DNA from: a virus
Length of the DNA: 64,000 bases
IMG/VR virus record: IMGVR_UViG_3300020159_001897
Span: 2,399-66,398 of that record
Direction: 5' to 3' (one strand)
The position numbers and the translations under genes were made by a program. How positions within the stretch are numbered: the first letter of the stretch is position 1; every line of letters starts with the position of its first letter. This document shows positions 1-64,000 of the stretch, piece by piece. The notes beneath the pieces are model-generated. The model was not told where the DNA came from, did not search any database, and saw only the letters and a list, made by a program, of their open reading frames with translations.

Positions 1-1180
1 TTCCAGAGATATCTGCGGATAGCGTCAGCGGTATCTCTTTTGACAATGTTACTGGCTCCGTTGTCTGTATTTCACCGTCAGAAGAAACTGCTGCCCAAAT
101 ATTATTGTTATACGCTATATCAAAAATTTCACCACTGCTTGCAGCAAGAGTTCTTGTAGTCCAAACTATTCCGTCCGTTGATGTTCTTGCTTGACCATTT
201 CCAACAGCAGTCCATATATTATTAGCATAAACGATTGAGCGTATTGAGTAACCATTAAATGTTGAATTACGGGTTGTCCATGTTGTACCGTCGGTTGAGG
301 TACGGAGTTGACCATAAACTCCAGAAGCAATCCATATGCCATTGCCGTAAACAACATTGTTTATGTTCGTGGAACCAAAGTTTGAGGTTCTGGTGGTCCA
401 AGTAGTTCCGTCAGTTGATGTACGGAGTTGGCCAGCATAGCCAGCAGCAACCCAGAGGTTGTTGCCGTATGCAACTGTTTGAATCTGTGTAGCACCAAAG
501 TTTGATGTCCTGGTTGTCCAAGTAGTTCCGTCTGTGGAGGTGCGGATTTGACCAGCCCTTGCAGCAGCAACCCAAAGGTTGTTGCCGTAAGCAACTTCAC
601 GAATATGTGTATTACCAAAGTTTGATGTTCTGGTGGTCCATGTAATTGTGTCGGTTGAAGTGCGGATTTGACCATTGTTTCCAGCAGCAACCCAAAGGCT
701 GTTACCGTAGGCGACGGAGTTAATCTGTGTATTACCAAAGTTTGAATTAAATAAATAGTCCCATGTCAATCCATCCGTTGAAGAATACATTTGAGTTCCA
801 AAACTGGAATTATAATATCCAGCAGCGACCCATAGGTTGTTGCCGTATGCAACTGTGTATATAGGAACATTGCTGAAATTAGAAGAAACCCTAGTTGTCC
901 AAGTTACTCCTCCAGTTCCAACCTGATATTCATCTTCAGGAATTGATATTTCCCCATACTTTGTGAAGTCTGCTGTAGTTCCGTTGTGTAGAACAAGCAC
1001 CTTTGCAATCTCGTACCTAGAACCTTGCTTTACTTTTACCGTAAACTCTGCAGTATCTGAATCTGCAAGCAGGAATGACGATATGGTCGTAGCAGTATTT
1101 GCCGTTAGCGTTGTTTCTGTGATTTCACTAACATTGTCTGCGACAATATTCTTGCCGACTACAAAATTTTTCTCAGCCAT
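1..1180 (-). CDS. Beta-propeller (Asp-box/BNR-like repeat) fibre-associated protein, truncated at the window edge; paralog of the C-terminus of 1182..7430
   Basis: Absent from the ORF track. Read manually from ATG at 1180 (MAEKNFVVGK...), open to position 2. Has ~39-aa repeats WTTRTSNFG..I.SVAYGNNLWVA.G..GQ.RTSTDG.T. Confidence 0.85.
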   Translation of the reverse strand, partial: MAEKNFVVGKNIVADNVSEITETTLTANTATTISSFLLADSDTAEFTVKVKQGSRYEIAKVLVLHNGTTADFTKYGEISIPEDEYQVGTGGVTWTTRVSSNFSNVPIYTVAYGNNLWVAAGYYNSSFGTQMYSSTDGLTWDYLFNSNFGNTQINSVAYGNSLWVAAGNNGQIRTSTDTITWTTRTSNFGNTHIREVAYGNNLWVAAARAGQIRTSTDGTTWTTRTSNFGATQIQTVAYGNNLWVAAGYAGQLRTSTDGTTWTTRTSNFGSTNINNVVYGNGIWIASGVYGQLRTSTDGTTWTTRNSTFNGYSIRSIVYANNIWTAVGNGQARTSTDGIVWTTRTLAASSGEIFDIAYNNNIWAAVSSDGEIQTTEPVTLSKEIPLTLSADISG

Positions 1181-1181
1181 G

Positions 1182-4100
1182 TTATTCCTCCACCAGTGTC
1201 TTTAGAACTTTTGCTGTTGCTGTAGTCGTTGCGGCATCCGTAATGGTTGCGCGGAGTCGCACATCTGAGCCTGAAATATCTGCTGACAGGGTAAGCGGGA
1301 TTTCTGCCGATTCAGTGGTGACTGTTAAGGTGCGCATTACGCCACCGTATCCAGCGGCAACAAAGAGGTTGTTGCCGTAAGCAACAGAGATGGGGGAATA
1401 ATTTCCAAAGTTTGATGTGCGAGTGGTCCATGTAATGGCGTCTGTTGATGTACGGATACGAGTACCAGTTCCAACAGCGACCCACAGGTTATTGCCGTAG
1501 GCAACTGAGTTGATGTTGTAGGAACCAAAGTTTGAGGTTCTGGTTGTCCAGGTAATTGTGTCGGTTGAAGTGCGGATTTGACCATTGTTTCCAACAGCGA
1601 CCCACAGGCTGTTGCCGTAGGCGACGGAGCGGATGTTTGTATTTCCAAAGGTTGATGTGCGTGTGGTCCAAGTAATTGCGTCTGTTGAAGTGCGAATATT
1701 ACCGCCGTACCCAACAGCAACCCACAGGCTGTTTCCGTAGGCGATTGAGCGGATTTGTGTACTGCCAAAGTTTGGGGTTCTTGTGGTCCAAGTAGTTCCG
1801 TCCGTAGAACTACGAAGTTCTCCATCGCGAGTACCAGCGACCCACAGGTTGTTGCCGTAGGCAACTGAGTTGATTGGATTGTAATTACCAAAGTTTGAAG
1901 TTCGGGTTGTCCAGGTGATTGCATCTGTGGAGGTGCGGAGTGTTGAAGCAGTGGCTAAATCACCGCCAACAGCGACCCACAGGTTGTTGCCATAGGCAGC
2001 GGAGCGGATGCTGTAACCACCAAAGTTTGATTCTCGGGTTGTCCATGTTGTACCGTCGGTGGAGGAACGGAGTTGTCCCATACTTGCGCCAGCAACCCAA
2101 ATATTGTTTCCATAGGCAACGGAGAAGATGTTGTGATAAAATTCAAAGTTTGGTGTACGAGTTGTCCATGTTCCCAAGGTTGTTTCCACTGCAGCAATTG
2201 ACAATTCTCCATACTTTGTAAAGTCAGCAGTAGTGCCGTTGTGAAGAACCAATACTTTGTTTGAAAGGAACCTACTGCCTTGTTCTACCTTTACAGTAAA
2301 TTCGGCAGCATTTGCTACATCTTTGTCAAATGAGGCAATAGTTGTTTCTGTATTAGCGGTGATAGATGTTGTAGTTGGTGCAGTCGCTCCGCCAGTAGCA
2401 GCGGCGGCAACCCATGCGCTAGATGCAGAGACATAAGTAAGTACCTGTCCATCGGTTGGGGTCGGTGCGTTAACATTCCCAATGTCATCAAGTGCATTGA
2501 TTGTTGGAACTGCCGCTGGAACCCATGCAGAGGACGCAGAGACATACTTGAGGAACTGTCCGTCGGTTGGTGATGGAGCAGTAACATTGCTGAGGTCGTC
2601 AAGTGTTGCGTTGAGGGCAACGCTTGCAGACGAACCTTCTCCAGGAGTATGTGAGATGGTGATTCCCGTACCCGAAACAACATCAGCAACATAGTTTCCT
2701 GTTGTATCAGTACCGAGCGCGACGCTATTTGCTGCGATAGTTGCAGTGATTGATGCGTTAGCGGAGCCGTTGAACGAAACCGAACCAGTTACATCGCCAG
2801 TTAACTCAATTGTGCGTGATGTGGCAAGTGCTGTTGCAGTGTCTGCGTTTCCAGTGACATTTCCGATGAGTGGAGCACTTACAGCCGCAAATTGTACCGA
2901 TGAGGAGGTGCCAACGGCTTGTCCAATCGCTACTGTAGGGCTTGAACCCTCCCCAGGGGTGTGAGTTACCGTTACACCAGTTCCAGCAGTCAAATCTGAA
3001 ACATAGTTTCCAACAGTGTCTGTTCCGAGGTTGATTGGGTCGTTAATCCATACAGCACCGTTGTACTTGAGGAAGTCTCCAGCGGCAGCAGTTGATGCAG
3101 ATACGTCTGTAATATCATCTAGAAAATTGATTGCTATTGTACTTATATCTGTTTCGGTAGCAATATCTACATATGTGCTTCCGTCTTCAGTTAGTTCCCA
3201 CTTGTCGCTTGACTCATTCCAGCGAACTGACACATTTGACGATGTTCCGCGCTCAACTTCAATTCCAGCATTCGTGGTTGGTGAGCCAGTGACATTGCTA
3301 TTGAGAACAACAATATTGTCCTCAATTGCAAGAGTCTCTGTATTGAGCGTAGTCGTTGTTCCGTTTACCGTAAGGTTCCCACCAACTGTTACATCGCCAG
3401 TTGTATCAACTTTTGCAAAGGTTACTGAAGCACTAGTTGCTACGGATTGACCAATAGCAACAGTTGGGCTTGAGCCCTCAGCAGGGGTATGGGTAATCGT
3501 GACACCAGTACCAGCGGTCAAATCGTTGACATAGTTTCCAGTTGTGTCAGTACCGAGAGCCACTGAGTTTGGCTGAATCGTTGCCGAGATGGATACATCA
3601 CTTGTTCCGTTAAAGGACACTGAACCCGATACATCGCCAGTTAGCGAAATGTTGCGCGCACTCTGCAATGCTGTTGCTGTTGCAGCGTTTCCAGTCGTAG
3701 AACCAGAACTACCAGTGATATTTCCTGTGACATTTCCTGTTACATCTGCTGCAACATGAGCAAAAGTTACGGAGGCGCTGGTTGCTACTGACTGGCCGAT
3801 TGCTACAGTCGGATTAGAGCCTTCTCCAGGTGTATGGGTGATTGTTACACCAGTCCCACCTGTTAGGTCGTTAACATAGTTGCCAGTTGTGTCGGTTCCA
3901 AGTGAAACTGAGTTGGGCTGAATTGTTGCAGCAATTGATGCGTTTGCTGAGCCGTTGAAGGACACTGAACCAGTTACATCACCCGTCAACTCAATTGTGC
4001 GCGATGTGGCGAGAGTTGTTGCGGTGTCCGCATTTCCAGTCACATTTCCAATGAGCGGTGCGGTTACGGCGGCAAATTGTACCGAGGATGAAGTTCCTAC

Positions 4101-7100
4101 GGCCTGACCGATTGCAACCGTTGGACTTGAACCCTCACCTGGGGTGTGCGTTACAGTAACGCCCGTTCCAGCGGTCAAATCGTTGACATAGTTTCCAGTC
4201 GTGTCTGTTCCAAGAGCAATGTTTCCGTTCGTTGCAATTACTGAATATGCCGAACCATCATTGGTGGTTTCCCACTTATCGGTTGATTCGTTCCAGCGCA
4301 GAACAACATTTGCCGAGTCGCCTCGCTCTACTTCGATGCCAGCATTGGTTGCTGGTGAGCCAGTAACATTGCTATTGAGAACAACAATGTTGTCCTCAAT
4401 CGCCAGTGTCTCTGTGTTCAGTGTCGTTGTCGTTCCGTTTACTGTCAGGTTTCCGCCAACGGTAATGTCGCCAGTTGTATCAACTTTCGCAAAAGTTACA
4501 GATGCCGAGGTTCCAACCGCTTGACCGATGGCTACCGTAGGGCTTGAACCTTCTCCTGGCGTGTGGGTTATAGAAACACCAGTGCCCGCTGTTAGGTCAT
4601 TGACGTAATTGCCTGTCGTGTCTGTTCCAAGGGCAATGGTTCCACTCAGTGCAATCGTTCCGCTTGCGTCTGGAAGGCTTACTGTTCTATCGGCAGTTGG
4701 GTTGACAACGGTAAGTACTGTTTCAAACTCATCTGTTGTTGAACCCTCAAATGTAATAAAATGTGGTTCTGGAAGATAGATACCATGAATTCTCGGAGTA
4801 CCACCAGTGGCAGTAATTTCTGGTCCATTAATCGTTGGTGTAGTCAGGGTCTTATTGGAAAGAGTTTGAGTCGTGTCTGTTCCAACAAGAGTTGTTGATG
4901 CATCAGGCAGAGTAATAGTTCTGTCCGCTGTTGGGTCTGTCACTGAAAGAGTTGTTTCAAACTCGTTAGCAGTTGCACCTTCAAAAACAATACTTCCATT
5001 GAGATTTAAACCAGCAAAGGTTGGAGAAACAGATGCTGATACATCTTGTCCGATTGCAATTGTTGGAGTTGCAGTTTCGCCAGAGTTATTGGTTAGCGTG
5101 ACACCAGTACCAGCAACAAGTGAGGATACATAGTCGCCACTTGTATCTGTTCCAAGAGCGACGGAGTTAGGCTGAATAGTTGCCGAAATGCTTACATCGG
5201 ATGAGCCATTGAATGAAACAGAGCCGCTGACATCTCCACCCAAAGAGATTGTTCGTGGATTTTCAAGGGTTGTGGCTGTAGAAGCATTACCGACCAATGG
5301 CGCGGTAACCGCAGCGAATTGTACCGATGATGAAGTTCCAACCGCTTGACCGATTGCGATAGTTGGGCTTGAGCCTTCACCAGGAGTATGTGTAACCGAA
5401 ACGCCAGTTCCAGCAGTCACATCATTGACGTAATTACCAGTTGTGTCTGTTCCGAGTGTAACCGAGTTTGGCTGAACCGTTGCAGTGATATCGACATTCG
5501 CTGAGCCGTCGAACGAAACAGAACCAGATACATCTCCGCTCAATGCAATAGTGCGCGGTGTCTTTAGTGCCGAGGAGGTGCTTGAGTTTCCTACAAGTTC
5601 TGCAGTAACAGCAACGAATTGAACCGAAGCAGATGTCTCTACATCTTGTCCGACTGCAATGTTCTTGTAGGTGTTTCCGTCTTCGGTTAGTTCCCAACTG
5701 TCTGTTGATTCATTCCAGCGAACTGAAACATTCGCGGAATCTCCACGCTCGACTTCAATGCCAGCATTAAGTGCTGGGGAGCCAGTTGCATTTGAGTTCA
5801 GAACAACAATGTTGTCTTCAACTGAAAGTGTTTCTGTATTGAGAGTTGTCGTGGTTCCATTGACGGTTAGATTTCCGCCAACAGTGACATCGCCAGTGGT
5901 GTCAACTTTTGCAAAGGTGACAGAAGCAGATGTTGCTACATCTTGTCCGATAGAAATTGTTGGAGTAGCGGTCTCTCCGCTATTGTTGGCAAGGCTTACA
6001 CCAGTTCCTGCAACCAATGAGGAAACATAATCTCCGCTTGTATCTGAACCAAGTGAAACGCTATTCGCGCCGATTGTTGTAGAGATGTCAACATTGCCAG
6101 TTCCGTTAAACGAAACGGAGCCTGAAACATCTCCGCTAAGAGCAATTACTCTTGCGGTCTGTAGTGCTGTTGCGGTATCTGCGTTGCCAGTGACATTGCC
6201 AGTCAGTGGTGCGGTGACAGCGGCGAATTGTACCGATGAGGAAGTGCCTACAGCCTGACCAATTGCGATTGTCGGGCTAGAGCCTTCGCCAGGTGTGTGA
6301 GTAACGGTTACACCTGTACCAGCAGTTACATCATTGACATAGTTGCCAGTAGTATCGGTTCCAAGTGCAACGCTGTTCGGCTGAACGGTAGCGGAGATTG
6401 ATACATCTGATGCTCCATTAAATGAAACAGAGCCAGAAACGTCACCAGTAAGAGCGATTGTTCTTGGTGTCTGCAATGTGGACGCAGTGCTTGCGTTTCC
6501 ATCAAGTGGGGCGGTTACCTTTGCAAATTGCACAGATGCGCTTGTGGCAACATCTTGCCCAATCGCGATGCTCGCACTTGAGCCTTCACCTGGAGCGTGC
6601 GTTACGGTAACGCCAGTTCCAGAAACAACATCATTTACATAGTTTCCAGTTGTGTCGGTGCCGAGGGAAACCGAGTTTGGTTGGACTGTTGCGGTAATTG
6701 TTACGTTCGTTGAACCATCAAATGAAGCAGACCCAGACACATCTCCCGCAAGAGAAATTGCCCTTGATGTTTCAAGCGTACTTGCTGTGTCGGCATTTCC
6801 AGTGAGGTCACCAACGAAGTTTGCACTTCCACTAACTCCAATTCCGCCAGAAAAAGAAATGTTTGTTCCGTCACTGGTTATTTCGGCGCCGCCAAGGTTG
6901 ATTGTCGTACCCGACAGATAGATGTCACGGAAGCGAGCAGAAGCGGAACCCAGGTCATATGCTTCGTTTGTATTTGGGATAACACTCCCGCCAACATTTG
7001 TCTGACCATTAACTGTCAGTTGTCCAAAAGTAACCGAGGCAGAAGTTCCAACCGCTTGTCCGATTGCAACTGTCGGCGTGGCACCTTCACCAGAGTTATT

Positions 7101-7430
7101 TGAAAGCGTGACGCCAGTTCCAGCAGTTAGGCTCTGAACGTAGTCACCGACCGTGTCGGTAGAAAGGTTTACTGGGTCATTAATCCAGGCCGAAGCAGAA
7201 CTGCTATAGCGCAGGAAGTCGCCATTTTGGAGGCTGGTAATAGTTACATCGCCGACCGAATTAAGGGTTAAGGTTTCAGAATAATAGTCAGTCGAGTTCC
7301 AGAGTGCGCCAGTACCAAGTTTTAGTTTTTTGGTATCTAGTTCCATGCCCCATTCGCCAGCGGCAAGGGTCGGGTTGGCAGCGGTCCACGCAGAGGCATT
7401 AGCCCTCTTGATTTGAATTTTAACGCTCAC
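1182..7430 (-). CDS. Long tail fibre / adhesin protein (2082 aa)
   Basis: N-terminus KIQIKRANASAWTAANPTLAAGEWG is Mtd/hyaluronidase N-terminal-like. Many T.RTI.L.GDVSGSVSF.G fibre repeats. C-terminal beta-propeller repeats. Confidence 0.85.
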   Translation of the reverse strand: MSVKIQIKRANASAWTAANPTLAAGEWGMELDTKKLKLGTGALWNSTDYYSETLTLNSVGDVTITSLQNGDFLRYSSSASAWINDPVNLSTDTVGDYVQSLTAGTGVTLSNNSGEGATPTVAIGQAVGTSASVTFGQLTVNGQTNVGGSVIPNTNEAYDLGSASARFRDIYLSGTTINLGGAEITSDGTNISFSGGIGVSGSANFVGDLTGNADTASTLETSRAISLAGDVSGSASFDGSTNVTITATVQPNSVSLGTDTTGNYVNDVVSGTGVTVTHAPGEGSSASIAIGQDVATSASVQFAKVTAPLDGNASTASTLQTPRTIALTGDVSGSVSFNGASDVSISATVQPNSVALGTDTTGNYVNDVTAGTGVTVTHTPGEGSSPTIAIGQAVGTSSSVQFAAVTAPLTGNVTGNADTATALQTARVIALSGDVSGSVSFNGTGNVDISTTIGANSVSLGSDTSGDYVSSLVAGTGVSLANNSGETATPTISIGQDVATSASVTFAKVDTTGDVTVGGNLTVNGTTTTLNTETLSVEDNIVVLNSNATGSPALNAGIEVERGDSANVSVRWNESTDSWELTEDGNTYKNIAVGQDVETSASVQFVAVTAELVGNSSTSSALKTPRTIALSGDVSGSVSFDGSANVDITATVQPNSVTLGTDTTGNYVNDVTAGTGVSVTHTPGEGSSPTIAIGQAVGTSSSVQFAAVTAPLVGNASTATTLENPRTISLGGDVSGSVSFNGSSDVSISATIQPNSVALGTDTSGDYVSSLVAGTGVTLTNNSGETATPTIAIGQDVSASVSPTFAGLNLNGSIVFEGATANEFETTLSVTDPTADRTITLPDASTTLVGTDTTQTLSNKTLTTPTINGPEITATGGTPRIHGIYLPEPHFITFEGSTTDEFETVLTVVNPTADRTVSLPDASGTIALSGTIALGTDTTGNYVNDLTAGTGVSITHTPGEGSSPTVAIGQAVGTSASVTFAKVDTTGDITVGGNLTVNGTTTTLNTETLAIEDNIVVLNSNVTGSPATNAGIEVERGDSANVVLRWNESTDKWETTNDGSAYSVIATNGNIALGTDTTGNYVNDLTAGTGVTVTHTPGEGSSPTVAIGQAVGTSSSVQFAAVTAPLIGNVTGNADTATTLATSRTIELTGDVTGSVSFNGSANASIAATIQPNSVSLGTDTTGNYVNDLTGGTGVTITHTPGEGSNPTVAIGQSVATSASVTFAHVAADVTGNVTGNITGSSGSTTGNAATATALQSARNISLTGDVSGSVSFNGTSDVSISATIQPNSVALGTDTTGNYVNDLTAGTGVTITHTPAEGSSPTVAIGQSVATSASVTFAKVDTTGDVTVGGNLTVNGTTTTLNTETLAIEDNIVVLNSNVTGSPTTNAGIEVERGTSSNVSVRWNESSDKWELTEDGSTYVDIATETDISTIAINFLDDITDVSASTAAAGDFLKYNGAVWINDPINLGTDTVGNYVSDLTAGTGVTVTHTPGEGSSPTVAIGQAVGTSSSVQFAAVSAPLIGNVTGNADTATALATSRTIELTGDVTGSVSFNGSANASITATIAANSVALGTDTTGNYVADVVSGTGITISHTPGEGSSASVALNATLDDLSNVTAPSPTDGQFLKYVSASSAWVPAAVPTINALDDIGNVNAPTPTDGQVLTYVSASSAWVAAAATGGATAPTTTSITANTETTIASFDKDVANAAEFTVKVEQGSRFLSNKVLVLHNGTTADFTKYGELSIAAVETTLGTWTTRTPNFEFYHNIFSVAYGNNIWVAGASMGQLRSSTDGTTWTTRESNFGGYSIRSAAYGNNLWVAVGGDLATASTLRTSTDAITWTTRTSNFGNYNPINSVAYGNNLWVAGTRDGELRSSTDGTTWTTRTPNFGSTQIRSIAYGNSLWVAVGYGGNIRTSTDAITWTTRTSTFGNTNIRSVAYGNSLWVAVGNNGQIRTSTDTITWTTRTSNFGSYNINSVAYGNNLWVAVGTGTRIRTSTDAITWTTRTSNFGNYSPISVAYGNNLFVAAGYGGVMRTLTVTTESAEIPLTLSADISGSDVRLRATITDAATTTATAKVLKTLVEE

Positions 7431-8062
7431 TAGAACACTCCTCCGTCATAAACCGCTTCAACCATATTTGTAAGTTCTGCTTCATAAATATCTAAAAGGT
7501 CTGTTCCGCCATCAAGGTCTGTTACTGCAGAACTATTATCTTGGTTCACCCATATTGAGCCATTATATACTAATACCTGTCCTGTAGTTGGCGAGGCCAA
7601 CGAAACATCACCAATGTCATCAAGAGCGTTAATTGTTGGAACTGCTGCTGGAACCCACGCAGACGAAGCAGAAACATACTTCAAGAATTGCCCGTCTGAT
7701 GGAGAGGGAGCGACAACATCGCTTAGGTCGTCAATTGAGCCTACCGTGCTCGCAATTCCTGGGGAGAATTTTGTACCGTCAAACTTGAGTACATTTCCAA
7801 CCGAGGCGCTCGTCGTGTCAATCTCTATGTTGTCAACAAAAAGAACTGGTGTTTTAAATGTATCGTCAGTTCTTAGAACATTGGCTTCATCTCTGTATAG
7901 GTTTACATCCCCAGCAGCATCTCCAGGGCCCCATACGATTCTTCCGCCTGCTTCAAGTTTTAGCCTTGCATAAGTGTCTTGGTCAATATATACAGTAATG
8001 CCGTCTGAGCCAGGAGACGATAAGTTCCTAATCGTTACGGGTACTGTAAATTTTTGAGCCAT
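7430..8062 (-). CDS. Small fibre-associated virion protein
   Basis: Shares the L.DV..PSP.DGQFLKYVSASSAWVPAAVPTINALDDIG repeat with the long fibre. Start moved to MAQKF, behind GAGG. Confidence 0.7.
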   Translation of the reverse strand: MAQKFTVPVTIRNLSSPGSDGITVYIDQDTYARLKLEAGGRIVWGPGDAAGDVNLYRDEANVLRTDDTFKTPVLFVDNIEIDTTSASVGNVLKFDGTKFSPGIASTVGSIDDLSDVVAPSPSDGQFLKYVSASSAWVPAAVPTINALDDIGDVSLASPTTGQVLVYNGSIWVNQDNSSAVTDLDGGTDLLDIYEAELTNMVEAVYDGGVF

Positions 8063-8106
8063 GACCTCAGTCAATCTCTTGTATGAACCCCGCAGGGTTG
8101 TTTATA

Positions 8107-9810
8107 TTAGCCAGTTACAACAATAGTGTAGTCGTCAGCAGTAACTGTTCCGTTAATTACTACAGAGACTGTGTTCCCATTTGGGCGAGTCACATCAGCA
8201 AAAACTGTTGCGCCAGTCGCTCCAACTTCATAAACCTGAACAATCACATCCGTTGTTCCAAAGTTATGTGTAACAGTAGTAGTTGAAACACCAGCAATGC
8301 TTGCTGCACATCCTTGCTTTGCAATACGGGCAAGAACTGGAGTGCTCGTAGTTCCAGAAGTTGTAGCGGCAAGGTTTGCTCGTGCATCTGCTGCAGATGT
8401 TGCGGCGGTTCCACCATTTGCAATTGCGATTGTGCTGCCATTCCATGTACCAGTTGTGATGGTTCCGAGGGTGGTGATGCTGTCATCACCAACATAGGTG
8501 CTTGCCGATACTGCTGCTAGAACTGCGCTATAGGCCTGGACATTGGTGCCGATTGTTAGACCAAGAGTGTCTCGCATTGCAGAGGCATCTGCATCGTCCA
8601 AAAGCGCCCTTGCGGCCGAGGTAAAATCTGCGACAGATGCGCTTCCAGAACCAGTGAAGTATGGAAGTTTATTAGCAGCAGATGTCAAGCCAGCAATCGC
8701 TGCAAGTTCTGTATCATATGCCTGAACATCAACACCAATTTCAAGGTCAAGAGCAACTCTTGCATCTGCTGCCGTAGTTGAGCCAGTACCGCCATTTGTG
8801 ATTGGGAGGGCACCAGTAACAGCATCTGCGTCCGCAAGGTCTAAAGCACCCCAAGCAGCAGTTCCTGAACCAACCGAGCGAAGGACCTGACCAGCAGTTG
8901 CTGACGATTTAACAGCAAGGTCATCGTTTCCATCAACATAGATGGTTACATCGTCATCGTTAACATTGAGGGTGCTTCCGTCTTTCGACAGGCCGTCACC
9001 AGCAGTGATTTGACCAGTACCAGAGAACTGGGTGAAGAGGAGTGCAGTTGAGCCAACGGTTATTGAACCGTTTGTTGCAACTACAAATCCAGAGTCACCG
9101 TTTGCTGTACCTTCTTCAACGAATGTAAACGCGCCTGGTGTTACCTCTGCGTCCTCGTCAAAGTCTGCCGCACGAGTTGGTGCGCCTGATGCGTTAACAG
9201 TGTAAATACCGTTGTCTGCATGCGCTACACCACCAACGCCTTGGTCTTTGATAAGGATTCGGTTGCCAGTTGCAAGGGTTACACCGTCAATAATGCTTCC
9301 GTTATCTACATCAGTAGAGAGGTTTACGGTTGCAGTTGTGGCAGCGCGTACAGACTGCTTAACATCTAAGCCAGAGCGGGCTGAGTCAACATAGCCCTTG
9401 GTTGCCACATGTGATGCGTCTGTTGGTGTTCCAAACTTTGCCTGGCTGCTGGCATCGCGAATTACCAGTTTGCTTGCGGTTGCTTCTGAGGCTGCGTCGG
9501 CCAACTTTGAAAAGTCGGAAGCGGACATCAAACCAGCGCTTGCAGAACTTGCAAGGTTTGCCGTGATTGAAACTACACCATTTGCTTCATTGATTGTTAG
9601 CGCTGAAGACTGGGCTCCAGTAGAAGTTACCCCAGTAATCATCTTTCGCCATGCGGAGGCGGTAATATCGTAAACCTTAATAACACCTTCGGTGCTGTCG
9701 AAAATCATTCGACCATCGAATAGGTTAGTATTTGGCTCACTCGCCAGTACTTCAAAAGTACCCTTAATCAGTTGATTTTGATTAAGGTCTAAGTTTGTTA
9801 CGAATTTCAT
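8107..9810 (-). CDS. Fibre / head-decoration-like structural protein
   Basis: ATKGYVD, LDVKQSVRAATT..., NRILIKDQ...NGIY and LPITNGGTG motifs are typical of phage fibre proteins. GGAGG RBS. Confidence 0.7.
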   Translation of the reverse strand: MKFVTNLDLNQNQLIKGTFEVLASEPNTNLFDGRMIFDSTEGVIKVYDITASAWRKMITGVTSTGAQSSALTINEANGVVSITANLASSASAGLMSASDFSKLADAASEATASKLVIRDASSQAKFGTPTDASHVATKGYVDSARSGLDVKQSVRAATTATVNLSTDVDNGSIIDGVTLATGNRILIKDQGVGGVAHADNGIYTVNASGAPTRAADFDEDAEVTPGAFTFVEEGTANGDSGFVVATNGSITVGSTALLFTQFSGTGQITAGDGLSKDGSTLNVNDDDVTIYVDGNDDLAVKSSATAGQVLRSVGSGTAAWGALDLADADAVTGALPITNGGTGSTTAADARVALDLEIGVDVQAYDTELAAIAGLTSAANKLPYFTGSGSASVADFTSAARALLDDADASAMRDTLGLTIGTNVQAYSAVLAAVSASTYVGDDSITTLGTITTGTWNGSTIAIANGGTAATSAADARANLAATTSGTTSTPVLARIAKQGCAASIAGVSTTTVTHNFGTTDVIVQVYEVGATGATVFADVTRPNGNTVSVVINGTVTADDYTIVVTG

Positions 9811-9882
9811 CTAAAAACCTCCATAGCGGGTGCGCGCACCCCTAAGAATAGGCTTTTTTATGACTAGAGTGTGCGAAGGTAT

Positions 9883-10548
9883 TTAGGAAAGAAAGGCTTT
9901 TCCAGAGAATGCGCTGGTAAACGATACTGTCAGGCTGTTCTCGTTTATATAGGTAACTTCGCCAATCACATGAGAAAGAGCCGAGTCGACAATTGACACA
10001 TTCGGGTAAAATTTAAGATTATGAGTTATCGACCAGGTAGTAGCGGCTGCTCCCTGCGTATGCACATACTTGGATTTTGCTCTAACCTCTTCTATCGCCC
10101 CCTGAACCGTAGTTGAGGTTATTTCGCTGGTTGGAGTAAATGAAATAGTACTTGCCCCACCAATTCTGCTATCGACATATTCCTTTGTCGCGTAGTTATA
10201 GGTGACTATTGGTTCTGTATTTGGAACAACATCAGCCAGGTTAAATCTTCCGTTTAGAGAGTTGCTATTTAGGGTAAAAAAGTACTTGTTATACCCAGTT
10301 TCGTTTAGGCGCTCATTTACCTCATAGGTGACACCGTCTGGCTGTGTCGTAGCGTCATCGTTTGCATATAGATTAATCGAGATTGAGCCACTGTTATCAA
10401 GGGCAACAACTTGCTCTTGCGGCGTAATCGTTACATCTGTGCTGGCATCCCGCATTGGGGCGGTAAGCGTGAACGAGACTGAGCCACTTGCGGGCGCGCC
10501 AGTAGGAAGTAGGTATGTGCCAGAAACGGTTATGAGTGTAAAAGCCAT
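9883..10548 (-). CDS. Virion structural protein, baseplate/fibre-adaptor-like
   Basis: Position in the module, YATKEYVD motif, C-terminal W.ITHNL...P.V.IVD domain. Confidence 0.55.
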   Translation of the reverse strand: MAFTLITVSGTYLLPTGAPASGSVSFTLTAPMRDASTDVTITPQEQVVALDNSGSISINLYANDDATTQPDGVTYEVNERLNETGYNKYFFTLNSNSLNGRFNLADVVPNTEPIVTYNYATKEYVDSRIGGASTISFTPTSEITSTTVQGAIEEVRAKSKYVHTQGAAATTWSITHNLKFYPNVSIVDSALSHVIGEVTYINENSLTVSFTSAFSGKAFLS

Positions 10549-10550
10549 GA

Positions 10551-10937
10551 TTACGCCTTCTGGAATACATCAAGCGTTAGCGCATGATGAACAACATTGT
10601 CCTCTAATGATACTATCCTTTGGATATCAGAAACTCTCAGCCTGTAGATGTAAACATCTGAGTCAAACTGCCCAAGTCCATCCAATGCTGTGACCATTGA
10701 GTCGATAAGTGATGTATTTTCTGAAGCCCTATCTTGCCATAAATCAAACTGAACCATCCTGCGACGGGTTTTTACTAAACCGTCACCGATTATTTCTGGC
10801 ACATTTCTTAATTCATCGCTGTATGTAATATATGGTTTTGCCGTATTTGGTGGAGCAAAATCACGGAAGATACCAGTAATGCCAGCAAGGTTTGCTGCAA
10901 GCAAGCGGGTACGAATTGAACCTCCAACTGAAGCCAT
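10551..10937 (-). CDS. Tail terminator / tail completion protein (DUF3168-like)
   Basis: APPNTAKPYITY and VQFDLW motifs; follows the gp10-like gene. Confidence 0.7.
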   Translation of the reverse strand: MASVGGSIRTRLLAANLAGITGIFRDFAPPNTAKPYITYSDELRNVPEIIGDGLVKTRRRMVQFDLWQDRASENTSLIDSMVTALDGLGQFDSDVYIYRLRVSDIQRIVSLEDNVVHHALTLDVFQKA

Positions 10938-10939
10938 AA

Positions 10940-11443
10940 CTATTCACCGACCTTAATTGTTACATTCAATGGCTTCATGCCCTTAAACCTCTTGTACATA
11001 TAGTAAGTAAAAGCATTAGCAACTGTTTTCCTGGCTCCTAAAGCAATATTTTCTCGTGCTGGTCTGGCAAATGGCCTTGGCGCCATGCGCTCAGTTCCAT
11101 ACTCAAGAAATCTTGCATACTTTAACTTTGAGCCGAAAACTGCTCGTGCTGGGTTATCTCCAACCTTGCTCAATGTTTGTGAATATATAGATTTATACAA
11201 TGGTCCGCTTGGGTCGGCAGAAGGTGGTTCCCCAGGCTGACTGGACATTCTCTGTTTTTTATTGCTTCCGTATGTTTTATATGAACCAGGATGATTAATA
11301 ATCTTTTTTATTTCTTGCTCACCCTGTCGAGCAAGTTCTTGAGCAGTATAAAAGTTTCCAGCGATACCAGCATTAATTGCGCTTGCAATCCTTTTATCGA
11401 CCTGAGACATCAGGTTATCAATCGATTTCATTCTCTTACTCAT
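10940..11443 (-). CDS. HK97 gp10-like tail component
   Basis: SQPGEPP...G.L..SI and YARFLEYGTERMAPRPF.RPA motifs. Confidence 0.85.
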   Translation of the reverse strand: MSKRMKSIDNLMSQVDKRIASAINAGIAGNFYTAQELARQGEQEIKKIINHPGSYKTYGSNKKQRMSSQPGEPPSADPSGPLYKSIYSQTLSKVGDNPARAVFGSKLKYARFLEYGTERMAPRPFARPARENIALGARKTVANAFTYYMYKRFKGMKPLNVTIKVGE

Positions 11444-11771
11444 TTAAAAGCGTCCTTCGTATCTCTAGTCTCAAATGAGTATGCGTATAAATCAAACCTT
11501 CAATTTCGTAAACACCATCCATGCTATCGTGGTATCCAGTTATAACTATCTGGTCGTTACTCACTACAGAAGTTTGCTTTGGAAGTCTTACTACCAAACT
11601 CCGTCTTTCTCCATATTTACCTAAGTCAGAAGGCTGACCTTCCTCTGTAAATTTTTGATGGATTGAACCCTTGTATGTAGTGTCAGTTACTACTGGTGTC
11701 CAAACGCCCTCTGCATCTACAGTCACAGATGATTTGCGCCGAACAGTAATTTGTTCAAATGCGCCACGCAT
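11436..11771 (-). CDS. Head closure / head-tail joining protein
   Basis: Size and synteny between the adaptor and the gp10-like gene; beta-rich. Confidence 0.6.
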   Translation of the reverse strand: MRGAFEQITVRRKSSVTVDAEGVWTPVVTDTTYKGSIHQKFTEEGQPSDLGKYGERRSLVVRLPKQTSVVSNDQIVITGYHDSMDGVYEIEGLIYTHTHLRLEIRRTLLNE

Positions 11772-11774
11772 GGT

Positions 11775-12347
11775 CTACCTAATAACCCTGCGCTTGTAGC
11801 GAAGAATATTTTTTACTTCTTGGTCAGTAAACCCGCCGCCAGGAGTTGGCTCAAAGAAGTATTCAGTTCCTTCTACTTTCAGACGCTCCATTCCTTGAGC
11901 GTCAATAAGGACCTTGCTCATCTCTCGTGTTGCAGCAGAAAGAATTACGCGCTCTAGTGCTGAAGCATCGGCATCAAGCATTCCAGCGTTATAGGTTACA
12001 AGTGCCTGATAACCAAGACCAGAAATTAAAACATTATCGATTCCCCAAGGGTAAACATCAAAGTCATAAATATTTTGAGTTGTGTAGGTTGCAGAGGCGT
12101 TGTCTATTAGTCCAATGCTGAATGAGACAACACTTCGTACTGGGGCTTTGCGTAAAAACAACTGACGCTGGCCAGGCTCAAGCATATGCTTTTCATCAGT
12201 GATGCGAACTGGGTTCAGGGGACGATTCAGTAAATATGAAATTTCTGATTCAAGGCCAGCAAGAATAGTTGAAGCCGCAGCCTGCTCACCAGCAGTGAAA
12301 GTCTTGTTCATTGCACGAGCAAGGTCAGCGTAATTCAAAATTGCCAT
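11775..12347 (-). CDS. Head-tail adaptor (gp6/gp15-like)
   Basis: YLLNRPL, LFLRKAPV.SV, VTYNAG and C-terminal IL.RYKR motifs; downstream of the capsid gene. Confidence 0.75.
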   Translation of the reverse strand: MAILNYADLARAMNKTFTAGEQAAASTILAGLESEISYLLNRPLNPVRITDEKHMLEPGQRQLFLRKAPVRSVVSFSIGLIDNASATYTTQNIYDFDVYPWGIDNVLISGLGYQALVTYNAGMLDADASALERVILSAATREMSKVLIDAQGMERLKVEGTEYFFEPTPGGGFTDQEVKNILRYKRRVIR

Positions 12348-12379
12348 AAAAACACATTACACCATTGTTTTTAGAGGGT

Positions 12380-12796
12380 CTATCGGATTGGGGCAACCCA
12401 GAAAATCTTGCGGTATTCAAAGAAGCAGATTATTGGCTCTTCTTTATCCTCTTCCATTTCAAGCAAAAATCCAGCGTTGTTGCCCTCAAAGTAAATCCTT
12501 GGATGCACTACATAACCCCTACAAGAATGCATAATTACGCTACTTGAATCAAGTGGCTCCCATCCGTATCTGACTTCGATAAGAGAGTCACTTGTATGTG
12601 CTTGTTTTATTAAACCAGATGCGCATACTTGATTGAAAATTGCATCGTATGGATAGTCGTATTGAAAATCTTTATCGTCTTGGATAAGTTCATACATTGC
12701 ATTTTTTAGGCTAAGAAAAGGTTCGTCTTTTACCCAGTACGCAGCAAAATCTATATCGTCGTTCAACCCAAATTTCTTTGGGTCCAGGCTGTCCAC
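12380..12796 (-). CDS. Hypothetical protein
   Basis: 138-aa ORF, co-oriented, abutting its neighbours. Confidence 0.6.
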   Translation of the reverse strand: MDSLDPKKFGLNDDIDFAAYWVKDEPFLSLKNAMYELIQDDKDFQYDYPYDAIFNQVCASGLIKQAHTSDSLIEVRYGWEPLDSSSVIMHSCRGYVVHPRIYFEGNNAGFLLEMEEDKEEPIICFFEYRKIFWVAPIR

Positions 12797-12799
12797 GGA

Positions 12800-12964
12800 T
12801 TACTTTGTTTCTGTAGCGAATGGGTCATTTACCGAGATAGGCATGACCTTATATCGCATTGCATCTTCAACACTAATGCGCTCGCCCTTACGGACAACCT
12901 TCACACTTTTGCCTTCGATGTTCTCGTAAATATCGCGTGGAGCGATTACTGCAATTTGTGACAT
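12800..12964 (-). CDS. Small protein (54 aa) after the capsid gene, probably leaderless
   Basis: Manual read MSQIAVIAPRDIYENIEGKSVKVVRKGERISVEDAMRY...; TAATAT -10-like box just upstream of the ATG; no SD. Confidence 0.65.
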   Translation of the reverse strand: MSQIAVIAPRDIYENIEGKSVKVVRKGERISVEDAMRYKVMPISVNDPFATETK

Positions 12965-12985
12965 GCAAACATATTAGCACAAAGC

Positions 12986-13014
12986 AAAAAGCCTGGGCCG
13001 AAGCCCAGGCTTTT
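12986..13014 (-). terminator. Intrinsic terminator after the major capsid gene
   Basis: GCCUGGGC-UUCG-GCCCAGGC followed by UUUUU on the minus strand. Confidence 0.9.
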
Positions 13015-13034
13015 CACTTTTCTGACTGTAATTA

Positions 13035-14333
13035 TCAGGCAGGTGCGCTGTCGAGGGTAACTTCGACGAACGACTCTGGACGCTTAACAGCAAGTGCAAT
13101 ACGCTCTTCAGCAAGTACTGCAACTGCGTTGCGAACAAAGAAGTCGCTGTGTTGCTCGGAAACGCGGATGTTGCCTTCCATACGGTCGTACAGCGTTGCG
13201 CCAACACCGAATGAACCAAGTAGAACCTTGCCTTCGGTGATTGCTGGCGTGCTGACGATTGGCAAACGCCACAAGCGAGCCTCTGCGCCCATCGATACGG
13301 ACATAAGCATCAAATACTGTGCTTGTGAGTCCTTCGTGAGTTCAATGTCTTCGAGGTCGTTCGGGTGAACAATCATACCTGTTGGCTCGTAGTAAGCAAG
13401 CAACGACTTGGTGATACCGCGACGAATTGCATCGAGACGGGTATCTCCAGCGCCACCAGTTGACCAAGTTGAAGTCTGAATTCCAGAGGTCGAACGGATA
13501 CCAGTGAGGTTTTGGCCAACACCGTTTCCGTTAAGAATCTGGTCATCTTCTACCAGGCGGAGTCCGTACAACAGTTCGTTGTCGATAATTCCACGAAGGG
13601 TTGGCTCATCGTCCAACACATTGCGGTGAGCAACTTCGTAGTGAGCAATCGTGCGAACTGGAGCCTGAACACCAACGACGGTCATTGACGACTGTGGTTT
13701 TACACCAAAGGCGTTGTTTGCGTCGTTGCGCTCTGCAACTGTCGATGCGTTGTTTGTGAAACCAGAAACACGGAAGTATTCAACCATGTTGCTGCTCGTC
13801 TGCTGTACATCGAAGAGTTCGCGTACGCGCATGGTGCGCTTCTGACGCTCTACGATACCTTCGCGCTGTGGCGTGCCGAAGTCTGTAGGGGTGCCTGATG
13901 GCAATCCTGTGTAGACATCTTTGCGACCCCAGTGTGACGAGAATGCACCATTCACTTGGAACGGAGCATGCATCGTGTAACCAGACTTACCACCAGCAAT
14001 TGCCTTGAACTCATCTGATTCAATGAACTGCTCGCCAAGGCTCTTTGAGCCCTGTGGAACAATCAAACCAGACTTGGTCTGTGCTACTGGTGCGGTCATG
14101 CCTTCAGCCCATGAGCGAATTTCGCCCATGCCTTCCAGGGCCTCAATTTCTGCACGAATTTCGCGTGCTTTTGCGAGGTTACCGCGGAATGCTTCAACAT
14201 GCTTTGCTTGTACTTGAACTTCAGGTCCGCCTTCTTCGCGGGTAGCACCTGCATGGGTAACGATGTCATCGTTATCTGCAAGAACTGCACGGAGGGCTGA
14301 CTTGAGTTCCTTTAAACGGCTATCTGTAGCCAT
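13035..14333 (-). CDS. Major capsid protein, HK97 fold, with N-terminal delta domain
   Basis: Coiled-coil N-terminus; EDDQILNGNG, RLWRLPIV.T and FVRNAVAVLAEER.AL.V.RPESFV motifs. AAGGAG RBS before MATDS. Confidence 0.95.
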   Translation of the reverse strand: MATDSRLKELKSALRAVLADNDDIVTHAGATREEGGPEVQVQAKHVEAFRGNLAKAREIRAEIEALEGMGEIRSWAEGMTAPVAQTKSGLIVPQGSKSLGEQFIESDEFKAIAGGKSGYTMHAPFQVNGAFSSHWGRKDVYTGLPSGTPTDFGTPQREGIVERQKRTMRVRELFDVQQTSSNMVEYFRVSGFTNNASTVAERNDANNAFGVKPQSSMTVVGVQAPVRTIAHYEVAHRNVLDDEPTLRGIIDNELLYGLRLVEDDQILNGNGVGQNLTGIRSTSGIQTSTWSTGGAGDTRLDAIRRGITKSLLAYYEPTGMIVHPNDLEDIELTKDSQAQYLMLMSVSMGAEARLWRLPIVSTPAITEGKVLLGSFGVGATLYDRMEGNIRVSEQHSDFFVRNAVAVLAEERIALAVKRPESFVEVTLDSAPA

Positions 14334-14444
14334 AGTGATATACTCCTTTTGAGTAATAGTGGAACTTCGGACACAAGGTAAGCACCTCGTATTAAATATT
14401 ATGCTTGTTCTTTGATAGTTTGTCAAGCAGGGGTTAGGTTATTT

Positions 14445-14747
14445 TTAATTCTCTTCGTCTTCTTCATCTTCGTTTTGACCAAACATGTCCAATAGGTCTT
14501 GGAATGTAACATCAGAAGCCATAAAGGGCTTGGCTATTACATCTCCCTTGAATGTAATTTTTGGACCTACTGCAATATTGCTCATCGCTTCTAGTATGCG
14601 TTCAAATACGGAAACGGCAACGAATGGCGGTATTGACCCTAGGTCAACATGGATTGGCTCATCTCTGTCTTCGTAAGAAACGGAAATAGTAATCATTGGA
14701 AAGCGCAGGTTCATCTGGCTTTCAAGAGGGTCACGACCCTCTGTCAT
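14445..14747 (-). CDS. Hypothetical protein with acidic tail
   Basis: Overlaps the upstream stop (ATGA). Confidence 0.6.
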   Translation of the reverse strand: MTEGRDPLESQMNLRFPMITISVSYEDRDEPIHVDLGSIPPFVAVSVFERILEAMSNIAVGPKITFKGDVIAKPFMASDVTFQDLLDMFGQNEDEEDEEN

Positions 14748-15730
14748 TTTTTCTTATCTGCCTTGTAAATCTTTCCGCGATAGAACATAGAGCCATTGTG
14801 AATCGGAACAAGTTCTAGATGGAATGGACCATCTCCAGCAACATAGTGGACAACAGCAATTCCTTGCTGCCAATCTTCCGTACATGGGATTGGGCGTCCG
14901 TCGAGGTCCGTCCCGCCTTTTGTGCTTGGCACGACGCCGTCCACGCGAGCAAGACATCCTGCAGATGCAGCAAGAATAGTTTTATCTTCATCCCAATCTT
15001 GGCGGGTTCGCTCTGCCCATTCGCGGCGATGGATATGTCCGTAAAGAACTGAAGTCTTTTCTGTTGCGAGATATTTATGAGCAGTGCTTCCGCCAGATGC
15101 GACTTTATGTCCGTGAATAATTCTTAACTTGCGATTAACCCAATATGTTGACGCTGGGTATCCTGGCAAATACTTAACACCAAATTCTTCAAATCTGCAA
15201 AGATAAGGAAGCGACATAACTGGCCATGAGTCTGGAATGTTGCCACGCTTCAAACCAAAAGCAGCGTTTGCATTATCAAGAATATAATTTCCTAATCTTG
15301 CTTCGTGATTTCCCTCAAGCCAAACAATTTCAGCGAGTGGAGATGCTGCACGAAGACGAGCCATAAGCGTTGTTAAATAATCAATTGTTTTTTGTGTTGT
15401 CAATTGATAAGCAGGAGTTAGTCTGTACTTTCCAAATTCCGCGAAGTCAGCATTATCTCCATTCATTGCAATTACATCTGGCTTTGATTCTTTAATAAAT
15501 TCAACAGCCAAATTGATTGCAATTTCATCATGGATAGCAACAAAATTGCCATTTACATCCCTGAAATAACCACATTGCATATCTGGCAAAACTACGCATG
15601 TTTTAAACTGTGACTTTTCTTTTTTAACAGTTGTAACTGTCGGAAGTTTTATTGACGGGCCTCTTTTTACTACTGGCCATTCTGGGGAGTTGCGATTCAT
15701 TGCTGATTTTAAATCTTTTGACAATGACAT
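14744..15730 (-). CDS. Calcineurin-like metallophosphoesterase
   Basis: PDMQ, NGD.AD, GNHE, HGH and GHIHR motifs. Confidence 0.85.
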   Translation of the reverse strand: MSLSKDLKSAMNRNSPEWPVVKRGPSIKLPTVTTVKKEKSQFKTCVVLPDMQCGYFRDVNGNFVAIHDEIAINLAVEFIKESKPDVIAMNGDNADFAEFGKYRLTPAYQLTTQKTIDYLTTLMARLRAASPLAEIVWLEGNHEARLGNYILDNANAAFGLKRGNIPDSWPVMSLPYLCRFEEFGVKYLPGYPASTYWVNRKLRIIHGHKVASGGSTAHKYLATEKTSVLYGHIHRREWAERTRQDWDEDKTILAASAGCLARVDGVVPSTKGGTDLDGRPIPCTEDWQQGIAVVHYVAGDGPFHLELVPIHNGSMFYRGKIYKADKKK

Positions 15731-15990
15731 TATTTGCCCCCAATATAATTGTTGCTTCTAGTTTCAAAATTTTCAACATTGGCATGTCGCCAATTATCTA
15801 CAGCGCTCCTACCAATTACATAGCCGCGACCCTTTAGAACTTTTGAAATTGTGCGACTTGATACTGAAAGGTCTTTCATTGCATCAACGAGCGAAGCAGA
15901 ATCTTTTGCACTCAAAGATGCCAAAAGTTTATCCACCTTGCCAATTGTCGTGCTTTTTTGAACTCTGGCTATTTCCTTGCCAATATCCAC
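15730..15990 (-). CDS. Small HTH-like protein
   Basis: SSRTISKVL...G.VIGRSAVDNWR pattern; GGAGGG RBS. Confidence 0.55.
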   Translation of the reverse strand: MDIGKEIARVQKSTTIGKVDKLLASLSAKDSASLVDAMKDLSVSSRTISKVLKGRGYVIGRSAVDNWRHANVENFETRSNNYIGGK

Positions 15991-16025
15991 AACCCCTCCA
16001 CGGGCGCTAATAACGCCCGTGAATA

Positions 16026-16916
16026 CTATAGCACTTTGATGAGGTCGTGAAACTCTTTAAGGTCATCGAACGAAAGTTCTGCAGTTTCCATCTGAACCAC
16101 TTCAGACTTTTCTTCAGCAACAACTTCTTCAGCAGCAACTTCTTCTACTGCCGCTTCAACTGCTGCTTCTTCTGCTGGTGCATCTGCAGCAACTTCTTCG
16201 ACAGCAACTTCAGCAACTGCTTCTTCGGCAACTACTTCAGCGGCTTCATCAGACTTGGTCTCAACAGTAATTTCTTCTGCCTTAACTTCTGCAGTGTTCA
16301 TTGCAGCAAGAGCCTTGGCAACCTCGCGTGCAACAATCTCGGCAATCTGTGCTTCAATGTTCATGTCTATGCTCTTTTCGTTATCCTCAACCATTGACAT
16401 TTCGTCTTCTGGCATGTCTTCATCTTCTGGGTCTTCTTCATCCATTGGCTCTGGAAGTTCTTCAACCATAGTCAATGCATCACCGTATGCTACTACAGTA
16501 ACATTAGTAGGCATCCATTCGTCTTCATCCCACATCCAAACACGGACAATATAGGCTGGACGCTCAGCAGAGCCTTCAATTTCAAGGCCTTGTGGTTCTC
16601 CGCGAACCGTTCCTTCGGTCGAAGAAGACAAGATATCACCATAGTAGGCGCCGTTTGATGTCTCCCATGAGACAATGGCTCCTTCGGTCATTCCTTCATC
16701 AACCTTTTCCATAACTACGAAGGTGCGGAGTTTGACATCTTCAACTGAAATTAAAACAGTTTCATCTGTCTCCTCAAGACCTTCCATGTCTAGGCACTTT
16801 TGGATTAATGCTTCGCCGTCTTCGGAGATACCAACAATGATGCCTACGCTGTCATCGCTCAATAGAGCCTGCTGCCCAACAAAGGACTTGTACGACTCGA
16901 TATCAATCTTGCTCAT
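16026..16916 (-). CDS. Acidic scaffold-like head protein with a Tudor/DUF2945-like domain
   Basis: EGAIVSWETSNGAYYGDI...PAYIVRVW domain; long A/E/V-rich tail; directly after the protease. Start moved to MSKID, behind GGAG. Confidence 0.55.
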   Translation of the reverse strand: MSKIDIESYKSFVGQQALLSDDSVGIIVGISEDGEALIQKCLDMEGLEETDETVLISVEDVKLRTFVVMEKVDEGMTEGAIVSWETSNGAYYGDILSSSTEGTVRGEPQGLEIEGSAERPAYIVRVWMWDEDEWMPTNVTVVAYGDALTMVEELPEPMDEEDPEDEDMPEDEMSMVEDNEKSIDMNIEAQIAEIVAREVAKALAAMNTAEVKAEEITVETKSDEAAEVVAEEAVAEVAVEEVAADAPAEEAAVEAAVEEVAAEEVVAEEKSEVVQMETAELSFDDLKEFHDLIKVL

Positions 16917-19581
16917 CTGTTTTCTCCGTGATAGATAGTGGCTCACTAATGAGGCCTTTTTGCATCATAACATTATCAATGTACCCATCTGACTTTAGTT
17001 CAGGTGGCTTCTTGCCGAAGTCACGGTAGTGACGGGCGAGATGATTGTACACAGCCTTGCGGTCTTCTCCGCGAAGTATCGTTCCACCGCGTCCACCGTT
17101 GAGGATTGCCATTTCAGATTTCAACTCTGAGTATGCGGCAGCGCCAGGTTGGCCATCTTCAGAAACATGGTGATGGATAAATGTGTAATGGGTCTTGCGG
17201 GTTCCATCTGTTCCAGGAGTATGGTAAGCAAAAATCTTCTTGTAATACGATGGGTCTTCTGGCGAGCGTGTATTCAGGATTGCTGAACGGTCAAGAGTCT
17301 CGTCGTCGCGAACTGGCGTTTTATGCGAAGGCACTGGACCACCAGCGGCTTTAACTTCAAGGCCAGCATCTTCACTTAGTGGCTTAGTAATAATCCCTTT
17401 TTGAATCATCACATAGTCAACAAATTCATCTGACTTAAGTTCTGGTGGCTCTTTACCAGCATCACGGTAGTGTGCAGCGATGTGGTTATAAACACCACGA
17501 CGGGCCTCTCCGCGCAATACGGTTCCAGAGCGACCACCATTCAAAACAGCCATCGAATTGACAAGGGCTGAGTATGATGCTTCGCCAGGTGTGCCATCGG
17601 CATTTACATAATGGTGGATAAAATTGTAATGAGTCTTGCGGTCTCCAACTGTATTTGGATTTTGGAATGCAAAGATTCTGTTGTAGTAAGAGGGTGTCGA
17701 TGGTGATTTCATGTTTCGATACGGGACTGTTTTATCCCATGCTCGTGACATGTTTACGGCAGTTTCATGTGTTGCGATAACGCGACCATTTGGACCAGCC
17801 TCTTTAACTTCTTCATCAATTTCTGCAGATTTCATTCCAGCAGTTTCTTCGGTGCGCATCTTTGGTTCGCCCAAAAGTTCTTCGCGGATAATCCACAACT
17901 TGCAAATTGCTTCTGGCTCAATGCTTCCAGAAACAATTTCACACTTTTTCCCACCCTCAAAGAAGACACAGTTAGAACACTTCATGCCTTCTGAAGCAAA
18001 TGGATTCTCTTCCATGTAGTGAGCGCCATTAGCGCCATTTCCTTGGTCCCACATACCGAATTCTTCGGCCATAGTTTCAAAAAGGTCATACATAGTAAAC
18101 TGGCGTGGGTTAAGGCCCATTTCTTGCTGTTCGGCAAGACCCTCAACCATGTCGTCTTGATGTGGAACAACTTCTGGACCCTGCATTTCTTCGTGCATAT
18201 ACTTTTCGTCTTGCATTGCTGCATTTAGCGCTGCAAGGTGTGCTTGCGCTTCGCCAAGAGTAAGGTGGCATCCGCCTGAAACCATTCCTTCTCCGACCTT
18301 AACAACCGCATAACCATTGCATCCCTGAACATCTTGTTCAATGCTGTAAGGCTTTTCCTCTGGTTTGCTTGGGCTTGTTCCAATTCTTTGTGGGGTACCA
18401 AAAGAACCTGGAGTTCCTGACGGCAAGTCAGTGTAAACATCTTTCTTTGGAGCATCAATTTTGGATAGCGTAGAAAACTTATGTCCTACTCTTACTTCTG
18501 TTGGAGAGTACGACAATCCTTCTTTGCGGTATACGCGAATAAGTGCTGCTGGGTCGTCTGGAGTGCCAGTAATAGTAAAACTGCTATCTGGAACATTTAT
18601 CTTCCCATTGCGTTCTACTCGCTCAATTCGACCGTAGGCACGACCTCCAGATGAACGCCAAGAAACAAAGTCACCAGTTTTTAAAGCATCTGGCGCAGCC
18701 TTCATCTCGTCGCGTGAATTCATCGCGTCAACAAGTTTTTGCGACCAGCGCCATCCTTCGTTGCCTCCCCAAAGTTTCCAAGCAATAAGTCCTGCGCCTG
18801 GATATCCATCTGCGCCTGGTTTGCTATTTGATGGAGTCTTAAGGTCTACCGCATGGCGCGGGAAGTAGCGCGCAATGTGGCGAGCCTTCTCTGGGCTAAC
18901 AGTAGAATTGTTGAGTAGGTAATTAGCCGTAGCCTTGCCGACCTGAGTTCCGCCTCTGTTAAATTCTTTCGACCACCCGAGACCAATCTCTGCCTGCTTT
19001 TTGACACCAGAAGGAATGCTGAAATTGATATCGTCATACTTGCCAGGAGCCTTTGCTTCAATTTCGACTCCATCCTCTTTCAGGCTTAGTGTTCGGGTGC
19101 TTGGGGCGGCACCAAAAATTACTGGGGAGTACTCAAACAATTCCAATTGCTTGATGTAGCGGATTCCAGTTTTCGAGTCAACCGTATATTTGCCCTCTGG
19201 AACGGCATAGCCAATTGACCATTCCTGCTCTGGCCCAAAGAACTGGACATCAAAAAATGCATCGCGACCGCGGCTGGTGTTTAGGTTGAACTGCATTTTT
19301 ACAAGCAGAGCGCCAGCGTTTTGCTGAATAAGGTCATTCGGTAGGCGTGGGTCATTAGGAAGAAGTTCTTCAACGCGGAGGGTTTTGCCAACTGGGATAT
19401 TCGTATCGTGAGACCATACGACTTTTGGGTTGCGCTTTTTTAGCGTTAATTTATAAGCGCCTGGCTCAATTACATCGTTTACGGAGTCGACAATATTGGT
19501 AACGGAGACAATTGCCTCAACGATTCCATCCACATCATCAATGCCACGAACTGATGAAACTGATACTTGTTTGTGTTCCAA
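16903..19581 (-). CDS. HK97-family prohead protease with a long multidomain extension
   Basis: D...D.I.PGAY, WSHD...PVG, WSIGY and L.EYSPV.FGA motifs, then ~700 aa of extra domains. TTG start behind GGAGG. Confidence 0.9.
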   Translation of the reverse strand: MEHKQVSVSSVRGIDDVDGIVEAIVSVTNIVDSVNDVIEPGAYKLTLKKRNPKVVWSHDTNIPVGKTLRVEELLPNDPRLPNDLIQQNAGALLVKMQFNLNTSRGRDAFFDVQFFGPEQEWSIGYAVPEGKYTVDSKTGIRYIKQLELFEYSPVIFGAAPSTRTLSLKEDGVEIEAKAPGKYDDINFSIPSGVKKQAEIGLGWSKEFNRGGTQVGKATANYLLNNSTVSPEKARHIARYFPRHAVDLKTPSNSKPGADGYPGAGLIAWKLWGGNEGWRWSQKLVDAMNSRDEMKAAPDALKTGDFVSWRSSGGRAYGRIERVERNGKINVPDSSFTITGTPDDPAALIRVYRKEGLSYSPTEVRVGHKFSTLSKIDAPKKDVYTDLPSGTPGSFGTPQRIGTSPSKPEEKPYSIEQDVQGCNGYAVVKVGEGMVSGGCHLTLGEAQAHLAALNAAMQDEKYMHEEMQGPEVVPHQDDMVEGLAEQQEMGLNPRQFTMYDLFETMAEEFGMWDQGNGANGAHYMEENPFASEGMKCSNCVFFEGGKKCEIVSGSIEPEAICKLWIIREELLGEPKMRTEETAGMKSAEIDEEVKEAGPNGRVIATHETAVNMSRAWDKTVPYRNMKSPSTPSYYNRIFAFQNPNTVGDRKTHYNFIHHYVNADGTPGEASYSALVNSMAVLNGGRSGTVLRGEARRGVYNHIAAHYRDAGKEPPELKSDEFVDYVMIQKGIITKPLSEDAGLEVKAAGGPVPSHKTPVRDDETLDRSAILNTRSPEDPSYYKKIFAYHTPGTDGTRKTHYTFIHHHVSEDGQPGAAAYSELKSEMAILNGGRGGTILRGEDRKAVYNHLARHYRDFGKKPPELKSDGYIDNVMMQKGLISEPLSITEKTDEQD

Positions 19582-19661
19582 AACGGCCTCCTGCAAGAAG
19601 AGTAGCAGAAAATTGCAGTAAATGTTGTAATGTAGAGACTAACTATTTAATTTCGTATAGT

Positions 19662-21833
19662 CTATGAAAACAAAAGTGTGCAACTGCAGTTCATCACAAA
19701 CTCAGTTGGTGCTTCTGGGTCTCCAGGGTACATTGCGGACTTGCCATTAATCTCAAACTTCTCGTCGATGCCGACTGTCTGACTGGCAAGTTCAGCGTGC
19801 TCATTGCGTGCTGAGTCTTGACTTGGGCGGTGAACCCATGTCTTTTTTGTATATCCAAGTTCTTTTGCTGCCCATAGAAGGCCAGCATTGAACGCCCCAC
19901 CAACTTCTGTTTTGGAGATTGTTTTAACTCGCGAACTAAATGCAGAAGCGAACCATGCCTTTAGAGCAGTGATGAACTCTTGGTGCGACTTTGAGCGATG
20001 CTCGCTAATAATCTTTTCAATATTACGCTTGCTCGTCTCATTAATAGATGAAATAGCCTTAATTCGTGGGCTAACGATTTCATCCATCGTTACATTACCT
20101 GGGTTCAAAGAATCAACTTTTGTTGAGGCTACTTCGATTGCCCCATCAAGAAAGACTGATGCCACCCATGTTTTTGCATCTGAGATGAGTTGGTCATTCC
20201 ACACGGCAACATCGAAAATGTCTTCTGATTTAATTCCTTCTCCAGAATCCCATTTTTCTTTAACCTTCTTAGAGGATGCCTTCTCAATCGTCACTCGCTC
20301 TTGGCGCTTTAGCATTGAACCAATCTGGAGAGCGACGCTCTGCTCAAGACGGGTAATCTGGCGCGTGCGGCGTACTGCAATATCCTCGGATGACTTTGAT
20401 TCTTCAATATCATGAGCCAAAGGAGTTAGCGGTGGAGTAAAAATCGGCCTTGGGGTTGGCGGATTAGTCGGTTCTATTGAATCGTTTGGTCGCGAGTTTG
20501 GCATTGAATTAGGCAACGCTGGGTCTGGTGCATCGGCAGGGCGGCGACCTGGCCTTTGATTCGGGTTCAATGGAGCGCCATCTTCTGGTGCTTGCTGACC
20601 ACCTGTATTTGTCTGCATAACAACTGGCGAGAGGTTTGTTGGGATAAGCAACTCGTCGATTCCAACGCCTTCGCGTCCAGTTAGTTCGCGGTATTCATCG
20701 ATTGAAATTGCACCCTGCTTCAACTCTTCTAGGTGGAATCGGGCACGCTCTCGGTCATCACGACTAAGGATTGCTACTGACGAAAGGTCGTAGGCAAAAT
20801 ATGTCTTAGGGTCTTCATCGAGTTTGTCAAATGCGCGCTCAAGAAGCGTTAGGTGAGGCACCATCGTTTCTCGCCAAAATACCTCTAGTTCAACATCGGC
20901 ATTAGCAAATGTCCTGTTGGATGCATTGCCAATTACTGATTCTGGAACACCAAAAGCGAGAAGAATCTCCTCCTTGTTCATTTGGCGTGCTTCAATATAT
21001 TGAGCATCTCTTTGGCTAGTCGATGTATCAATAAACTTTGCGTCTTCTGCCGACATTACTGTAAGACGACCTGCGCCACCAATATTTGAGCCAGTGCTTC
21101 CCTTGAAGCGGCGTTGAATTTCTTCTGCCTGCTCTTCTTCCATATCTCCGTTGATTACAAGAATTCCGCCTGGTCGACCATCGTTAACCATGAAGTTGCG
21201 ATTGAATACCTTTGCGTAGTAGTCATACTCAATTGCAAGTCCAGCAGATTCAAGTGGAGTCTGTCCTTTGAATGGGTCAATTGGGTGTGGTACTCGTGCC
21301 CAAATTACATCTTTAGCATCAATAATTCTTTTTGGAGTATTTGGATACTCAACAGAAAATCCAGATACAAATCGGTCTGGGTCTGGAATTGGGAATGTAT
21401 ATTGCGGTGGAAGCAAAACTAGTGCCGCTACTTCGCCCATTCGATTACGAATGATTTCAACAAATGCACCGCGCTGCGAAAGCAACAACTGCGATGAAAG
21501 CATAAAGCGGAATGAGAAAGCATCCTGACCAGGGTTTGCATTGCGATTCATAATCTGCAAAATTGGGTCGTCGTATGTTAGTTCACCAATTCTCCAGTCA
21601 CCTTTTCTGATAGCAATTGGAAGAGATGCTGCGTTTGCAGAAATTGCATAAACGGCTTTATAAACCCAAGTGACTCTGTCTAGTGCTTGTGTCACTGAAC
21701 GCTCTAAATCCCAACCATCTTTGTAAGGCTTTAGTGGGCGGCCAGGACCGCTTGATGGAGCGTAGAACTGTTTTTTATCTGGCGCTACAAAACCCTGCTG
21801 GTCGTGTGTGTTAAATGAGCGAAGGAATGCCAT
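19662..21833 (-). CDS. Portal protein (HK97 family) fused to a C-terminal MuF/SPP1-gp7-like domain
   Basis: LL.QRGAFVEI, G.TPL, FMVNDGRPGGIL and I..AFGVP portal motifs; Pro-rich linker; KKTW...R.EH...YPGDP...NCSC. Confidence 0.9.
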   Translation of the reverse strand: MAFLRSFNTHDQQGFVAPDKKQFYAPSSGPGRPLKPYKDGWDLERSVTQALDRVTWVYKAVYAISANAASLPIAIRKGDWRIGELTYDDPILQIMNRNANPGQDAFSFRFMLSSQLLLSQRGAFVEIIRNRMGEVAALVLLPPQYTFPIPDPDRFVSGFSVEYPNTPKRIIDAKDVIWARVPHPIDPFKGQTPLESAGLAIEYDYYAKVFNRNFMVNDGRPGGILVINGDMEEEQAEEIQRRFKGSTGSNIGGAGRLTVMSAEDAKFIDTSTSQRDAQYIEARQMNKEEILLAFGVPESVIGNASNRTFANADVELEVFWRETMVPHLTLLERAFDKLDEDPKTYFAYDLSSVAILSRDDRERARFHLEELKQGAISIDEYRELTGREGVGIDELLIPTNLSPVVMQTNTGGQQAPEDGAPLNPNQRPGRRPADAPDPALPNSMPNSRPNDSIEPTNPPTPRPIFTPPLTPLAHDIEESKSSEDIAVRRTRQITRLEQSVALQIGSMLKRQERVTIEKASSKKVKEKWDSGEGIKSEDIFDVAVWNDQLISDAKTWVASVFLDGAIEVASTKVDSLNPGNVTMDEIVSPRIKAISSINETSKRNIEKIISEHRSKSHQEFITALKAWFASAFSSRVKTISKTEVGGAFNAGLLWAAKELGYTKKTWVHRPSQDSARNEHAELASQTVGIDEKFEINGKSAMYPGDPEAPTEFVMNCSCTLLFS

Positions 21834-21836
21834 TTA

Positions 21837-22061
21837 CTACCCTCTCTCGTATCCAAATAAAATGCCGATACCGATTAGACATGCCGCGATTACGCATACT
21901 CCAGCAATTTCGCTGTACATGAACCCAGCAGTAGAAGCGGAAGCCACACCACCAGCGATAGCGGTAGTAGAAATTCTTCCCCGCAAATCAATTTTCAACT
22001 TGGGCGATATAAACCAAACTAGGCCAGCCATAAATACTGCTACTGCTAAACCTATATACAT
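21837..22061 (-). CDS. Small membrane protein preceding the portal gene
   Basis: 2-3 hydrophobic segments. Confidence 0.55.
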   Translation of the reverse strand: MYIGLAVAVFMAGLVWFISPKLKIDLRGRISTTAIAGGVASASTAGFMYSEIAGVCVIAACLIGIGILFGYERG

Positions 22062-22142
22062 GCTGAAATCCTCTTTTGAATTAGCCGCGCCAATTTCATA
22101 TACCAACACTAAGTTACACTAAATTTTCCTAGAATTGTTTGC

Positions 22143-22184
22143 GTGTCACGGGATAAGTCGTTCCCACTAACCCTCCCGTGACAC
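22143..22184 (-). terminator. Hairpin downstream of ssb, probable terminator
   Basis: GTGTCACGGGA-N20-TCCCGTGACAC, a perfect 11-bp inverted repeat. Confidence 0.55.
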
Positions 22185-22194
22185 ACAAATTCAA

Positions 22195-22641
22195 TCAGAA
22201 TGGCGGTTCGTCATCAAGAAACGATGCCGCTGCTGGCTTCTTGCCAGTATTCTGGTACTGCTGACCGCTCTGCGCGGCTGGATTTCCAGACTTTTCTACG
22301 CCTTGTACTGTTGCTTTTCGCAGTGAAACTGCAATGTCATCAGCAATAACTACAACCTTTTTCTTGGTTGAGCCGTCGTTTTTGTCTGTCCATTCCTGCT
22401 GTTCTAGTCGTCCTACAACAACAACCTTATTGCCCTTGCTTAGGCTGGCTGCTGCGTTGTCCGCTAGTTCTCCCCACGCTGTGAGGTCAAAGAATGATGT
22501 TTGCTCTTCCCAGTTATCTTGCTTATCCCGCCAACGGCGAGTGACAGCAATACCTACTGTTAATAGCGAAGAACCAGTCTTCGTTGACTTAAGAACTGGG
22601 TCTGCTGTGAGATTGCCAGTCATTGTTACCTGTGTGCTCAT
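22195..22641 (-). CDS. ssb: Single-stranded DNA-binding protein, actinobacterial type
   Basis: GNLTADP, W..LA.NAA.SL.KG..V.V.GRL.Q and C-terminal DDEPPF. Confidence 0.95.
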   Translation of the reverse strand: MSTQVTMTGNLTADPVLKSTKTGSSLLTVGIAVTRRWRDKQDNWEEQTSFFDLTAWGELADNAAASLSKGNKVVVVGRLEQQEWTDKNDGSTKKKVVVIADDIAVSLRKATVQGVEKSGNPAAQSGQQYQNTGKKPAAASFLDDEPPF

Positions 22642-23186
22642 TTTTCTCCTGATTTTTCTTTATCCTGATTTTTCATGTCTAACAAGAACCAGCCTCTAAT
22701 CCACATGATTGCAATTATGGAATACCCACAAATGTCAAGCCATGTGTCTTTTACAGGCTCAAAAAGTACGGGGCCGTCAAAGCCACGCAGGTTCTTGAGT
22801 CTTTCCAACTTATCATTCATACGAATGACAATGCCTGGAACCTCGAAACGGGCGATGTTTCCATGCCCGTACATCTTTTGTTTTCCTACAACAGTTGTAT
22901 ACACAAATGCTGCTGAAGCCTTATGGTCTTCTTTCCCGACCAACGAATACCCATGCAGACCAGCAACGGCAAGATTGAAAAACATTTCCTCAAGGAAGTC
23001 TGGGTCTACATCTTTAGTGTGAAATGCTAAGTCAACAATTTCGTCAAAGTTCTTCTGAACAAAATCATTAACTTTAGATTCGCTCTTGCTTTTTGCAATC
23101 TCGTACTGCTTGCACTTATCGGCAATTTCATTGACTACTAGAGCAGCGGCGCTTTCCCAGTTTCCTGGAGTAATATCTTTTCTCAC
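22638..23186 (-). CDS. Nucleotide-modification-associated domain 1 (DUF1599-like) protein
   Basis: K...YG..NI, GIVIRMNDKLERL.NL and E...DT..D..GY.II motifs. Confidence 0.7.
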   Translation of the reverse strand: MRKDITPGNWESAAALVVNEIADKCKQYEIAKSKSESKVNDFVQKNFDEIVDLAFHTKDVDPDFLEEMFFNLAVAGLHGYSLVGKEDHKASAAFVYTTVVGKQKMYGHGNIARFEVPGIVIRMNDKLERLKNLRGFDGPVLFEPVKDTWLDICGYSIIAIMWIRGWFLLDMKNQDKEKSGEK

Positions 23187-23959
23187 ATCAGCCCCTTGTT
23201 TTGTATTGGAGCAAGCATAGCAGTTTTAGACTGCCTGGATTCCCATTCAAATGTTCTGCGAAGAGCCAAGAATGTAGCAAAAATGTCATCGTCAATGCGC
23301 AATGGTTGGTATGACCACTTGTCTGGGCGAAGCAGCAGTGCGGCACCACCATCTACCTTTGGCATTGGTATCTCGTTGTCTCCGTCAAAAATTACATCAG
23401 CGTTTGCATACGCTGCCAACTGAAGGGCAACCTTTGCAGAAATTCCAGACCGTGTTGTTTTAAAGTCTAGTAAAATCTTTTTTTCATTAATCTTGCAGAT
23501 TGCATCAAAAGAACCTGCATAGTTGTGGGTGACAGAAAATATTGATTTTTCTACATGAATCCACTCTGGTTCAAAACGCTTTTCAAATTCCCAAAAACCG
23601 TGCAGGTACGGAAGCAGGTCGTCATCGTACTTATAGTTTGGGTCAATGATTAACTGCTCAATTGCCTCATGAACTCTTGTTCCAGTATCTGCGGCTTTAT
23701 TCAACTCTCGTTCTGCAGCAGCCTTGAGCCAATCAATCGCCTTGACTTTGCCTCCAGCACTGCCCAACAGGGAGTCAATGTGCTCGCGCTCATTAATTGC
23801 TGCCTCTGCGGTAACTTTGCTATTCCACTTCGGTAGATACGGAGAAGGAAGCATTCCTACAATTGATGTGACACTCGGAGCAACCATGTTTTTAATGTTT
23901 GGATGCTTGTAGTGACGATTGCCATTAATTGAAACTGTCTGAACTTTTGGATTTGTCAT
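23183..23959 (-). CDS. PD-(D/E)XK exonuclease (RecB/Cas4-like)
   Basis: PSVTSI, GTRVH, YAGSFD, LLDFKT and QLAAYA motifs. Confidence 0.85.
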   Translation of the reverse strand: MTNPKVQTVSINGNRHYKHPNIKNMVAPSVTSIVGMLPSPYLPKWNSKVTAEAAINEREHIDSLLGSAGGKVKAIDWLKAAAERELNKAADTGTRVHEAIEQLIIDPNYKYDDDLLPYLHGFWEFEKRFEPEWIHVEKSIFSVTHNYAGSFDAICKINEKKILLDFKTTRSGISAKVALQLAAYANADVIFDGDNEIPMPKVDGGAALLLRPDKWSYQPLRIDDDIFATFLALRRTFEWESRQSKTAMLAPIQNKGLM

Positions 23960-24183
23960 TTGTAAATTCTGTCCTTATCAATTGTTTTTTCATACTCAGA
24001 CCAATCAGTCTGGTATTTATATTGTGTTGAAGTTACTCGTCTGTATAAATCCCTACCGAGATTCATGACAAGATACTCTGGGGTAGGGTAAACAAACTCC
24101 AGTTCTTTGCCATCGAATGAACCACCAATAAAGGTTATCTCAATTCTAGTTGGCGTTTTTGATGATGCTTTTTTAGTCGCCAC
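23956..24183 (-). CDS. Hypothetical protein
   Basis: FIGGSFDG motif, common in small phage proteins; translationally coupled. Confidence 0.6.
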   Translation of the reverse strand: MATKKASSKTPTRIEITFIGGSFDGKELEFVYPTPEYLVMNLGRDLYRRVTSTQYKYQTDWSEYEKTIDKDRIYK

Positions 24184-24515
24184 TACTTGAGATGCTGTGC
24201 AGTCTGAACAATTTTATTAAAATCTGACTGCATCTGCTCAACTAGTTTTGCCAACTTTGTAACAAAAGACTTGTCCATTACGACCATGTCTGTTGTCTTG
24301 TCTACTTCGAGCGCGGCAAGGTGGTCTTTAATCTTTTTCAATTTGTTGTTGAATGAGTCTGAAGCACCGTTCATCTCGCGTGCTAGAACAACTGTGTTCA
24401 CATCATTGAGATTAAAATTTGATGAGATACTAACTGCGCCATCTTGGCCAGTCACTCTGTTTGATGGGATTGAGAACTCATCTCTTCCCATATCGAATCC
24501 TGAAACTTTTGACAT
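24183..24515 (-). CDS. Hypothetical coiled-coil protein
   Basis: AGGAG RBS; coupled to the next gene. Confidence 0.6.
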   Translation of the reverse strand: MSKVSGFDMGRDEFSIPSNRVTGQDGAVSISSNFNLNDVNTVVLAREMNGASDSFNNKLKKIKDHLAALEVDKTTDMVVMDKSFVTKLAKLVEQMQSDFNKIVQTAQHLK

Positions 24516-24542
24516 ATATTCTCCTGTTGGTCTAAGTGTATA

Positions 24543-24833
24543 TTAATTTTGCGGTTTAAACAAGTCGGCCCATCGTGCGCTCTTGAGTTGCTCTTCTTCA
24601 AGCATATCCTGCAATTTATCAAATGCTTCAGAATACTCAAAAACCATGGTCTTCATATCTATTAGTAAATCCATAATCACCTCAATTTGGGCTGGAAAGA
24701 AGTGCACTGCTGCAGAATTCTTAAATGCCAAATAGGTATTCAGGTCCTCAATTACATCTTCGCACCTAACAATGCTGGCTAGGTACTTATTTGAGTCCTT
24801 CATTTGACCTACTAAATCGTTGTCGCTATTCAT
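24543..24833 (-). CDS. Hypothetical protein
   Basis: GGAGG RBS before MNSDND. Confidence 0.55.
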   Translation of the reverse strand: MNSDNDLVGQMKDSNKYLASIVRCEDVIEDLNTYLAFKNSAAVHFFPAQIEVIMDLLIDMKTMVFEYSEAFDKLQDMLEEEQLKSARWADLFKPQN

Positions 24834-25320
24834 TACTTCCTCCAATTGAGTCATATTTTTTATTGATTAACATATCCATAACATGCCTAGGCTTTAAAAT
24901 AAATCCTTTTGCTGGGTTATCGCTGCCCTCGGCAAAATTGCGCTTCGTTTCTTCGTTGAATAAATGCTTATTAAGTCTCAGATACCTTTTGAGTCTTTCA
25001 ACATGGACGATTGTCATTCCGCCATCGAGAGCATAAACATACACCCACCACTCTGCCTTGGTTACATTTATTCCGCTTTTCTTCCATCCCTTTAGTCCTG
25101 GGTTTTGGTCTGTCTCGATGACCATGTTCCCATTCCTGTATCTGTCTGTCTTTATTTCAAATGACCCGTTTACAAGAGCGTCTAACATTGTGGCAACAAG
25201 TGTTTCCCCAACTTGCCCATAATGGAGGTCATCTTTGAAATTAAACTGTTTTACTTCCGAAGATGGCTCAATGTCAAAGTCGGGGTTGTATCCAGAGACC
25301 TTTTTAAAACTACTCACCAC
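24826..25320 (-). CDS. PD-(D/E)XK-like phage protein
   Basis: G..GE, FEIKTD...GN..IE and SGI..TKAEWW motifs. Confidence 0.6.
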   Translation of the reverse strand: MVSSFKKVSGYNPDFDIEPSSEVKQFNFKDDLHYGQVGETLVATMLDALVNGSFEIKTDRYRNGNMVIETDQNPGLKGWKKSGINVTKAEWWVYVYALDGGMTIVHVERLKRYLRLNKHLFNEETKRNFAEGSDNPAKGFILKPRHVMDMLINKKYDSIGGSNE

Positions 25321-25724
25321 TGACCAGTTTTCTCAAGGTAGGTTTTCCGTCCCTTGTATGAGGATTGGCTTGCGCGTTTTGCCCGTCGCTTCTGTTCGCT
25401 CTCAGAAAGGGTGATTAATTTTAACTCGCCATCTGGGGTTATCTGAAAGTAGTCAACTCCTTTTATCAAACGATGATAGAGATAACCACAGACTAGTAGA
25501 AACTCAAAACACTCACCAGAAGACCGACGCATGTCGTAATTGTCTGCGTGGAAGTTAACCCAGTCGTCCCACTTAAATGCTTTTTTCTTAAATTTAGCGT
25601 ACAAAAGAACTCTGTGCGTCCCGCTGTGATACTTGATGGTTCCAGCGCCTGCTTTCTTGAGTGCTTCTTTGCGTAACTTTTCCAACTTTTTTCCAGTTGG
25701 CATTGTTTTTCTTTCACTGGCCAT
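25314..25724 (-). CDS. Hypothetical basic protein, winged-helix-like
   Basis: L...GYL...YFQITPDG pattern; AGGA RBS. Confidence 0.5.
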   Translation of the reverse strand: MASERKTMPTGKKLEKLRKEALKKAGAGTIKYHSGTHRVLLYAKFKKKAFKWDDWVNFHADNYDMRRSSGECFEFLLVCGYLYHRLIKGVDYFQITPDGELKLITLSESEQKRRAKRASQSSYKGRKTYLEKTGQW

Positions 25725-25787
25725 TATTTTCCTGACTGTTTGCTTGGTTGAGTATAGGTGGTGTCACAAAAATGACAACCTGCTTTT

Positions 25788-25955
25788 CTATTTTTGATGT
25801 GTTAAGCAAGACACGCATGTCACATGTTTTTGATGCACGGATACTGACATGTCTTTCCCGACATACATCCCGCACGCTGTAGTTGCTATTACTTCTCTGC
25901 TTACTTCAGTACGCTCGACAACTTCATACTTTGCCATATGTATAAGGAGAGCCAT
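25788..25955 (-). CDS. Small zinc-finger protein (55 aa)
   Basis: Absent from the track. Manual read MALLIH...TACG...VTCVSC; fills the gap between neighbours. Confidence 0.6.
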   Translation of the reverse strand: MALLIHMAKYEVVERTEVSREVIATTACGMYVGKDMSVSVHQKHVTCVSCLTHQK

Positions 25956-25967
25956 GAATAAAAGGTA

Positions 25968-26681
25968 TCACAGTTTGTATACGCTCCAGTTGCCTAGTTG
26001 ACCCTTGGAGTTATCCATTAGCCACTTTGCAAACTTCACATTGCATACTGGGTCTTTGAGTCCTTGCATGTGATTATCAACTGCGTCTTCTCCGCACACC
26101 CCCTTGACTGCCGTGAACCAACTTGAGTTGACCTGAAGAAGACCAGTGTCGTAACTTCCGTTCTTGTTCAAAGCATAAGTCATTTTGCCGTTTTCCCAAG
26201 TTGCGTTTTGTGCTTTTGGATTGCAACCGCTCTCGCGCCATGCAATGTATGAGAACACGTCAACTGGAAGACCGTATTCAGCAAACAATGGCTCCCACAT
26301 CGGGCAACGCTTTGCTGGGTCATATGAAATGTTGTACTTCGGAGTGTTCTGCTTTGGAACATTTGCAGTTGGAAGGCCTCGTGCCTCAAGTGCCTCAATA
26401 TGTTCCCTGCGGGTAATCATCCCGTAGTGACCATCTACGGCGACAGTGCCTATAACTTTTTGAAGGTCTGCTACTCGCTCTGATACTTCGTTCAACTTAA
26501 ACTTTTGCCTGAGAATTGATTCGACCGCTACTTGGTCCAGGACTTGGGGTTGAGTTACTTCCGCGACTACCGCCACGGGTGCGCCTTGTGCGCTCACTGA
26601 GTTGTTTACTTGATTCCCAACCCACCCAAATGTTGCGGTAAGCCAGATTGCCAATGTGGTAATTAAAGGTTTGGATATCAA
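25968..26681 (-). CDS. Secreted lytic transglycosylase (SLT/lysozyme-like) with a peptidoglycan-binding segment
   Basis: N-terminal signal/TM segment; V..LQ......VDG.YG..T; IAWRESGCNP...D.GLLQVN. Confidence 0.8.
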   Translation of the reverse strand: MISKPLITTLAIWLTATFGWVGNQVNNSVSAQGAPVAVVAEVTQPQVLDQVAVESILRQKFKLNEVSERVADLQKVIGTVAVDGHYGMITRREHIEALEARGLPTANVPKQNTPKYNISYDPAKRCPMWEPLFAEYGLPVDVFSYIAWRESGCNPKAQNATWENGKMTYALNKNGSYDTGLLQVNSSWFTAVKGVCGEDAVDNHMQGLKDPVCNVKFAKWLMDNSKGQLGNWSVYKL

Positions 26682-26690
26682 TAGTCTCTC

Positions 26691-27155
26691 CTACTGTTGG
26701 CCCTCCTTCGGCGGCAAAGACTTAGTAAGACCAAGTCTCTCCGCTTCGGCGGGGTTGTCATGTTTCCAGCGGTGGTGCATACGGCACAACACTTGGCAGT
26801 TATTCGGGTCTAAATGGTCGCCTCCGCGACCTCTCGGGATAACTTCGTCCACATCTAGCGGACCTGAACATGACAGATATGTTACCAAAAATTTCGCTTG
26901 ACACAACCCCATATCGCGTTGCAGGACTATACGACGGACCTCTGCCCGTTGTGGGGCTTGACTTTTAGTCTTTTCAGAAATTTGAGAAATCTTTTTTTTA
27001 TTTTGTTTTACTGCTGTTTTCCGAAGTAATGGTGCAGAATTATCTCCGCACCCTTTGATTCTATTTAAACCATCGGTTGATTCTTTTAATGTTCCAAACT
27101 TTGGACAATCTAGAAGTGAGCATTTTTCTTTTCTTCCTTCGCATTCGCCCTTCAT
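26691..27155 (-). CDS. HNH endonuclease
   Basis: VLQRD...CQ...C, DE.IPR.RGG...DPNNCQVLC..HH..KH. Start coupled to the terL stop (TAATG). Confidence 0.8.
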   Translation of the reverse strand: MKGECEGRKEKCSLLDCPKFGTLKESTDGLNRIKGCGDNSAPLLRKTAVKQNKKKISQISEKTKSQAPQRAEVRRIVLQRDMGLCQAKFLVTYLSCSGPLDVDEVIPRGRGGDHLDPNNCQVLCRMHHRWKHDNPAEAERLGLTKSLPPKEGQQ

Positions 27156-28480
27156 TAAAGAATAATTCTCACAGAAGTTTTCTTTTTCCCAACAAGTGAT
27201 TGCATTGCACCAGCAACTGCGTCGACTTGGTCGTCGTGTGCTCCGTACGGAAATACTTCGCATTCGTCAATGAATGGTGAGTTCCAGGATGCTCTTGCAA
27301 GCATGACATTTCCCGCTTCTGCTGCAGACGAAAATACAAGTGCGCGGTCTTTCTTTGACACATTGGACTTCTCTCCACGAAATATAAATCCCTGAAGGAC
27401 AGTACGAGCGTAGTGGTCAATAACATTCACTCCAGAAGAACCAGGTTCTTGTTCCATAACGATTGGAGTAGAGACACCGTCAATTTGTGCAGTTTGCGCA
27501 ATCATCTTTTCAACTTCATACGGAGTTCCACGCATGCGTCGGATATCCATTACAAAGTAGCGACCATCTTTCATTCCGACCAATGCACCAACTGTGTAGT
27601 CAGGGTCATTAGAGCGACTCTTTGGTGTTGCTGCCAAGTCCCAGTAACGAACTGTCTTCATTCCTTCTGGGAAGTTTCCAGTTACAGAGAATGATTCGCG
27701 CTTAAACATTCCACCCTCTTCACGGATTTCCCAGTTTCCGTCAAGTAGTCGTGCGCGCTCAACCGCATCAAGTTCATTCAAGCCTTTGATGTACGCCTCT
27801 GAGTCAAGTGACGGGTTATCCGAAATCTTTGCTGGCATGAACTTTCGCTCTGGCTTTTTGTCAAGAATGAAACGCTCATATACCCAGTTATTTCCTGGTC
27901 CTCCAGGGTTAGTTGCAGCACGAGTCCTTAGTGGAATGTCTGCAGATGTCAACCCACAATGTGGACAAGCAGGCAGAGAGTCGCTCTGCATTGGCTTACG
28001 AACACGAGAGAATCCAACATAGCGATAAACACGGTCGGTCTTCCACTGCGTTAACTCGTCTACCCCAACGAAGTGATACGCGAATGACTGGAACTTGTAA
28101 CGGTCTTCGTCTCGTTCACAATGGTCGAAAGACAGAGTCGCACCAGATGGAAATGTCCATCGCTTATTGGTAGAAACATAAACAGCACCAGTGCCAGCGA
28201 GCCAAGCGTTGCAACGGTCAATAAAGCCGTCAGGACCAGACAACTGAGGATATGTCTGACGCAAAAGGAGAGCAGAATAACCAGGAACACAGATGTACTG
28301 AAGAGCCGACATTAGAAGCGTGTCGGACTTTCCTCCACCAGCAGCGCCGCCATAAAGGGCTTCGCGCGTTGTTGTCCAGGTCAGATAAGCCTGTTGCTTT
28401 GGGTGCATGATGTGGGGAAACTTAAAACCACACGGCTGTTTCCAGTCAGTTAGCGATGCAAGTTGCTCGCGTGTTGTCAT
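27155..28480 (-). CDS. terL: Terminase large subunit
   Basis: Walker A YGGAAGGGKS, Walker B VGVDELTQ, ATNPGG, and nuclease WDLA...DYT...HDDQVDA. Confidence 0.95.
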   Translation of the reverse strand: MTTREQLASLTDWKQPCGFKFPHIMHPKQQAYLTWTTTREALYGGAAGGGKSDTLLMSALQYICVPGYSALLLRQTYPQLSGPDGFIDRCNAWLAGTGAVYVSTNKRWTFPSGATLSFDHCERDEDRYKFQSFAYHFVGVDELTQWKTDRVYRYVGFSRVRKPMQSDSLPACPHCGLTSADIPLRTRAATNPGGPGNNWVYERFILDKKPERKFMPAKISDNPSLDSEAYIKGLNELDAVERARLLDGNWEIREEGGMFKRESFSVTGNFPEGMKTVRYWDLAATPKSRSNDPDYTVGALVGMKDGRYFVMDIRRMRGTPYEVEKMIAQTAQIDGVSTPIVMEQEPGSSGVNVIDHYARTVLQGFIFRGEKSNVSKKDRALVFSSAAEAGNVMLARASWNSPFIDECEVFPYGAHDDQVDAVAGAMQSLVGKKKTSVRIIL

Positions 28481-29091
28481 TCTTTAGACTCCACAATTTC
28501 TGCCTCGATAATGTCGTCTTCATCATCCCATGCATTAAGAACATTTGATGGCAAGTCTCCCGACTCAACGAGTGCTGAAAGAATTGCTCTCTTTCTTTCT
28601 TCGTCTTCTGTGGCGGTAAGTTCTTTATCTCTTCCGTCATTGTTTCCAAATCCTGCGCCTGCAGATACTTCAAGTTTGACGGTGTTGCTATCGCCCCACT
28701 CTTGTGGCCAGCGGCGAGCAAGAAATCTTTCTGCTGCTTTCCAGTCTCCGCCTCTTGCTTCTTTAAACCATGAAAGAACAAGTGCACCCATTGATTCAGA
28801 CTCTGCTTTTGCAAGTGCTTCAGAAAAGTTCATATAAACCTCTTCTGACTTATTTGGAACTCCACCCTTTTCGCGGTGAACCGTTTCAGCAATCCCACGA
28901 GAAATCCACACAGATACTGTTGACTTAGAAATTCTGTTTGCCTCTGCGGCGCGTGATGGAGTCATTCCAGCCCGTACTAAATCAATAATGACTGGGCCCA
29001 TAATTTCACATGTCGTAACAATCTCACCGTTAATCTTGCGGGCGCGTTTGTTTGCTGCTGGAATCTTTTTACTTGCCATCTTTTTTGCCAA
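28477..29091 (-). CDS. Terminase small subunit (HTH)
   Basis: HTH AAEANRISKSTVSVW and DWKAAERFLARRWPQEWG; directly upstream of terL. Confidence 0.8.
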   Translation of the reverse strand: MAKKMASKKIPAANKRARKINGEIVTTCEIMGPVIIDLVRAGMTPSRAAEANRISKSTVSVWISRGIAETVHREKGGVPNKSEEVYMNFSEALAKAESESMGALVLSWFKEARGGDWKAAERFLARRWPQEWGDSNTVKLEVSAGAGFGNNDGRDKELTATEDEERKRAILSALVESGDLPSNVLNAWDDEDDIIEAEIVESKE

Positions 29092-29347
29092 TCTTTTGAA
29101 TAAAAATGCAATCCTTCTTACGGGGTATATGAGTCTTCACCTTGTAGTCATACCTGTCTGCAGCCATATAGATAGCAGCACGAAATGACCTCATATCAAC
29201 TTCAAAGTCTTCGCCTTGCTTGAGTCGCCATACATGACCATCAAACCATTCTTTCCACGGATACTTTTCCTCTGTCACCTTTTTCGGCCAAGTCAAAGAT
29301 TCACGAATGATGCTGCGATGTTTCACTTCTTTTTTCTCGTCACTCAT
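29069..29347 (-). CDS. Hypothetical protein
   Basis: KYPW.EW.DG..W.L..G.DF motif, as seen in actinophage proteins. Confidence 0.6.
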   Translation of the reverse strand: MSDEKKEVKHRSIIRESLTWPKKVTEEKYPWKEWFDGHVWRLKQGEDFEVDMRSFRAAIYMAADRYDYKVKTHIPRKKDCIFIQKIGKKDGK

Positions 29348-29667
29348 TTGAGTTCCTCACCAGGATTTTCTTTCATCCAGTCGTCAATTGCTTGCTCTAG
29401 CAAAGTGTCATCATTCTTAATCCTCTGAATCAAAAGAGAAATCCAGTTAGTTGTATAACCACATGCTTCGCCAATAGCGCGCATTGTTCCTTCACCAGTT
29501 CTCCATGTATTGAAGATGTCATTACGAAGTCGTTGCTCTGCAATAGCAGTTTGCTTGCGGAGAGTTTCAAGAACTAGTTTGCGCCTCTGTAGACGATGTA
29601 GAGCCTCGTCTGGAAGCGTTCTCTTCCAATCCGACTTTGGCATTCCGCCTCTTACTTTTTCAGCCAT
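29344..29667 (-). CDS. HTH DNA-binding protein
   Basis: GTMRAIGEACGYTTNWISLLI HTH pattern. Confidence 0.6.
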   Translation of the reverse strand: MAEKVRGGMPKSDWKRTLPDEALHRLQRRKLVLETLRKQTAIAEQRLRNDIFNTWRTGEGTMRAIGEACGYTTNWISLLIQRIKNDDTLLEQAIDDWMKENPGEELK

Positions 29668-30108
29668 GATTAAGGGACCCGTAAAAGTTTTTTTGTAATT
29701 TTTCCATCTTGTATAATTCCCCTATTCGTTGCCATTTACTTTTCCCTCCCGCCGCTACACCCTTACTTGGGGACGAAAGTATCCACAACTTGCCACTTGC
29801 TAATTTAATTTTAAAATCAGTTAGTTGCTGATTTACAAGTATCACACTGGCAATGAGCCCAACGGCCACCAGATGCAATGCTTTGTTCCTCACAGAACGG
29901 AGAGCCTACATGACTTCTCGCGTCTGCGATTCCTGTGAAGCAAAGTGCACAACCGACATTTACTTTCTGTCGCACATTCTTATGCTCTACAAATATTCCT
30001 TTTTCGAATATCATCACATTCACCTCCTAACAAGGTTGATAAAAGAGTATCACAACGAAAGTATAAATGTGGTGCTATACTGAAAGCAACTTAATAAGGG
30101 AGAAAATA

Positions 30109-30588
30109 ATGACCAAGAAAAAGAAGTCAGGGCGGACTCAACCACGAGGGTGGGGCGAGTGGCACATCGGCAGTTACCCAAATACTGGAAAGCCAGAACA
30201 CATCTCACAAGAACAATGGGAAGAGATGATGAAGTGGCGACAAGAGACTGAGTGCTTTGTCAACGATGTTTATCAGGTCAACATGAAAGACATCAAAGAC
30301 GAAGACGGGCATACCTGGAAGTACCTTTCCATCAAGCGTAGGGACAAAAAGGCAATCCATGACTGGCGTGCCCTACAGAGAATCAAGAATGAATTAGTAG
30401 GTGAAGAATACGAAGCAATCGAGATTTATCCTCGTGAATCAGAACTCATTGATGAAGCAAATCAATATCACCTTTGGGTAATGGAAAAAGGAAGAATCTG
30501 CCCTGTAGGATTTCGAGGTACCAGAATGACTTGTACTCCACAAGAAGCAGCACTTGTTGGTGCTAAACAAAGACCCTTTACAGACTGA
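30109..30588 (+). CDS. Conserved phage hypothetical protein
   Basis: HDWR.LQRIKNELVG...EA.E.YP....L.D.AN.YHLW motif; AAGGGAG RBS; TATACT upstream. Confidence 0.75.
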   Translation: MTKKKKSGRTQPRGWGEWHIGSYPNTGKPEHISQEQWEEMMKWRQETECFVNDVYQVNMKDIKDEDGHTWKYLSIKRRDKKAIHDWRALQRIKNELVGEEYEAIEIYPRESELIDEANQYHLWVMEKGRICPVGFRGTRMTCTPQEAALVGAKQRPFTD

Positions 30589-30596
30589 GGAAATCA

Positions 30597-30779
30597 ATGC
30601 CCCTAAAAGACCCTGAAGCACGCAAAGCATATGAACGCGAACGCAAGAACAAGAAGCGCGTAGAAAAGATTATGCAACTTCCCGAACCTGAACGCACCCG
30701 AAGACTTGAATCAAACGCTCGCCGCCGTGCCTATGAAATGCGCTGGACATCGGACAAAGTTCGGATGCGCGACTTGTGA
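30597..30779 (+). CDS. Small basic protein
   Basis: MPLKDPEARKAY start; GAGG RBS. Confidence 0.6.
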   Translation: MPLKDPEARKAYERERKNKKRVEKIMQLPEPERTRRLESNARRRAYEMRWTSDKVRMRDL

Positions 30780-31519
30780 ACAAATCAAAAAAGATTTTTG
30801 TAATTTTACTCTCTCTTATAATCGTCCTATACGGTCCCATTCCTGTTCGTTCACAAAATTTGAATTGGGATGAGAACGGCTTTTGTTGGGAAAATTGCCC
30901 CACTTTAGAAGGTTCTGCATACATCCATTCATTCACTCAAATCAGAGGTCTTACTGGTTATCTACGACTACCTGAAGTAGTTACTGCTCCAGTTCAAATC
31001 AGAGGACTTCGTATTGGAATCAATAATCCAATGGGTAACTTCTGGACTGCTAATGGAACCCTAGTCCACACTCTTACTGGTCAACGGTTGAGTCTTGGAC
31101 TTGCTGACTCATCTGATGGTAATCCGATGGGCTGGTATAACTTGAAGTGTTCTTCCGATAACCCTTGTAGCCCATACTTCTCATTCGGGCCTGTGCAGAT
31201 TCCGCCCCATATGTACGCTGGTTCATACCATCTCGAAATTGTGGTGAGATACGACTATGGCTTGAATCCTTCTTGGAGTAAGTTGATTGTCCTGCCTGGG
31301 GCGCTAGTGATTGCTTCTTCACCTGCTGGTCTCGGCGTGCTTCCCACTCCCACAACTTCCACAACTGTCTCATTACCGTCCATTGTATCACCCGTTGTGT
31401 CCCCCGCTAGACCTGCCTTTGGCAGGGCTTGTCCTTATCGTTATGGGCAGACTCGTATTAAGGGTATAAGGGCAGTCTGCTCTCTCATCAATCATCAACT
31501 CATATGGAGAAAGAAATGA
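30776..31519 (+). CDS. Secreted/surface protein with a P/T/S-rich linker and a C-terminal Cys pair
   Basis: N-terminal signal peptide; C-x15-C-x8-W tail. Confidence 0.65.
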   Translation: MNKSKKIFVILLSLIIVLYGPIPVRSQNLNWDENGFCWENCPTLEGSAYIHSFTQIRGLTGYLRLPEVVTAPVQIRGLRIGINNPMGNFWTANGTLVHTLTGQRLSLGLADSSDGNPMGWYNLKCSSDNPCSPYFSFGPVQIPPHMYAGSYHLEIVVRYDYGLNPSWSKLIVLPGALVIASSPAGLGVLPTPTTSTTVSLPSIVSPVVSPARPAFGRACPYRYGQTRIKGIRAVCSLINHQLIWRKK

Positions 31520-32043
31520 CAATTCCACCACTCAATATCAACACATACGCACTTACACCAAAAGAAGAGGCGATATGTGCTCGCATTGGATACGAGCGTC
31601 AGTTACCAATGCTTGGTCAACCAGAGCGTAACCGTAACTACTCAGAGGGAGACATCTGGGAAGTGTGGCAACATTCAGTATGTGCTGGGGCAGAACTTGC
31701 CTTTGCACGGATGATTGGCCTTGAAGACTTTGAGCCACATGTGAACAAGTTCAAGTCAATGGAAGATGTTCCAGGCTATGAGGTGAGATACTCCTTTGGG
31801 AACTACAAACTTCGTCTTTCTGACTGGGATGACAAGGACGCTGTATATGTTCTTTTGGTCAACGGTCTACGCACGCGGACTCGTCGTAGCGCGGACAATG
31901 GGTGGCTTGGAGTCCCATACAAAGCAGTGTGCTGGGCGACTGGTCATGAGATTGTCGAGCGAGGCGACAGATTGGGCAATTCGTGGACAGTACATTCAAG
32001 CAAAGCAAACCGTATTGAAACTTTGATGGGGGAAACTTACTAA
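31516..32043 (+). CDS. Hypothetical protein, restriction-endonuclease-fold-like
   Basis: GAELAFA...D...YEVR pattern; GGAG RBS. Confidence 0.6.
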   Translation: MTIPPLNINTYALTPKEEAICARIGYERQLPMLGQPERNRNYSEGDIWEVWQHSVCAGAELAFARMIGLEDFEPHVNKFKSMEDVPGYEVRYSFGNYKLRLSDWDDKDAVYVLLVNGLRTRTRRSADNGWLGVPYKAVCWATGHEIVERGDRLGNSWTVHSSKANRIETLMGETY

Positions 32044-32175
32044 TGGACCACCTTGTGTTGTTGGCGGCGCTGACTTTGATGGCAGCAGTGTGGCTACGGG
32101 ACCATCCATAGATGGGACAGGCGACCTATACAGGTGATTAGAGGTAAAAAATGTGGGGAGGGCTCCCCCCGCAGA

Positions 32176-32284
32176 AACCCTAAACCTTTACTTGAGGGTT
32201 AGGGGGTGGGGGGTATCCCACCACTCTCAGTGGTCGCGGTTGTGGATAACTTGTGGATAACCTATCGAGACGAACACTTGTTCG
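32176..32284. promoter_or_regulatory. Island of host-type binding sites: FtsR-like MerR site, two DnaA boxes, one LexA box
   Basis: AACCCTAAACCTTTACTTGAGGGTT (32176); TGTGGATAA (32241, 32252); CGAACACTTGTTCG (32271). Confidence 0.7.
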
Positions 32285-32505
32285 CCTTGTCACTAGGCGC
32301 GTTGTGAGCCCGTCTAACGCGCGTGGCGCGGTGTTGTGTGTGTCTAAGCCTTATCGAGACTACGGCGCGTCTAGGCGCATTGTGGCGCGTCTCACGGGGT
32401 CAAGGGCAACGGCGCGCAAGTATCACGGGCAACGGTTCGCAAGGGTTCGCGGTGTTGGCGCGGTGTGTCACGCCGTCACGGGTTCGCGCGTTACGGGTTC
32501 ACGGG

Positions 32506-32553
32506 TAAAAAAAAATACCGCGCACACCATCACGCGGACGGTGTGCGCGGTAT
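32506..32553 (-). terminator. Intrinsic terminator closing the early region
   Basis: TACCGCGCACACC...GGTGTGCGCGGTA inverted repeat with a long U-tract on the minus strand. Confidence 0.8.
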
Positions 32554-32572
32554 TCGCGCGAGGTGCTACGGG

Positions 32573-33328
32573 TTACGCGAGGGGATACCGCGTCTCGCCG
32601 TTCACCTCATAGGCGCGGTCAAGTGTTCCGAACAATAGCGCGGTGGACGCGCTACAAGTGTAGGCGGTCTCGGTGTACACCTTCTCGGTGCGCACGGGTT
32701 CGCTAATTTCGTAAATCTCGCGCATACGGTCTAGGCGGTTGAGGTCATCGCACGAATATCCTTCACCGTTCCAAATTGCTGAGGCGTACCAAATAAGTCC
32801 TTCATCGTCCATACCTTGTGAGCCCATCGCGGTAAATCCGTTGAGGTCATTCATCGCGGTTAGGTGCTCATCGTGCGATGGGTCAAGCACCGCGCGCAAT
32901 AGGTTCACAAGTGACTGTGTCTCGCCGTGAGCCTCGCGCAATTCGTCCGCGTAGGCGTCCGCGTCATCGTGCTCAACAAGGTCACAACCGCCATCGGCGA
33001 GACGCTCACGCGCGTGAGCCAGGTCTGCCACTAGTGCGCGGTTGGTGTCGCGTAGTTCGCCGATAATGCGCGCGCTATCTGAGCATTCGGTGTTGAGTGC
33101 GCGGTATCCGCGAACAATGCGCGCTATCTGTTCGTCCTTGACAACCGCAACGGCTACGCCCGAACTAATCGCGCCAATGAACAACAACGCGCACACAATA
33201 AACAACGCGCTCATTAGGTCAATGTAGTGAGTGAGTAGGGCAACACTTGCCACCAATGCCACCAATGGCAACGGCGCGATTAGTGCGATTACTTTTTGCG
33301 GTTCGGTTAGGTTCTGTAACTTTTTCAT
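32573..33328 (-). CDS. Membrane protein with a coiled coil
   Basis: Two TM segments; AAAGGA RBS before MKKLQNL. The track's longer N-terminus runs through hairpins. Confidence 0.7.
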   Translation of the reverse strand: MKKLQNLTEPQKVIALIAPLPLVALVASVALLTHYIDLMSALFIVCALLFIGAISSGVAVAVVKDEQIARIVRGYRALNTECSDSARIIGELRDTNRALVADLAHARERLADGGCDLVEHDDADAYADELREAHGETQSLVNLLRAVLDPSHDEHLTAMNDLNGFTAMGSQGMDDEGLIWYASAIWNGEGYSCDDLNRLDRMREIYEISEPVRTEKVYTETAYTCSASTALLFGTLDRAYEVNGETRYPLA

Positions 33329-33474
33329 TTTGAGTAATTCCTTTTCTGTTTGGTTTGGTTTGGTTTGGTGAGTGTTGCCACTCTCACAACACTCACGCGC
33401 GAGGGGTTCGCGTGAGTGTTCTGAGAATGTCACCGCGCAAGGGGTACGCGGTGACACTCACAACGCCAACGGGG

Positions 33475-33735
33475 TCAGCCGTTGTAGTCAGCCTCAATAC
33501 GGCGCGACATTGGCACGGTGCGCGTAAGCACTTCACCGATAACAACGGCGTCAATTGGTGCTAGGTAGTAATCGCTAACGATTAGCGGTTGGTTGTTGTC
33601 CTGATAAACAACACTCTCAACGCTTACGGCGTCCTGACGGATACCCCAAACGCCGTGACGGTTGCGGTATGCGTAAGCGTTGCGAGGTAGCAACGCCAAT
33701 TCTTTAGTGGTGAATGGTGAACGGTTAGGTGACAT
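33475..33735 (-). CDS. Hypothetical early protein
   Basis: AAAGGA RBS; TTGCAA-N17-TATGAT promoter at ~33782-33810. Confidence 0.65.
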   Translation of the reverse strand: MSPNRSPFTTKELALLPRNAYAYRNRHGVWGIRQDAVSVESVVYQDNNQPLIVSDYYLAPIDAVVIGEVLTRTVPMSRRIEADYNG

Positions 33736-33990
33736 TGGGTAATTCCTTTTCTGTATGTTCGGCGGTTTTGCCGATACCCCATCATAGGCACAATATGCGA
33801 CAGTGTTGCAAGTCATTCGGGCACTTTTTCTAATTTTTTTCTATCTTTTCGCGCTATCCCGTCTAAGCCTTACGGGATAAGGGTTTGCGCGGTATCTGCC
33901 AATTTTCACGGCGCGCTATATATAGACACCGCGAGACGGCGCGCGAGACGGTGAGACGGGCAACGGCGCGCCACCGTGACGGCGCGAGGC

Positions 33991-34178
33991 TGTGGATAAC
34001 TTGCGAGGCTGTGGATAACTCAACCACTGAGAGTGTGATATATCAGCGCCGTGATATGTCGGTGATATATCAGCGGGGTTTGGGTGTCGCCGTGCGCGCG
34101 GGCGCGCCCGTGCCCCTGCGCGAAGAAAATGGTGTTCCAGACTGAATGATTTTATTTTGCGCTTCCGTTTCCTCGGGC
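33991..34178 (+). promoter_or_regulatory. Island: two DnaA boxes, two TGATATATCA palindromes, tripartite motif copy 1
   Basis: TGTGGATAA (33991, 34010); TGATATATCA (34036, 34063); GAAAATGGT-N13-TGATTTTATTT-N8-CGTTTCC (34125). Confidence 0.8.
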
Positions 34179-34595
34179 CATGTGTGCCCGCGCGCCCGTT
34201 TTGAGATTGCCCGCCGCCCTTGCGCCCTTGGCTCGACCCTCTGCGCCCTCACGCCAACGCCAGCACCCCGCGCCGCCTTTTTAGCGGAGCCTCTGCCCGC
34301 CGCCCCTGCCCTCCTCCTTCGGGGGTGTTGCTCGACGCCCTGGCGCCCTTGTTAGCCCTAGGCGCGCCCTGGGCTTCACAACTAAGCCCTAGGCGCGCCC
34401 TGGTGCGTCCTCGCGCCTACTTGCGCCCGCGTGCCCACAATACAAGCGCCACGATTAGGACGCTTGCGGTAGACACTGCAACGGCAGTACTCGCGTTGTA
34501 TATGTCAAGTGTTATCTGCATTTTTCTCCCTTCATTGGTATAAGTATATTATAGCACGCCCGCCAAGTATTTGCAACTTGACGGGCGAACTATTT

Positions 34596-34889
34596 TCAGA
34601 CGGTGACTAACTTACGCAGTCCGACTGGATAGCGCGCTACTTCGCCGTTCGCGCTGATACGGAATGAGCCCGCCGCCTCGCACGAACTCACGCCAGTCGC
34701 TTCATCGCGACTTACCAAGCGCCACACGGTGCCAGTGATACGGCAGTCCTCGTGCTGTCTGCGCGAGAGTTCCAGTGTGTAGCGGTTGCCGTCTACCTCG
34801 TAGACATTCTGCATACCCGTTGAGGCTAGGCAGATATGACGCCACGCATTGAATACCTCGTGCGCCTCACTTGTGTACGACTTGCCCAT
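34596..34889 (-). CDS. Hypothetical early protein
   Basis: GAAGGGA RBS; own promoter. Confidence 0.7.
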   Translation of the reverse strand: MGKSYTSEAHEVFNAWRHICLASTGMQNVYEVDGNRYTLELSRRQHEDCRITGTVWRLVSRDEATGVSSCEAAGSFRISANGEVARYPVGLRKLVTV

Positions 34890-35014
34890 TGTGTGTTCCC
34901 TTCATTAGGTTGGTTGTTACTAATACCATTATAGCATATCAAGTCGCGCACGACAACCCCAAATAATTATATCTTCGGGTTGCCAAATATGCGATAGTGT
35001 GCTATACTGTATAT

Positions 35015-35164
35015 ATGAACAACACACACAACTCACTCGCCAAGTGCGAGGGTGCGGACTGCACCAACCTAACCGACATCGTCCTCTGCGATACCTGCAC
35101 CGAGGACTACCTCTACGACTACGAACTCGCTCGCGAGGATAGGGCGGAGGCGCGGTTGCGCTGA
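35015..35164 (+). CDS. Small leaderless zinc-finger protein (49 aa)
   Basis: TTGCCA-N17-TATACT-N6-ATG; CEGADC...CDTC; GC hairpin after the stop. Confidence 0.7.
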   Translation: MNNTHNSLAKCEGADCTNLTDIVLCDTCTEDYLYDYELAREDRAEARLR

Positions 35165-35680
35165 CGCCAACGGCGGGCGGGGCGTGAGCCTCGCCAACCC
35201 GCGCGCCCTCCTCCCGTGATATATCAACGGCATATCACCAAACCCGCAACCCTCCTTCGCCCTGGCGCGAGCAAGCCCTCGGATAAGCCCTCAGTTAGAC
35301 AATTATTTGCGCGCTCAACACGGAGCCCTGGGTGAGCCCTCGCGACAACCCTGGGTGTGTGCGCCCGTGTCCCTCTGTGTTTTTTCTGAACGCCAACCCC
35401 GCGCGCCCTCCTGCGGATACGCCAACGCCACGCCCTGGCCCTCCTCCTTGCGGAGCCCTGGCGTGCCCTTGCGCCACCCTCGGGTGAGCCCTGGAGTGCG
35501 AAGCCCGCGCGCCTCTCCTCGGCTCTCTCCCTCGGTTGCTAGAACCTGCCTGCCCGTAGTCCCGCGAGCAAGTGTGCGATGGTCATCATCAGTCTCATTT
35601 GGTTTCCTTCCATTAGGTTATGTATATATTATAGCACGCCCCGCGAGCCTATGCAACCCGCGGGGCGACTATTTTCTAAA

Positions 35681-35923
35681 TTATTTTTTGACTGAAGCCC
35701 TCAACAATGCGTTGCGGATTTTGCCCATTCCAACCTTGTCGGAGTGTGAGCCCCAACCTTCGGATACTTGGGTCAGTTCGCCCTTGGTTAGTTCCGCCAT
35801 CAAGGTGGAGTAGTGGTAGATATGACGGGTGTTCTCGTCAATGTCTACCGCGCGCCACGATGACGCCTTGAATGAGCGCCCCGCCTTCACGGGCTTGGTT
35901 GCTAGGTCTGCTAATTTTGCCAT
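35681..35923 (-). CDS. Hypothetical early protein
   Basis: GGAAGG RBS, own promoter, W.S.SD..G motif. Confidence 0.7.
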   Translation of the reverse strand: MAKLADLATKPVKAGRSFKASSWRAVDIDENTRHIYHYSTLMAELTKGELTQVSEGWGSHSDKVGMGKIRNALLRASVKK

Positions 35924-36261
35924 TGAGTTGCCTTCCGTTCGGGGCTCGCTGGTTGCTTGCCCTTGTAATAATAGTATAGCATACTATGCCACACAATGCA
36001 ACCCAAACGGGCAGATTTTTCTAAACTATTTTGCCCTCAACGAGACGCGCCCTGGCGCCCCTCCTGCGGTGCAAGCCCTCGAACAAGCCCTCAGTTGGAC
36101 AATCCCTCGCGCTCACGCCCTGGAGCCCGTGGTGAGCCCTGGGTATCCCGCGGGGGTTGGTCGCAAAACTGCAGGGCAAGCCCTCCTGCGATTTCGTCCC
36201 CTGTTCAGGTATGCAGAAGCCCGCCCAGCGGGGGGGCTGGGCGGGCTCTGTGTTGGTCTTG

Positions 36262-36486
36262 CTACGCCGTCACTTCGGCAAGCGAACGGGCAACCGTTCC
36301 CGTGAAGGTTGGGCTAACCCAGCGCAACACAATCTTGCCTGCGATGCGGTCACGGATAACCGCTACCTTTGCGGACTTCTCCATAAAGGTCACGGCTTCG
36401 GTGAGCGTGTCAAACGACATCACCTTGACAAGTCCGCCATCGCCTTCATTGTCGTACTGCCAAGTAACTAGATACTGATTTTCCAT
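36262..36486 (-). CDS. Hypothetical early protein
   Basis: AAGGGAG RBS; TTGCAA-N17-TATACT; terminator hairpin at 36219-36248. Confidence 0.7.
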   Translation of the reverse strand: MENQYLVTWQYDNEGDGGLVKVMSFDTLTEAVTFMEKSAKVAVIRDRIAGKIVLRWVSPTFTGTVARSLAEVTA

Positions 36487-36605
36487 TTTGTTCTCCCTTG
36501 TTGTGTTGGTAATACAAGTATAGCACACTCTGCCACACTTTGCAACTCTTTTCTAAATTATTTTGCTAATTATTTTACGAAGTGGCTCCCGCCCGCCCCT
36601 TGGGG

Positions 36606-36809
36606 CTAGGACATAAAGTCCAGCGCCCTCTGCGCCCTCTGCTTCGCCCAAACCGTGCTGGCTTCCAGCGAGCCCGCGGTGTATGCGTGCCCGTAGTCCG
36701 CCACAAGTCCCGCGGGGTTCAGCCCGTCTAGGTACTCCACGATTTCCGAGAGTGCGTGTTCTAGGTCGGTGACCCTCGCCCTCAGTTGGTGTTCGGTGTA
36801 TGTTTGCAT
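36606..36809 (-). CDS. Hypothetical early protein
   Basis: GAGGGA RBS. Confidence 0.6.
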   Translation of the reverse strand: MQTYTEHQLRARVTDLEHALSEIVEYLDGLNPAGLVADYGHAYTAGSLEASTVWAKQRAQRALDFMS

Positions 36810-37061
36810 TTTGTTCCCTCTTTCCCTTTAGTAAAGTCCTCGGGCGATTTCTCGGTGCTGGTCTGCGATTTCGTCACAGAAACAATCGCAAGACCAAACC
36901 CCGCAGTCCTCGCAGGTTTGGATATCGTCCTCGGTGGTTGTGTTCGTTGTGTTTGTCATAATAATAGTATAGCACACTATGCTACACAATGCAAGCCAAT
37001 TTCCAAAGTAAATAAAACTTTTTCCGACCCGTCGCCCTTGCGCCCTCAGCCCGCGGGGCTC

Positions 37062-37241
37062 TTACAGCCAGTCCCCGCAGTTGGCGCAGATAGGGACATA
37101 CAACTTTTCCCAGTTGTCCTCGCGCCCGCCACGCCCTAGGTATGAGTGCTCAACGGTTGAGCCACAAACAACGAGTGCGCCCTCGTCGCTCACGCAATAG
37201 GCGGACAGTGTAATTTCGTGGTTGTTCAGTGTAATTGTCAT
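37062..37241 (-). CDS. Small leaderless zinc-ribbon protein
   Basis: TTGCGA-N17-TATACT immediately before the ATG; C...C...CANC. Confidence 0.6.
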   Translation of the reverse strand: MTITLNNHEITLSAYCVSDEGALVVCGSTVEHSYLGRGGREDNWEKLYVPICANCGDWL

Positions 37242-37884
37242 AAATACAGTATAGCACACTCTGTCACGCTTCGCAACTTATTTCTATATATTTTCGCTCG
37301 CCACCCTTGCGCGCCCTGCGCCACCCTGGCGCCCTCGCTTCCCGTGATAAGCCCTCAGTTAGACATTTTTTTCCACTCACTCCCTGGAGCCCTGGGACAC
37401 GGCTAATAGCCCGCGGGGTCGCCACTCCCGCGGGCTTGCGCCTTGCTTACTAGCCCTTAGTGAGGCACGCCGTTCCAGTATGGGCGTGGCTCTGAAGGCT
37501 CGTCGTACTCGTCATAACCCTCTGCTTCCAGCAATTCGTCTTCCCACCCTGGCTTCCACCCGTGGTCCAAGTCACCGTAGTTTGACATTTTGTTTCCTTT
37601 CGTTTGGTTGGTATATACAGTATAGCACTTTGTAGCACGATACGCAAATTATTCTTAGATATTTTTACCCGCGCCCTTAGCGTCCCTTGCGCCCGCGCGC
37701 CCTCGGACAAACCCTCAGTCTCGCAATTTGTTTTGCTGTCGCCCTGGAGCCCTGGGAACGCCCTGGGGCTAACCCTCGCGTTGGTCGCCCGCGTGCTCAA
37801 ACCCACCAGCCTCCGCCCGTGGGCGGGTACGCCAAAACCCAACCCGCGGGGGTGCGGGCTGGGTTGGCTCGGACTGGCTGCCGT

Positions 37885-38142
37885 CTAGCGGTAGTAAAGC
37901 CAATTCTTGCGGAAGGCTACTGCCGTGCCCTCGTAGTCGGCTTCGCTGTCGTTGCTGTATGCGCCAACCGTGACTGGTGCGATAACAAGCGTGTCGGGCG
38001 TGTCCTTCGCCGTGCGTAGCGCACGGTTGCTGGCGAGGGCATAGGTCAAGCCGTTGTCTCGGCTAACTGCCATCGTGGTTTTGGCTTGGCTTGAGTTTGT
38101 CAAGCCTGACCACTGAATATTGCTATTGCGTGCTGGTCGCAT
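37885..38142 (-). CDS. Hypothetical early protein
   Basis: GAAAGGG RBS; promoter at ~38183-38212. Confidence 0.55.
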   Translation of the reverse strand: MRPARNSNIQWSGLTNSSQAKTTMAVSRDNGLTYALASNRALRTAKDTPDTLVIAPVTVGAYSNDSEADYEGTAVAFRKNWLYYR

Positions 38143-38576
38143 ATTTCCCTTTCGCATAGGTACTTCGTTTTCCCTATATATATACTATAGCACACTCTGT
38201 CACACAACACAACCTAAAATAGAATTATTTTGGATATTCTTTTGATATATCACCGCCCTCGGCGTGGGCGAACAAGTGTTTGGGGGTCGGTTGCCGCGAT
38301 ATGCGCCCTCGTGCGATATTGTGCGAGTAAAAGTAAAATAAGCCCTCAGTCACGCAAAGTCCCGCGCGCCTCCCTCGGTGCGCCCTGGAGCGTCTAGCGA
38401 GCCCTCACGGCTTGGTCGGCGAACGCCAAAAAGTGACCCTGGCGCCCTCCCTCCCCGTGATATATCAAAGGAATATCAGTTTTTGACTTGACAAACTACC
38501 CTTGCGTAGCCTCTGCCCGCGGGGCAGGTACGCCAAAGCCCGCCCCGCGGGGGGGCGGGGCGGGCTCTCGGTCGTT

Positions 38577-38801
38577 CTAGGCGTTCGCTAGTTCTGATTT
38601 CTCAAACTCGGCGAGTTCGTTCACCATTTCGGCGATACGAATAAACATTTCCCTCTGCGCTGGTGTGTGGCTAAAGAGGGATACCGTTCCGCTAGTCGTG
38701 CCATTTTCCGATACGACTAGGCGAAGTACTGCCCAGTCCTCGTGGTCGCTAATCCGTGCCGTGAGTGTGGTGTCCTCGTTCAGCATTGCTGTGGTTTCCA
38801 T
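38577..38801 (-). CDS. Hypothetical early protein, possibly paralogous to 42908..43138
   Basis: GAAAGGA RBS; own promoter and terminator; F..TP.Q motif shared with 42908..43138. Confidence 0.7.
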   Translation of the reverse strand: METTAMLNEDTTLTARISDHEDWAVLRLVVSENGTTSGTVSLFSHTPAQREMFIRIAEMVNELAEFEKSELANA

Positions 38802-38965
38802 TGTGTTCCTTTCATTAGGTGATAATACAAGTATAGCACTTTATCGCATACCCCGCAACCTGTACGGGATATTTTTTTATTTATTTTTTGCGCCCTCGCG
38901 GAGCCTCTGCCCGCGGGGGTTCGGTTTGTCGGGCTGGTGATTAGCCAGCCCGACTACCTAACCGA

Positions 38966-39340
38966 TTAGGCTACTTGGGCAACCTTTGCCACTTTGGCTT
39001 CGGTCACTCGCACTTGGTTGTAGTGCGTAATTGTGACTACTGCCTGCTCGGTGGCTTCCGTGATTTCGCCAGCCTTGCGGGCAAGGTCAAAGGCTTTGTT
39101 ATCCACTGCCACTTTGGTCACGGCTTGGTAGGTGCTTGCGCTGATATGCTTCGCCAATTCGGCGACATCAAAGTTTCGGCGTTCTGCCGACACAAGCGCA
39201 ACGGTCACGCCGTCAATGGTCACGGACTTTTCGCCAGTCTCGGCTACTTCTGCCTCAAACTTAGCCTTTGCGCTTTCGTAGGCTTGCGTAGCAAGTTCCA
39301 CCGCACGCTTGGCGTTTATTAGGGTTTGTACTGTATTCAT
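38966..39340 (-). CDS. Hypothetical early protein
   Basis: GAAAGG RBS before MNTVQ; own promoter. Confidence 0.7.
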   Translation of the reverse strand: MNTVQTLINAKRAVELATQAYESAKAKFEAEVAETGEKSVTIDGVTVALVSAERRNFDVAELAKHISASTYQAVTKVAVDNKAFDLARKAGEITEATEQAVVTITHYNQVRVTEAKVAKVAQVA

Positions 39341-39446
39341 TAGGTACTGCCTTTCATTAGGTTCTGTCGGGCTTGTTCCCGACATATACAAGTGTAGCAT
39401 TTTCTAGCACGGCTCGCAACCTGTACGGGATAATTTCTTATTTTAT

Positions 39447-39665
39447 TTTTCCACAGACTTATCCACAGGCTGTGGATAACTTGCCCGCGGGGCTGTGGAT
39501 AACCCGCGCGCCCTGGCGCCCTCAGCCCCAGACCCTCAACCTCTACTTGAGGGTTAGGGTTTGTCTCAGACCGAACATATGTTCGCCCTTGGCCCCTCTC
39601 CGCCCTCGGAGAAAATGGTGTTCCATTTGTCTTGATTTTATTTTGCGCATCGTTTCCCTTGGGCC
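39447..39665 (+). promoter_or_regulatory. Island: DnaA-box cluster, FtsR-like site, LexA box, tripartite motif copy 2
   Basis: TTTTCCACA 39447, TTATCCACA 39459, TGTGGATAA 39471 and 39494; GACCCTCAACCTCTACTTGAGGGTT 39531; CGAACATATGTTCG 39572; motif at 39611. Confidence 0.8.
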
Positions 39666-39678
39666 CTGGGCCCGCGCG

Positions 39679-40020
39679 TCAGCAGTCCTCGTGCACCTCT
39701 CCGCCGTCTGTAATGCGCAGTACGCAGCCCTGGTGGCTTGTGAGGAATATCTGTTGCCCGATTTGCAGGTTGGTTCCGTAGGTCTCTACATTGTCGTCTA
39801 CGGCTACTTCCAGCGCACCTGTGCAGTTTGCCATCACGAGGTCGTAGATAGTGTCGCCCTCTTGCACGATATGTGGCGCAGGGTCGCAGGCGTACTGTGT
39901 CATTCGGTCATAAAAGTCGTTCCAAATGAGCAGGATAAGTGTCGTAAAGAATACCACTATGAGTGCTGTTACTAACCACTCTCGGCGTTCTAGTTGTGTT
40001 GTGTTCATTGTGTTCCTCAT
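39679..40020 (-). CDS. Membrane-anchored LysM-domain protein
   Basis: TM segment, then HIVQEGDTIYDLV...NLQIGQQIFL; leaderless start after TATAAT. Confidence 0.75.
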   Translation of the reverse strand: MRNTMNTTQLERREWLVTALIVVFFTTLILLIWNDFYDRMTQYACDPAPHIVQEGDTIYDLVMANCTGALEVAVDDNVETYGTNLQIGQQIFLTSHQGCVLRITDGGEVHEDC

Positions 40021-40032
40021 ATATATATTATA

Positions 40033-40446
40033 TCACATAATGTCTGATATTGCAACTGTTTCCCATTGCATTGTTTGTTTATTTACTATTTTTATTTTGT
40101 CTTGCTCGCTCGCGCTATCCCAACTGAACTCACAGCACGGAGTATCGCCCTCGCACGGGTGAAACCCAAAGCCTAGCGGGTTGCTTGCCACCTCTCCAAG
40201 CGAGATACCTAAACCCTTGAGCATTGACGGAAACTGACGGAATAGCGACACAGAGCAGTCGTGGCAGAACACCACACGCTCTCCTGAAGGCTTGTCCTCG
40301 TCCAGCGGAAGGTTGTCAATGAACCCTCCGTAGTACCCGAAGGTGAGAGGGAATATCTCTAGCCCGTTGTCGGGGTATCCCTCGCCCTGAAGGCGCTGTG
40401 ACGGAACCTGCTTGTTGCAGTTGTCGCATTTGGTTGTTGTTGTCAT
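40033..40446 (-). CDS. Cys-rich (Zn-binding) hypothetical protein
   Basis: CDNC, GYYGGF.D, FCHDC and HPC...CC motifs. Confidence 0.7.
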   Translation of the reverse strand: MTTTTKCDNCNKQVPSQRLQGEGYPDNGLEIFPLTFGYYGGFIDNLPLDEDKPSGERVVFCHDCSVSLFRQFPSMLKGLGISLGEVASNPLGFGFHPCEGDTPCCEFSWDSASEQDKIKIVNKQTMQWETVAISDIM

Positions 40447-40521
40447 AAATAAAAATGTCCCCTCTCCGCCCTTCGGCGGGTTAGTTGCCCGCGGGCGCTT
40501 CTCGTCCCGCGGGCTACTCCT

Positions 40522-40701
40522 TTACCGTCCCTCAATTACTCGTGGAACTTCTGCACCACAAGCCCACTCGGCGATACGACCCCACGGACGGCAGTCGCAG
40601 TGAATGCAACGGGCTTCCTCGTAGTCGTACTGGTGGCTATCTCGGTTTGCTATGCGCTGTTCTTGCGAGCCAGCGAACAACATTGGCATATCTACCTGCA
40701 T
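40522..40701 (-). CDS. Small zinc-finger protein (59 aa)
   Basis: Manual read H...CIHCDCRPWG...C; GAAGGGA RBS; own promoter. Confidence 0.6.
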   Translation of the reverse strand: MQVDMPMLFAGSQEQRIANRDSHQYDYEEARCIHCDCRPWGRIAEWACGAEVPRVIEGR

Positions 40702-41090
40702 TGGGTTTCCCTTCGTTTGTTTGGTACTATTATATTATATCACGCTCTAGGCGGAATTGCAACCTTGCTCGTAGTAATCTGTTCCTAGATAATCTAAGGC
40801 GCAGGTGTTGCAGACCAGTTCTTTGGTATGCGGGTCTTTGTAGTCCTCGTCCTCGCCAACGCCCCACGGCGCTGTGCAGATTGAGCAGACCCTCTGCTGG
40901 CTAATCATCTAGCCAGTCGTCAAGGTCGCCCCATTCCTCAAGTGTCGGGGCTGGCTTGCGCTTGCCCTGAATGGTTGAGGCACGAAGTCTGTCTCCGTCA
41001 CGGAAGGCTTGGCGGTCTGCCTCGCCCCACGCTTTGTGGTTTTGGTTTTTCATTGTTTTTCCCATAAGTATATTATAGCACCCTTTCTTG

Positions 41091-41282
41091 CTAATTGCAA
41101 CTATTTATTTCTATTTCATTTGTCGGCAACCAGCCGAACCAGTCGGTACGCATTGAGTGAACCAGTATCCAGCCCTGCTTGTTTCCGTTCATCTCGTGCG
41201 TGAACTCAGTGCCGTTTTCCTTTACCCTGTTCCTCGTGCGCCGTGTGGCGTTGCTGTTTGCTGTAATTGTTATTGTTTCCAT
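41091..41282 (-). CDS. Small leaderless early protein
   Basis: TTGCAA-N17-TATAAT directly before the ATG; RTRNRVKENG...WFGWLP. Confidence 0.65.
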   Translation of the reverse strand: METITITANSNATRRTRNRVKENGTEFTHEMNGNKQGWILVHSMRTDWFGWLPTNEIEINSCN

Positions 41283-41352
41283 AAGTATATTATACCACAC
41301 TCTCTTACACTTTGCAACACGCCAGCAGAAGCCCGCGCGTCCCCTGTTGCCC

Positions 41353-41526
41353 TCACTCCTCGTAGTCAAGCCACCACGGTTCGTCAAACGCGCCCTCGTC
41401 GTCCATTTGGGCGTACAGTTCGGCGTTTAGCGCATTGAGTGAACGCACCTTTACGATTTCGCTTAGAGGTACTACCCTCGCGCGGAATGCTTCGGTGATG
41501 TATCTAATTGCTTGTGCTTCGGTCAT
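41353..41526 (-). CDS. Small early protein with a structured 5' leader
   Basis: GAAAGGA RBS; 58-nt three-way junction upstream. Confidence 0.6.
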   Translation of the reverse strand: MTEAQAIRYITEAFRARVVPLSEIVKVRSLNALNAELYAQMDDEGAFDEPWWLDYEE

Positions 41527-41851
41527 TTTGTTTCCTTTCATTGAGTTGGTACTAGGTGGCGCCGACGCTTACGACACTCTTACTCGGTTATCATTGCGAA
41601 CCTAGTAATACTATTATAGCATAGCCCGCGAGGCTTTGCAACCCCGCGGGCTAAGTTTTTTACCAGCCGTAACGCTCGGCGTCTTTTTCGGCTTGCACTT
41701 CCGCCTCAAACTCTCGGCGCTGAGATGCCGTTGCTGGCATTCCCCAACCCTCAAGGTAGGCGTCTTTGGCGGCGTCGTGCCCGTCGTCGCTGTCTCTGTA
41801 TCTTGGGTTCATTTTTTCTCCTTGTGTTTGTAACTTACTATTATATTATAC

Positions 41852-41893
41852 CATAGCCTGCGAGGCTTTGCAACCTCGCAGGCTAAGTTTTTT
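41852..41893 (-). repeat. 42-bp promoter-in-hairpin repeat (exact copies at 41852, 42587 and 43186)
   Basis: CATAGCCTGCGAGGCTTTGCAACCTCGCAGGCTAAGTTTTTT; on the minus strand TTGCAA-N17-TATAAT, with the -35 in the hairpin loop. Confidence 0.9.
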
Positions 41894-41896
41894 AGA

Positions 41897-42238
41897 TTAT
41901 TTCCAGCAACTCATAGAGTAGGCGACATTGCCGACCTCGTCACAATAGACGCCCGTCTGCTCTGCCTCTATGACCTCACTACCACGCTTGGCGCCGTTTG
42001 TGACCTTGCGCACTCGGCGCACTCGGTAGGTGTCGTCCCAGTCAAGGGTGACCTCTACGCTTCGACCTTGCGCTATTGGTAAGGCTACGCCGATAGGAAA
42101 ACTTCCGTATTCCTTATCGCTGTGGTCAAAGATGACCGACTTGCGCCCACCGCTAATCGCTAGGAAGTTCATCGCGCCGATTTGATGAAGTAGGGTTACT
42201 GGTGAGAGTTCCCGTCCTTCTCTTGTGATTGTTTCCAT
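41897..42238 (-). CDS. Conserved phage hypothetical protein
   Basis: L.QIG......ISG, V.L...DTY.V and VYCD motifs; GAAAGG RBS. Confidence 0.75.
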   Translation of the reverse strand: METITREGRELSPVTLLHQIGAMNFLAISGGRKSVIFDHSDKEYGSFPIGVALPIAQGRSVEVTLDWDDTYRVRRVRKVTNGAKRGSEVIEAEQTGVYCDEVGNVAYSMSCWK

Positions 42239-42365
42239 TGTTTTGCCTTTCGTATTGGGTTGGTAACTTACTAATACAAGTGTACCACTTTGTAGCACAC
42301 TTTGCAACTTCTAAAATAATTTTCTTTTGTGTTGCTTTGTGTGGGAGAGTGTGCTATACTGTATA

Positions 42366-42480
42366 TGTACACCTGAAGCGTCACCCCAACGGAAGCGGGT
42401 ACGGGTAGCGATATCCGATGCGCAGGTGCACAATGAGGAGATACAACGCGGACGGGCGGGGCGAAAGCCTCGCTCGTCCC
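42366..42480 (+). ncRNA. Candidate ~115-nt structured small RNA
   Basis: TTGCTT-N17-TATACT promoter (42332-42360); only an M-Y-T-stop ORF; three-way junction; GAAA-capped 13-bp terminal hairpin whose G-U pairs fix the strand. Confidence 0.65.
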
Positions 42481-42632
42481 ACTCAAAGCCAAACCCTGGC
42501 GCCCTCAGCCCCCGCCGAACACCTTCTCCCCTCTTTCCGTGCCCCCGCTGGCACTGCTCGTCTATTTCCTTATATATATATTATAGCATAGCCTGCGAGG
42601 CTTTGCAACCTCGCAGGCTAAGTTTTTTATAT

Positions 42633-42824
42633 TTATTTGTTTCCGTTCAGTCCTGCCATATCGACCCAAGCCTGCCACACTACCGAGGCTTGCTGTTCGT
42701 TGGCGCACCTAATCTCTAGGATTTGACTGTCTGAACTGTCACCGTCTGGGCTACTGCACCAGATTTGGACATACTTTCCACTTTGCACTACCGAGGTAGG
42801 CAACCCTTTTACTTTTGTTTGCAT
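42633..42824 (-). CDS. Hypothetical early protein
   Basis: AAGGGAG RBS; hairpin promoter. Confidence 0.7.
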   Translation of the reverse strand: MQTKVKGLPTSVVQSGKYVQIWCSSPDGDSSDSQILEIRCANEQQASVVWQAWVDMAGLNGNK

Positions 42825-42907
42825 TTTGTTCTCCCTTGTTGGTTTGTATCTTACTACTATATTATATCATAGCGGGCAGGGTTTCGCAACCCCACCCGCC
42901 AGATTTC

Positions 42908-43138
42908 TTAGACTAATTCCAGAGGAATAGTGAACTTGCTCTTTTCGTAGGCTTCGGCAAGCATACGAAGTAGCAATTCCTGCTCTGGCGTGTCACCAGT
43001 GAACATCATCTCGGATACTGTTCGGTAGCCGTCTTTCACTGTAATCGTGAGTGCTACACACTTAGAGACGGTTAGTTCCATAAGCGAGACTTCCACTCGC
43101 TCTGTATCTCGCAGGTGGTGTGTTACTTTTGTGGACAT
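42908..43138 (-). CDS. Hypothetical early protein
   Basis: GAAAGG RBS; hairpin promoter. Confidence 0.7.
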   Translation of the reverse strand: MSTKVTHHLRDTERVEVSLMELTVSKCVALTITVKDGYRTVSEMMFTGDTPEQELLLRMLAEAYEKSKFTIPLELV

Positions 43139-43226
43139 TGGTTTTGCCTTTCGTTTGTTGGGTTGTTCTTACTATTATATTATACCATAGCCTGCGAGGC
43201 TTTGCAACCTCGCAGGCTAAGTTTTT

Positions 43227-43436
43227 TTAGTCTTGGGATAGGTCTAATTCTTCTTCCCACTCGTGTCCGCACTCGTTGCAGAGGTTGGTCACCTCAACAT
43301 AGCGACCCATAACGACATCTTCGTACTGCTCTGTCGTTTCGTCACACTTCGGGCAAGTGGCTTCCCACTCGTACACCGTTGTATCGGGGAAGTCGCTTAG
43401 TCGTGTTCCCGCTGGATAGTTGTCCATATAACCCAT
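43227..43436 (-). CDS. Zinc-ribbon protein
   Basis: CPKC...CNECGHEW; GAAAGGA RBS. Confidence 0.7.
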   Translation of the reverse strand: MGYMDNYPAGTRLSDFPDTTVYEWEATCPKCDETTEQYEDVVMGRYVEVTNLCNECGHEWEEELDLSQD

Positions 43437-43647
43437 TAGATTTCCTTTCGTTAGGTTGATAATACAAGTATAGCATTTTCTAGCACGCTTTGCAACCTCT
43501 ATCGGATATTTTCTTATTTATTTTTATCCGACCCTCCGTGATATATCAGCGATAGCCTCCGCCCGCGGGGGGTAATAGGTCTTTTCCACCGTACCTATAT
43601 TGTACCCAATGGGTGTAACAGAGTTATTCTGCTACACCCATTTAGTG

Positions 43648-43911
43648 CTAAATAGTGTCTATGTAGTTTTGCGAACCGTAGCCGAACTTTTCGCTATCTA
43701 CCCACCATTCACCATCTATGGTGTTTTTGAGTATGTAGGCGAACTGTTCCTCTGTGCAGGTGCTGGCAAGTTTTTCGTACCAAGCCTCTACGAGTAACTC
43801 GTGAAGGTGGGTAGCGAACCTTGCGTCATTCTCGTCAATGGTGACAAGGAAACTTTCGCATTCCTCTTCGTCATATTTGAGAGTTAGTACCGCTTCTACT
43901 TCGTAGTCCAT
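43648..43911 (-). CDS. Acidic hypothetical protein
   Basis: GAAAGGGA RBS; TGTTAC-N10-TACAAT promoter. Confidence 0.7.
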   Translation of the reverse strand: MDYEVEAVLTLKYDEEECESFLVTIDENDARFATHLHELLVEAWYEKLASTCTEEQFAYILKNTIDGEWWVDSEKFGYGSQNYIDTI

Positions 43912-43993
43912 TGGGTTTCCCTTTCGTTGTTTGTACTTATATTGTACGGGAAGGGTGTAACAGGGTTAGCCGTTACACCCTTCCCGAACCGCT

Positions 43994-44236
43994 TTAGAAT
44001 ATCGGGGTGACTTCCCGACACTCGTAGAATGGCTTGATGGAATTGTTTAGGTAGAAACCGAAACTGTCGGTGCCAACCATTTTCTCAATGTCGCCAAACG
44101 GAACGTCTAGGTAGTCGTAAACCTTGCCCGAATGAAACTCAATGGTTAGAGTTCCCATTCCGTAGCGGTCGGCTTCGCCTTCCCACTTGACTACCCGTAC
44201 TGCTTGACTTCCGATATCTGTAATTCGGATTTTCAT
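43994..44236 (-). CDS. KTSC-domain protein
   Basis: L.IEF.SG.VY.Y..VP........S.G.Y.N..IK..Y. Confidence 0.8.
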   Translation of the reverse strand: MKIRITDIGSQAVRVVKWEGEADRYGMGTLTIEFHSGKVYDYLDVPFGDIEKMVGTDSFGFYLNNSIKPFYECREVTPIF

Positions 44237-44378
44237 TTTGTTACCTTTCTTGTTGAGTTACTAACATTGTACCCAAAGGGTGTTACAGAGTTTCTAACCC
44301 GCTAGAACCTCATATATAAATTATCCCACAGTTCGGGGTCTGTGTCAAATCAAACTGCCACATTATCTGATATTCCTC

Positions 44379-44505
44379 TGATATATCACGGCGAGGTTAC
44401 TGGCTGGTAAGCGAACACTTGTTCGCCCTCACCCTGGCCCCTCTCCGTGAGAAAATGGTAAGAATAACTAAATGATTTTATTTAGTGCGCTCCGTTTCCT
44501 CGGGC
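44379..44505 (+). promoter_or_regulatory. Island: TGATATATCA, LexA box, tripartite motif copy 3
   Basis: TGATATATCA 44379; CGAACACTTGTTCG 44412; motif at 44451. Confidence 0.8.
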
Positions 44506-44560
44506 TGGGTGGCAAGGGCGGGTAGGGAAGAAAGGAATAAGTCCCTACCCGCACCAAACT

Positions 44561-44938
44561 TTATGCGTACTCGGGTTCGTCCGCTTGCTCCACTGTCACT
44601 CGACAGCCCATCGGGCAATCGTGGTGCGATAGTCTCGCTTCGAGCGCATTGGTCTCGTCGTCGAATTCCCATCGCAGAATGAATTGACCATCCACAGACA
44701 TTGCACGCACTAAGTCTTGGGCAGTTTCGCACTTGGCAATTCCGCCGACCGTGCTATCCCATAAGCGAATGCCGCTTACCTTGAAGTACTCGGTACTCTT
44801 CAGTAATGGCTCCACCACTTGACCGAAGTCTTCAAGTGCATACTCGTAGCAAGTGCCGTCGCAGTATTCATTGTAGAACTCCACTCCGTCTTCGTCCACG
44901 CAGGCGCAGTTGGTTGTAATCTCTCCGCTTAGTTTCAT
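44561..44938 (-). CDS. Hypothetical protein with C.C...C...C and SHHD.P.G motifs
   Basis: GAGG RBS before MKLSG. Confidence 0.7.
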   Translation of the reverse strand: MKLSGEITTNCACVDEDGVEFYNEYCDGTCYEYALEDFGQVVEPLLKSTEYFKVSGIRLWDSTVGGIAKCETAQDLVRAMSVDGQFILRWEFDDETNALEARLSHHDCPMGCRVTVEQADEPEYA

Positions 44939-45099
44939 TGTGCCTCGCAGTCGTGCCCGTAAGCGTATTCCTCTGCAGGAATTTGACTGTCGCATTCTAC
45001 GCAGTGAATTGTTATGTCCATTAGTTTCTCCTTTGTTGGGTTGATATATATATTATACCACTTTGTTGGCTTACTTGCAACTTATTCCTGGATTTGTTT

Positions 45100-45195
45100 T
45101 GCGGAATAGTCGGTGGGGGCGCGAGCGAAAGGTAGCCCGCAGCCCCCACCTCTACCGCGAGCCCAGAAAGGGGGTAAGGGGCTCAAGCAAGCAGT
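45100..45195 (-). ncRNA. Candidate ~95-nt sRNA with two anti-Shine-Dalgarno-like loops
   Basis: Perfect TTGACA-N17-TATAAT (45230-45202); no ORF; hairpin loops CUUACCCCCUUUCU and UACCUUUC. Confidence 0.7.
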
Positions 45196-45272
45196 GATAT
45201 AATTATATCATTTTGTTGCTGTCTTGTCAAGGTGGGATAGAGCACTTCTCGTCTCTACCCCACCAAGATTTG

Positions 45273-45695
45273 TTAGAGGTACTGTGATACCGATTTCATT
45301 GTTGAGGCGTTCACATACTCTTGGTCTGTCATTCGCAATAAACGAAGGGCGTTGTTGATTTCCTCAACTTCGTCCTTGTAAATACGCTCGTGATAGTTGG
45401 ACTTGTTTTCAGGTTCTTTTGGAACAAGCGACTTAGGAACTTTGATGGTTACAGAGATTTCTTGCTCTGCGTCATTCTTTTGATGCCAACGCTCGTAGGT
45501 CGTTACTTCAGTTACTTTTGCCTTTGGCGACTTTGCCAACCTAAAAAGTTCATCTCTGTGCTTTGCCATTTCCTTGTCAAAGTCCACTTGTGCCTTTTCG
45601 CTGTCAGCGAACTTCTTATCGCGGATTTTGAGGGCTTCCTCAAGAGCCTTGATGACCTTAGTGGTCTGTACTTTTACTGCCATTTGCTTACTCAT
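45273..45695 (-). CDS. Conserved actinophage-type hypothetical protein
   Basis: VKV.T.KVI.ALE...EEI.NALR.L.M...E.V.AST...V..YL; AAGGAG RBS. Confidence 0.75.
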   Translation of the reverse strand: MSKQMAVKVQTTKVIKALEEALKIRDKKFADSEKAQVDFDKEMAKHRDELFRLAKSPKAKVTEVTTYERWHQKNDAEQEISVTIKVPKSLVPKEPENKSNYHERIYKDEVEEINNALRLLRMTDQEYVNASTMKSVSQYL

Positions 45696-45954
45696 TATGT
45701 TTTCTCCTTTGTTGGTTTGTTTGGTTTTTCCTTGCTATTACATTATACACTGTTGTAGCATATAAAGCAACTTCATTTACTTATTTTTTTTGCTTAGTAC
45801 CGCTAATGCGTAGCCCGCAAGTAGCCCGTGGACTACCCCGATTGCGAACCCTAAAAAGTACATAGTTGTCCCCTCTCCGCCTTGCGGTTTGTTTATCTTG
45901 CTCTTATATTATATCATAGTCGGGCAAGTCTTGCAACCTGCCCGACTAGATTTT

Positions 45955-46380
45955 TCAGACGAACAATGACTGAACTGCGTCAGCCAGACTGCCCGTTGCT
46001 TGACCTTCGTCAAAGATAGGGTTTGCCCAGTCATCTGTGAAGCGAAGTACGCTTGCTGTTTCGCCAGCCTTTGCCACTACGAGCAAGCGAACACGCCTGC
46101 GCTGTGAGTGCTGTGAAGGTGCTACGCCTGCTTCAGGGTCATCAGCGTCTGTTATTGGCGCTGCCCAACCGCTAGTGCGAACTACGACTGCGTCTGACAA
46201 CATAGCAACGGCTTGCGCCTCTACACTGTCAAGCATTTCGTACACATCACCGTGTTCTGCCACGAGCATTGTGTTTTCGCCTCGGACTGAATACAGTCCT
46301 GCTGTTTTGATTTCTGTACTCTCAATTCCGAACATATCCATATTATCTACATATTCGGCAATTTGTAATGCTGTACTCAT
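45955..46380 (-). CDS. Hypothetical early protein
   Basis: GWAAP...PSQH..RRRVRL motif; AAGGAG RBS. Confidence 0.75.
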   Translation of the reverse strand: MSTALQIAEYVDNMDMFGIESTEIKTAGLYSVRGENTMLVAEHGDVYEMLDSVEAQAVAMLSDAVVVRTSGWAAPITDADDPEAGVAPSQHSQRRRVRLLVVAKAGETASVLRFTDDWANPIFDEGQATGSLADAVQSLFV

Positions 46381-46456
46381 TTGATTATCTCCTTTGTTAG
46401 TTTGGTTTATCCTTGCCATTATATTATAGCAGGTTGTTGTATGAAACACAACCCAC

Positions 46457-46685
46457 TAAGCAATTCTCAACAGAACTCGTCAGTCCCCACATATTTACTG
46501 CCGTTGCACCAGCAGAGGGCTTCGCAGTGACTTTCTAATCCGACAGAGGTTGCTCGCGCAGGAGGGAGTGCCAAGCCCTACAGGGACTTCCTAGGAAAGT
46601 GTGAGGGGCTATCGTGCTATCGCTGGGATACAAAACTTGATGCGGTGAGAAGTATGTCCACCTATGTGTTGTCAAGAATTACTTA
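46457..46685 (-). ncRNA. Candidate ~230-nt structured ncRNA
   Basis: Own promoter (46719-46747); no ORF; 16-bp closing stem with three G-U pairs; internal hairpins. Confidence 0.65.
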
Positions 46686-46851
46686 CTGTGTTGTGTTCCT
46701 TTCATTTGGTATATATCCATTATAGCAGGTTGTATCACTAAACACAACCTCATTTGTAAATAATCGGTGGGATACTTTGGCTACAACCGACTTGGCACGC
46801 GGCCCTCTATGTTGCGCGGTTTCTCCCACCGACTACATCTATTGTATCAGA

Positions 46852-47022
46852 TTATGCCGATACCGTCAAGTCAAGACGCTTGTCGTGGATTTGTTCCGCA
46901 AGCGACTTGGCTGTCCAGCGCAACCTCTGCTGTACATCATCTTTTCCGATGAAGTCTTGCGTCCCGTTCATCTCCTCAATGATTACGAGAAGTTCTTTTA
47001 GCAATTCAATTTTTTGTTTCAT
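46852..47022 (-). CDS. Small early protein
   Basis: GAAGGA RBS before MKQKIE; own promoter. Confidence 0.6.
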   Translation of the reverse strand: MKQKIELLKELLVIIEEMNGTQDFIGKDDVQQRLRWTAKSLAEQIHDKRLDLTVSA

Positions 47023-47109
47023 TGTGTTCCTTCCGTTGTGGTTGTTCCTTACCCTATAAATTATACACCCAGTGTGCGATAATAGCAACCCTATTTTATA
47101 ATATATTGC

Positions 47110-47275
47110 TGATATATCACAGTGACCCGTGCGCCCTGGCCCCCACGCCTAAACCTAAAGTAGAGGTTGAGGGTTTATCTCAGGTAGAGGTTGAGGGTTA
47201 TATATGCCCCTCTCCGTAGAGAAAATGGTAAGAAGAACTGATTGATTTTATTTCGCGCTACCGTTTCCCTTGGGC
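47110..47275 (+). promoter_or_regulatory. Island: TGATATATCA, two tandem FtsR-like sites, tripartite motif copy 4
   Basis: TGATATATCA 47110; AAACCTAAAGTAGAGGTTGAGGGTT 47151 and a variant at 47175; motif at 47221. Confidence 0.8.
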
Positions 47276-47481
47276 TACTCGAGCCCGCGCCACGCAGTTG
47301 CTGAACGACGCGCCAGCCTCGCAGTAAAGCAAGGGAATGGTGTGCCGCAGTAAATGCAGTGTGGGTCTTTCCCGCCATCTGTTGAGTGCGGTGCCGACAT
47401 CATATGAATCGTTGACTGCAGTCTGTTGATTACAATGTCTCTTGGGTCTACTTCAATATAATTTTCTTCGTTGTCTTCCAT
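47275..47481 (-). CDS. Small zinc-finger protein
   Basis: H...CIYCG.PFPC; AGGAG RBS. Confidence 0.65.
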   Translation of the reverse strand: MEDNEENYIEVDPRDIVINRLQSTIHMMSAPHSTDGGKDPHCIYCGTPFPCFTARLARRSATAWRGLE

Positions 47482-47508
47482 TTGTCTCCTAGTTGGAATG
47501 TGATGGGG

Positions 47509-48132
47509 CTATTGCCCCACCATCACTTCCATTGTCGCTTCGTGTAGTGCGCTTTCAAGTGCTTCGTACACTTCTTCCATCGCTTGGTCGTGCTTCTCCA
47601 TTGAGGCATCATCGTCCCAGTCGTATTCGGGCAGATTATTTAGGCTTATACTATTTTCAGAAATCTCTTCTCCGCCTTTGTATAATTCCCAGCCAGCAAA
47701 ACCCATTCCCTCTTCGGTGTACCAAACGCCAAATGCAAGCGTAGGGAATTGCGCCGAGATGCGCTGAATGAGACCACGAGCAGGCGACCAAGCCGACTGA
47801 TAGGCGAATGTAATGTCGTGGTAGTCCTCTTTGTCAAGAACTTCGTGCCACGCTCCATTCGGTTGAATGTCGTATGCGCCCCATTTAGTTCCCCACACAT
47901 CTATTGCGTTCTGATAGCCGTCAAAGCCATCTTCTGCATTTGAGAATGCGCTGAAAACTTGCTCAGTGCCGTCTTCTTTTTCCCAGCGAACTTCTTTGCT
48001 TGCTCGTGGGTCTAGCGGTACGAGTTTGTTGAAGTTGTAATCGTTTCCGCCTTCGTGGGTTTCCGAGACAAAACGCCTTAGTTCCTTTTTGTCTCCTGTA
48101 ATTGTAAGTCTATTATCGCAATGATTTGGCAT
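47509..48132 (-). CDS. DUF1281/YubB-like protein (ferredoxin-like fold)
   Basis: MPN.C.N.L.I, WGTKW, SAWSP and Y.EEG..FAG motifs. Confidence 0.8.
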   Translation of the reverse strand: MPNHCDNRLTITGDKKELRRFVSETHEGGNDYNFNKLVPLDPRASKEVRWEKEDGTEQVFSAFSNAEDGFDGYQNAIDVWGTKWGAYDIQPNGAWHEVLDKEDYHDITFAYQSAWSPARGLIQRISAQFPTLAFGVWYTEEGMGFAGWELYKGGEEISENSISLNNLPEYDWDDDASMEKHDQAMEEVYEALESALHEATMEVMVGQ

Positions 48133-48318
48133 TAGTTTCTCCTTTGTTGGTTTATGTTATATTCTATTATACCAGTTCTACTGATGTTTCGCAACTCATT
48201 AGGCAAAGTCTTATGTCTAATAGTAAGTCGGTCATTTCAGCAGACGATACAAGTGATTGCCCCGCTATTTTTTGTATTGCTCCATCTACAAGTTGAGTCG
48301 CTTGCACTAAGGATTCGT

Positions 48319-48522
48319 TCACGAATATTCTCCTATGTCTAGAAATCCCGTGCCGTTACCCTCGGGGTCAGCCATAACAATAGCGTATGTGTCGTCAGTG
48401 AATTCAAGTACGGCAGTTGGGTTGCTATTTTTATACCAACCGAGTTGTTCGTACTCCTCGTCCCCCAGGCTCCGCACCCCCGCGATTGTTTTTCCGATAA
48501 GTGTTTCTGCGTAGTGGCTCAT
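48319..48522 (-). CDS. Hypothetical protein
   Basis: L.GKTI..V...D.EGNG.G motif; coupled to the upstream gene. Confidence 0.65.
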   Translation of the reverse strand: MSHYAETLIGKTIAGVRSLGDEEYEQLGWYKNSNPTAVLEFTDDTYAIVMADPEGNGTGFLDIGEYS

Positions 48523-48782
48523 AGGGCTATCTCCATCTTTACTGGTGCTGATGCGAGCAACTCTGCATAGACGGGTGAGGCGTATGCTTCGCCGTCTTTG
48601 GTGATGGTGAACACTGGCTCCCAAAAGTTGCCACTGCGAACCCTTGCGCTCAGTTCTGTGCCCTCTTTCCAGTTCTTGGTGACGAACTCAACTGCCTCTA
48701 CGACATCGTAGAACCACTCCTCGCGCGCCATTGTCAAGACCACGCGAATTGCTGGTGAGCCGTACATTCTTGGTTTTCTCAT
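48519..48782 (-). CDS. Hypothetical early protein
   Basis: AAGGAG RBS; own promoter. Confidence 0.65.
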   Translation of the reverse strand: MRKPRMYGSPAIRVVLTMAREEWFYDVVEAVEFVTKNWKEGTELSARVRSGNFWEPVFTITKDGEAYASPVYAELLASAPVKMEIAL

Positions 48783-48955
48783 TGGTTTCTCCTTTGTTGT
48801 CATTGGGTATGTATATATTATATCAGGTTGTGCAGGCGATTGCAACCTCTGCTAAAAGATTTTATTTCGCCGTCCCCTACCCCTGCCGCATTTTTTCAAA
48901 TTTGGCGGGCGGGCTATCGGGCCCGACAGTTTCCCATCGGGCCCGACCGCTAGTG

Positions 48956-49996
48956 CTACAGGCTCGCTAGAGCCTGCAACACTTTCGTATCTGCCGTACC
49001 AGTAGAACCGCTAAGAGCGTTGAGCATATTGCGCTCTACTCGGTTCTTGTCAGTGCCAGCCTTGTGATGGTTGTAGGTGTTGTAAGCCTGCAACACTCCC
49101 AACGCTGAACCCTTCCACGGTGCTACTCGCATATCGTTAGCGTAGAGGTCTTTCAACGCCCAACGCTTATTCTCTGCACGAGTGATTGCCGTCTTCATTT
49201 CAAGGTCGGTCGGTACTGGTACTAACTGGTTGAGCAGTGTGTTCCACTGTTCGTCCGTTACTTTCCATTCCGACAACTTTGTAATCTCTGCGATTACATC
49301 GTCAGTCATTTTGTGAATAATTCCAAGCGCATCACGAGCCGATTGAATTTTCAATGCGCTGTGCTTTGAGTGGCGAGCCTTGAATTGCTCTCCATCTTCG
49401 CCCATCGCCATTGAGTGTGTGTTGTCGCAGACCACGAAGGTAGAAACCTTCTTGTAGGTCGTTGCCAATGTCCCAATGTGGCTAGTTGTTGCAAGTAAGT
49501 GCGGACGAACCTTGAAGCCGTCAATGACTTCAATGCTTTCGGGCATTTCAAGCGACACCCAAGCAACTCCGCCATTCTTCAACAAGCCTGCAGAACCGAT
49601 TGCCAACTCGTCATCTACGAGGTTTGCGAGGTTCTTTACGAGCCAGTCGTTGTACTGGTGGATTGCGTAGCCATCTTTGAAGATTTCAAACAGGTCGTTT
49701 GTGTCATCTCGCAGGATTGCTTTACGGTTTTCAGCCTTGATGAACTTGACGGGATTTCCGTTTTCGTCCACGCTGGTTGCATCGTCCATCGTTGCTGGCA
49801 CTTGAATGAACACTGGGGCTTCTTGTGCCGACCAAGCGAACAGCCTGCGCTGTACATCTTCAACAGGGATTGCTCCTGCATAATGGTTCGGCTCATCGCC
49901 TTGTGCATCTTTCTTGTAGTGCCACGCATTTCCACGCTGGTCGGTCATACCAACCAAAATCTGCGTGTTGTACCACTCGGTAGTTTCCATTCCCAT
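48956..49996 (-). CDS. DUF932 / TIGR03299-family phage-plasmid protein
   Basis: AWH, SAG.L..G...W, LL..TSH.G, VVCDNT and G...G..QA motifs. Confidence 0.85.
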   Translation of the reverse strand: MGMETTEWYNTQILVGMTDQRGNAWHYKKDAQGDEPNHYAGAIPVEDVQRRLFAWSAQEAPVFIQVPATMDDATSVDENGNPVKFIKAENRKAILRDDTNDLFEIFKDGYAIHQYNDWLVKNLANLVDDELAIGSAGLLKNGGVAWVSLEMPESIEVIDGFKVRPHLLATTSHIGTLATTYKKVSTFVVCDNTHSMAMGEDGEQFKARHSKHSALKIQSARDALGIIHKMTDDVIAEITKLSEWKVTDEQWNTLLNQLVPVPTDLEMKTAITRAENKRWALKDLYANDMRVAPWKGSALGVLQAYNTYNHHKAGTDKNRVERNMLNALSGSTGTADTKVLQALASL

Positions 49997-50169
49997 TTTA
50001 TTGCTCCTTTGTTAGTTTGTTGTTTGATTACTTACTGATACTATTGTATCACTTTATCGCAGGCTTTGCAACCCGTACAGAAGGTTTTTTTTATTTCTTC
50101 TCGATAACTTGATAATTCAATTCTATCGGGACATTGCCAAAACACCAACCTCAAAATAAAATTATCGGG

Positions 50170-50307
50170 TGATATATCACGGCTTAGTGCTAAATAGACC
50201 CGCGCGTCCCCTGTGGTTATTGTCTTTCAACTGTTTTGTTCCCTGCCCGAGGAAAATGGTGTTCCAGAGTAATTGATTTTATTTTCGCACTCCGTTTCCC
50301 TTGGGGC
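50170..50307 (+). promoter_or_regulatory. Island: TGATATATCA and tripartite motif copy 5
   Basis: TGATATATCA 50170; motif at 50252. Confidence 0.8.
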
Positions 50308-50324
50308 TGGTGCCCTGGCGCACA

Positions 50325-50369
50325 AATAAAAAAGACCCAGCCTAGTAATGGGGGTGACTAGGCTGGGCC
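50325..50369 (-). terminator. Intrinsic terminator with an oligo-C loop
   Basis: 13-bp stem, loop CACCCCCAUU, then a U-tract. Confidence 0.8.
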
Positions 50370-50411
50370 GCGCAGATGGCTCACAAAGGAGATTAAGGAG
50401 CCATCGCGAAC

Positions 50412-50687
50412 TTAAACAAATTTATCGCATTCTGTACAGAAGTCTGGAACTAACTCAGAGTCTGATTTAAAGATAACTTTTGGGAACTTGTCTGAGTCGA
50501 ATGACCACTCATTTTCCCTATCTACTTTTAAATCATCTGCCAGCAGGTCGAGCATGTCTTCCGTCGACTGTGACTTGAGAGTCTTGTCGATAAATCCATC
50601 CAGGTACATCTTGCGACGTAGGCACTTAGGGCAGAATGTTTCCGCCTTAAATACATACCCTGTGATTTCATCGAATGTCTTCAACAA
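50412..50687 (-). CDS. Zn-binding hypothetical protein
   Basis: FCPKC...FDSD.FPKVIF...C..C; start uncertain. Confidence 0.6.
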   Translation of the reverse strand: MLKTFDEITGYVFKAETFCPKCLRRKMYLDGFIDKTLKSQSTEDMLDLLADDLKVDRENEWSFDSDKFPKVIFKSDSELVPDFCTECDKFV

Positions 50688-50910
50688 GTAGCATCCTTTC
50701 AAAGGCACGGGTTGCCGCCGCTGGGAACTCTGGCAGTGCACTTACGGGCCAAAGCGATTCGAGAGCATGAATGCTCATTGCCTCTTCTCGTCCGCAGTCA
50801 GAACATACTTCTGTTTTATTGTCGACTCTAGAGATTGCTCCAGGGTATCGACCAGGCGTCAGGTTGCTCGGAATATATCCTTGGCACCGCGGGCACACAG
50901 GAGCGTTCAC
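50668..50910 (-). CDS. Zinc-finger protein
   Basis: CPRC...GA.SR.DN.TE.CS.CG..EA. Confidence 0.7.
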   Translation of the reverse strand: MNAPVCPRCQGYIPSNLTPGRYPGAISRVDNKTEVCSDCGREEAMSIHALESLWPVSALPEFPAAATRAFERMLLVEDIR

Positions 50911-51101
50911 GAGGGCTTCCTAAACGCTGTTGGGTGTGCTGCACGGGAGCGTTCTTGTTTGCGCTTCCTAGAGGCTCCTAGAGGGCTTAGAAGGGACTTC
51001 AGTATTCTGTTCGGTTTCATTTGTTTCTCCTTTGTTGTTGAGTTAGTTATTACATATTCAAGTATATCAGTTATTTGCTTCTTTGGCAACTTTAGTTGCG
51101 C

Positions 51102-51226
51102 GGTTAAGGTGTGGTTAAGGGACGGTTATATGTACGGTTATGGGTGACAGTATGCCACCCCTAGAGGTGACAAATTGCCACTGGGGGGTGACAGTATGCC
51201 ACTAGGGGGGTGTCAGGATGTCACCT
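51102..51226. repeat. Iteron-like array: four ~22-bp units plus four phased GGTTA
   Basis: GTG(A/T)CA-N3-TG(C/T)CAC at 51144, 51167, 51188 and 51210. Confidence 0.8.
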
Positions 51227-51587
51227 CAGAGTCGCCTTCATCTTCTTCAAAATGCTTTGAACTTCCGCTATTCAAGAGCCTTTGTGCCCTTAAAATAAGA
51301 CTTCGTTCACGGGCTGACTTGCCACCCCATATTCCGAATCGTTCTGATGACTCTAATGCTGATTCTAAACAATCGTGTCTTACCACGCACTCCTTGCAAA
51401 TGCTTTTGGCGCGCCTTAACTTCTCTACATCGCCAGGGGCGGGATAGAAAGTAGTTGTCGGTTCATCTTTGCAGTTAGCCTGCTTTGTCCATGCTGGTCG
51501 TTCGATACGGAAACCCGTACCTGACTCCCACTCTGTTTGGGCATAGCGTTGCTTGGGCGCACGGTAAGAATCCCAAGGGCTAGACAT
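51213..51587 (-). CDS. whiB: WhiB-family Fe-S transcription regulator
   Basis: W...A.C, AK.IC..C.V...CL..AL and GIWGG.S..ER motifs. Confidence 0.92.
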   Translation of the reverse strand: MSSPWDSYRAPKQRYAQTEWESGTGFRIERPAWTKQANCKDEPTTTFYPAPGDVEKLRRAKSICKECVVRHDCLESALESSERFGIWGGKSARERSLILRAQRLLNSGSSKHFEEDEGDSEVTS

Positions 51588-51645
51588 AGTTGCAGAATAT
51601 ACAACATCCTGCTACCCATGTCTAGTACCTAATAATTATTTATTC

Positions 51646-53260
51646 TTACCAAACAATTATGTCTGTCCGCTTGTTGTTTGTTAAGTCGTCTACGCCGAAA
51701 CTACCCATCTCGATGAGTTCGTCTACCGTGTACAACTGCAACATAGCCTTAAAGTTTTCTACTGCCGCTTGTGGTGTAGGTGCTTCGGTATCGTGTTCCT
51801 GCATAAATTCCATATAAACTCTATAGTGATTCATTACTTGCCTCCATAATCATTTTGTTAAATAGTTCTACAACTTCTTCTTCGTTCTCCTCAAACTTCC
51901 CGTCACCGAGATAGCCCGACTCAAACTCTGAATTATCGTTGTTCCAAATCATTCGGTTGCCGAACATTGCCTGTTCGGTTTCCACATCGTGCACCCACCT
52001 GCCAGTGTTGCTGTCAAAGTAGGTGACGAAGTAATACTGTTTATTATTCTGCTTCATCAGTAGCCTTCTTCGTCGTCGTCGTCGTACCAGCCGTCATCAT
52101 CTTGTGCGCCTTGCGGAATAAGCGACTTGAAGCCAGCGTTCGGGTCTTCATTATTCGTCTCCACCGACTGAACAAAGCGAAGTGGGCACGAGTCTTCCCA
52201 CCAGTGCTTTATCTTTGTCAACATTTCCTGTGTTGAGCCAGTGAAGTTGCATGAAGTACTGCACTCTTTTTCGTTGTAGTTATTTCTAAACCACTCCGCT
52301 TGCTCCAAGTCCATCGCAAGATAAATCTTGTGACAGCCATCAAAAGCAATTAGTTCTGCATACTGAATCGCATCTTCTACGTCGCTCCAGTAATCTTCCA
52401 TTGTTGTTGTAGCCATTAGTTTCTCCTTTGTTATTGTGTTACTTACATTGTATCAGTTTCTTCGTCTGTTTCCTCAATAAAAGGAACAGAAACCAATAAA
52501 ACTTCTACTGACTGGTCTGTATCTACCGCCCCGTCAACAATTGGATATGCAAATGCCTTTAGGACACCGTGCTCATTAATATAATAATTAATATCAATGT
52601 AGTCGTTGTATGAGTCCCACTCATCGTGCTCTAGGTGATAGTTGCCTAGACCCATTGCGTGGAGCAGTACCATCGAACCACACTTTGTCTTTGCGTGGCG
52701 GATAATGTCATCCAACTGGAACATCACAACGCCAAGTTTCTTGGCTTCGTTATATAAATCTTTTTCTAGTACTTGCATTGCCATTAGAAGTCTCCTTTTT
52801 CATAAATTACATAGTTTAAAATTTCCCATATTTTTGTATTAATGTGTTCGTACCCTTCATTGTTGTCAAAGTCCTCTACGGCTTTTAACCACTGTTCGTC
52901 AGAGCACGGATTGTTATCGGCATCATAAAATAATTCCTTACCCCACCAAGAAGCACATATCTCCTCATCTTTCGGGTAACGCTCCAACATTCTGATTACT
53001 TCCCAAACTTTCATTGTGTTCTCCTAACCTATTCCTAAAATAAGATACGGCTTTAGTTGGTCTTGTGTCATTACTGCTGTCCAGTGTTCTACTTCAGAAA
53101 CATCCCACGGTTTATCCCACGGAAGTACCTGAATATCAATAATGTCCTCGTAGATGTGGTCGCCACTATCCACCAACGCCTGTGCTTCCTCTAGGCTGTT
53201 GGCATCAACTTGATAAGTGATTGCTACATCAACTGATTGTTGTATTAAATATTGTTTCAT
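51646..53260 (-). other. Operon of six small acidic hypothetical CDS (51646..51834, 51821..52057, 52057..52416, 52443..52784, 52784..53014, 53024..53260)
   Basis: Co-oriented, overlapping or abutting ORFs, most with an AGGAG-type RBS. Confidence 0.7.
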
Positions 53261-53350
53261 TAGTTTCTCCTTTGTTTAGTTTTGAATAGTGGGACAGTCA
53301 CCCCGACAGTGACTGCCCCACTACATCTAGTTTATCAGCATTATTGAATA

Positions 53351-53815
53351 TTACCAACTCGACTGATACTTGAAACTCCAAGTATCGTCCATCTTCAAGC
53401 ACTTATCAATAATTTCGATAGTGCTCTCGACATCTTGCCAGTACCACTCATCGAACTCGGTAGAGCCGAAGAAGAAGCCCGACTGTGTGGGCAACAATGC
53501 TTCTGCTTTATCCTTTTCTTTGAGTGCCAACTTGCAGAGGTCACGAAGTTCCATCAACTTGTCACGGTCTACATAGTATTCCGCACAGTTATCTTCACCA
53601 CCCTGCACATTTTTGACGAACCAAGCGTGAACCTGATTTGCCTTGCGCCAGTATCCGACCTTTAGGTCAATATTGATTGACGGCAATTCTGTATCAACAA
53701 ACTTTTCACCGTCAATAGCGGTCAAAATATCGTTGAATATCTTGCGGTCTGCTTCGCCACGCCACTCGGCGTTGCTTGTGTACTTACTTGCGTATAGATA
53801 TTGGTCTAATCCCAT
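53351..53815 (-). CDS. Conserved phage protein (MGLD...YWRKAN..H.WF...LP...GFFFG...Y.SSW family)
   Basis: Characteristic motif string; AAGGAG RBS; own promoter. Confidence 0.8.
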   Translation of the reverse strand: MGLDQYLYASKYTSNAEWRGEADRKIFNDILTAIDGEKFVDTELPSINIDLKVGYWRKANQVHAWFVKNVQGGEDNCAEYYVDRDKLMELRDLCKLALKEKDKAEALLPTQSGFFFGSTEFDEWYWQDVESTIEIIDKCLKMDDTWSFKYQSSW

Positions 53816-53883
53816 TGTGTTCTCCTTTGTTAAGTTGTTTATTGTGTTGTATCTATTATAGCACGGATATTCTTGAATTGCAA

Positions 53884-54132
53884 CTATAAAGTGCTGAAAT
53901 AATCTGCGTTGAACAGTCCAGCCATGTAGGTTGCTTGTCCGACTATTTCTAAAGTATCCCATTGAATAATATTTCCGCAGTCAAAGCAGACATAGATATC
54001 TTTCCAGTCGCCATCAGGCTCTCGGATTACTCCGTTCTGGTGGCACGGATAGAAACCTGACGAGGCAGGCGTGTTGCCACACTTGCACTCAAACCAGTCT
54101 GGGTTTCCACCGATAAATTGTTTTTCTTCCAT
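53884..54132 (-). CDS. Zinc-ribbon protein
   Basis: C.CGN.P...GF.PC...C..CG. Confidence 0.7.
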   Translation of the reverse strand: MEEKQFIGGNPDWFECKCGNTPASSGFYPCHQNGVIREPDGDWKDIYVCFDCGNIIQWDTLEIVGQATYMAGLFNADYFSTL

Positions 54133-54202
54133 TAGGTTCTCCTTTGTAATTGCGTTACTTCAAGTATACACGAATATTGCACAAAGCGGGCGGATTTGTT
54201 TG

Positions 54203-54324
54203 TGATATATCAGACGGTAAAATAAAAGAACACCACATCTACTGGGTGGGTTGTCCCCTCTCCAGCGAGAATATGGTGTTCCAAAACGAATGATTTTATT
54301 TAGTGCTGCCGTTTCCCTCGGGCC
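54203..54324 (+). promoter_or_regulatory. Island: TGATATATCA and tripartite motif copy 6
   Basis: TGATATATCA 54203; GAATATGGT-N13-TGATTTTATTT-N8-CGTTTCC at 54269. Confidence 0.8.
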
Positions 54325-54572
54325 TAGACCCGCGCGAGGAAAGAGGTGCCTCCCATTTCTGCAATCGAAGTGGCAAACAGTTCTTGCAGGTCGCGGAACC
54401 TTATCGAGACATTCTCCAGAATAAAATTACTGTCGAACATCCAGGCTCCACTGCAATTCCTCCCCTCCGAAATAGCGACGAGTGCGTCGACATCCATCGC
54501 GCGCAACAACGCCGCTAGTTCTATGCAGGACTCGAAGGTTGGCATCCGAGCGGATAATTTGAGTGGCTGCAT
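54324..54572 (-). CDS. Hypothetical protein
   Basis: GGAG RBS. Confidence 0.5.
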   Translation of the reverse strand: MQPLKLSARMPTFESCIELAALLRAMDVDALVAISEGRNCSGAWMFDSNFILENVSIRFRDLQELFATSIAEMGGTSFLARV

Positions 54573-54609
54573 GTCTCCATACTGCCACTTTAAATCGTAT
54601 AGTTTTTAA

Positions 54610-54849
54610 CTATCCGACCCAGCGCCCGAACACTGTGTAGCCTTCGCCCTCGCTGCGAACCAACCACTCGGTTCCAGGGTAACGCTTTTTATATTGCTGC
54701 GCCTTTGAGTGACCCGTGCGCGCAGTATTGCCTGCACTGTACACAGCCCATGTGTTAGGACTTGCCATCAGTTGTTCTACGAACTTACGAACCTGACCTG
54801 GCGAGCCGTTTTTTGGCGTTGGTGGATTGCGAAATTCTATCGCTGTCAT
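54610..54849 (-). CDS. Hypothetical protein
   Basis: L...P..WA...V..R..G pattern; AGGAG RBS; own promoter. Confidence 0.7.
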   Translation of the reverse strand: MTAIEFRNPPTPKNGSPGQVRKFVEQLMASPNTWAVYSAGNTARTGHSKAQQYKKRYPGTEWLVRSEGEGYTVFGRWVG

Positions 54850-54923
54850 TGTATTCTCCTATTATTGTTGGTTTATTGAGTATTGCTTATTACACTGTAC
54901 ATGCTGATATATCAGATTGCAAC

Positions 54924-55388
54924 CTAGAAGGGAAGATTATCCCACTTTCCTTCGCGCTCACAATCAAATACATTTACTCCTAACGAGGTATACATCTCGC
55001 GCGTGCGATTGTTTGACTCGATAGCAAAATATTGTTTAGGGTTATCTCCGTACATCGGAAATACTTTTTCAAGTACTTGCTTCTTTTTTACCAGAGGTGC
55101 TTCCGAGCCAGAAATGCCAGTGTCATTGAACATTGCATGGTTCGGCGACCACTGGTTTGTGTCCCAGATTCGCTTCAAGGTTGGGCGCGCCCACTTCTGG
55201 TCACGAGCGGTAATTAGAATTACATACTCGTCACGAAGCAGGTCGACCATCCAGTCGCGATACTCCTCGACTTCCTTGACAAAGGTCTCGAAGTTGTGAT
55301 GACGCATTTCTTTAAAATTACTTGACAGCGCGACATTCAAATCCATGAGGATAATCCTGTCGATATGCTTGCGTCGCTTCTGTTCCAT
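54924..55388 (-). CDS. HAD-fold protein (PNKP-phosphatase-like, degenerate motif I)
   Basis: IILMDLN, LITAR, K and AIESN motifs. Confidence 0.55.
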   Translation of the reverse strand: MEQKRRKHIDRIILMDLNVALSSNFKEMRHHNFETFVKEVEEYRDWMVDLLRDEYVILITARDQKWARPTLKRIWDTNQWSPNHAMFNDTGISGSEAPLVKKKQVLEKVFPMYGDNPKQYFAIESNNRTREMYTSLGVNVFDCEREGKWDNLPF

Positions 55389-55741
55389 TATTTTATTCTA
55401 CCTTGTCTTTTTTGCCTGTTGTTATAAGTTCCATCTCCACAACTCTCGTTGAGTGTTTTTCTGGATTATTGCACGTCGGCGGGTAGGTGGAACTAATCGT
55501 TCCAGCCGTCACCCCGCAAACCGCGCACTTCCAGTTGTATGGCATCTTGCTCACCAGTCGTTTCCTCCGTCATATCCGTATGCTCCGCCTTGTAGCAGAA
55601 TTCCAGTAAGAAGATACTCCATACTGCTCATTCCGTGCACACACATGTCGCATACCATAGAGCCGTCTTCAAATTCGTAGACAGTCATGGCTGGCATGCA
55701 GCATGTATCGCACTCGATGTAATGCTTACTTTGTAGGTGAG

Positions 55742-56056
55742 TTACGGTGTATGACCCGAGTTGTGTTGCCTGATTACGGTTGTTACGGGGCCGTTTTTTA
55801 CGCTTCCGTTCCATTGTTTGTTGTAACTCCTTGCAATTTGACTAGGGCTTGCGCCACCGATGTATCTGTACCAACCCAAGATGTGCTTTAGCATTGTCAA
55901 CGACGCTCTCACGAACGCTAAGACAAAGAAAAAAGCAAATAGTTGTGGGTTTTGGTCGGCGAACATCAATCCGACGAGCATCAGCGTGCCCACCTGAAGG
56001 AATGTTCCAATTCCTGGCATTGTCCAAATAAGAAACTGTTTACTTAGATATTTCAT
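55742..56056 (-). CDS. Membrane protein
   Basis: Two TM segments; GGAG RBS. Confidence 0.6.
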   Translation of the reverse strand: MKYLSKQFLIWTMPGIGTFLQVGTLMLVGLMFADQNPQLFAFFFVLAFVRASLTMLKHILGWYRYIGGASPSQIARSYNKQWNGSVKNGPVTTVIRQHNSGHTP

Positions 56057-56358
56057 ATTTCTCCATTATGTTAGGTCTCCGAGTGTACAGGTTGCATCTT
56101 TCTGTCACAACCTGCTATCCGTAATATATCAGAGATTCCCGTAGAACTCACTAAAACTATTCCAGTTTTCGTCGTCCTCTTGGTCGAGTCCGTTCTTTAG
56201 ACACCAGTAGGCATATGCATCCATTTTTAATTTCATTTCAGCAACTGCTTCTGGCGAAACATTAAACATAACTATATCCATTATTCACCTCCTTCATTGG
56301 GTTGACTTCAGTATACCAGCCCAATCGCACATTCACAACATTGTGCGTAATATTTCGG

Positions 56359-56556
56359 TGATATATCACAGACTATAATATTAAATAAATGCGCTTTGCC
56401 CACCGTCTGGATAGATTTGTCCCCTGCACCCTGAGAAAATGGTGTTCCAGATGCCATGATTTAATTTTGCTTTTTCTGGCTTTAATCTGGGGGCGGCCGA
56501 AGAAAATGGTGTTCCATCGGCTGTGATTTAATTTACTCGCCGCCCGTTTCCTTAGA
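56359..56556 (+). promoter_or_regulatory. Last island: TGATATATCA and tandem tripartite motif copies 7 (partial) and 8
   Basis: TGATATATCA 56359; motifs at 56435 and 56502. Confidence 0.8.
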
Positions 56557-56739
56557 CCTGTTAGAGGTCTTATAGAAGCCGCCACCCCTAAAGGCAATCC
56601 CTACATGCCCGTATACACGCTTCACAGGCCCTACAGCGCGCGTAACTGGATGAGGGAGTACTTCATAGGCATCTTCCCTAATACCTTGCGCCATTTCGAC
56701 TTCCGCACCATCTTCAAATCTATATACATATACAGGCAT
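56533..56739 (-). CDS. FmdB-like small regulator lacking the zinc cysteines
   Basis: MP.Y.Y...KRV....GI.F.G.GFY.T..R; leaderless after TATAGT. Confidence 0.6.
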   Translation of the reverse strand: MPVYVYRFEDGAEVEMAQGIREDAYEVLPHPVTRAVGPVKRVYGHVGIAFRGGGFYKTSNRSKETGGE

Positions 56740-57161
56740 AGCGGGATACTATAGCAGACAGCCGTATTACGACAAATACGATATTTTTTTGAGCCGACAA
56801 ATGTGCCGATATTTAAGCAAAATGGCCTTTCCGATTCCTCCATTTATTGCCCGTATGTATGCACCTTTTGAGACTCTGGTATCTGGTTTACCATACATCC
56901 GCTTGCATACAACTTGCCCTACTTGTATACATGCACATGTTCGCATACAAGTAGGCTCTTACAAGCATGCTAAGTTGATAATAATATATTACTACTGTAT
57001 GTCTGTCTGTGTATGCTGTTCAACTGGACTAATATGGTCTGGAAGCATCTCTCCCTCACAGCAATTAGACTTAAGTCCACAAGCCGTACACCTCCACCGA
57101 GTAGCAATAGGGTTGTACTGGTTCCCACAGTAATCGCACTCAAGGGAAGACATAGAGTGAG

Positions 57162-57428
57162 TTACTTCTTCTTAGTAGGAGTAGTCTTCTTCTTGGCTAC
57201 TGGCTTCTTTGCTACAGCCTTCTTGGTTACTTTCTTTACTGGAGCCTTCTGTGTTTTTTTAACGGGCGGGGCAGACTTTACTTCTTGTACTGGTGCGGTT
57301 GCTTTTGCAACTACTGCCTTTAGGTTTGCTGCCTTCATGGCCTTGAGTTCCTTACGGGCTTCTACGCGAGCCTTTTCAGTTACTACTCCGAGGATGAATG
57401 CAAGGACGATTACAATTACTGCTTCCAT
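57162..57428 (-). CDS. Membrane-anchored protein with a histone-H1-like K/A/P tail
   Basis: N-terminal TM segment; PVKK/VAKK repeats. Confidence 0.65.
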   Translation of the reverse strand: MEAVIVIVLAFILGVVTEKARVEARKELKAMKAANLKAVVAKATAPVQEVKSAPPVKKTQKAPVKKVTKKAVAKKPVAKKKTTPTKKK

Positions 57429-57429
57429 A

Positions 57430-58095
57430 TTATTTCTTCTTTCGTGTTGGTGGTTTCTTGGTTACTGGGGGTTTTGGTACAGGGGGTAACTCTGCACCTT
57501 GAGTGTATACAGTGTAGGGGCCACCTGTATGGGGGTCAAACCTTGAAGCCATTGTCAGGCTCTTGGTAATTGCCTTCTTGGCACTCTGTAAGGTTGTACG
57601 GGCGCTTGAGGTGATAACCGAGAGCGCGCCGATGGCATAGGACGCGCCTGAACCGATTCCGTAGAGTCCTGTGTTATTCGTGTACCAGGAGTAGTCTCCA
57701 TCGATAATGTAGATAGTATTATTTACAATACATACAATCTGGGAATCGTGCTGGGCTATGTGGTCTTTCCCATCCTTGTTTTCTGGCTGGGAGTAACCGT
57801 GCTCATCAAAGCACGCGCGTAGGGCGGGAATGAACTTAGTCGTGATGAACTGGTCTAATTTCTTTCCCTTTAGGTTGGGAGGACATGCGGGCGGTTGGAA
57901 TGCATGGTGCAGGATGTTAATCGCGCGGAGGTCTCCAGCAGCGCCTAGAATGTACTTACCGTTGTTTCCAATCTTTGGATTGGTAGCAGATAGTGTTCCG
58001 ACTTCGGCTGATGCTTCTCCGTAGATTGTAGAGATGCGGGAATCCGAACCAACTACGGCCCAGCCTTCGCCTTGTATCGCCAGTATGGTTGTCAT
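57430..58095 (-). CDS. Ntn-hydrolase protease (proteasome beta / HslV-like)
   Basis: MTTI start exposing Thr; GSDSR, PKI, AGD, GIGSG and D..TGG motifs. Confidence 0.8.
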   Translation of the reverse strand: MTTILAIQGEGWAVVGSDSRISTIYGEASAEVGTLSATNPKIGNNGKYILGAAGDLRAINILHHAFQPPACPPNLKGKKLDQFITTKFIPALRACFDEHGYSQPENKDGKDHIAQHDSQIVCIVNNTIYIIDGDYSWYTNNTGLYGIGSGASYAIGALSVITSSARTTLQSAKKAITKSLTMASRFDPHTGGPYTVYTQGAELPPVPKPPVTKKPPTRKKK

Positions 58096-58327
58096 AGGAC
58101 AATTTAATATATCACTAGTTACTACGACATGTTTCACCAAATGATTGACAATTAGTAACGGGGCGTATATGATGTGTGTATGACCAACCCAATTTCAAAA
58201 AAAAATTCTTTGCGCTATGCGCACATAACTAGGATGCTTGATAAGGCTCAGTGGATAATCTTACAAGCGGGGCAGACTTTAGAGAATGAAGCATGGTTAA
58301 TAGAATCAACTAAACAAGGAGCAATAA

Positions 58328-60058
58328 ATGCAAGAAATAAATAAAGAGATGAAAGAATCACAACTGGCATATTGGAATTACTTCCAAATGTGCGAACAAT
58401 TAGACGATGACCTTTACGAAATGCAGAGTACTCGTTTTGGAAGAATCCGACTTTGGATTGTGAAGTTGCTGGCTAATCGCTTTTATTACAGTTCACTTGA
58501 TTTACTCGGTATGCACAACGGTCGATACATTGCTGAACTGATGAAGGACGAAGTTTCTTATTCAATTTGGGAAAACTCCCAGAATGCTAGATGACATAAC
58601 AGTCAGGCTAAGAGATTTACTATCTTGGGAAAATGCTGATGAAGCAATCCTGGAAATTCAGATACTCCGTCAGATGGTTCGCGACTGGGAACAAACAGCA
58701 AAGATGCTTGCTATGGACTTAGGCAATCTTGAATTCGCCCAGGAAATATACGATGATGTCTCGGATGGGCTGTATGAAAAGGTTCGCGAAAGGATTAAAT
58801 CCATTGAGTAATGACGGCAAAGAATACTGGCAGCAGGAATATCACTGGCACAAACAGGTGGAATCTGGAATGGATAAAACCAAGATTGTCAAGATGGACA
58901 TGGAAACATTCCGTCAACTCAAAGATGCCGAAGACGAGCGGGATTACTGGAGACGGTTGGCTCGAGAATTAATCGATATTATTAAGAAAGTAACAAAAAA
59001 AGGAAGTTTATGAGCGTATTTTTTGAAAACGGGGTAAAGGACATTGTCTTTGCCTATGGGGTTGTAGAAACAGAAATGTATAGGTTGCGCGACCTACTTG
59101 AAAAGATGACTCTTGATAGGGATGCGTGGATGGGATATGCAAACGACCTAGAGAAAGAAGTGGAGATGCTGAGGCAATGAACGAAATAGGTTACGAGAAA
59201 TTCATTGAAAAGATTGTCAATCCTGTGTCTAAATGCGTAATGCACGACGACGCAGTAAATGCTGCCGAACTCATTGACATGTGGCGTGGGGTTGCGGTAA
59301 CTCTTTATCATGCAATCCAGGAAGGCGCTGGAGGAGAGGGTATGGAGGCATACTGGTGGGGCGAAAGAGAAGAAACGCGAATTATCAACTCGCAGAGTTA
59401 CCAAGGAGCAAAGCGTGATTAACACTGTTTTACTAGCAATTATTACTGGAATGTTGATTGGTAAATGGATTGTTGAGCCACTCATTGACATTTATCAAGA
59501 GCGTAAAGACTTAGCCACATTTGAAATGATGTGGGATAAGAATGACTGGCTGGACTAGAAGTGTCTGACGCCCGACTTTGCCAATGTGTCTATCGTGGAC
59601 CAATACCCAGAAATCCCATGTGCGGAGAAAAGCCAGACGATTTCGATGAGTAGGCCAGAATCTCCAATGACCGTTTTGTCTATTCGTCTCCACGACGCTG
59701 AACTAGACCGTGATTACTTTAAGGGCGCAGCACGGGCGATGGCATATGTTATGCTCGTCGACTCTGGAATAGAAAAGCCAACAGAAGAGCATGTTCTAGA
59801 GTTCATCGAAAAAGTAGGCGGAAGGCGAGATATCTGGTGAGCGAAAAAATTCATATTTGTCCACATTGTGGTGGAAGCCTAAAGGGTGAATACATCGACC
59901 AGCACCTGATTGATGACGGTAGGTACTCGCCAACATGCAAAATTTGCGGGGATAAGAACCACTGGAGACTTGAAACCGCGCTTGTAGATAGCAGTAGTGG
60001 CGAGACTGTTGGAATGGTGTGCAACGCTTGTCGCAAGGGCTGGGATTTCAAATTTTAA
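58328..60058 (+). other. Plus-strand operon of about eight small hypothetical CDS (e.g. 58328..58594, 58584..58811, 59586..59840, Zn-ribbon 59837..60058)
   Basis: TTGACA-N17-TATGAT promoter at ~58145-58173; overlapping ORFs with RBS. Confidence 0.6.
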
Positions 60059-61769
60059 ATCGGTTTAACTTCTTTTGTTTTGCCGAAACCCATTTTAAAG
60101 AACCATTTTGCAATGCGCATATGTGCTTGACCCTTGAAAAATAACCAACCGACATTGCTTTTCTGCAAAATTTAGGTGTCCTAATTACCATAAAAGATTT
60201 AGGTTCAACAACCGTGGTCAAAGAAGGTGCCAATGTGGTCGTGGTTGTGGTAGTAGACGGAATATTCTCTACTTTTTCTTCGCTGAATGATTCACTCTGT
60301 TCTTGATTTGGCTCATCGGCAACCTCAATTGGAGCAGTTGATGTTGTTTTTTGGTGCGGAATAGTTGTACTGCTTGAAGTAGTTGTTGTCTGCTGAATTA
60401 AGGTCGTACTAGTCGTACTAGTCGTACTGCTCGTGCTTGTTGTGCTTGTTGTAGAAACAACTGGCGCAATTGTGGTCGTAGTTGTCGTAGTTGTCGTAGT
60501 TGTCGTAGTTGTACTGGTAGTCGTGGTTTCTGGCGCAATTACAATGGATTCGGGCTGTGGATTCAGTACATGGCTACCATTAAAAAGAATCAAATTAGGT
60601 GAATTCAAACCCGACGAAAGAACTTCTTTTTCTGTTGCCATAGAAATAACGGTTTCGTGTACCTGCATCGGGGACAAGGAGTTATCCGCTTCTAAAATCA
60701 TTGCTACGACTCCAGCAACATGCGGCGAAGCCATAGATGTTCCAGAAAGGCCCTTAAGACCAGTCTGGGTATCTTTCCATGTAGAAACAATGTCGGTTCC
60801 AGGAGCGAATAGGTCCACGCACGAACCAAAATTTGAAGCAGTAATTTTAGAGTCTGCCTGATTGCTCGCGGCAACAGTTATTGCACCTGGAGCCGAAGAC
60901 GGCGAGTAGAGACATGAATCGCGAGAATTATTTCCAGCACCAACAACCACGGATATATTGTCTCCAATGGCTGAAGCAATTGCACTGTTTACAACTGAGG
61001 AAAAACTTCTGCTGAGGCTTAAATTAGCCACTGCTGGATGTTGTTCATCGTGATAATTTATCATCCATTCAATTCCAGCAAGAAGATTTGCTGTTGTTCC
61101 ATATGCAGTGCATGAAAGAACGCGAACTGGAATTAAGTCAACAGATTTTGCGACTCCATAGGTTTGTGCTCCTATGATTCCAGCGACATGCGTACCGTGT
61201 CCATTGCAGTCATTTGTTCCGTATCCATCATTTATTACTGAAAAACCGCCACTTACCCTTCCAGAAAACTCTTGGTGGTTCGGGTTTATCCCAGTGTCAA
61301 TGACATAAACAGGAATCCCATTCCCAGACTCTTGGTATGAATACATTGCGTCTAGTGGTAAATCTCTCTGATTAATTCTGTCCAAACCCCATGTTGGTCG
61401 CTGGCCATCAACTACTTCTAGTTCCTGAGTTGCTGTCACCGCGGTTGGAAAATCTTCGTATATTTCACTTACTCTTGGGTCTCTGCTGAGTGCCGCATGT
61501 TTATCTCTGTCTAATTCTGTAGAAAATCCATTCACCGAATATTGAAAGTTGTGCCCGATATCAAGCGAGTATTGATTCCTTATCTGCTCAACTTGAAGAA
61601 AATCACCATCAATTGTGACGATGTAGGTTTTCAAGAAGCCATCTGCCGCAAGAATACTCTGGGGGTTTGGCATTGCTGGAGGATTGTCAAAAATGGGTGC
61701 CTGAGCAATAACCTCGGACGATATACAAACAGAACAGACTGCAAGTACCGCTATCATTAATTTTTTCAT
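60048..61769 (-). CDS. Secreted subtilisin-like S8 serine protease with an I9 propeptide and Thr-rich linker
   Basis: Signal peptide; YVIDTGI, HGTHVAG, AGN and GTSMASPHVAG motifs. Confidence 0.92.
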   Translation of the reverse strand: MKKLMIAVLAVCSVCISSEVIAQAPIFDNPPAMPNPQSILAADGFLKTYIVTIDGDFLQVEQIRNQYSLDIGHNFQYSVNGFSTELDRDKHAALSRDPRVSEIYEDFPTAVTATQELEVVDGQRPTWGLDRINQRDLPLDAMYSYQESGNGIPVYVIDTGINPNHQEFSGRVSGGFSVINDGYGTNDCNGHGTHVAGIIGAQTYGVAKSVDLIPVRVLSCTAYGTTANLLAGIEWMINYHDEQHPAVANLSLSRSFSSVVNSAIASAIGDNISVVVGAGNNSRDSCLYSPSSAPGAITVAASNQADSKITASNFGSCVDLFAPGTDIVSTWKDTQTGLKGLSGTSMASPHVAGVVAMILEADNSLSPMQVHETVISMATEKEVLSSGLNSPNLILFNGSHVLNPQPESIVIAPETTTTSTTTTTTTTTTTTTTIAPVVSTTSTTSTSSTTSTTSTTLIQQTTTTSSSTTIPHQKTTSTAPIEVADEPNQEQSESFSEEKVENIPSTTTTTTTLAPSLTTVVEPKSFMVIRTPKFCRKAMSVGYFSRVKHICALQNGSLKWVSAKQKKLNRFKI

Positions 61770-62045
61770 TGGTTTCTCCTTGTTTGATTATACGGGGAAA
61801 AACGATTATCGCTACACGAGATGGAATCTATCTAATCTAAAAATGTGATAAAGAAATTTGATTTTTCGCTATTTGAGATGGTTTAATACATATCTATGTT
61901 TATCTTTTTCGTCATTTCAGCAGCAGCACTAGTCATACTGGCACACAAATTCGTAATGACATCAGTTAACAACTATGAGTATTACGGAAGCAACACCGCA
62001 AGGCAGGAGTGGATTAACTTTGAGAGGGAAAAACTTGGGCAAGAC

Positions 62046-62657
62046 TTATTTAAATAACTCTGTATTTTTAATCACTGCCGTAGCCGACATCGGCTCTTCA
62101 CGCGTACCCTGAATATAAATTCCTACCAATTCTGCATTTTCTCGGATGTACGCTGCCTCTTCTTCGGTGGAATAGCGCGACTCCCATTCTGAAAGTTTTT
62201 CGATTAGGTCAATTGTCTTCTCGTCCAGCAATTTAATAAATTCCAGGCCGCACCAAGGGGCGTGAAGGTCTTCAATTATAAACATTTTCGTGTGTGGAAA
62301 TAGGGTAGAGAAAGTAAGTTGCTGCATCTCCGTTGTGTGCCCACCATCGTCGAGAATTAAATCCCAAGGCTCGTAGGTGTTGGATAGCATTTGTTGTTTA
62401 TTTAATTGGTTAATCTGCTTGACATGGCATCCAGGGACATGAATTGGTTTGCTTATATCCCATCCTTCTACATGGCAGTCAGCGTCAAACCATTCTCTCC
62501 ATGTTTGCAAAGATTGACCTTTGAGTACGCCAATTTCAAGAAAGCGCTTTACGTTTTTTCTGTCAATATTCTTCTCGTAAAAGTCTAGATAGTTATGGTA
62601 TGTGGCTTTATCGGTTGCATGCCTAAGACCAATTTTGTGCAATGATTCAACTGTCAT
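62046..62657 (-). CDS. Class I SAM-dependent methyltransferase
   Basis: TDK...H.Y, LEIGV..G.S...W, DLILDDGGH and IIEDL motifs. Confidence 0.8.
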   Translation of the reverse strand: MTVESLHKIGLRHATDKATYHNYLDFYEKNIDRKNVKRFLEIGVLKGQSLQTWREWFDADCHVEGWDISKPIHVPGCHVKQINQLNKQQMLSNTYEPWDLILDDGGHTTEMQQLTFSTLFPHTKMFIIEDLHAPWCGLEFIKLLDEKTIDLIEKLSEWESRYSTEEEAAYIRENAELVGIYIQGTREEPMSATAVIKNTELFK

Positions 62658-62667
62658 AAAAATACTC

Positions 62668-62979
62668 TTATAAATCCAGCATGTTTAGTATTTGATTCTT
62701 GCCTTTAGCGCCTACCTCACGCTTTACGACCTGCCCATCTTTAAATAAAATTAAAGTAGGAATGCTCATAACGCTAAATTTTTGAGCAATATCTCCGTTT
62801 TCGTCAATATCGACCTTTGCGATAAGAACAGAATCAGAACGCTCTGCATCAATGTCTTTCAGGATTGGGGAGATTGCTTTACATGGTCCACACCAAGCAG
62901 CCCAAAAATCTACAAGTACAGGTATTGGTGATGTTCTGATAACGGTGTCAAAATCTTTGCTATTCAGATGAACAATCAC
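62668..62979 (-). CDS. trxA: Thioredoxin
   Basis: VDFWA.WCGPCK and SIPTL..FK.G motifs. Confidence 0.93.
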   Translation of the reverse strand: MIVHLNSKDFDTVIRTSPIPVLVDFWAAWCGPCKAISPILKDIDAERSDSVLIAKVDIDENGDIAQKFSVMSIPTLILFKDGQVVKREVGAKGKNQILNMLDL

Positions 62980-63227
62980 TACTCCACCTCAATAAAGATG
63001 CACTCACCAGGGCACTCTTCGGCCGCTTCTACAACATCAGAAAGTCTGTCGTCGGCGAAAGATGCCATTCCTTCCGCCCCTTCTGGATTACCTACAGCGG
63101 CAGCATAAATCTTGTCGCCTTCTTTTACATACGCAAGACCGTCTGGCATCATATGAAACACATCTGGGGCTATCTCCGCGCAAAGTCCGTCGCCCGTGCA
63201 CAAATCTTGGTCAATCCAAACTCTCAT
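62979..63227 (-). CDS. Single-cluster ferredoxin, actinobacterial type
   Basis: IDQDLCTGDGLC.E.APDVF...A.ECPGECI. Confidence 0.9.
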   Translation of the reverse strand: MRVWIDQDLCTGDGLCAEIAPDVFHMMPDGLAYVKEGDKIYAAAVGNPEGAEGMASFADDRLSDVVEAAEECPGECIFIEVE

Positions 63228-63865
63228 TCTTCCTCCATAATTTCAATATCATAGTGATACTCATCATTGTCAGCAGTCCGCCATTTTTTGGCATCTTCCA
63301 CATCCCAAAGTCTTGTATTGACTAATCGTTTTATAAGATTACCGTCTTTTGTGGTAAAGGATGGGTCAAACAACCTAACTCTGTTATTTGGTTGGATGGC
63401 GAAGTTCCCATCATCTCTAAGCATTACATGCCCGCATTTGTGCTGACCTGGGTTAACGCTGAAGCCAAGGTTAATTACATTGTCGTCTGGGGAATGCCAG
63501 TCCAAGGTAAACAAATACTTGGCGTTTACAAACTCTCCAGACCGAGCAACATATGTCATTCTCATGTTTCTCATGGCTTGAAATTCAGTAACGGATACAT
63601 GGGAACTAAAAGAGTTCCATAAAACCAAATCATGTATATCCGTTTCTGGGGTATTTGGTTTCGCGCAAAAAGCACTTATTGGCATTCTCCACCAAACACC
63701 GCCATCCTCCATAAGAAAGTGAAATAGGGGGCTTCTACCTTGTAGTGAGGCAACTCCAAAAATCATGCACGGATAATACTCGTTATGCGAGTCAAGTTGA
63801 TTGCGTAGATAGTTCCCGCGCACATAACACTCAATCGGTGGAATGTTTGCGTTTAGTTCTGGCAC
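63224..63865 (-). CDS. Conserved phage hypothetical protein
   Basis: LNANIP, G..W.R.PISAF, Y.FTLDW and HKC.H...GNFA.QPNNR motifs. Confidence 0.75.
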   Translation of the reverse strand: MPELNANIPPIECYVRGNYLRNQLDSHNEYYPCMIFGVASLQGRSPLFHFLMEDGGVWWRMPISAFCAKPNTPETDIHDLVLWNSFSSHVSVTEFQAMRNMRMTYVARSGEFVNAKYLFTLDWHSPDDNVINLGFSVNPGQHKCGHVMLRDDGNFAIQPNNRVRLFDPSFTTKDGNLIKRLVNTRLWDVEDAKKWRTADNDEYHYDIEIMEEE

Positions 63866-63868
63866 TTT

Positions 63869-64000
63869 CTACTCTTCGCTATCAGGGATTCCGTTACCGT
63901 CTTTGTCCTCGCCATTGCGCCCTGTTGAAATCATCAGTCCAGCAAGAGTACCAGTGATAAATGTTGCTACCGAGGAGAGAACTCCAAAGAACATCTTGTC
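63869..64000 (-). CDS. 3' end of a membrane protein, truncated at the window edge
   Basis: Manual read DKMFFGVLSSVATFITGTLAGLMIS...DKDGNGIPDSEE*. Confidence 0.6.
   Translation of the reverse strand, partial: DKMFFGVLSSVATFITGTLAGLMISTGRNGEDKDGNGIPDSEE

Follow-up and report, generated by a model that had tools for sequence, protein, structure and literature searches.

In a 64,000-nucleotide stretch of virus DNA (the window), eight non-coding islands lie in what is probably the early, host-takeover-type arm (32.1-58.1 kb) of a siphovirus infecting freshwater Actinobacteria, with a genome of at least about 105 kb. Seven of the islands carry a long polar element, and all copies of it point the same way. 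This one-way array looks like a new transcription-control layout. Quite possibly, the islands are inter-operon transcription-control regions, in which the core of the element would serve as a polar protein-binding site specific to the phage and boxes for host proteins would act as modulators or titrators; we put this reading forward as a tentative one. The small genes of the arm reside on the minus strand, many of them with a predicted consensus promoter TTGCAA-N14-TGnTATAAT. The features are compiled in the table.

The core of the element is a bipartite 31-bp sequence, AWATGGT-N14-GRWTTWATTT, which matches the window eight times, always on the plus strand, with an expectation of 0.00 from 100 shuffles. 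Including its flanks, a C-rich block on the left and CCGTTYCC on the right, the full element comprises about 75-85 nt. The cores are spread over seven islands, the 56.4-kb island harbouring two in tandem at a distance of 67 nt; the pattern search of the window yielded no copy in the 32.2-kb island. A sequence-only reading of the same DNA had stated that seven islands end in one polar tripartite motif, and these matches bear it out. It had also called the islands periodic. They are not: successive cores are 5486, 4840, 2770, 3031, 4017, 2166 and 67 nt apart, i.e., the islands with a core follow each other at irregular intervals of 2.2-5.5 kb. The cores mark seven places where one early operon of the minus strand borders on another. 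At six of these seven islands the element overlaps the stop codon or lies up to about 90 nt from it; at the 34-kb island the distance is about 225 nt. Sigma-70/sigma-A hexamers do not match the core in either orientation.

The element is conserved, and it is specific to phages. No indels between the two blocks of the core are seen in 43 aligned copies from six genomes. When both strands were searched with the strict pattern, each relative had its copies on one strand (G008, 9; G009, 6; G010, 4; G011, 4), and at each of the 19 multi-copy metagenome loci a single strand carries all copies. The array was found, likewise one-stranded, in 118 metagenome stretches and in distant relatives. It is syntenic in close relatives; G005 and G006 have eight copies each at corresponding places. 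Among 185,579 species genomes of cellular organisms the core was matched four times, singly and in unrelated taxa, which is the chance level. The elements are confined to one arm and conserved in relatives, so that the sequence-only reading passes the check for which it had asked here; of the 55 ORFs between them, only 20 could be detected in distant relatives. Across lineages, the core is 239-258 nt away from a leftward DUF932 gene and 209-247 nt from a leftward KTSC gene. Judged by sequence, this steady distance to conserved leftward genes and the contact with operon ends are as expected of a transcription-control site.

The element adjoins operon ends in metagenomes, too: 46 of 83 copies have as neighbour only a convergent minus-strand ORF that ends at most 130 nt away. 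In G008 and G009, one copy lies 29-30 nt ahead of the ATG of a conserved plus-strand gene, and G011 has a matching copy. A sigma-A-like site (9/12) is located upstream of the element in the three plus-strand gene contexts, and the element therefore need not be the promoter there. Its orientation tracks the genome axis even where local genes change strand, which is equally compatible with a process that follows the DNA axis, such as entry, packaging or replication.

The palindrome TGATATATCA occurs in 12 exact copies, all of them within 34036-56359 in the search of the window. At up to one mismatch there are 14 copies against 1.82 expected, a number that none of 100 shuffles attained. The sequence-only reading had placed these palindromes in the islands, to the left of the polar motif. 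Copies are indeed found there, but five of the 12 (35217, 38243, 38458, 43539 and 54905) lie outside the eight islands. The palindrome is lineage-specific, being absent from 14 of 14 distant loci tabulated (L034-L045). Distant lineages have different palindromes in the corresponding place, which fits operators of lineage-specific regulators. To the left of the element, promoter-like sites that point leftward are in excess (0.35 versus 0.12 in shuffles). That almost every gene has its own promoter, however, was an overstatement, since 24 minus-strand sites of at least 10/12 face about 55 ORFs. Terminators of the hairpin plus T-run type number 10 on the plus strand of the arm and 5 on the minus strand, although the genes are on the latter; this excess weakly backs the transcription-control reading.

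Boxes for three host regulators are also present. The DnaA box TTATCCACA has seven exact copies (32241, 32252, 33991, 34010, 39459, 39471 and 39494), grouped as 2, 2 and 3 in three clusters across 7.3 kb; at up to one mismatch, 29 are found where 15.1 are expected. The LexA box CGAAC-N4-GTTCG has three exact copies, and seven against an expected 1.73 at up to one mismatch. Three FtsR-like sites differ at 3 of 25 positions from the published motif of C. glutamicum, a scoring reference whose box consensus may not be that of the host of this phage; shuffles yielded 0.18 matches to the motif even at up to seven mismatches. As had been claimed for DnaA and LexA, consensus boxes for these two proteins, together with near-consensus FtsR sites, are found in that third of the arm which is closest to 32.2 kb. 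In relatives, they are kept at the same islands and cluster in that third, too; the LexA boxes of G008 (6/6) and G011 (5/5) are all inside the arm. Few metagenome copies of the element have such a box within 62 nt on the left (LexA, 7/96; DnaA, 2/96), and the host boxes are thus considered accessory. The further claim that they stay clear of the −10/−35 elements holds for the predicted promoters: no exact DnaA or LexA box and no FtsR-like site falls on a listed hexamer. The 32.2-kb island has FtsR, DnaA and LexA sites, yet no adjoining promoter. It is also here that the arm starts, in every lineage with a conserved non-coding boundary composed of CCTATACAG and, further on, a G-run plus TAT.

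Table. Features of the early arm, in the order of their position in the window
Feature	Position	Strand	Remark
CCTATACAG word	32125..32133	+	conserved ~75-80 nt left of G-run, all lineages
Hairpin plus T-run terminator	32155..32170	-	closes minus-strand early arm
FtsR-like site	32176..32200	-	3/25 mismatches to published motif
G-run then TAT, left arm boundary	32202..32216	+	conserved in 8/8 relatives examined
Two consensus DnaA boxes, 11 bp apart	32241..32260	-	pattern search
LexA (Cheo-type) box	32271..32284		pattern search
Strong intrinsic terminator past last early gene	32513..32555	-	
Gene of 251-aa membrane protein, last of arm	32573..33328	-	conserved C-terminal ...TRYPLA motif
Iteron-like GAGACGG x3 + GGGCAACGG	33933..33966	+	GGGCAACGG also at 32404, 32427
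Two consensus DnaA boxes	33991..34018	-	pattern search
Two TGATATATCA palindromes, half-site between	34036..34072		pattern search
Polar element copy 1	34107..34179	+	core 34127-34157
Three consensus DnaA boxes	39459..39502	one +, two -	pattern search
FtsR-like site	39531..39555	-	motif match
LexA box	39572..39585		pattern search
Polar element copy 2	39593..39664	+	core 39613-39643; adjoins stop codon of gene 39679-40020
Sigma-70-type promoter TTGACA-17-GATAAT	44320..44348	-	KTSC-domain operon
TGATATATCA palindrome, half-site adjoining	44379..44388		pattern search
LexA box	44412..44425		pattern search
Polar element copy 3	44433..44506	+	core 44453-44483
TGATATATCA palindrome	47110..47119		pattern search
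FtsR-like site, then second partial copy	47151..47175	+	motif match
Polar element copy 4	47203..47275	+	core 47223-47253
Sigma-70-like site TTGCCA-17-TAAAAT (10/12)	50134..50162	+	just left of palindrome
TGATATATCA palindrome	50170..50179		pattern search
Polar element copy 5	50234..50306	+	core 50254-50284; DUF932 gene start 258 nt away
WhiB-family gene	51213..51587	-	putative candidate for a trans factor
TGATATATCA palindrome	54203..54212		pattern search
Polar element copy 6	54251..54323	+	core 54271-54301
TGATATATCA palindrome (classical operator position)	54905..54914		inside promoter spacer TTGCAA-17-TACAGT
TGATATATCA palindrome	56359..56368		pattern search
Polar element copy 7	56417..56467	+	core 56437-56467; without CCGTT block
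Polar element copy 8	56484..56558	+	core 56504-56534; tandem with copy 7

If the islands control transcription, their parts would read on the plus strand as follows: a sigma-A-type promoter that drives the next operon leftward; lineage-specific palindromic operators, in this lineage presumably TGATATATCA; the probable high-affinity host boxes, in the arm third nearest the boundary only; and the family-wide element with its invariant core spacer, adjoining the preceding operon at its stop codon or terminator. The core would then be the DNA site of a sequence-specific protein that acts on transcription at operon borders in one direction. This protein could be the host RNA polymerase, given a new target by a phage factor (e.g., the conserved WhiB-like one), or a DNA-binding protein of the phage. 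A phage RNA polymerase or sigma factor was not found among 101 of the 105 G009 ORFs with 100 aa or more, a set that includes two WhiB genes; in the window, the WhiB-family gene points to an actinobacterial host. The core may work as a factor-dependent rightward promoter, causing counter-transcription into the finished early operon and, in some lineages, transcription into plus-strand genes at the arm's far end. At least eight antisense promoters would be unusual, which speaks against the promoter version. Alternatively, the core may stop passage as a barrier or insulator. Such a role looks redundant at the 50.3-kb and 44.5-kb islands, where a canonical terminator and a hairpin, respectively, already precede the element. 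The host boxes might couple the islands to the occupancy of DnaA, LexA and FtsR, or drain these proteins. The 32.2-kb island, with host boxes but neither promoter nor element, is left unexplained by a purely transcriptional reading.

Other explanations were considered. That the boxes are decoys which titrate DnaA, LexA and FtsR as phage DNA builds up, so that replication initiation would be blocked, SOS de-repressed and ftsZ transcription lowered, appears rather unlikely, and it would account for the boxes, not for the element. The boxes are consensus or nearly so, are conserved in place, avoid the predicted hexamers and have no gene to regulate beside them at 32.2 kb, and the LexA boxes of G008 and G011 keep to the arm. 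But a genome copy offers just 3 LexA, 3 FtsR and 7 DnaA sites, and their rarity beside metagenome copies marks them as accessory. Somewhat better, although still doubtful, are the prospects of a replication origin or host-replisome loading site at 32.2-34.0 kb, perhaps also at 39.5 kb, an idea that would cover the DnaA boxes alone. On either side, the last two genes of the arm are bordered by paired consensus DnaA boxes and by the repeats GGGCAACGG, GAGACGG and GTCTAAGCCTTA, which both sides share, and no DNA polymerase was found among the same 101 of 105 ORFs of G009, so that host replication proteins are probably used. An O-like initiator gene, however, is encoded far off (5889-6584 of G004, locus L013), the gene between the box clusters is that of a membrane protein, and a reading of the printed sequence revealed no AT-rich unwinding stretch beside the boxes. 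Nor would an origin explain LexA sites, FtsR sites or the polar element.

Staged DNA entry, with the 32.2-kb boundary as the leading injected end and the elements plus bound DnaA, LexA and FtsR as serial pause or ratchet points, would extend the two-step transfer known from phage T5 to several stops. It is favoured by the boundary that opens the arm in every lineage, by the crowding of host boxes near it in the window and in relatives, by their presence at 32.2 kb without a promoter, and by an orientation bound to the genome axis instead of local gene direction. If packaging follows the structural genes from near the small-terminase gene terS, the arm would enter the head last and leave it first. 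Nevertheless we deem this idea improbable. DNA contigs cross 32.1 kb unbroken, one of them running through 31692-34182; the closest cultured relatives by the large terminase (TerL) are psiM2/psiM100 and Gordonia phages, and psiM2 packages by the headful mechanism, which implies permuted ends. Moreover, entry pausing needs neither a fixed distance to genes nor a position at operon borders, and the three DnaA clusters do not resemble the single one of T5, the model for which is a hypothesis itself. The single orientation would equally suit a mark for site-specific nicks in one strand, which are described for T5-like phages in PMC10644984, or a function in packaging or DNA-end protection. The word GCGCCCT (22 on plus, 0 on minus) fits in here, C-rich words of extreme strand bias filling the first 8 kb of the arm. 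These words, however, differ between lineages, and the element is a long one that keeps to operon borders; such a signal is even harder to believe in than staged entry. Least of all do we expect an RNA signal, be it a nut/put-like antitermination site, a processing site or a small RNA. The core is flanked by imperfect inverted arms, and in plus-strand gene contexts the element is in a probable 5' leader. Yet RNAalifold detected no consensus structure in 26 copies on either strand, folding of the element gave mean z-scores of −0.74 (plus) and −0.63 (minus), cognate arms paired no better than non-cognate ones (cognate best in 5/40 copies on plus, 10/40 on minus), and Rfam had no family at threshold for the element. 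Lacking a conserved RNA fold and a preference for cognate arms, the element more likely acts as DNA.

Several known systems share traits with the arm. The injection-stop signal (iss) region of T5 is, according to its report (bioRxiv 10.1101/866236), a non-coding region with repeats, palindromes and eight DnaA boxes, accompanied by early genes with strong host-type promoters. Both phages are large siphoviruses with such non-coding DNA; the iss, however, is one locus inside a terminal repeat, while here seven boxes form three clusters and are joined by LexA and FtsR sites and by a distinct polar element present in 8-13 copies. The stoperators of Cluster A mycobacteriophages are described in PMC9283540 as many asymmetric intergenic sites acting on transcription elongation. 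Many asymmetric copies between genes are common to both. A stoperator has 13-14 bp, and its ligand is the immunity repressor of a temperate phage. Here, the 31-bp bipartite core within an element of about 80 bp is limited to the early arm and keeps its orientation even if the genes around it change strand; neither a repressor nor an integrase was identified. Stoperator-like roadblocks, an alternative mentioned in the sequence-only reading, overlap with the transcription-control reading.

In T4 middle promoters, a MotA box near −30 replaces the −35 element, and the phage factor AsiA, bound to sigma region 4, appropriates sigma so that the host polymerase is redirected. If TATTTN were the −10, the centre of the ATGGTGTTCC block would be at about −31. 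As a −10, however, this candidate is poor, its last base not being conserved; no MotA or AsiA homologue was found here, and in most cases the element points at the 3' end of a convergent gene, not at a coding gene. The host-takeover module of SPO1 likewise has many small early operons with strong promoters, and the phage DNA-binding protein TF1 shuts off early transcription by occupying specific sites there. In contrast, no HU-like gene and no evidence of modified bases was identified here, and the site sequences are unrelated. The scattering of TGATATATCA recalls the KorB operators of plasmid RK2 and the dispersed centromere sites of phage N15, short palindromes at variable distances from promoters in replicons with genes for ParB-family proteins. 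ParB-like genes are present in the relative G004; a link between them and TGATATATCA, which is specific to this lineage, would be a conjecture by analogy. Inside the blocks, cassettes that recur in the window ahead of small ORFs (families D1-D6), each a hairpin that holds the −35 in its loop together with TGnTATAAT, resemble the promoter-early stem-loop (PeSL) cassettes of T4-type phages; the likeness is one of the promoters there and does not extend to host boxes or polar element.

The tripartite polar motif claimed in the sequence-only reading is real. Its 31-bp core, AWATGGT-N14-GRWTTWATTT, matches eight times in the window, always on the + strand, where 0.00 matches are expected. It is the centre of an element of about 75-85 nt that occupies seven of the eight non-coding islands in the arm, the early minus-strand gene region at 32.1-58.1 kb. 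A C-rich block (CCCCT...) lies 8-12 nt left of the core and CCGTTYCC(Y)TYGGG 7-10 nt right of it; the spacer between the core's two conserved blocks is invariant in length. The islands had also been called periodic, but the elements are irregularly spaced. On the minus strand, an island opens with the stop codon or hairpin that closes the upstream operon. Next come the polar element, host boxes (predicted DnaA, LexA and FtsR-like sites) where present, the palindrome and a neighbouring half-site, a sigma-70-type promoter 20-100 nt further on and finally the ribosome binding site and the first gene. The palindrome, TGATATATCA, had been assigned to the islands and kept apart from promoters. Its 12 exact copies indeed occur only between 34.0 and 56.4 kb, but five are not in any of the eight islands, and one sits within a promoter spacer. 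Nor does almost every gene have its own promoter, as had been supposed: with 24 minus-strand sites scoring at least 10/12, strong promoters amount to roughly one for every two ORFs.

The close relatives G005 and G006 (70-90% nucleotide identity) carry eight element copies each in corresponding places, with their own variants of the second core block (CGGGTTTATTT in G005, AGGTTTTATTT in G006), and also the palindrome and DnaA, LexA and FtsR-like sites. In the distant relatives, which were traced via the WhiB gene, the element is again found on one strand only: the strict pattern, applied to both strands, yields 9 copies in G008, 6 in G009, 4 in G010 and 4 in G011, and a looser one, applied to the oriented + strand only, 13 in G008, 12 in G009 and 11 in G011. 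The array of these distant phages likewise begins at a boundary of a G-run and TAT with DnaA and LexA boxes alongside, and different palindromes stand at the matching place. Across lineages the element keeps its distance to a DUF932 gene (239-258 nt) and to a KTSC gene (209-247 nt). It is better conserved than most genes around it; only 20 of the 55 arm ORFs of the window have a tblastn match in the distant genomes. Such a confinement to one arm, and such conservation amid gene turnover, had been predicted from the idea of a staged, T5-like DNA entry with the leading end near 32.1 kb.

A metagenome scan yielded 118 stretches, with the copies same-stranded in 19 of 19 multi-copy loci. Among the genomes of 185,579 prokaryote species, one per species, four single matches turned up in unrelated taxa. 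Since this number is of about the same order as a rough chance expectation, the element is specific to these phages. In the distant relatives, the last copies precede + strand genes, which include those of an HNH endonuclease, a 2OG-Fe(II) oxygenase and a 177-aa protein with a metalloprotease-like HEIAH motif. In G009 and G008, 29-30 nt separate the end of an element copy from the ATG of this conserved HExxH protein.

The window comprises bases 2399-66398 of an IMG/VR virus record that is 66,398 bp long, rated 59% complete and listed as linear. From 1 to 29.9 kb the minus strand encodes small and large terminase, portal, protease, major capsid and fibre proteins (PHROGs, Pfam); four + strand genes occupy 29.9-32.04 kb, and a long series of small minus-strand genes extends over 32.5-58.1 kb. 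At about 38-57 kb the coding strand is the minus one: relative to G005 and G006, most substitutions hit the third codon position of minus-strand ORFs, and the + strand ORFs that overlap these gain stop codons in relatives. On these grounds, the idea that conserved + strand ORFs lie right of the elements in the window was dismissed. The WhiB-family gene and the FtsR-type sites point to a presumptive actinobacterial host; the source runs carrying the sequence come chiefly from freshwater or lake metagenomes.

The relative G004 reaches 38.8 kb further left, where it has tape-measure, tail-tube, helicase, O-like initiator and ParB-like genes. By tblastx, window 57-64 kb does not overlap the left 40 kb of G004; the genome therefore measures at least about 105 kb and could not be closed by this comparison. 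Related records are all classed as linear and are without end repeats. The nearest cultured relatives of the large terminase are those of psiM2 and psiM100 (about 46%), followed by Gordonia phages of about 90 kb (44%). Packaging of psiM2 is of the headful type. Megablast of window 32-44 kb against cultured phages gave no match.

Coordinates of features in the window and, where marked, in distant relatives
Feature	Position	Strand	Remark
Fibre-like protein, 2082 aa	1182-7430	-	DNA-word repeats of its gene continue upstream of the window
251-aa membrane protein	32573-33328	-	gene between DnaA-box clusters
G+C-rich repeat family D9, 88 nt, four copies	35246-35333, 36046-36133, 37310-37397, 37670-37757
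Hairpin/TTGCAA cassettes, examples	41834-41893, 42569-42628, 43168-43227
WhiB-family gene	51213-51587		E 4e-20
HslV/proteasome-like peptidase	57430-58140	-	beyond the arm
573-aa protease	60048-61769	-	beyond the arm
Ferredoxin-like gene	63224-63865	-	beyond the arm
177-aa HEIAH-motif protein	L112:19035-19568	+	L112, stretch from a distant relative; homologue on oriented G008 contig, 23956-24468

Several familiar identities of the polar element were tried and rejected. It does not match a sigma-70/sigma-A promoter, whose -35 and -10 hexamers stand 16-18 bp apart: 0 of 8 cores coincide with promoter-scan sites, and the best by-eye alignment, TGGTGT-17-TATTTN, has a variable last base. Nor does a + strand sigma-A promoter generally lie to its left (0.14 of 57 copies versus 0.12 in shuffles). 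An intrinsic terminator would need a G+C-rich hairpin and a U-run, which are absent from the cores; separate hairpins stand beside some copies. A structured RNA, be it of an Rfam family or nut/put-like, was dismissed for want of a conserved structure with covariation: the element matches no Rfam family, RNAalifold gives no consensus structure on either strand, and on both strands the folding energies lie only marginally below shuffled controls. Nor do the imperfect inverted arms of a copy pair better with each other than with arms from other copies, which argues against a selected helix. A MITE- or REP-like mobile repeat is contradicted by the synteny of the copies in G000, G005 and G006, by their ties to the same genes in distant lineages and by merely chance-level matches in cellular genomes. 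Consensus sequences for sigma-54, ECF sigma, SigF-type factors, IHF, Zur or NrdR, compared with the core by eye, did not fit it.

Because of its invariant spacer, its single orientation per genome, its phage specificity and its place at operon borders, the element may be a DNA site of the transcription-control class, read by a protein that acts on transcription; we consider this quite possible, if somewhat short of probable. It could be a factor-dependent rightward promoter that would direct transcription back into the early operon just finished; copies at the far end of the arm would lead the + strand genes. Against this stand the poor candidate -10 and, in all three contexts of + strand genes, a sigma-A-like site upstream of the element. 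A phage RNA polymerase or sigma factor was not found among 101 of the 105 ORFs of at least 100 aa in G009; two WhiB-like genes were. WhiB proteins bind region 4 of sigma-A, and retargeting of the host polymerase is exemplified by MotA/AsiA of phage T4. A WhiB-based retargeting in this manner is conceivable. Alternatively, placed upstream of every leftward promoter, the element would serve as an insulator or polar barrier. Its conserved distance to the leftward genes speaks for this role, although separate terminators already precede some of the copies. A roadblock of the stoperator kind invites comparison with the stoperators of Cluster A mycobacteriophages, but these are asymmetric sites of 13-14 bp, whereas here a 31-bp bipartite core is accompanied by flanking blocks. 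Stoperators keep a fixed orientation relative to transcription; all copies of the element lie on one strand, and this orientation also holds before the + strand genes of G008 and G009. They are bound by an immunity repressor; here, Pfam/PHROGs-type annotation of the arm, G004 and G009 recognised neither a phage repressor nor an integrase.

As to the host boxes, the sequence-only reading was largely right. Seven exact DnaA boxes are present at 32.2, 34.0 and 39.5 kb, grouped in three clusters (2, 2 and 3) across 32241-39502, and three exact LexA boxes at 32.3, 39.6 and 44.4 kb. Three FtsR-like sites each show 3/25 mismatches to AACCCTAAAGTAAAGGTTGAGGGTA, the C. glutamicum motif as printed in the text of PMC6683498, which may not be that of the host. 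All these boxes are clear of promoter hexamers. Unlike the -35/-10 placement reported for M. tuberculosis ftsZ P1, the three FtsR-like sites are without flanking hexamers by promoter scan and reading. As predicted sites, the host boxes are real, conserved and gathered near the boundary.

The 32.2-kb island sits between two minus-strand terminators. It contains the conserved word CCTATACAG, an FtsR-like site, a G-run followed by TAT, the palindrome, two DnaA boxes, a LexA box and iteron-like G+C-rich repeats; a polar element or a recognisable promoter is not found there. The predicted host boxes at this place have nothing to regulate. The non-coding boundary at 32125-32216 (CCTATACAG, a variable stretch, the G-run, then TAT) is conserved across distant lineages and occupies the same place in G002, G004, G005, G006, G008, G009 and G011. 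At this boundary the G+C content jumps and + and minus strand genes converge; it is a candidate packaging or end signal. In the 251-aa membrane protein encoded between the DnaA-box clusters, two hydrophobic helices at the N-terminus precede a variable coiled-coil region, and the C-terminus carries an invariant ...GTLD.AY....T.YPL motif; homologues are found on contigs of up to 141.7 kb. A role of this protein as replication initiator was rejected. The name 'regulator of replication initiation timing', given by one source, rests on the variable coiled-coil part.

Since the boxes are real, conserved, concentrated at the boundary and off promoter hexamers, with nothing to regulate at 32.2 kb, two readings remain live: they may titrate DnaA, LexA and FtsR, or a DnaA-dependent replication origin may lie near them. 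These readings do not exclude each other. An origin would agree with the DnaA boxes and iteron-like repeats that flank the last two genes of the arm; also, no DNA polymerase was found in 101 of the 105 ORFs of G009. The gene between the box clusters, however, encodes a membrane protein instead of an initiator, and the O-like initiator gene is located elsewhere, as seen in G004. We think it very unlikely that the injected genome enters with this arm first and that the elements and host boxes form a multi-stop platform for entry and hijacking, which drains host proteins block by block. If it were true, the host proteins bound to each entering block would hold the DNA and be lost from the chromosome, and replication initiation, SOS repression and ftsZ activation would be shut off in a set order during expression of the corresponding block of early genes. 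The parallel with T5 draws on a preprint (bioRxiv 10.1101/866236), and T5 nicks are described in PMC10644984. The injection-stop signal of T5 is one fixed cluster of about eight DnaA boxes, in contrast to the seven exact boxes in three clusters seen here. In T5 it is placed in a long terminal repeat at the end that goes in first. No gene named like the pre-early A1/A2 type, which T5 requires for its second transfer step, appeared in Pfam/PHROGs scans of the arm.

The array represents a cis-regulatory layout that is real, conserved and apparently undescribed. A full-text literature search of main texts retrieved no description of a composite array of this kind; the text of PMC10914622 offered only a mention of whiB-encoding actinophages. 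A cis-element is thereby defined for an uncultured yet widespread family of large freshwater actinobacterial phages, and a single phage combines near-consensus predicted sites for three host master regulators: DnaA for replication, LexA for SOS and FtsR for ftsZ and cell division. The 31-bp core, the islands and the conserved WhiB-like protein are testable probes of early-gene timing and of interference with the host cell cycle.

Some further patterns deserve mention. In the gene of the fibre-like protein, DNA words recur, for the most part about 120 nt or a multiple of this apart (e.g., CAAACTTTG, 18 copies), and these repeats extend into the 2.4 kb of contig preceding the window. Contig breaks in metagenome runs occur at or near the repeats of the window, as repeats would give, and the RNA run leaves some stretches uncovered; neither was used as evidence. 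The 573-aa protease has no relatives in the viral contigs searched. Between 34537 and 50101, repeated cassettes consist of a G+C-rich hairpin with a TTGCAA -35 in its loop, followed by TGnTATAAT; viewed on the + strand, hairpin and T-run look like canonical terminators, though the arm is without supported + strand genes. Over the initial 8 kb of the arm (34222-39516 listed), the + strand has 22 copies of the 7-mer GCGCCCT and the minus strand none; the whole window has 27 against one. Most copies sit in non-coding, G+C-rich DNA. Different C-rich words show an equally extreme strand bias in other lineages; a Chi-like or an RNA-level role is conceivable. Along the arm, the G+C content drops from about 57% (32-38 kb) to about 42% (52-54 kb).

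Follow-up and report, generated by a model that had tools for sequence, protein, structure and literature searches.

The window analysed here, 64,000 nucleotides long, is part of the 66,398-base record of an uncultured freshwater phage (IMGVR_UViG_3300020159_001897). Nearly all of its genes lie on the minus strand, and a WhiB-like protein is encoded, which points to an actinobacterial host. A motif of three boxes had been predicted in eight copies of one orientation, and a scan with ATGGT-N13-TGATTTWATTT returned eight, all on the plus strand (ATGGT starts at 34129, 39615, 44455, 47225, 50256, 54273, 56439 and 56506) and none on the minus strand, against 0 (mean 0.00) in 100 dinucleotide-preserving shuffles. 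The full record holds the same eight copies and none further, and a backwards-read control pattern gave 0 matches in it. With the genes on the opposite strand, the plus-strand pattern of the original prediction has to be read as its reverse complement. Boxes 1, 2 and 3 below are the ATGGT, TGATTTWATTT and CGTTTCC elements of the plus-strand reading.

34124..34178, minus strand: copy c1, with GCCCGAGGAAACGG, 8 nt, AAAATAAAATCA, spacer and ACCATTTTCT in the gene direction
39610..39664, minus strand: copy c2, found by pattern scan and nhmmer; orthologue at L130:16913
44450..44505, minus strand: copy c3, of the second spacer type, with TTCTT replacing TGGAAC before ACCAT
47220..47275, minus strand: copy c4, also of the second spacer type; orthologues at L130:10284 and L131:10438
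50251..50306, minus strand: copy c5, box 1 being ACCATTTTCC; orthologues at L130:7252 and L131:7334
54268..54323, minus strand: copy c6, the sole window copy with ACCATATTCT; orthologues at L130:3235 and L131:2497
56434..56467, minus strand: copy c7, downstream tandem member, boxes 2 and 1 only, box 2 being AAATTAAATCA
56501..56557, minus strand: copy c8, upstream tandem member, 67 bp from c7

Written along the gene strand, the motif is RRGRAACGG-N7..12-AAAATAAA-N-Y-C-N14-ACCATWTTCT, and a G-rich run comes after it. Its invariant core, AAAATAAA-N-Y-C-N14-ACCATWTTCT, consists of two unlike boxes at one rigid distance. The spacer between boxes 1 and 2 measured 13 bp in every copy, as predicted, and on re-scanning began, in the plus-strand reading, with GTTCCA in six of the eight copies and AAGAA in two. 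CCCCT(CTCC), expected just upstream in that reading, was found directly there in 6/8 copies, the CCCCTGC form included. The third box held for its CGTTTCC part, present 7–10 nt after box 2 in 7/8 copies and absent at 56439, but its tail deviated from the predicted one in two copies (GGGG for GGGC at 50293-50306; TTAGACC at 56545-56557). Box 3 is variably spaced and dispensable, being absent from the downstream member of the tandem pairs (L174 apart, see below); in c7 its place is occupied by ATTAAAGCCAG.

Every copy either has minus-strand ORFs on both sides or touches a stop codon, in agreement with the original prediction; box 3 of c4, for instance, abuts the stop codon of ORF 47275-47481. 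The distance from the stop codon of the upstream gene to the motif is 7–110 nt in 7/8 copies and about 420 nt at c1. The copies are confined to the early region, where they stand between early-gene blocks. No copy was found in the late genes or the structural gene arm in the whole-record scan, so the motif is not the late promoter class.

Four related phage contigs carry the motif at positions orthologous to those in the window, and it recurs at 38 metagenome loci; in total there are 49 unique copies. Copy c1 (nhmmer E-value 2.6e-18) has orthologues L128 and L129 in the relatives G002 and G001, and those of c3 (L130:13123 and L131:13673) both keep the second spacer type. Tandem pairs built like c7/c8 occur in L130 (971/1038), L131 (192/265) and L160; in L174 it is, conversely, the upstream copy that has no box 3. 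All nhmmer matches in the relatives lie on the gene strand, and all L130 and L131 copies were aligned gap-free although gaps were permitted. The distance between AAATAAA and ACCAT is constant, while the spacer sequences differ among copies, orthologues included. When 10–25 nt were allowed between AAATWAA and ACCATWTT in 279,480 bases of window and related loci, 66 matches had 17 nt; the two at 23 nt stem from a single copy, counted from an AAATAAA that overlaps. The spacer length, which was to be checked in orthologues, is therefore constant in the relatives.

Numbered from the first A of ACCAT, 49/49 copies keep A at −24 to −22, T−21, A−19, A−18, C−15, ACCAT (0 to 4), T6 and T7, an invariance that partly follows from the search where it coincides with the collecting pattern AAAT[AT]AA-N17-ACCAT. 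C−15, T6, T7, C8 (48/49) and T9 (46/49) are conserved at positions that this pattern left free. The base W is T in 7/8 window copies, A in 7/7 L130 copies and T in all L131 copies. In the L129 orthologue of c1, a c2 spacer lies between c1 flanks, a short-patch conversion between copies. Of the 41 unique copies from outside the window, 35 have two flanks that can be located in it, and in 33 of these the two point to the same window locus; the exceptions are L147 and L174_202. Origin as a host repeat, one of the refutations originally proposed, was rejected: the motif is absent from host-type genomes, the search giving 68 single scattered matches with no actinobacterium in the record titles. We read the motif as a cis-acting DNA signal of a narrow phage lineage, and no comparable two-box signal is known to have been described.

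Several other elements accompany the copies.

39572..39585, no strand: LexA-like box CGAACATATGTTCG, a perfect CGAAC-N4-GTTCG palindrome starting 34 nt after the A of ACCAT of c2
44412..44425, no strand: LexA-like box CGAACACTTGTTCG, perfect, 34 nt after ACCAT of c3
34036..34072, no strand: two TGATATATCA palindromes, 61 and 88 nt after ACCAT of c1
44379..44388, no strand: TGATATATCA palindrome, 71 nt after ACCAT of c3
47110..47119, no strand: TGATATATCA palindrome, 110 nt after ACCAT of c4
50170..50179, no strand: TGATATATCA palindrome, 81 nt after ACCAT of c5
54203..54212, no strand: TGATATATCA palindrome, 65 nt after ACCAT of c6
56359..56368, no strand: TGATATATCA palindrome, 75 nt after ACCAT of c7
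50324..50369, minus strand: strong intrinsic terminator, a 13-bp stem then a U run, close to c5 on its upstream side in the gene direction

CGAAC-N4-GTTCG we take to be the LexA box of Gram-positive bacteria, actinobacteria among them. Fourteen copies have a LexA-like box within 260 nt, and in 13 of them it begins 29–37 nt after ACCAT; at the exception, L186, the nearest starts at 55 nt. From these boxes to the next canonical −35 downstream there are 64–150 bp, a distance too great for an effect on the canonical promoter. Operator-like elements thus come after every copy: a TGATATATCA palindrome, joined in some copies by a LexA-like box whose offset is almost fixed. The terminator folds at −24.1 kcal/mol (z −4.43; 0/200 shuffles fold as well), and strong hairpins stand immediately upstream of 2/7 loci (c5, z −4.4; c3, z −3.1). 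More than 20 canonical sigma-70-type promoters were located near the motif copies, none overlapping a copy; in a region so full of them, the motif constitutes a second, different signal class. The phage also carries separate repeats of the form TTGCAA-17-TATAAT/hairpin.

Among the gene products, the WhiB-like protein alone could be recognised as a transcription factor. The approximately 104 kb of the window phage and its relative G002 yielded no recognisable phage RNA polymerase, sigma factor or activator, nor was an integrase or a repressor recognised. ParB-like genes are present in G002.

That the motif is a site in DNA read by a protein, as originally proposed, is supported by the rigid spacing, the drifting spacer, the absence from host-type genomes and the lack of a shared RNA structure in 40 copies. 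The further suggestion of a multimeric protein on one helix face found no support; the two invariant blocks do not resemble one another, and about 26 bp separate their centres. A canonical sigma-70 promoter was rejected: CATWTT has no T at −12 and neither hexamer passes the consensus scan. The predicted absence of −10 and −35 boxes was correct to that extent, but a −10-like TAAAAT is found on the gene strand inside box 2 in 6/8 window copies; it is not kept in the relatives.

Of the roles listed in the original prediction, the phage-specific promoter is our first choice. We tentatively propose, with a probability of roughly 0.4, that the motif is a non-canonical, leftward-firing promoter of sigma-like two-box geometry, read with a probably phage-encoded factor. 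It stands between the early-gene blocks, pointing in the direction of transcription, and two unlike boxes at a rigid distance are the geometry that a sigma-type reader would demand. CATWTT may be read as a weak −10, its A at −11 and T at −7 being unvarying in 49/49 copies, and AAAATAAA-N-Y-C at −39 to −29 would stand in for the −35 hexamer. Transcription would then start about 7 nt downstream of CATWTT, at the conserved G (position +14, G in 38/49 copies) that opens the G-rich run. Because there is no sigma-A consensus, host RNA polymerase could not use the site unaided and would be directed by a factor, probably of the phage; each block would thereby have a promoter of a second class ahead of its canonical ones. 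At 29–37 nt after ACCAT the LexA-like boxes come just after this predicted start, where a repressor would block a promoter in the motif.

Promoters used by host RNA polymerase with a phage factor include the middle promoters of T4 (MotA/AsiA) and those of SPO1 (gp28). The motif resembles them in its two unlike boxes at a fixed distance, which replace the host consensus, in recurring across a gene region in the orientation of its genes, and in being peculiar to a phage lineage. It differs in its −10-like box (CAnnnT, not TAnnnT), in the A-tract that forms the upstream box, in its position upstream of canonical promoters and far from genes, and in the actinobacterial host; moreover, no MotA-, AsiA- or sigma-like protein was found among the genes of phage and relative. 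Tandem doublets are common among phage early promoters, and the one conserved in the window, L130, L131, L160 and L174 was counted for a promoter. Several observations weigh against it: CATWTT without T at −12 and the failed consensus scan, the lack of a recognised polymerase, sigma factor or activator, and the WhiB-like protein, which is identical in the window and L130 (124/124 residues, 100%) although their motif variants differ. The motif is also much closer to the upstream stop codon than to the next start codon, and, with canonical promoters downstream of it in each block, motif-driven RNA would carry a leader of 130–320 nt. The genome-wide switch of W could come from gene conversion, as seen in L129, instead of from a co-evolving reader.

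A polar roadblock or insulator, at which a stoperator-like repressor would bind the asymmetric site and stop or gate polymerase arriving from the upstream block, is an unlikely reading in spite of the co-directional copies, their short gaps to the preceding stop codon (all but c1), and lineage-specific variants such as a site co-evolving with its binding protein should have; the LexA-like boxes and the ParB-like genes of G002 hint at a non-lytic phase. The stoperators of cluster A mycobacteriophages are likewise asymmetric, intergenic and orientation-dependent sites of actinophages, their orientation tied to the direction of transcription, but in the part of the source available they are 13-mers, more than 20 in number, that occur in both arms of the genome and double as operators at the early promoter (PMC9283540). 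The motif has a bipartite core of about 35 bp plus a third box, is limited to eight early-region copies, is missing from the structural gene arm and overlaps no canonical promoter, and a repressor or integrase was not recognised. Far less probable is a rightward antisense promoter on the plus strand, with TATTTT as −10 and ATGGT as upstream box, running back into the 3' end of the preceding early block and silencing that block. The actinobacterial −10 consensus is TAnnnT, which TATTTT (the reverse complement of AAAATA) fits in 34/49 copies; the motif adjoins the 3' end of the upstream gene and the variably distant box 3 would be the RNA 5' end. However, the T at −7 (position −25) is unconserved (T 34, A 11, C 4 of 49), no credible plus-strand gene lies downstream of the motif, and the LexA-like boxes and G-rich run, then upstream of the promoter, would go unexplained.

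We see very little probability in a nickase of the phage making site-specific single-strand cuts at the motif in virion DNA, of the kind found in T5, phiKMV-like phages and phage tf. The one-stranded copies and the variant peculiar to each phage lineage would suit such sites, as would the free internal spacer, which recurs in the phiKMV-group consensus CGACxxxxxCCTA/CTCCGG on the non-coding strand (PMC3517423, as far as the accessible text goes). Known nick consensuses, in what that text covers, are much shorter (7–20 bp) and tied neither to gene boundaries nor to operators, whereas the motif is strictly intergenic and early, with operator-like elements linked to it at preferred offsets; neither a nickase nor an HNH gene could be recognised, and the anatomy of the motif gave no specific support for nicking, packaging or an ejection pause. 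An RNA signal on the minus strand, linear or locally structured (nut/put-type antitermination or RNase III-type processing), appears just as improbable: co-orientation with the genes and the hairpins before c5 and c3 speak for it, but RNAalifold found 0 pairs in 40 copies, Rfam gave no match, the small hairpins before box 3 were no stabler than shuffles at 5/7 loci, and transcripts from a block's own canonical promoters would be without the motif, which lies upstream of them. Least probable is a mainly recombinational role, as a boundary cassette for the gain and loss of gene blocks. A module-shuffling hot spot was rejected on the synteny of the flanks (33/35), window/L130 breakpoints lie near the canonical promoter/hairpin repeats and not at the motif, and recombination alone does not explain invariant bases at rigid spacing. 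In its favour are the position between blocks of a variable early region, the conversion documented in L129 and a DNA contig in run X9 in which the upstream edge of c3 is fused to the flank upstream of c5. PeSLs of T4-type phages, described in the available part of PMC4122927 as carrying a canonical early promoter and marking indel boundaries, are similarly small repeated regulatory cassettes of a variable early region, the motif too being sometimes beside a stem-loop; unlike them, it carries no canonical promoter and its copies stay syntenic. The TTGCAA-17-TATAAT/hairpin repeats of this phage resemble PeSLs more closely than the motif does.

The window contains eight copies of the pattern ATGGT-N13-TGATTTWATTT, all of them on the plus strand and exactly where the original prediction had placed them, from copy c1 at about 34124 to copy c8 at about 56501, with c8 (upstream) and c7 (downstream) standing as a tandem pair. 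The pattern was found in 0 of 100 dinucleotide-preserving shuffles of the window, and the full record of 66,398 bases holds the identical eight copies and none further (backwards control 0). Read in the direction of the genes, i.e. as the reverse complement, a copy is composed of RRGRAACGG (box 3), 7–12 nt, AAAATAAA-N-Y-C (box 2), 14 nt and ACCATWTTCT (box 1), followed by a G-rich stretch, for example GGAGAGGGG or GGCAGGGG. The core measures about 35 bp, with about 14 free positions between its two blocks. Box 3, the C-rich run just upstream and the two alternative starts of the spacer had been described as well and were all recovered, with small departures in two copies. The spacing of box 3 is variable and this box is missing in the downstream member of each tandem pair (in locus L174, in the upstream member). 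Seven of the eight copies lie 7–110 nt after a stop codon and c1 lies about 420 nt after one, with the next start codon 130–320 nt beyond the motif.

Between 1 and 29 kb of the window, PHROGs and Pfam identified a tail fibre, the major head protein, the portal and the large terminase. A long series of small, mostly nameless ORFs extends from about 32.5 to 58.1 kb and includes a WhiB-like regulator (51213–51587), whose presence indicates an actinobacterial host. The named genes and the early ORF series are on the minus strand throughout. A relative phage record, G002, with about 90% identity across the structural genes, contributes 42 kb on the far side with tail genes, ParB-like proteins, an O-like replication initiator and an SNF2 helicase. 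Completeness was estimated by CheckV at about 59% for each record, and about 8 kb of the genome is possibly unseen.

Families of RNA polymerase were matched by none of the 120 window ORFs and by none of 36 of the 37 ORFs called in the left 42 kb of G002, one that crosses the locus border having been skipped; both records are incomplete and a polymerase or sigma gene could sit outside them. No sigma factor was recognised in these two incomplete records, and a sigma-like reader was found neither by Pfam (E up to 1, 25 ORFs) nor by PDB sequence searches (three ORFs). The MotA and AsiA families had no match among the scanned ORFs. Going by its family, the WhiB-like protein is presumably a candidate binder of sigma region 4.

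Canonical promoters were scored as TTGACA-like and TATAAT-like hexamers 16–18 bp apart, with at least 9 of 12 matches and A2 and T6 present in the −10 hexamer. A first scan gave 29 promoter-like sites (9.2 expected; 23 on the minus strand) and a second gave 37 (18.9 expected; 28 on the minus strand). The typical early promoter is TTGCAA-17-TATAAT with an upstream TG, on the minus strand. None of these sites overlaps a motif copy on either strand, in agreement with the original prediction that the motif carries no sigma-70 −10/−35 pair, and the motif thus forms a second, distinct signal class. One or two canonical promoters stand between each motif, after its palindrome or LexA-like elements, and the next gene. 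On the minus strand of 34548–54000, more than 20 near-consensus extended −10 promoters were seen, each with AAGGAGA and a start codon downstream. Three 60-nt repeats carry the −35 element TTGCAA in the loop of a 12-bp hairpin, and the breakpoints between the window and the related contig L130 lie near such promoter/hairpin repeats.

Copies of the 60-nt promoter/hairpin repeat (92–100% identical, two of the three identical)
41834–41893, minus strand, promoter/hairpin copy
42569–42628, minus strand, promoter/hairpin copy
43168–43227, minus strand, promoter/hairpin copy

With tight patterns the motif was found elsewhere in only four other IMG/VR contigs and 45 metagenome loci; the pattern of a first viral scan had been too loose, with at least 112 single chance matches. 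Seven of the 45 loci (L150, L152, L153, L154, L155, L168 and L187) were attributed to chance and dropped, being AT-rich and lacking every flanking feature of the motif. Removal of exact duplicates left 49 unique copies. In all 49, AAATAAA, the C three bases on, ACCAT and TT are invariant, and the next C and T nearly so; the collecting pattern itself fixed AAAT[AT]AA-N17-ACCAT, and therefore only the C at −15 and TTCT could vary. The contigs L130 (85–90% identical) and L131 (75–80% identical) have a copy at each orthologous position, the tandem doublet included. The rigid spacer that had been claimed was also kept in orthologues: when 10–25 nt were permitted, all matches had 17 nt except for one double-counted copy, and gap-permitting nhmmer aligned the copies of L130 and L131 with no gap, while the spacer sequence varies between copies and between orthologues.

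Several other features are not kept in relatives, namely the TGA of box 2, the −10-like minus-strand TAAAAT and the TGGAAC preceding ACCAT. TAAAAT in box 2 was rejected as a −10 element, with TAAACC, TAAAAC or TAAATC in its place in relatives. A plus-strand mini-ORF (ATG, five more codons, TGA), present in all eight window copies, was likewise discarded, its TGA being lost in L130- and L131-type copies. A small hairpin before box 3 was not retained as part of the motif, as its fold was no better than shuffles at five of seven loci (z −0.8 to +1.0); many relatives have no such hairpin or a weak one, and strong hairpins upstream of the motif occur at two of seven loci only (c5 and c3).

L132, a more distant relative with a DUF932 protein 54% identical, has no motif copy and no equivalent repeat; it carries only canonical promoters of its own, together with a GTGACA-N4-TGTCAC operator. 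A megablast of the motif region against the INPHARED phages gave no match. That the motif might match a host repeat was considered in a scan of about 186,000 prokaryote species, one genome each. The 68 matches were single, scattered over unrelated, mostly AT-rich taxa and under no title naming an actinobacterium, so a host repeat or regulon was rejected; their number is of the order expected by chance (about 17 by our own estimate, assuming even base composition). In the searched literature two motif-specific 15-mers were absent and only two 11-mers matched, the papers among the matches listed being unrelated by title; word searches on intergenic motifs of actinophages returned no description of it. 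Within that literature the motif is not a described one.

The variable base W of ACCATWTTCT is T in seven of eight window copies and throughout the copies of L131, and A in each of the seven copies of L130. Judging from these orthologues, an independent change at six sites would be very unlikely, which leaves two explanations: the copies track a phage-encoded reader, i.e. the protein recognising the site, or they convert one another. In L129 (1535–1595) the c1 orthologue has the flanks of c1 and exactly the spacer of c2. Such a patchwork reflects short-patch conversion between copies separated by 5.5 kb, and conversion has certainly occurred at least once. Because it does occur, we infer a phage-encoded reader and do not count it as a result. 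The WhiB-like protein was rejected as the specificity reader; it shows no co-variation with the motif, and its sequence in the window matches that in L130 at 124/124 residues (100%).

Two palindromic elements lie downstream of the motif. The palindrome TGATATATCA follows within 260 nt in 38 of the 49 unique copies, mostly 61–111 nt past ACCAT. The window contains 12 exact copies, often with a half-site next to them, against 1.8 expected when one mismatch is allowed; seven of the 12, at six loci, are downstream of a motif copy. It looks like a putative operator of some regulator. The second element, CGAAC-N4-GTTCG, which we take to be the LexA box of Gram-positive and actinobacterial hosts, is present in 14 of the 49 copies and starts 29–37 nt past ACCAT in 13 of these (55 nt in L186). 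The three perfect palindromes of the window suggest that part of the early region is responsive to the host SOS state.

Palindromic elements of the window
34036, 34063, 35217, 38243, 38458, 43539, 44379, 47110, 50170, 54203, 54905, 56359, exact copies of TGATATATCA
32271–32284, perfect CGAAC-N4-GTTCG palindrome
39572–39585, perfect CGAAC-N4-GTTCG palindrome
44412–44425, perfect CGAAC-N4-GTTCG palindrome

We tentatively interpret the motif as a non-canonical leftward promoter needing a putative extra factor, with a probability of roughly 40%. Two unlike boxes at one rigid distance resemble sigma-type recognition. CATWTT would serve as the −10 element, with the A-tract box at −39 to −29 in place of a −35 element. 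A(−11) and T(−7) are present in 49/49 unique copies, which is necessary and not sufficient for a −10 element, and the base at the predicted start is G in 38 of 49. LexA-like boxes just past this start could repress the motif promoter; they are too distant from the canonical promoters to repress those. Counting against a promoter, the site is oddly far upstream of the genes and near the preceding stop codon. The main rival, a polar roadblock acting in the manner of stoperators, is judged unlikely; the motif shares with stoperators the intergenic position and an orientation that follows transcription.

Other explanations are less probable. An antisense promoter on the plus strand would use TATTTT as its −10, of which the key T(−7) is gone in 15 of 49 copies. 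Against an RNA signal, RNAalifold predicts no pairs over 40 copies; the window gave no Rfam match and an empty tRNA scan. A pure recombination cassette has low odds too, and a block-shuffling hot spot was rejected: both flanks could be placed for 35 copies from relatives, and 33 of these keep them at one same window locus. In contigs from sequencing runs, among them one metatranscriptome and two doubtful RNA runs, the apparent joints between copies are mostly paralogues attributed to the wrong copy. Nick sites were also given low odds.

Compared with known systems, the motif works most like the phage-specific promoter classes or stoperators, and it fails defining features of each family testable here. 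Canonical sigma-70/sigma-A promoters require the hexamer pair lacking at all eight copies. A T7-like single-subunit polymerase needs its phage gene, of which none was found in the scanned ORFs of the incomplete records, and its promoter is one contiguous block of about 20 bp through the start, whereas the motif has two separated blocks. In T4 middle promoters, a phage activator acts together with a co-activator binding sigma region 4. The activator box at a fixed distance replaces the −35 element, and the motif also has a fixed distance; T4 middle promoters retain a good host −10 (TAnnnT), in contrast to CAnnnT here. Structured RNAs (nut/put, RNase III sites, Rfam families) have a conserved covarying fold, unlike the motif. 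Stoperators, as described in PMC9283540, are asymmetric sites of 13 bp that occur over 20 times, among them the operator of the early promoter, whereas the motif is longer, has eight copies and none on a promoter-like site. They also belong to temperate phages with a cognate immunity repressor (HTH and stoperator domain); the Pfam and PHROGs matches include neither a repressor nor an integrase here, and for many of the early ORFs no family was matched. PeSL cassettes of T4-type phages join a terminator stem-loop to an early promoter and mark indel or replacement boundaries. The motif has strong upstream hairpins at two of seven loci, no canonical promoter inside and a syntenic position, with L130 breakpoints elsewhere; the TTGCAA-in-hairpin-loop promoter repeat of this phage fits PeSL better.

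Next to nothing is known, to our knowledge, about how the abundant uncultured phages of freshwater actinobacteria regulate their genes. The early region studied here holds two separate signal classes, textbook extended −10 promoters and a stricter, lineage-specific bipartite motif. If the motif is a promoter, a phage factor must redirect the host polymerase and would open a new way into transcription in actinobacteria; should it instead be a polar roadblock, the principle of stoperators would reach past mycobacteriophages in a different site architecture. A more elaborate and doubtful proposal is that a freshwater actinophage lineage without its own polymerase or a recognisable sigma factor would retarget the host RNA polymerase, via a putative protein, to a new promoter class (AAAATAAA-N-Y-C-N14-ACCATWTTCT) without sigma-A hexamers, LexA boxes gating some copies past the start. 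If true, this class would parallel T4 sigma appropriation in an actinobacterial setting and would have been recognised from metagenomes alone. The motif also serves as a practical marker: a single pattern was enough to retrieve the phage lineage from public metagenomes, and few of its matches were false.

Some further observations concern the surrounding sequence. TTATCCACA, presumably the DnaA-box consensus, occurs in seven exact copies (0.55 expected) in three clusters (32241–32260, 33991–34018 and 39459–39502), two of them downstream of c1 and c2 and one adjoining the LexA-like box at 32271. Given the lack of a phage polymerase gene and the O-like initiator in the relative, this region may be an origin or a DnaA-titrating region. 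The G+C content of 34000–42000 is 51–58%, compared with about 45% elsewhere; long ORFs are scarce in this stretch and promoters numerous, and an 88-nt repeat family has members at 35246, 36046, 37310 and 37670. The contigs L130, L131, L156, L159, L160, L174 and L188, which come from relatives and were assembled independently, end 100–1000 bp upstream of c8/c7 (about 56700–57500), which could reflect a hypervariable stretch or a physical genome end. In an ORF of 88 residues (57162–57428, minus strand), a hydrophobic helix at the N terminus is combined with a tail rich in Lys, Ala and Pro that resembles histone H1 or the tail of actinobacterial HU. Possible auxiliary genes are a subtilase, a thioredoxin, a 4Fe-4S ferredoxin and a protein of a PHROG 'ferredoxin' family at 60048–63865, and in G002 (locus L126) a tryptophan halogenase, a 2OG-Fe(II) oxygenase, a glycosyltransferase and a HAD hydrolase.

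Follow-up and report, generated by a model that had tools for sequence, protein, structure and literature searches.

Phage-encoded hairpins with conserved loops resembling the 16S rRNA 3′ tail suggest a family of anti-Shine-Dalgarno RNAs

The minus strand of an uncultured freshwater phage, putatively of actinobacteria, encodes a family of hairpins whose C/U-rich loops resemble the 3′ tail of 16S rRNA and stay constant among relatives while the stems beneath them change. We propose, with a probability of roughly 55%, that these are phage-encoded base-pairing RNAs of the anti-Shine-Dalgarno (anti-SD) loop kind, which would occlude SD sites. The window is the whole stretch of DNA that we analysed, 64,000 nt of IMGVR_UViG_3300020159_001897 (positions 2,399 to 66,398).

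Four hairpins with CCTTT loops on the minus strand

A first-pass annotation had described four minus-strand hairpins. All are present, at unchanged coordinates:

44518-44552, minus strand: hairpin 1, 11-bp stem, loop CTTATTCCTTTCT / CUUAUUCCUUUCU, in a 3′ UTR
45158-45185 within 45152..45194, minus strand: hairpin A (second in the first-pass annotation), loop CTTACCCCCTTTCT / CUUACCCCCUUUCU
45120-45141, nested in a longer stem at 45112-45150, minus strand: hairpin B (third in the first-pass annotation), loop TACCTTTC / UACCUUUC
50375-50405, minus strand: hairpin 4, loop CTTAATCTCCTTTGT / CUUAAUCUCCUUUGU, in a 3′ UTR

Two of them had been placed right after stop codons, and hairpins 1 and 4 indeed begin 8 nt past the TAA of a 125-aa gene and 6 nt past a stop codon, respectively. 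Hairpin A has the upper stem GAGCCC/GGGCTC and a lower stem that starts ~1-2 nt downstream of the predicted +1; hairpin B comprises a 9-bp outer and a 6-bp inner stem. For a chance control we used 200 dinucleotide shuffles and counted hairpins with a stem of at least 6, at least 4 G-C pairs and CCTTT in the loop. The minus strand of the window holds five, four of which are those above, and the plus strand holds none under the same stem criteria. The shuffles averaged 0.97, and at least four were reached in 2 of 200. Taken alone, this excess is only modest evidence. The main support for the hairpins, which we regard as decisive, comes from their conservation in relatives, with constant loops on changing stems.

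A two-hairpin RNA downstream of a consensus promoter

Hairpins A and B belong to one unit with the following features:

45106..45200, minus strand: module I, two-hairpin ORF-less RNA, 95 nt, described by covariance model R1
45202..45230 (45230-45202), minus strand: promoter P1, TTGACA-17 nt-TATAAT with upstream TG
45052..45080, minus strand: promoter P2, TTGCAA-17-TATAAT with TG, 10/12 matches

P1 is a sigma-70-type promoter that matches the consensus at 12/12 positions. It ends ~7 nt upstream of the first stem of module I and is kept in all relatives having the two-hairpin RNA, while P2 lies between this RNA and the next gene. The earlier placement of two hairpins in an ORF-less transcript agrees with the position of A and B downstream of a minus-strand promoter; because loop and stem lengths vary by 1-5 nt among relatives, module I has no conserved reading frame.

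Model R1 matches 45106..45200 at 114.7 bits, and the minimum free energy of module I is -48.3 kcal/mol (z = -5.7). Across 8 distinct sequences, double-sided (compensatory) changes occur in 11 of 28 base pairs and 99.1% of cells are paired; neither value was matched by any of 500 shuffles (0/500), and slid controls gave 40-50% paired. The alignment contains 16 G.U cells and at most 2 unpaired cells. Hairpin B has double-sided changes in 9 of its 15 pairs, and the stem of hairpin A reads GAGGC(T)/(A)GCCTC in two lineages. Both loop cores are unchanged in 8/8 distinct sequences, CCCCUUU in hairpin A and CCUUUC in hairpin B, the latter with a variable flank (UA, UU, UUU, UAUU, UAAU). The covariance-model check in relatives that had been suggested earlier thus finds covarying stems under constant loop cores.

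Module I is spread over only ~3 sequence lineages, and R1 did not detect it at any of 13 loci where more distant phages encode the 140-aa neighbour protein. RNA-library contigs from four metatranscriptome runs (four studies), which are strandless and may include DNA carry-over, cover parts of the stretch, and one of 266 nt covers 45051-45303. Module I could act as a free sRNA or form the 5′ leader of transcripts started at P1; since neither a U-run nor any scanned terminator was found downstream of hairpin B, it may be a leader. The data support the hairpins as genuine, conserved structures in RNA that is transcribed from the minus strand.

Constant loops on replaced stems in 3′ UTRs

The stem of hairpin 1 occurs as GTAGGGA, GCAGAGA and GTAGAGA, with the 3′ side altered to match in each, and in an RNA-library contig both partners of one pair are altered (44526 G>A and 44544 C>T). 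At locus L038, the loop is unchanged (CTATTCCTTTCT) on an unrelated stem, CTATCT/AGATAG. The hairpin 4 loop core TTAATCTCCTTT is retained in 4/4 loci (window, L009, L035 and L038), across which its stem shows one-sided changes only and no compensatory support; the L038 loop has lost the G complementary to the C of ACAAAGG. Further hairpins with C-rich loops are found in the window:

50323..50369, minus strand: 13-bp intrinsic terminator hairpin, C-rich loop CACCCCCAUU, then a U-run
38535..38568, minus strand: extra post-stop hairpin, loop CCCCCC
37836..37865, minus strand: post-stop hairpin, loop ACCCCC
36217..36248, minus strand: post-stop hairpin, loop CCCCCC

The L038 terminator has a wholly different stem (CCAGCCGCGGAG/CTCCGCGGCTGG) and the loop TTCACCCCCGTTTC. 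The stem at 38535..38568 begins 8 nt past the stop of gene 38801-38577. The hairpin at 37836..37865 has a counterpart in genome G001 (18181-18211, loop ACCCCCC), and that at 36217..36248 has a similar hairpin in G001 (19315-19346, loop ACCCCC) and a counterpart with another stem in G002 (10215-10251, loop ACCCCCC). Conservation of the loop in homologs had been named as a test, and the loops are indeed constant in relatives where stems are replaced. In the loci of close relatives, sense-strand CCTTT is mostly located in these loops, at 4/5 occurrences in L038, 4/7 in L035 and 3/6 in L033.

A second hairpin family has a conserved purine-rich loop, ACGAGAAGYG, and its stems also covary. Conserved-loop hairpins in this phage are therefore not all anti-SD-like.

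Loops share the 16S rRNA tail and complement early ribosome-binding sites

The phage encodes WhiB, homologues of which are nearly all from Actinomycetota. The 16S comparison uses a candidate host order in which a Candidatus Nanopelagicales MAG encodes a WhiB homologue. The tail GGATCACCTCCTTTCT is present in 8/8 full-length 16S genes (genomes) of this order. In line with the mimicry that had been claimed, the loops repeat this tail, sharing 6-8 nt with the 16S 3′ end (UCCUUUCU, CCUUUCU, CUCCUUU).

Every ribosome-binding site (RBS) that had been listed as complementary to a loop was found:

ACAAAGGAGA: upstream of starts 45695, 46380, 48132, 48782, 51020, 52416, 53260, 53815 and 54132, and additionally of 45021
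45027..45036, minus strand: the stereotyped class I early RBS ACAAAGGAGA of the gene starting at 45021
GAAAGGTA: upstream of start 44236
GAAAGGAA: upstream of starts 38801, 41526 and 43436
GAAAGGG: upstream of starts 38142 and 43911

The RBS at 45027..45036 is the closest candidate cis target of P1 transcripts. The loops thus complement the stereotyped early RBSs; the finer proposal, a matching of particular loops to RBS classes, is opposed by loop flanks that vary freely. The match of TACCTTTC to the GAAAGGTA of gene 44236 shows no covariation, the hairpin B flank being independent of the homologue RBS in 6 relatives, and relatives' loci with RBS GAAAGGTA have loops TTTCCTTTC or TATTCCTTTC. 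Pairing between an individual loop and an individual gene is not conserved.

The predicted duplex of the hairpin 4 loop with the class I RBS reaches -14.4 kcal/mol, versus -9.2 for the 16S-tail string, and is at or below -8 for 22/38 early TIRs and 10/25 late TIRs. For three other loop strings, mean early-TIR binding was no better than that of shuffled loops (hairpin A, -6.56 vs -6.66; hairpin B, -5.12 vs -4.29, sd 1.05; terminator loop, -3.14 vs -4.54). The distant phage L042 has RBSs TGAAAGGGG and a post-stop hairpin whose loop, CACCCCTTTCA, is their 9-nt complement. We found one leaderless candidate on the plus strand, an ATG 7 nt downstream of a -10 box at 35015.

Interpretation of the conserved loops

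Under SD occlusion, G+C-rich stable stems would present single-stranded C/U-rich loops with cores CCUUUC, CCCCUUU and CUCCUUU. Since they duplicate sequence from the extreme 3′ end of actinobacterial 16S rRNA, these cores should be able to pair with AAAGG-centred SDs. Module I (45106-45200) would contribute two anti-SD loops from its own strong early promoter, and the remaining loops would act from 3′ UTRs just past stops, one of them followed by the C-rich-loop terminator. Loop-SD pairing would compete with the 30S subunit and reduce translation of SD-led mRNAs, perhaps also lowering their stability; targets may be phage early mRNAs, host mRNAs, or both. Our analysis establishes the hairpin structures, the strand that is transcribed, the constancy of the loops, their complementarity to SDs and an architectural likeness to anti-SD sRNAs; we infer discrete RNA expression, pairing, targets and regulatory outcome. 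The promoter class of module I is that of the early genes it would repress, and it therefore fits poorly with a shut-off role.

It is plausible, though unlikely, that the loops are recognition sites of a phage or host RNA-binding protein or ribonuclease. The hairpins would then tag transcripts to be stabilised, processed or translationally controlled, and the 16S likeness would be incidental. Protein-binding hairpins typically have a short constant core, here CCUUUC, between flanks and stems that are free to vary; the gene-specific complementarity without covariation and the covarying ACGAGAAGYG-loop family are also consistent with this. However, no candidate RNA-binding domain was found among 56 proteins scanned, and neither of the neighbouring proteins, of 140 and 125 aa, matches a Pfam family. 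The core also differs among members (CCUUUC, CCCCUUU, CUCCUUU, CCCCCC) while always remaining complementary to purine-rich SDs, so nucleic-acid pairing fits better than one protein site.

We consider it improbable that the hairpins are only terminators, attenuators or 3′/5′-end stabilisers with functionless loops. The three C6-loop hairpins, like hairpins 1 and 4, do lie directly past stops, and hairpin A, with which the predicted P1 transcript begins, occupies a classic stabiliser position, but conservation is highest in the loops, and the same loop occurs on unrelated stems. Moreover, hairpins 1, A, B and 4 are without a U-run, and hairpin 4 is dispensable for termination because a separate canonical terminator lies downstream.

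Very improbably, the RNAs could be decoys of the 16S 3′ tail that protect ribosomes in infection by titrating or misdirecting a tail-acting factor, such as a host endoribonuclease that cuts the anti-SD as part of a defence or toxin-antitoxin system. Some MazF-type toxins cleave UCCUU-like sites, the anti-SD included. The loops have their 6-8 nt in common with the tail, and the L042, L041 and terminator loops start with CACC as it does; yet the UCCUU string is missing from some loops (UACCUUUC, CCCCCUUUC), the tail is an unpaired 3′ end rather than a loop, and our analysis gave no sign of such a factor.

A functional plus strand, with loops showing GGA/AAGGA as in CsrA/RsmA-titrating RNAs, is scarcely tenable: GGA occurs in AGAAAGGAATAAG and ACAAAGGAGATTAAG but is missing in 2/4 window loops (GAAAGGTA and AGAAAGGGGGTAAG), the 16 G.U cells of module I would become A.C mismatches, a G002 member lies on the opposite DNA strand in sense orientation behind a plus-strand gene, and Actinobacteria to our knowledge are without CsrA. 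Plus-strand transcription had been named as a refuting observation; the consensus promoter directly upstream is on the minus strand, and the search of 44200-45800 yielded no promoter on the plus strand.

Comparison with known systems

The anti-SD-loop reading has precedents of differing closeness. T4 RegA is a protein that represses the translation of numerous early genes by way of a feature common to their initiation regions. The analogy is functional only, with the same early shut-off outcome if phage early mRNAs are the targets, and the proposed phage effector would be an RNA. In Firmicutes, the UCCC or C-rich-loop sRNAs (RsaE/RoxS, LhrC, RNAIII 3′ hairpins) pair with SDs through C/U-rich loops, including terminator loops, and in icaR an anti-SD motif in the 3′ UTR pairs with the SD at the start of the same mRNA. 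The window element differs from these in sequence family and host, and the likeness is by description.

CcsR1-4 or 'cuckoo' RNAs of Alphaproteobacteria (RF02791) are closer. As described in PMC8034643, each RNA has two hairpins with an anti-SD loop in each, and some arise by processing of a 3′ UTR; the window element likewise has two adjacent hairpins displaying anti-SD loops and copies within or derived from UTRs of a neighbouring gene. The window RNA aligns over the full length of the Rfam CcsR1 model (positions 1-83 of 83) at 24.3 bits (E = 0.002, 1-kb search), far under the gathering score of 65.3, and we rejected membership. The window element also differs in its loop motif (CCCCCUUUC/CCUUUC versus CCUCCUCCC in CcsR) and in being phage-encoded in an actinobacterial setting, and no DUF1127 gene was found near it.

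For 6C RNA (RF01066; B11 in mycobacteria), membership was also rejected, there being no 6C match at E ≤ 10 in the window stretch, and R1 had no match in 11 loci holding 6C. Unlike the runs of at least six C in 6C, module I loops are C/U-mixed with a CCUUUC core. As described in PMC6486639, the C-rich loops of 6C bind the panD and dnaB RBSs chaperone-free. Module I resembles 6C in host phylum and two-hairpin architecture; in the candidate host order, 6C RNAs likewise fold into two hairpins with C-rich loops, and three further window hairpins have CCCCCC or ACCCCC loops.

Anti-Shine-Dalgarno loops on the minus strand

We observed a family of minus-strand hairpins with pyrimidine-rich loops. In our preferred model, to which we assign a probability of about 0.55, these loops pair with Shine-Dalgarno (SD) regions and depress translation. 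Pairing would lower translation in trans from module I, an ORF-less two-hairpin RNA, and loops in 3' UTRs may act in cis or in trans. A mechanical hairpin scan recovered all four hairpins of the first-pass annotation with the loops described there, and the two that it had placed after stop codons do lie there.

Hairpins and promoters in the window
44518-44552, minus strand: hairpin 1, beginning 8 nt past a stop codon
45152-45194, minus strand: hairpin A of module I (45106-45200)
45112-45150, minus strand: hairpin B of module I
45230-45202, minus strand: promoter P1, a perfect TTGACA-17-TATAAT with TG extension, hairpins A and B directly behind it
45080-45052, minus strand: promoter P2, between hairpins A/B and the next gene
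50375-50405, minus strand: hairpin 4, beginning 6 nt past a stop codon and followed by a terminator hairpin of 13 bp and its U-run
38535-38568, minus strand: C-rich-loop hairpin just past a stop codon, loop CCCCCC or ACCCCC
37836-37865, minus strand: C-rich-loop hairpin just past a stop codon, loop CCCCCC or ACCCCC
36217-36248, minus strand: C-rich-loop hairpin just past a stop codon, loop CCCCCC or ACCCCC

CCTTT was present in the loops of five minus-strand hairpins and zero plus-strand hairpins; the average over dinucleotide shuffles was 0.97, with at least four in 2 of 200. Among sense-strand hairpins of the window with a stem of at least 7, 13 entries had C/U-rich anti-SD-like loop 5-mers (two being alternative registers of hairpins already counted) versus 5 with the complementary purine-rich 5-mers. 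The three post-stop CCCCCC/ACCCCC hairpins have counterparts in the related genomes G001 and G002; hairpin counts in these genomes are not independent, since the genomes are mutually related.

Module I covaries in its stems and keeps its loop cores

A protein-anchored search yielded two related viral contigs (~89% and ~79% nucleotide identity) and 15 metagenome loci. Module I was found in nine loci, representing eight distinct sequences, and when viral contigs were scanned for exact matches to the core between the hairpins, only the two known relatives were returned. Folded singly, all eight sequences form the same two hairpins, with minimum free energies of -44 to -52 kcal/mol and z-scores of -5.3 to -6.7 versus mononucleotide shuffles. 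MAFFT misaligned two divergent sequences and a covariance-model alignment was used in its place; the model, R1, was built from the six close sequences and recovered the divergent two at 38.4 and 36.3 bits. Standard pairs make up 99.1% of 217 cells and 11 of 28 pairs carry double-sided changes, and neither value was reached in any of 500 shuffles. Pairing falls to 40-50% once the 3' partner is slid by 1-3 columns. These pair counts lean towards structure because the alignment was fitted to the model; the independent folds agree. The loop cores (CCCCUUU in A, CCUUUC in B) are constant in all eight sequences and the flanking loop bases vary, which bears out the earlier expectation of stem covariation around a conserved loop.

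Hairpin 1 exists in three covarying stem versions, the metagenome locus L038 carries the same loop on an unrelated stem, and an RNA-library contig has a paired change at 44526/44544. In hairpin 4, TTAATCTCCTTT is kept in 4/4 loci, with one-sided stem changes only. In L038 the terminator past hairpin 4 has its whole stem replaced, with a loop still of the CACCCCC type. Of the sense-strand CCTTT occurrences in the loci of close relatives, most fall inside these loops: 4/5 (L038), 4/7 (L035), 3/6 (L033), 3/5 (L036), 3/6 (L037) and 2/2 (L034). The constant loops could also be sites recognized by a protein, which we consider unlikely.

Model R1 found no copy in 13 loci of more distant phages with a homologue of the 140-aa protein encoded beside module I (L028-L032, L039, L040, L042-L047), weak matches (E 0.36 to 5.2) being left out. 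That few independent lineages carry module I is a weakness of the proposed pairing with SD sequences.

The rho-independent terminator test found hairpins 1, A, B and 4 all without a T-run. TTTTTT occurs 3' of 50334-50369 only, where it was seen by eye, the 10-nt loop being beyond the limit of the terminator scan. A scan of 44200-45800 returned neither plus-strand promoters nor minus-strand terminators, and the lack of a defined 3' end after hairpin B is a further weakness of our model. We judge it improbable that the hairpins are plain terminators or stabilizers with incidental loops.

The virus probably infects a freshwater actinobacterium

The window covers bases 2399-66398 of an IMG/VR viral contig that is 66.4 kb long and an estimated 59% complete, and most genes of the window are on the minus strand. 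PHROG matches identified terminase, portal, major head, protease and tail proteins. By protein, the closest cultured relatives are actinophages of Gordonia, Rhodococcus, Streptomyces and Microbacterium (40-46% identity); at the nucleotide level, megablast and blastn gave no match to cultured-phage records. The gene at 51213-51587 encodes a WhiB-family protein (PF02467, 72.6 bits). Actinomycetota-type titles accompany 79 of the 80 best genomic matches kept for its homologues, two being Candidatus Nanopelagicales MAGs, and one match is labelled Campylobacter. The DNA runs holding the stretch are labelled as freshwater, lake and some marine metagenomes. Together, the actinophage relatives, WhiB homologues and run labels suggest a freshwater actinobacterium as the likely host, in agreement with the actinobacterial host previously assumed. 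ARAGORN, and Rfam at gathering thresholds, found nothing in the window.

Loops resemble the 16S tail and complement early initiation regions

The first five host-candidate MAGs were without a 16S 3' end, and 41 genomes of the order of one Nanopelagicales MAG were sampled instead. Full-length 16S genes were present in 16, and all eight that were read end in GGATCACCTCCTTTCT. Hairpin 1 shares UCCUUUCU with this tail, hairpin A CCUUUCU, hairpin 4 CUCCUUU and hairpin B CCUUUC. In these eight 16S loci (L130-L137), the genomic sequence past the tail is CTCCTTTCTAAGGAG, or CTCCTTTCTAAGGGG in 1/8, so the anti-SD of the precursor RNA could base-pair with AAGGAG further 3'.

Early genes (about 33-56 kb, minus strand) have stereotyped, AAAGG-centred initiation regions. 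Among their ribosome-binding sites (RBSs), ACAAAGGAGAAAC is dominant at 45-54 kb and (C/U)GAAAGG(A/G)AAC at 34-44 kb. Structural genes have ordinary, varied SDs without the stereotyped early pattern. The forms seen in the early regions are CAACAAAGGAGAAACTAATG, and CGAAAGGAAAC with an ATG after another 3-4 nt; small genes often have their own promoter.

We next give the predicted duplex energies. The hairpin-4 loop is predicted to pair with sites of class I, the stereotyped early RBS type, at -14.4 kcal/mol versus -9.2 for the tail string. Values were about -10.3 kcal/mol for the hairpin-1 loop with GAAAGGAA sites, -11.7 for the hairpin-A loop with GAAAGGG sites and -9.5 for the hairpin-B loop with the site of the gene starting at 44236. 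Averaged over 38 early initiation regions, the hairpin-4 loop was the only clear winner (-9.70 versus -6.04, sd 1.06, for shuffled loops) and the hairpin-1 loop was marginal (-7.47 versus -6.20, sd 0.88). The loops of hairpin A, hairpin B and the terminator had no excess predicted affinity over shuffles in these 38 regions. These three loop strings weaken the case for SD pairing, as does the single promoter class of module I and its presumed early targets. That the hairpins are decoys of the 16S tail, with which their loops share sequence, is in our estimation more improbable still than incidental loops.

Every RBS string listed in the first-pass annotation is present in the window. The complementarity of the loops to the phage's own early RBSs stands there, but the gene-by-gene match of hairpin B is not kept in relatives, where its loop flank does not co-vary with the RBS of the KTSC-domain gene that lies downstream (start 44236). 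L036, L009 and L038 keep the GAAAGGTA RBS on the homologue of this gene, yet have loops TTTCCTTTC or TATTCCTTTC; in L033 and L035 the homologue has a ACAAAGGAGA RBS. In L038 the hairpin-4 loop has lost the G opposite the C of ACAAAGG. In L042, a more distant phage with TGAAAGGGG RBSs, a post-stop hairpin loop, CACCCCTTTCA, is a 9-nt complement. Weighed with this complement, the hairpin-B and L038 mismatches support loops that would recognize the AAAGG or G-rich SD core generically; a match between the loops and the RBS consensus of the individual phage is only hinted at. A search for hairpin loops that expose an SD and could act as kissing partners gave no convincing set.

The functional RNA is on the minus strand

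Sixteen module I cells are G.U, which would be A.C on the opposite strand, and at most two cells are unpaired. These cells and promoter P1 indicate that the functional RNA of module I is on the minus strand. Another member, with loop CTATTCCCCCCTTT, is found in G002 on the other DNA strand; it follows a small plus-strand gene and is likewise in sense orientation. The alternative of plus-strand transcripts displaying GGA has next to no probability, since the G.U cells and promoter point the other way. A CsrA/RsmA-titrating RNA was rejected, the transcribed minus-strand loops being pyrimidine-rich and without GGA.

Metatranscriptome contigs from four runs of four studies match the stretch at 85-99% identity. 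One, of 266 nt, covers 45051-45303; another stops within hairpin B and then runs on as a variant with minus-strand loop TATTCCTTTC. The contigs carry no strand, ends or level, and with DNA possibly in the libraries they hint only weakly at transcription; for runs X16, X17 and X20 the uncovered parts of the stretch are uninformative. For module I as a putative trans-acting sRNA, the analysis gave a promoter of its own, no scanned terminator after hairpin B, and contigs that span the region without ends or strand.

Neighbouring repeats, hairpins and small genes

A ~69-nt repeat occurs in eight copies (34111-34179, 39593-39660, 44437-44505, 47207-47275, 50238-50306, 54255-54323, 56417-56467 and 56498-56534), directly past hairpin 1 and the hairpin-4 terminator among other places. 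Its minus-strand sequence is ..RAGGGAAACGG-N-AGCGC-N-AAATAAAATCA-N10-GGAACACCATTTTCTC.. RNAalifold on six of the eight copies gave -1.4 kcal/mol, 0 compensatory pairs and no conserved structure, and the repeat is therefore more likely a DNA-level signal, e.g. a phage-specific promoter or protein site. Most copies have TGATATATCA palindromes about 50 nt further on. Paired palindromes of this type (34050-34072, 35215-35237, 38456-38478, 44366-44388, 47097-47119, 54190-54212 and 56346-56368) are operator-like and lie upstream of several early promoters.

Promoter hairpins of 12-13 bp (41622-41653, 41854-41885, 42589-42620, 42870-42901, 43188-43219, 45917-45948, 34557-34587 and 35637-35667) hold the -35 TTGCAA of an early promoter in a TGCAAA, TGCAAG or similar loop, with the -10 TATAAT just 3' of a stem that varies by copy. 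A second conserved-loop family (45231-45264 and 40487-40514) has covarying stems and a purine-rich ACGAGAAG(T/C)G loop; it is placed after a stop codon and ahead of the next -35 box, with counterparts in L009, L041 and L042.

Several relatives have a short hydrophobic ORF (~19-24 codons) between hairpin B and P2 (L009 ~10880-11000, L033 ~1600-1690, L037, L038 ~6590-6650, L041 ~1290-1400). Its three differences between L033 and L037 are all synonymous, and it is absent from the window, L034, L035 and L036. The stretch 34979-35164 on the plus strand has a divergent promoter (TTGCCA-17-TATACT) and, only 7 nt past the -10 box, the ATG of a candidate leaderless gene (35015). This gene encodes a 49-aa Cys-rich protein, has CCCTCCTCCC in its 3' region and has counterparts in G001 and G002, followed in G002 by the hairpin with loop CTATTCCCCCCTTT.

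Implications and comparison with known RNAs

In the broadest version of the model, which we regard as doubtful, a lytic-type actinophage makes 16S-tail mimics (a dedicated two-loop RNA plus 3'-end loops on many early transcripts) that titrate SDs cell-wide and spare leaderless messages such as the candidate at 35015. Translation initiation in the infected cell would then be reprogrammed by RNA, which could shut off the phage's own stereotyped early mRNAs or host SD-led mRNAs. Masking of SD sites, if real, would be chaperone-free, RNA-only tuning of translation by a phage in Actinobacteria, where little is known of sRNA mechanisms and where messages with and without a leader are both translated. 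Module I is small (95 nt) with clear loop and stem predictions, and the hairpins offer a tangible way to study the very stereotyped, AAAGG-centred initiation regions found in this group of phages.

sRNAs with anti-SD loops, including 6C, CcsR, RsaE and others, are known on bacterial chromosomes. We found no phage-encoded anti-SD-loop hairpin family in open-access papers and preprints. Should its own early mRNAs be shut off, the phage RNA would be a counterpart of T4 RegA.

With permissive settings, Rfam aligned 45108-45195 to the whole length of CcsR1. Membership of CcsR1/cuckoo (RF02791) was rejected, as the score of 24.3 bits (E = 0.002 for the 1051 nt searched) is below the gathering threshold of 65.3. 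According to PMC8034643, CcsR RNAs have two hairpins each with CCUCCUCCC anti-SD loops, and some are cut from 3' UTRs. Module I likewise has two hairpins with anti-SD sequence in each loop, and in the CcsR feature test these covary and have loops CUUACCCCCUUUCU and UACCUUUC. Unlike CcsR1, neither loop of the eight distinct sequences has the CCUCCUCCC motif, and the 56 proteins scanned include no DUF1127 (the CIN1 context); Pfam gave no match for the flanking 140-aa and 125-aa proteins.

For 6C (RF01066), the permissive scan gave no match at E <= 10 and membership was rejected. 6C RNAs have runs of at least six C in their loops, whereas loop A of module I has a run of 4-5 C and loop B a run of two; separate single hairpins with CCCCCC loops are present elsewhere in the window. 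The candidate host order has its own 6C, above the family cut-off in 7/41 genomes and at E <= 0.001 in 11/41. Eight of these RNAs were folded, and each gave a pair of neighbouring hairpins whose loops are C-rich; model R1 matched none of the 11 6C loci. The C-rich loops of 6C bind the panD and dnaB RBSs chaperone-free, and overexpression stops growth, as described in PMC6486639. By covariance model, the phage element is a member of neither the CcsR1 nor the 6C family; on present evidence, it would work as these RNAs do.
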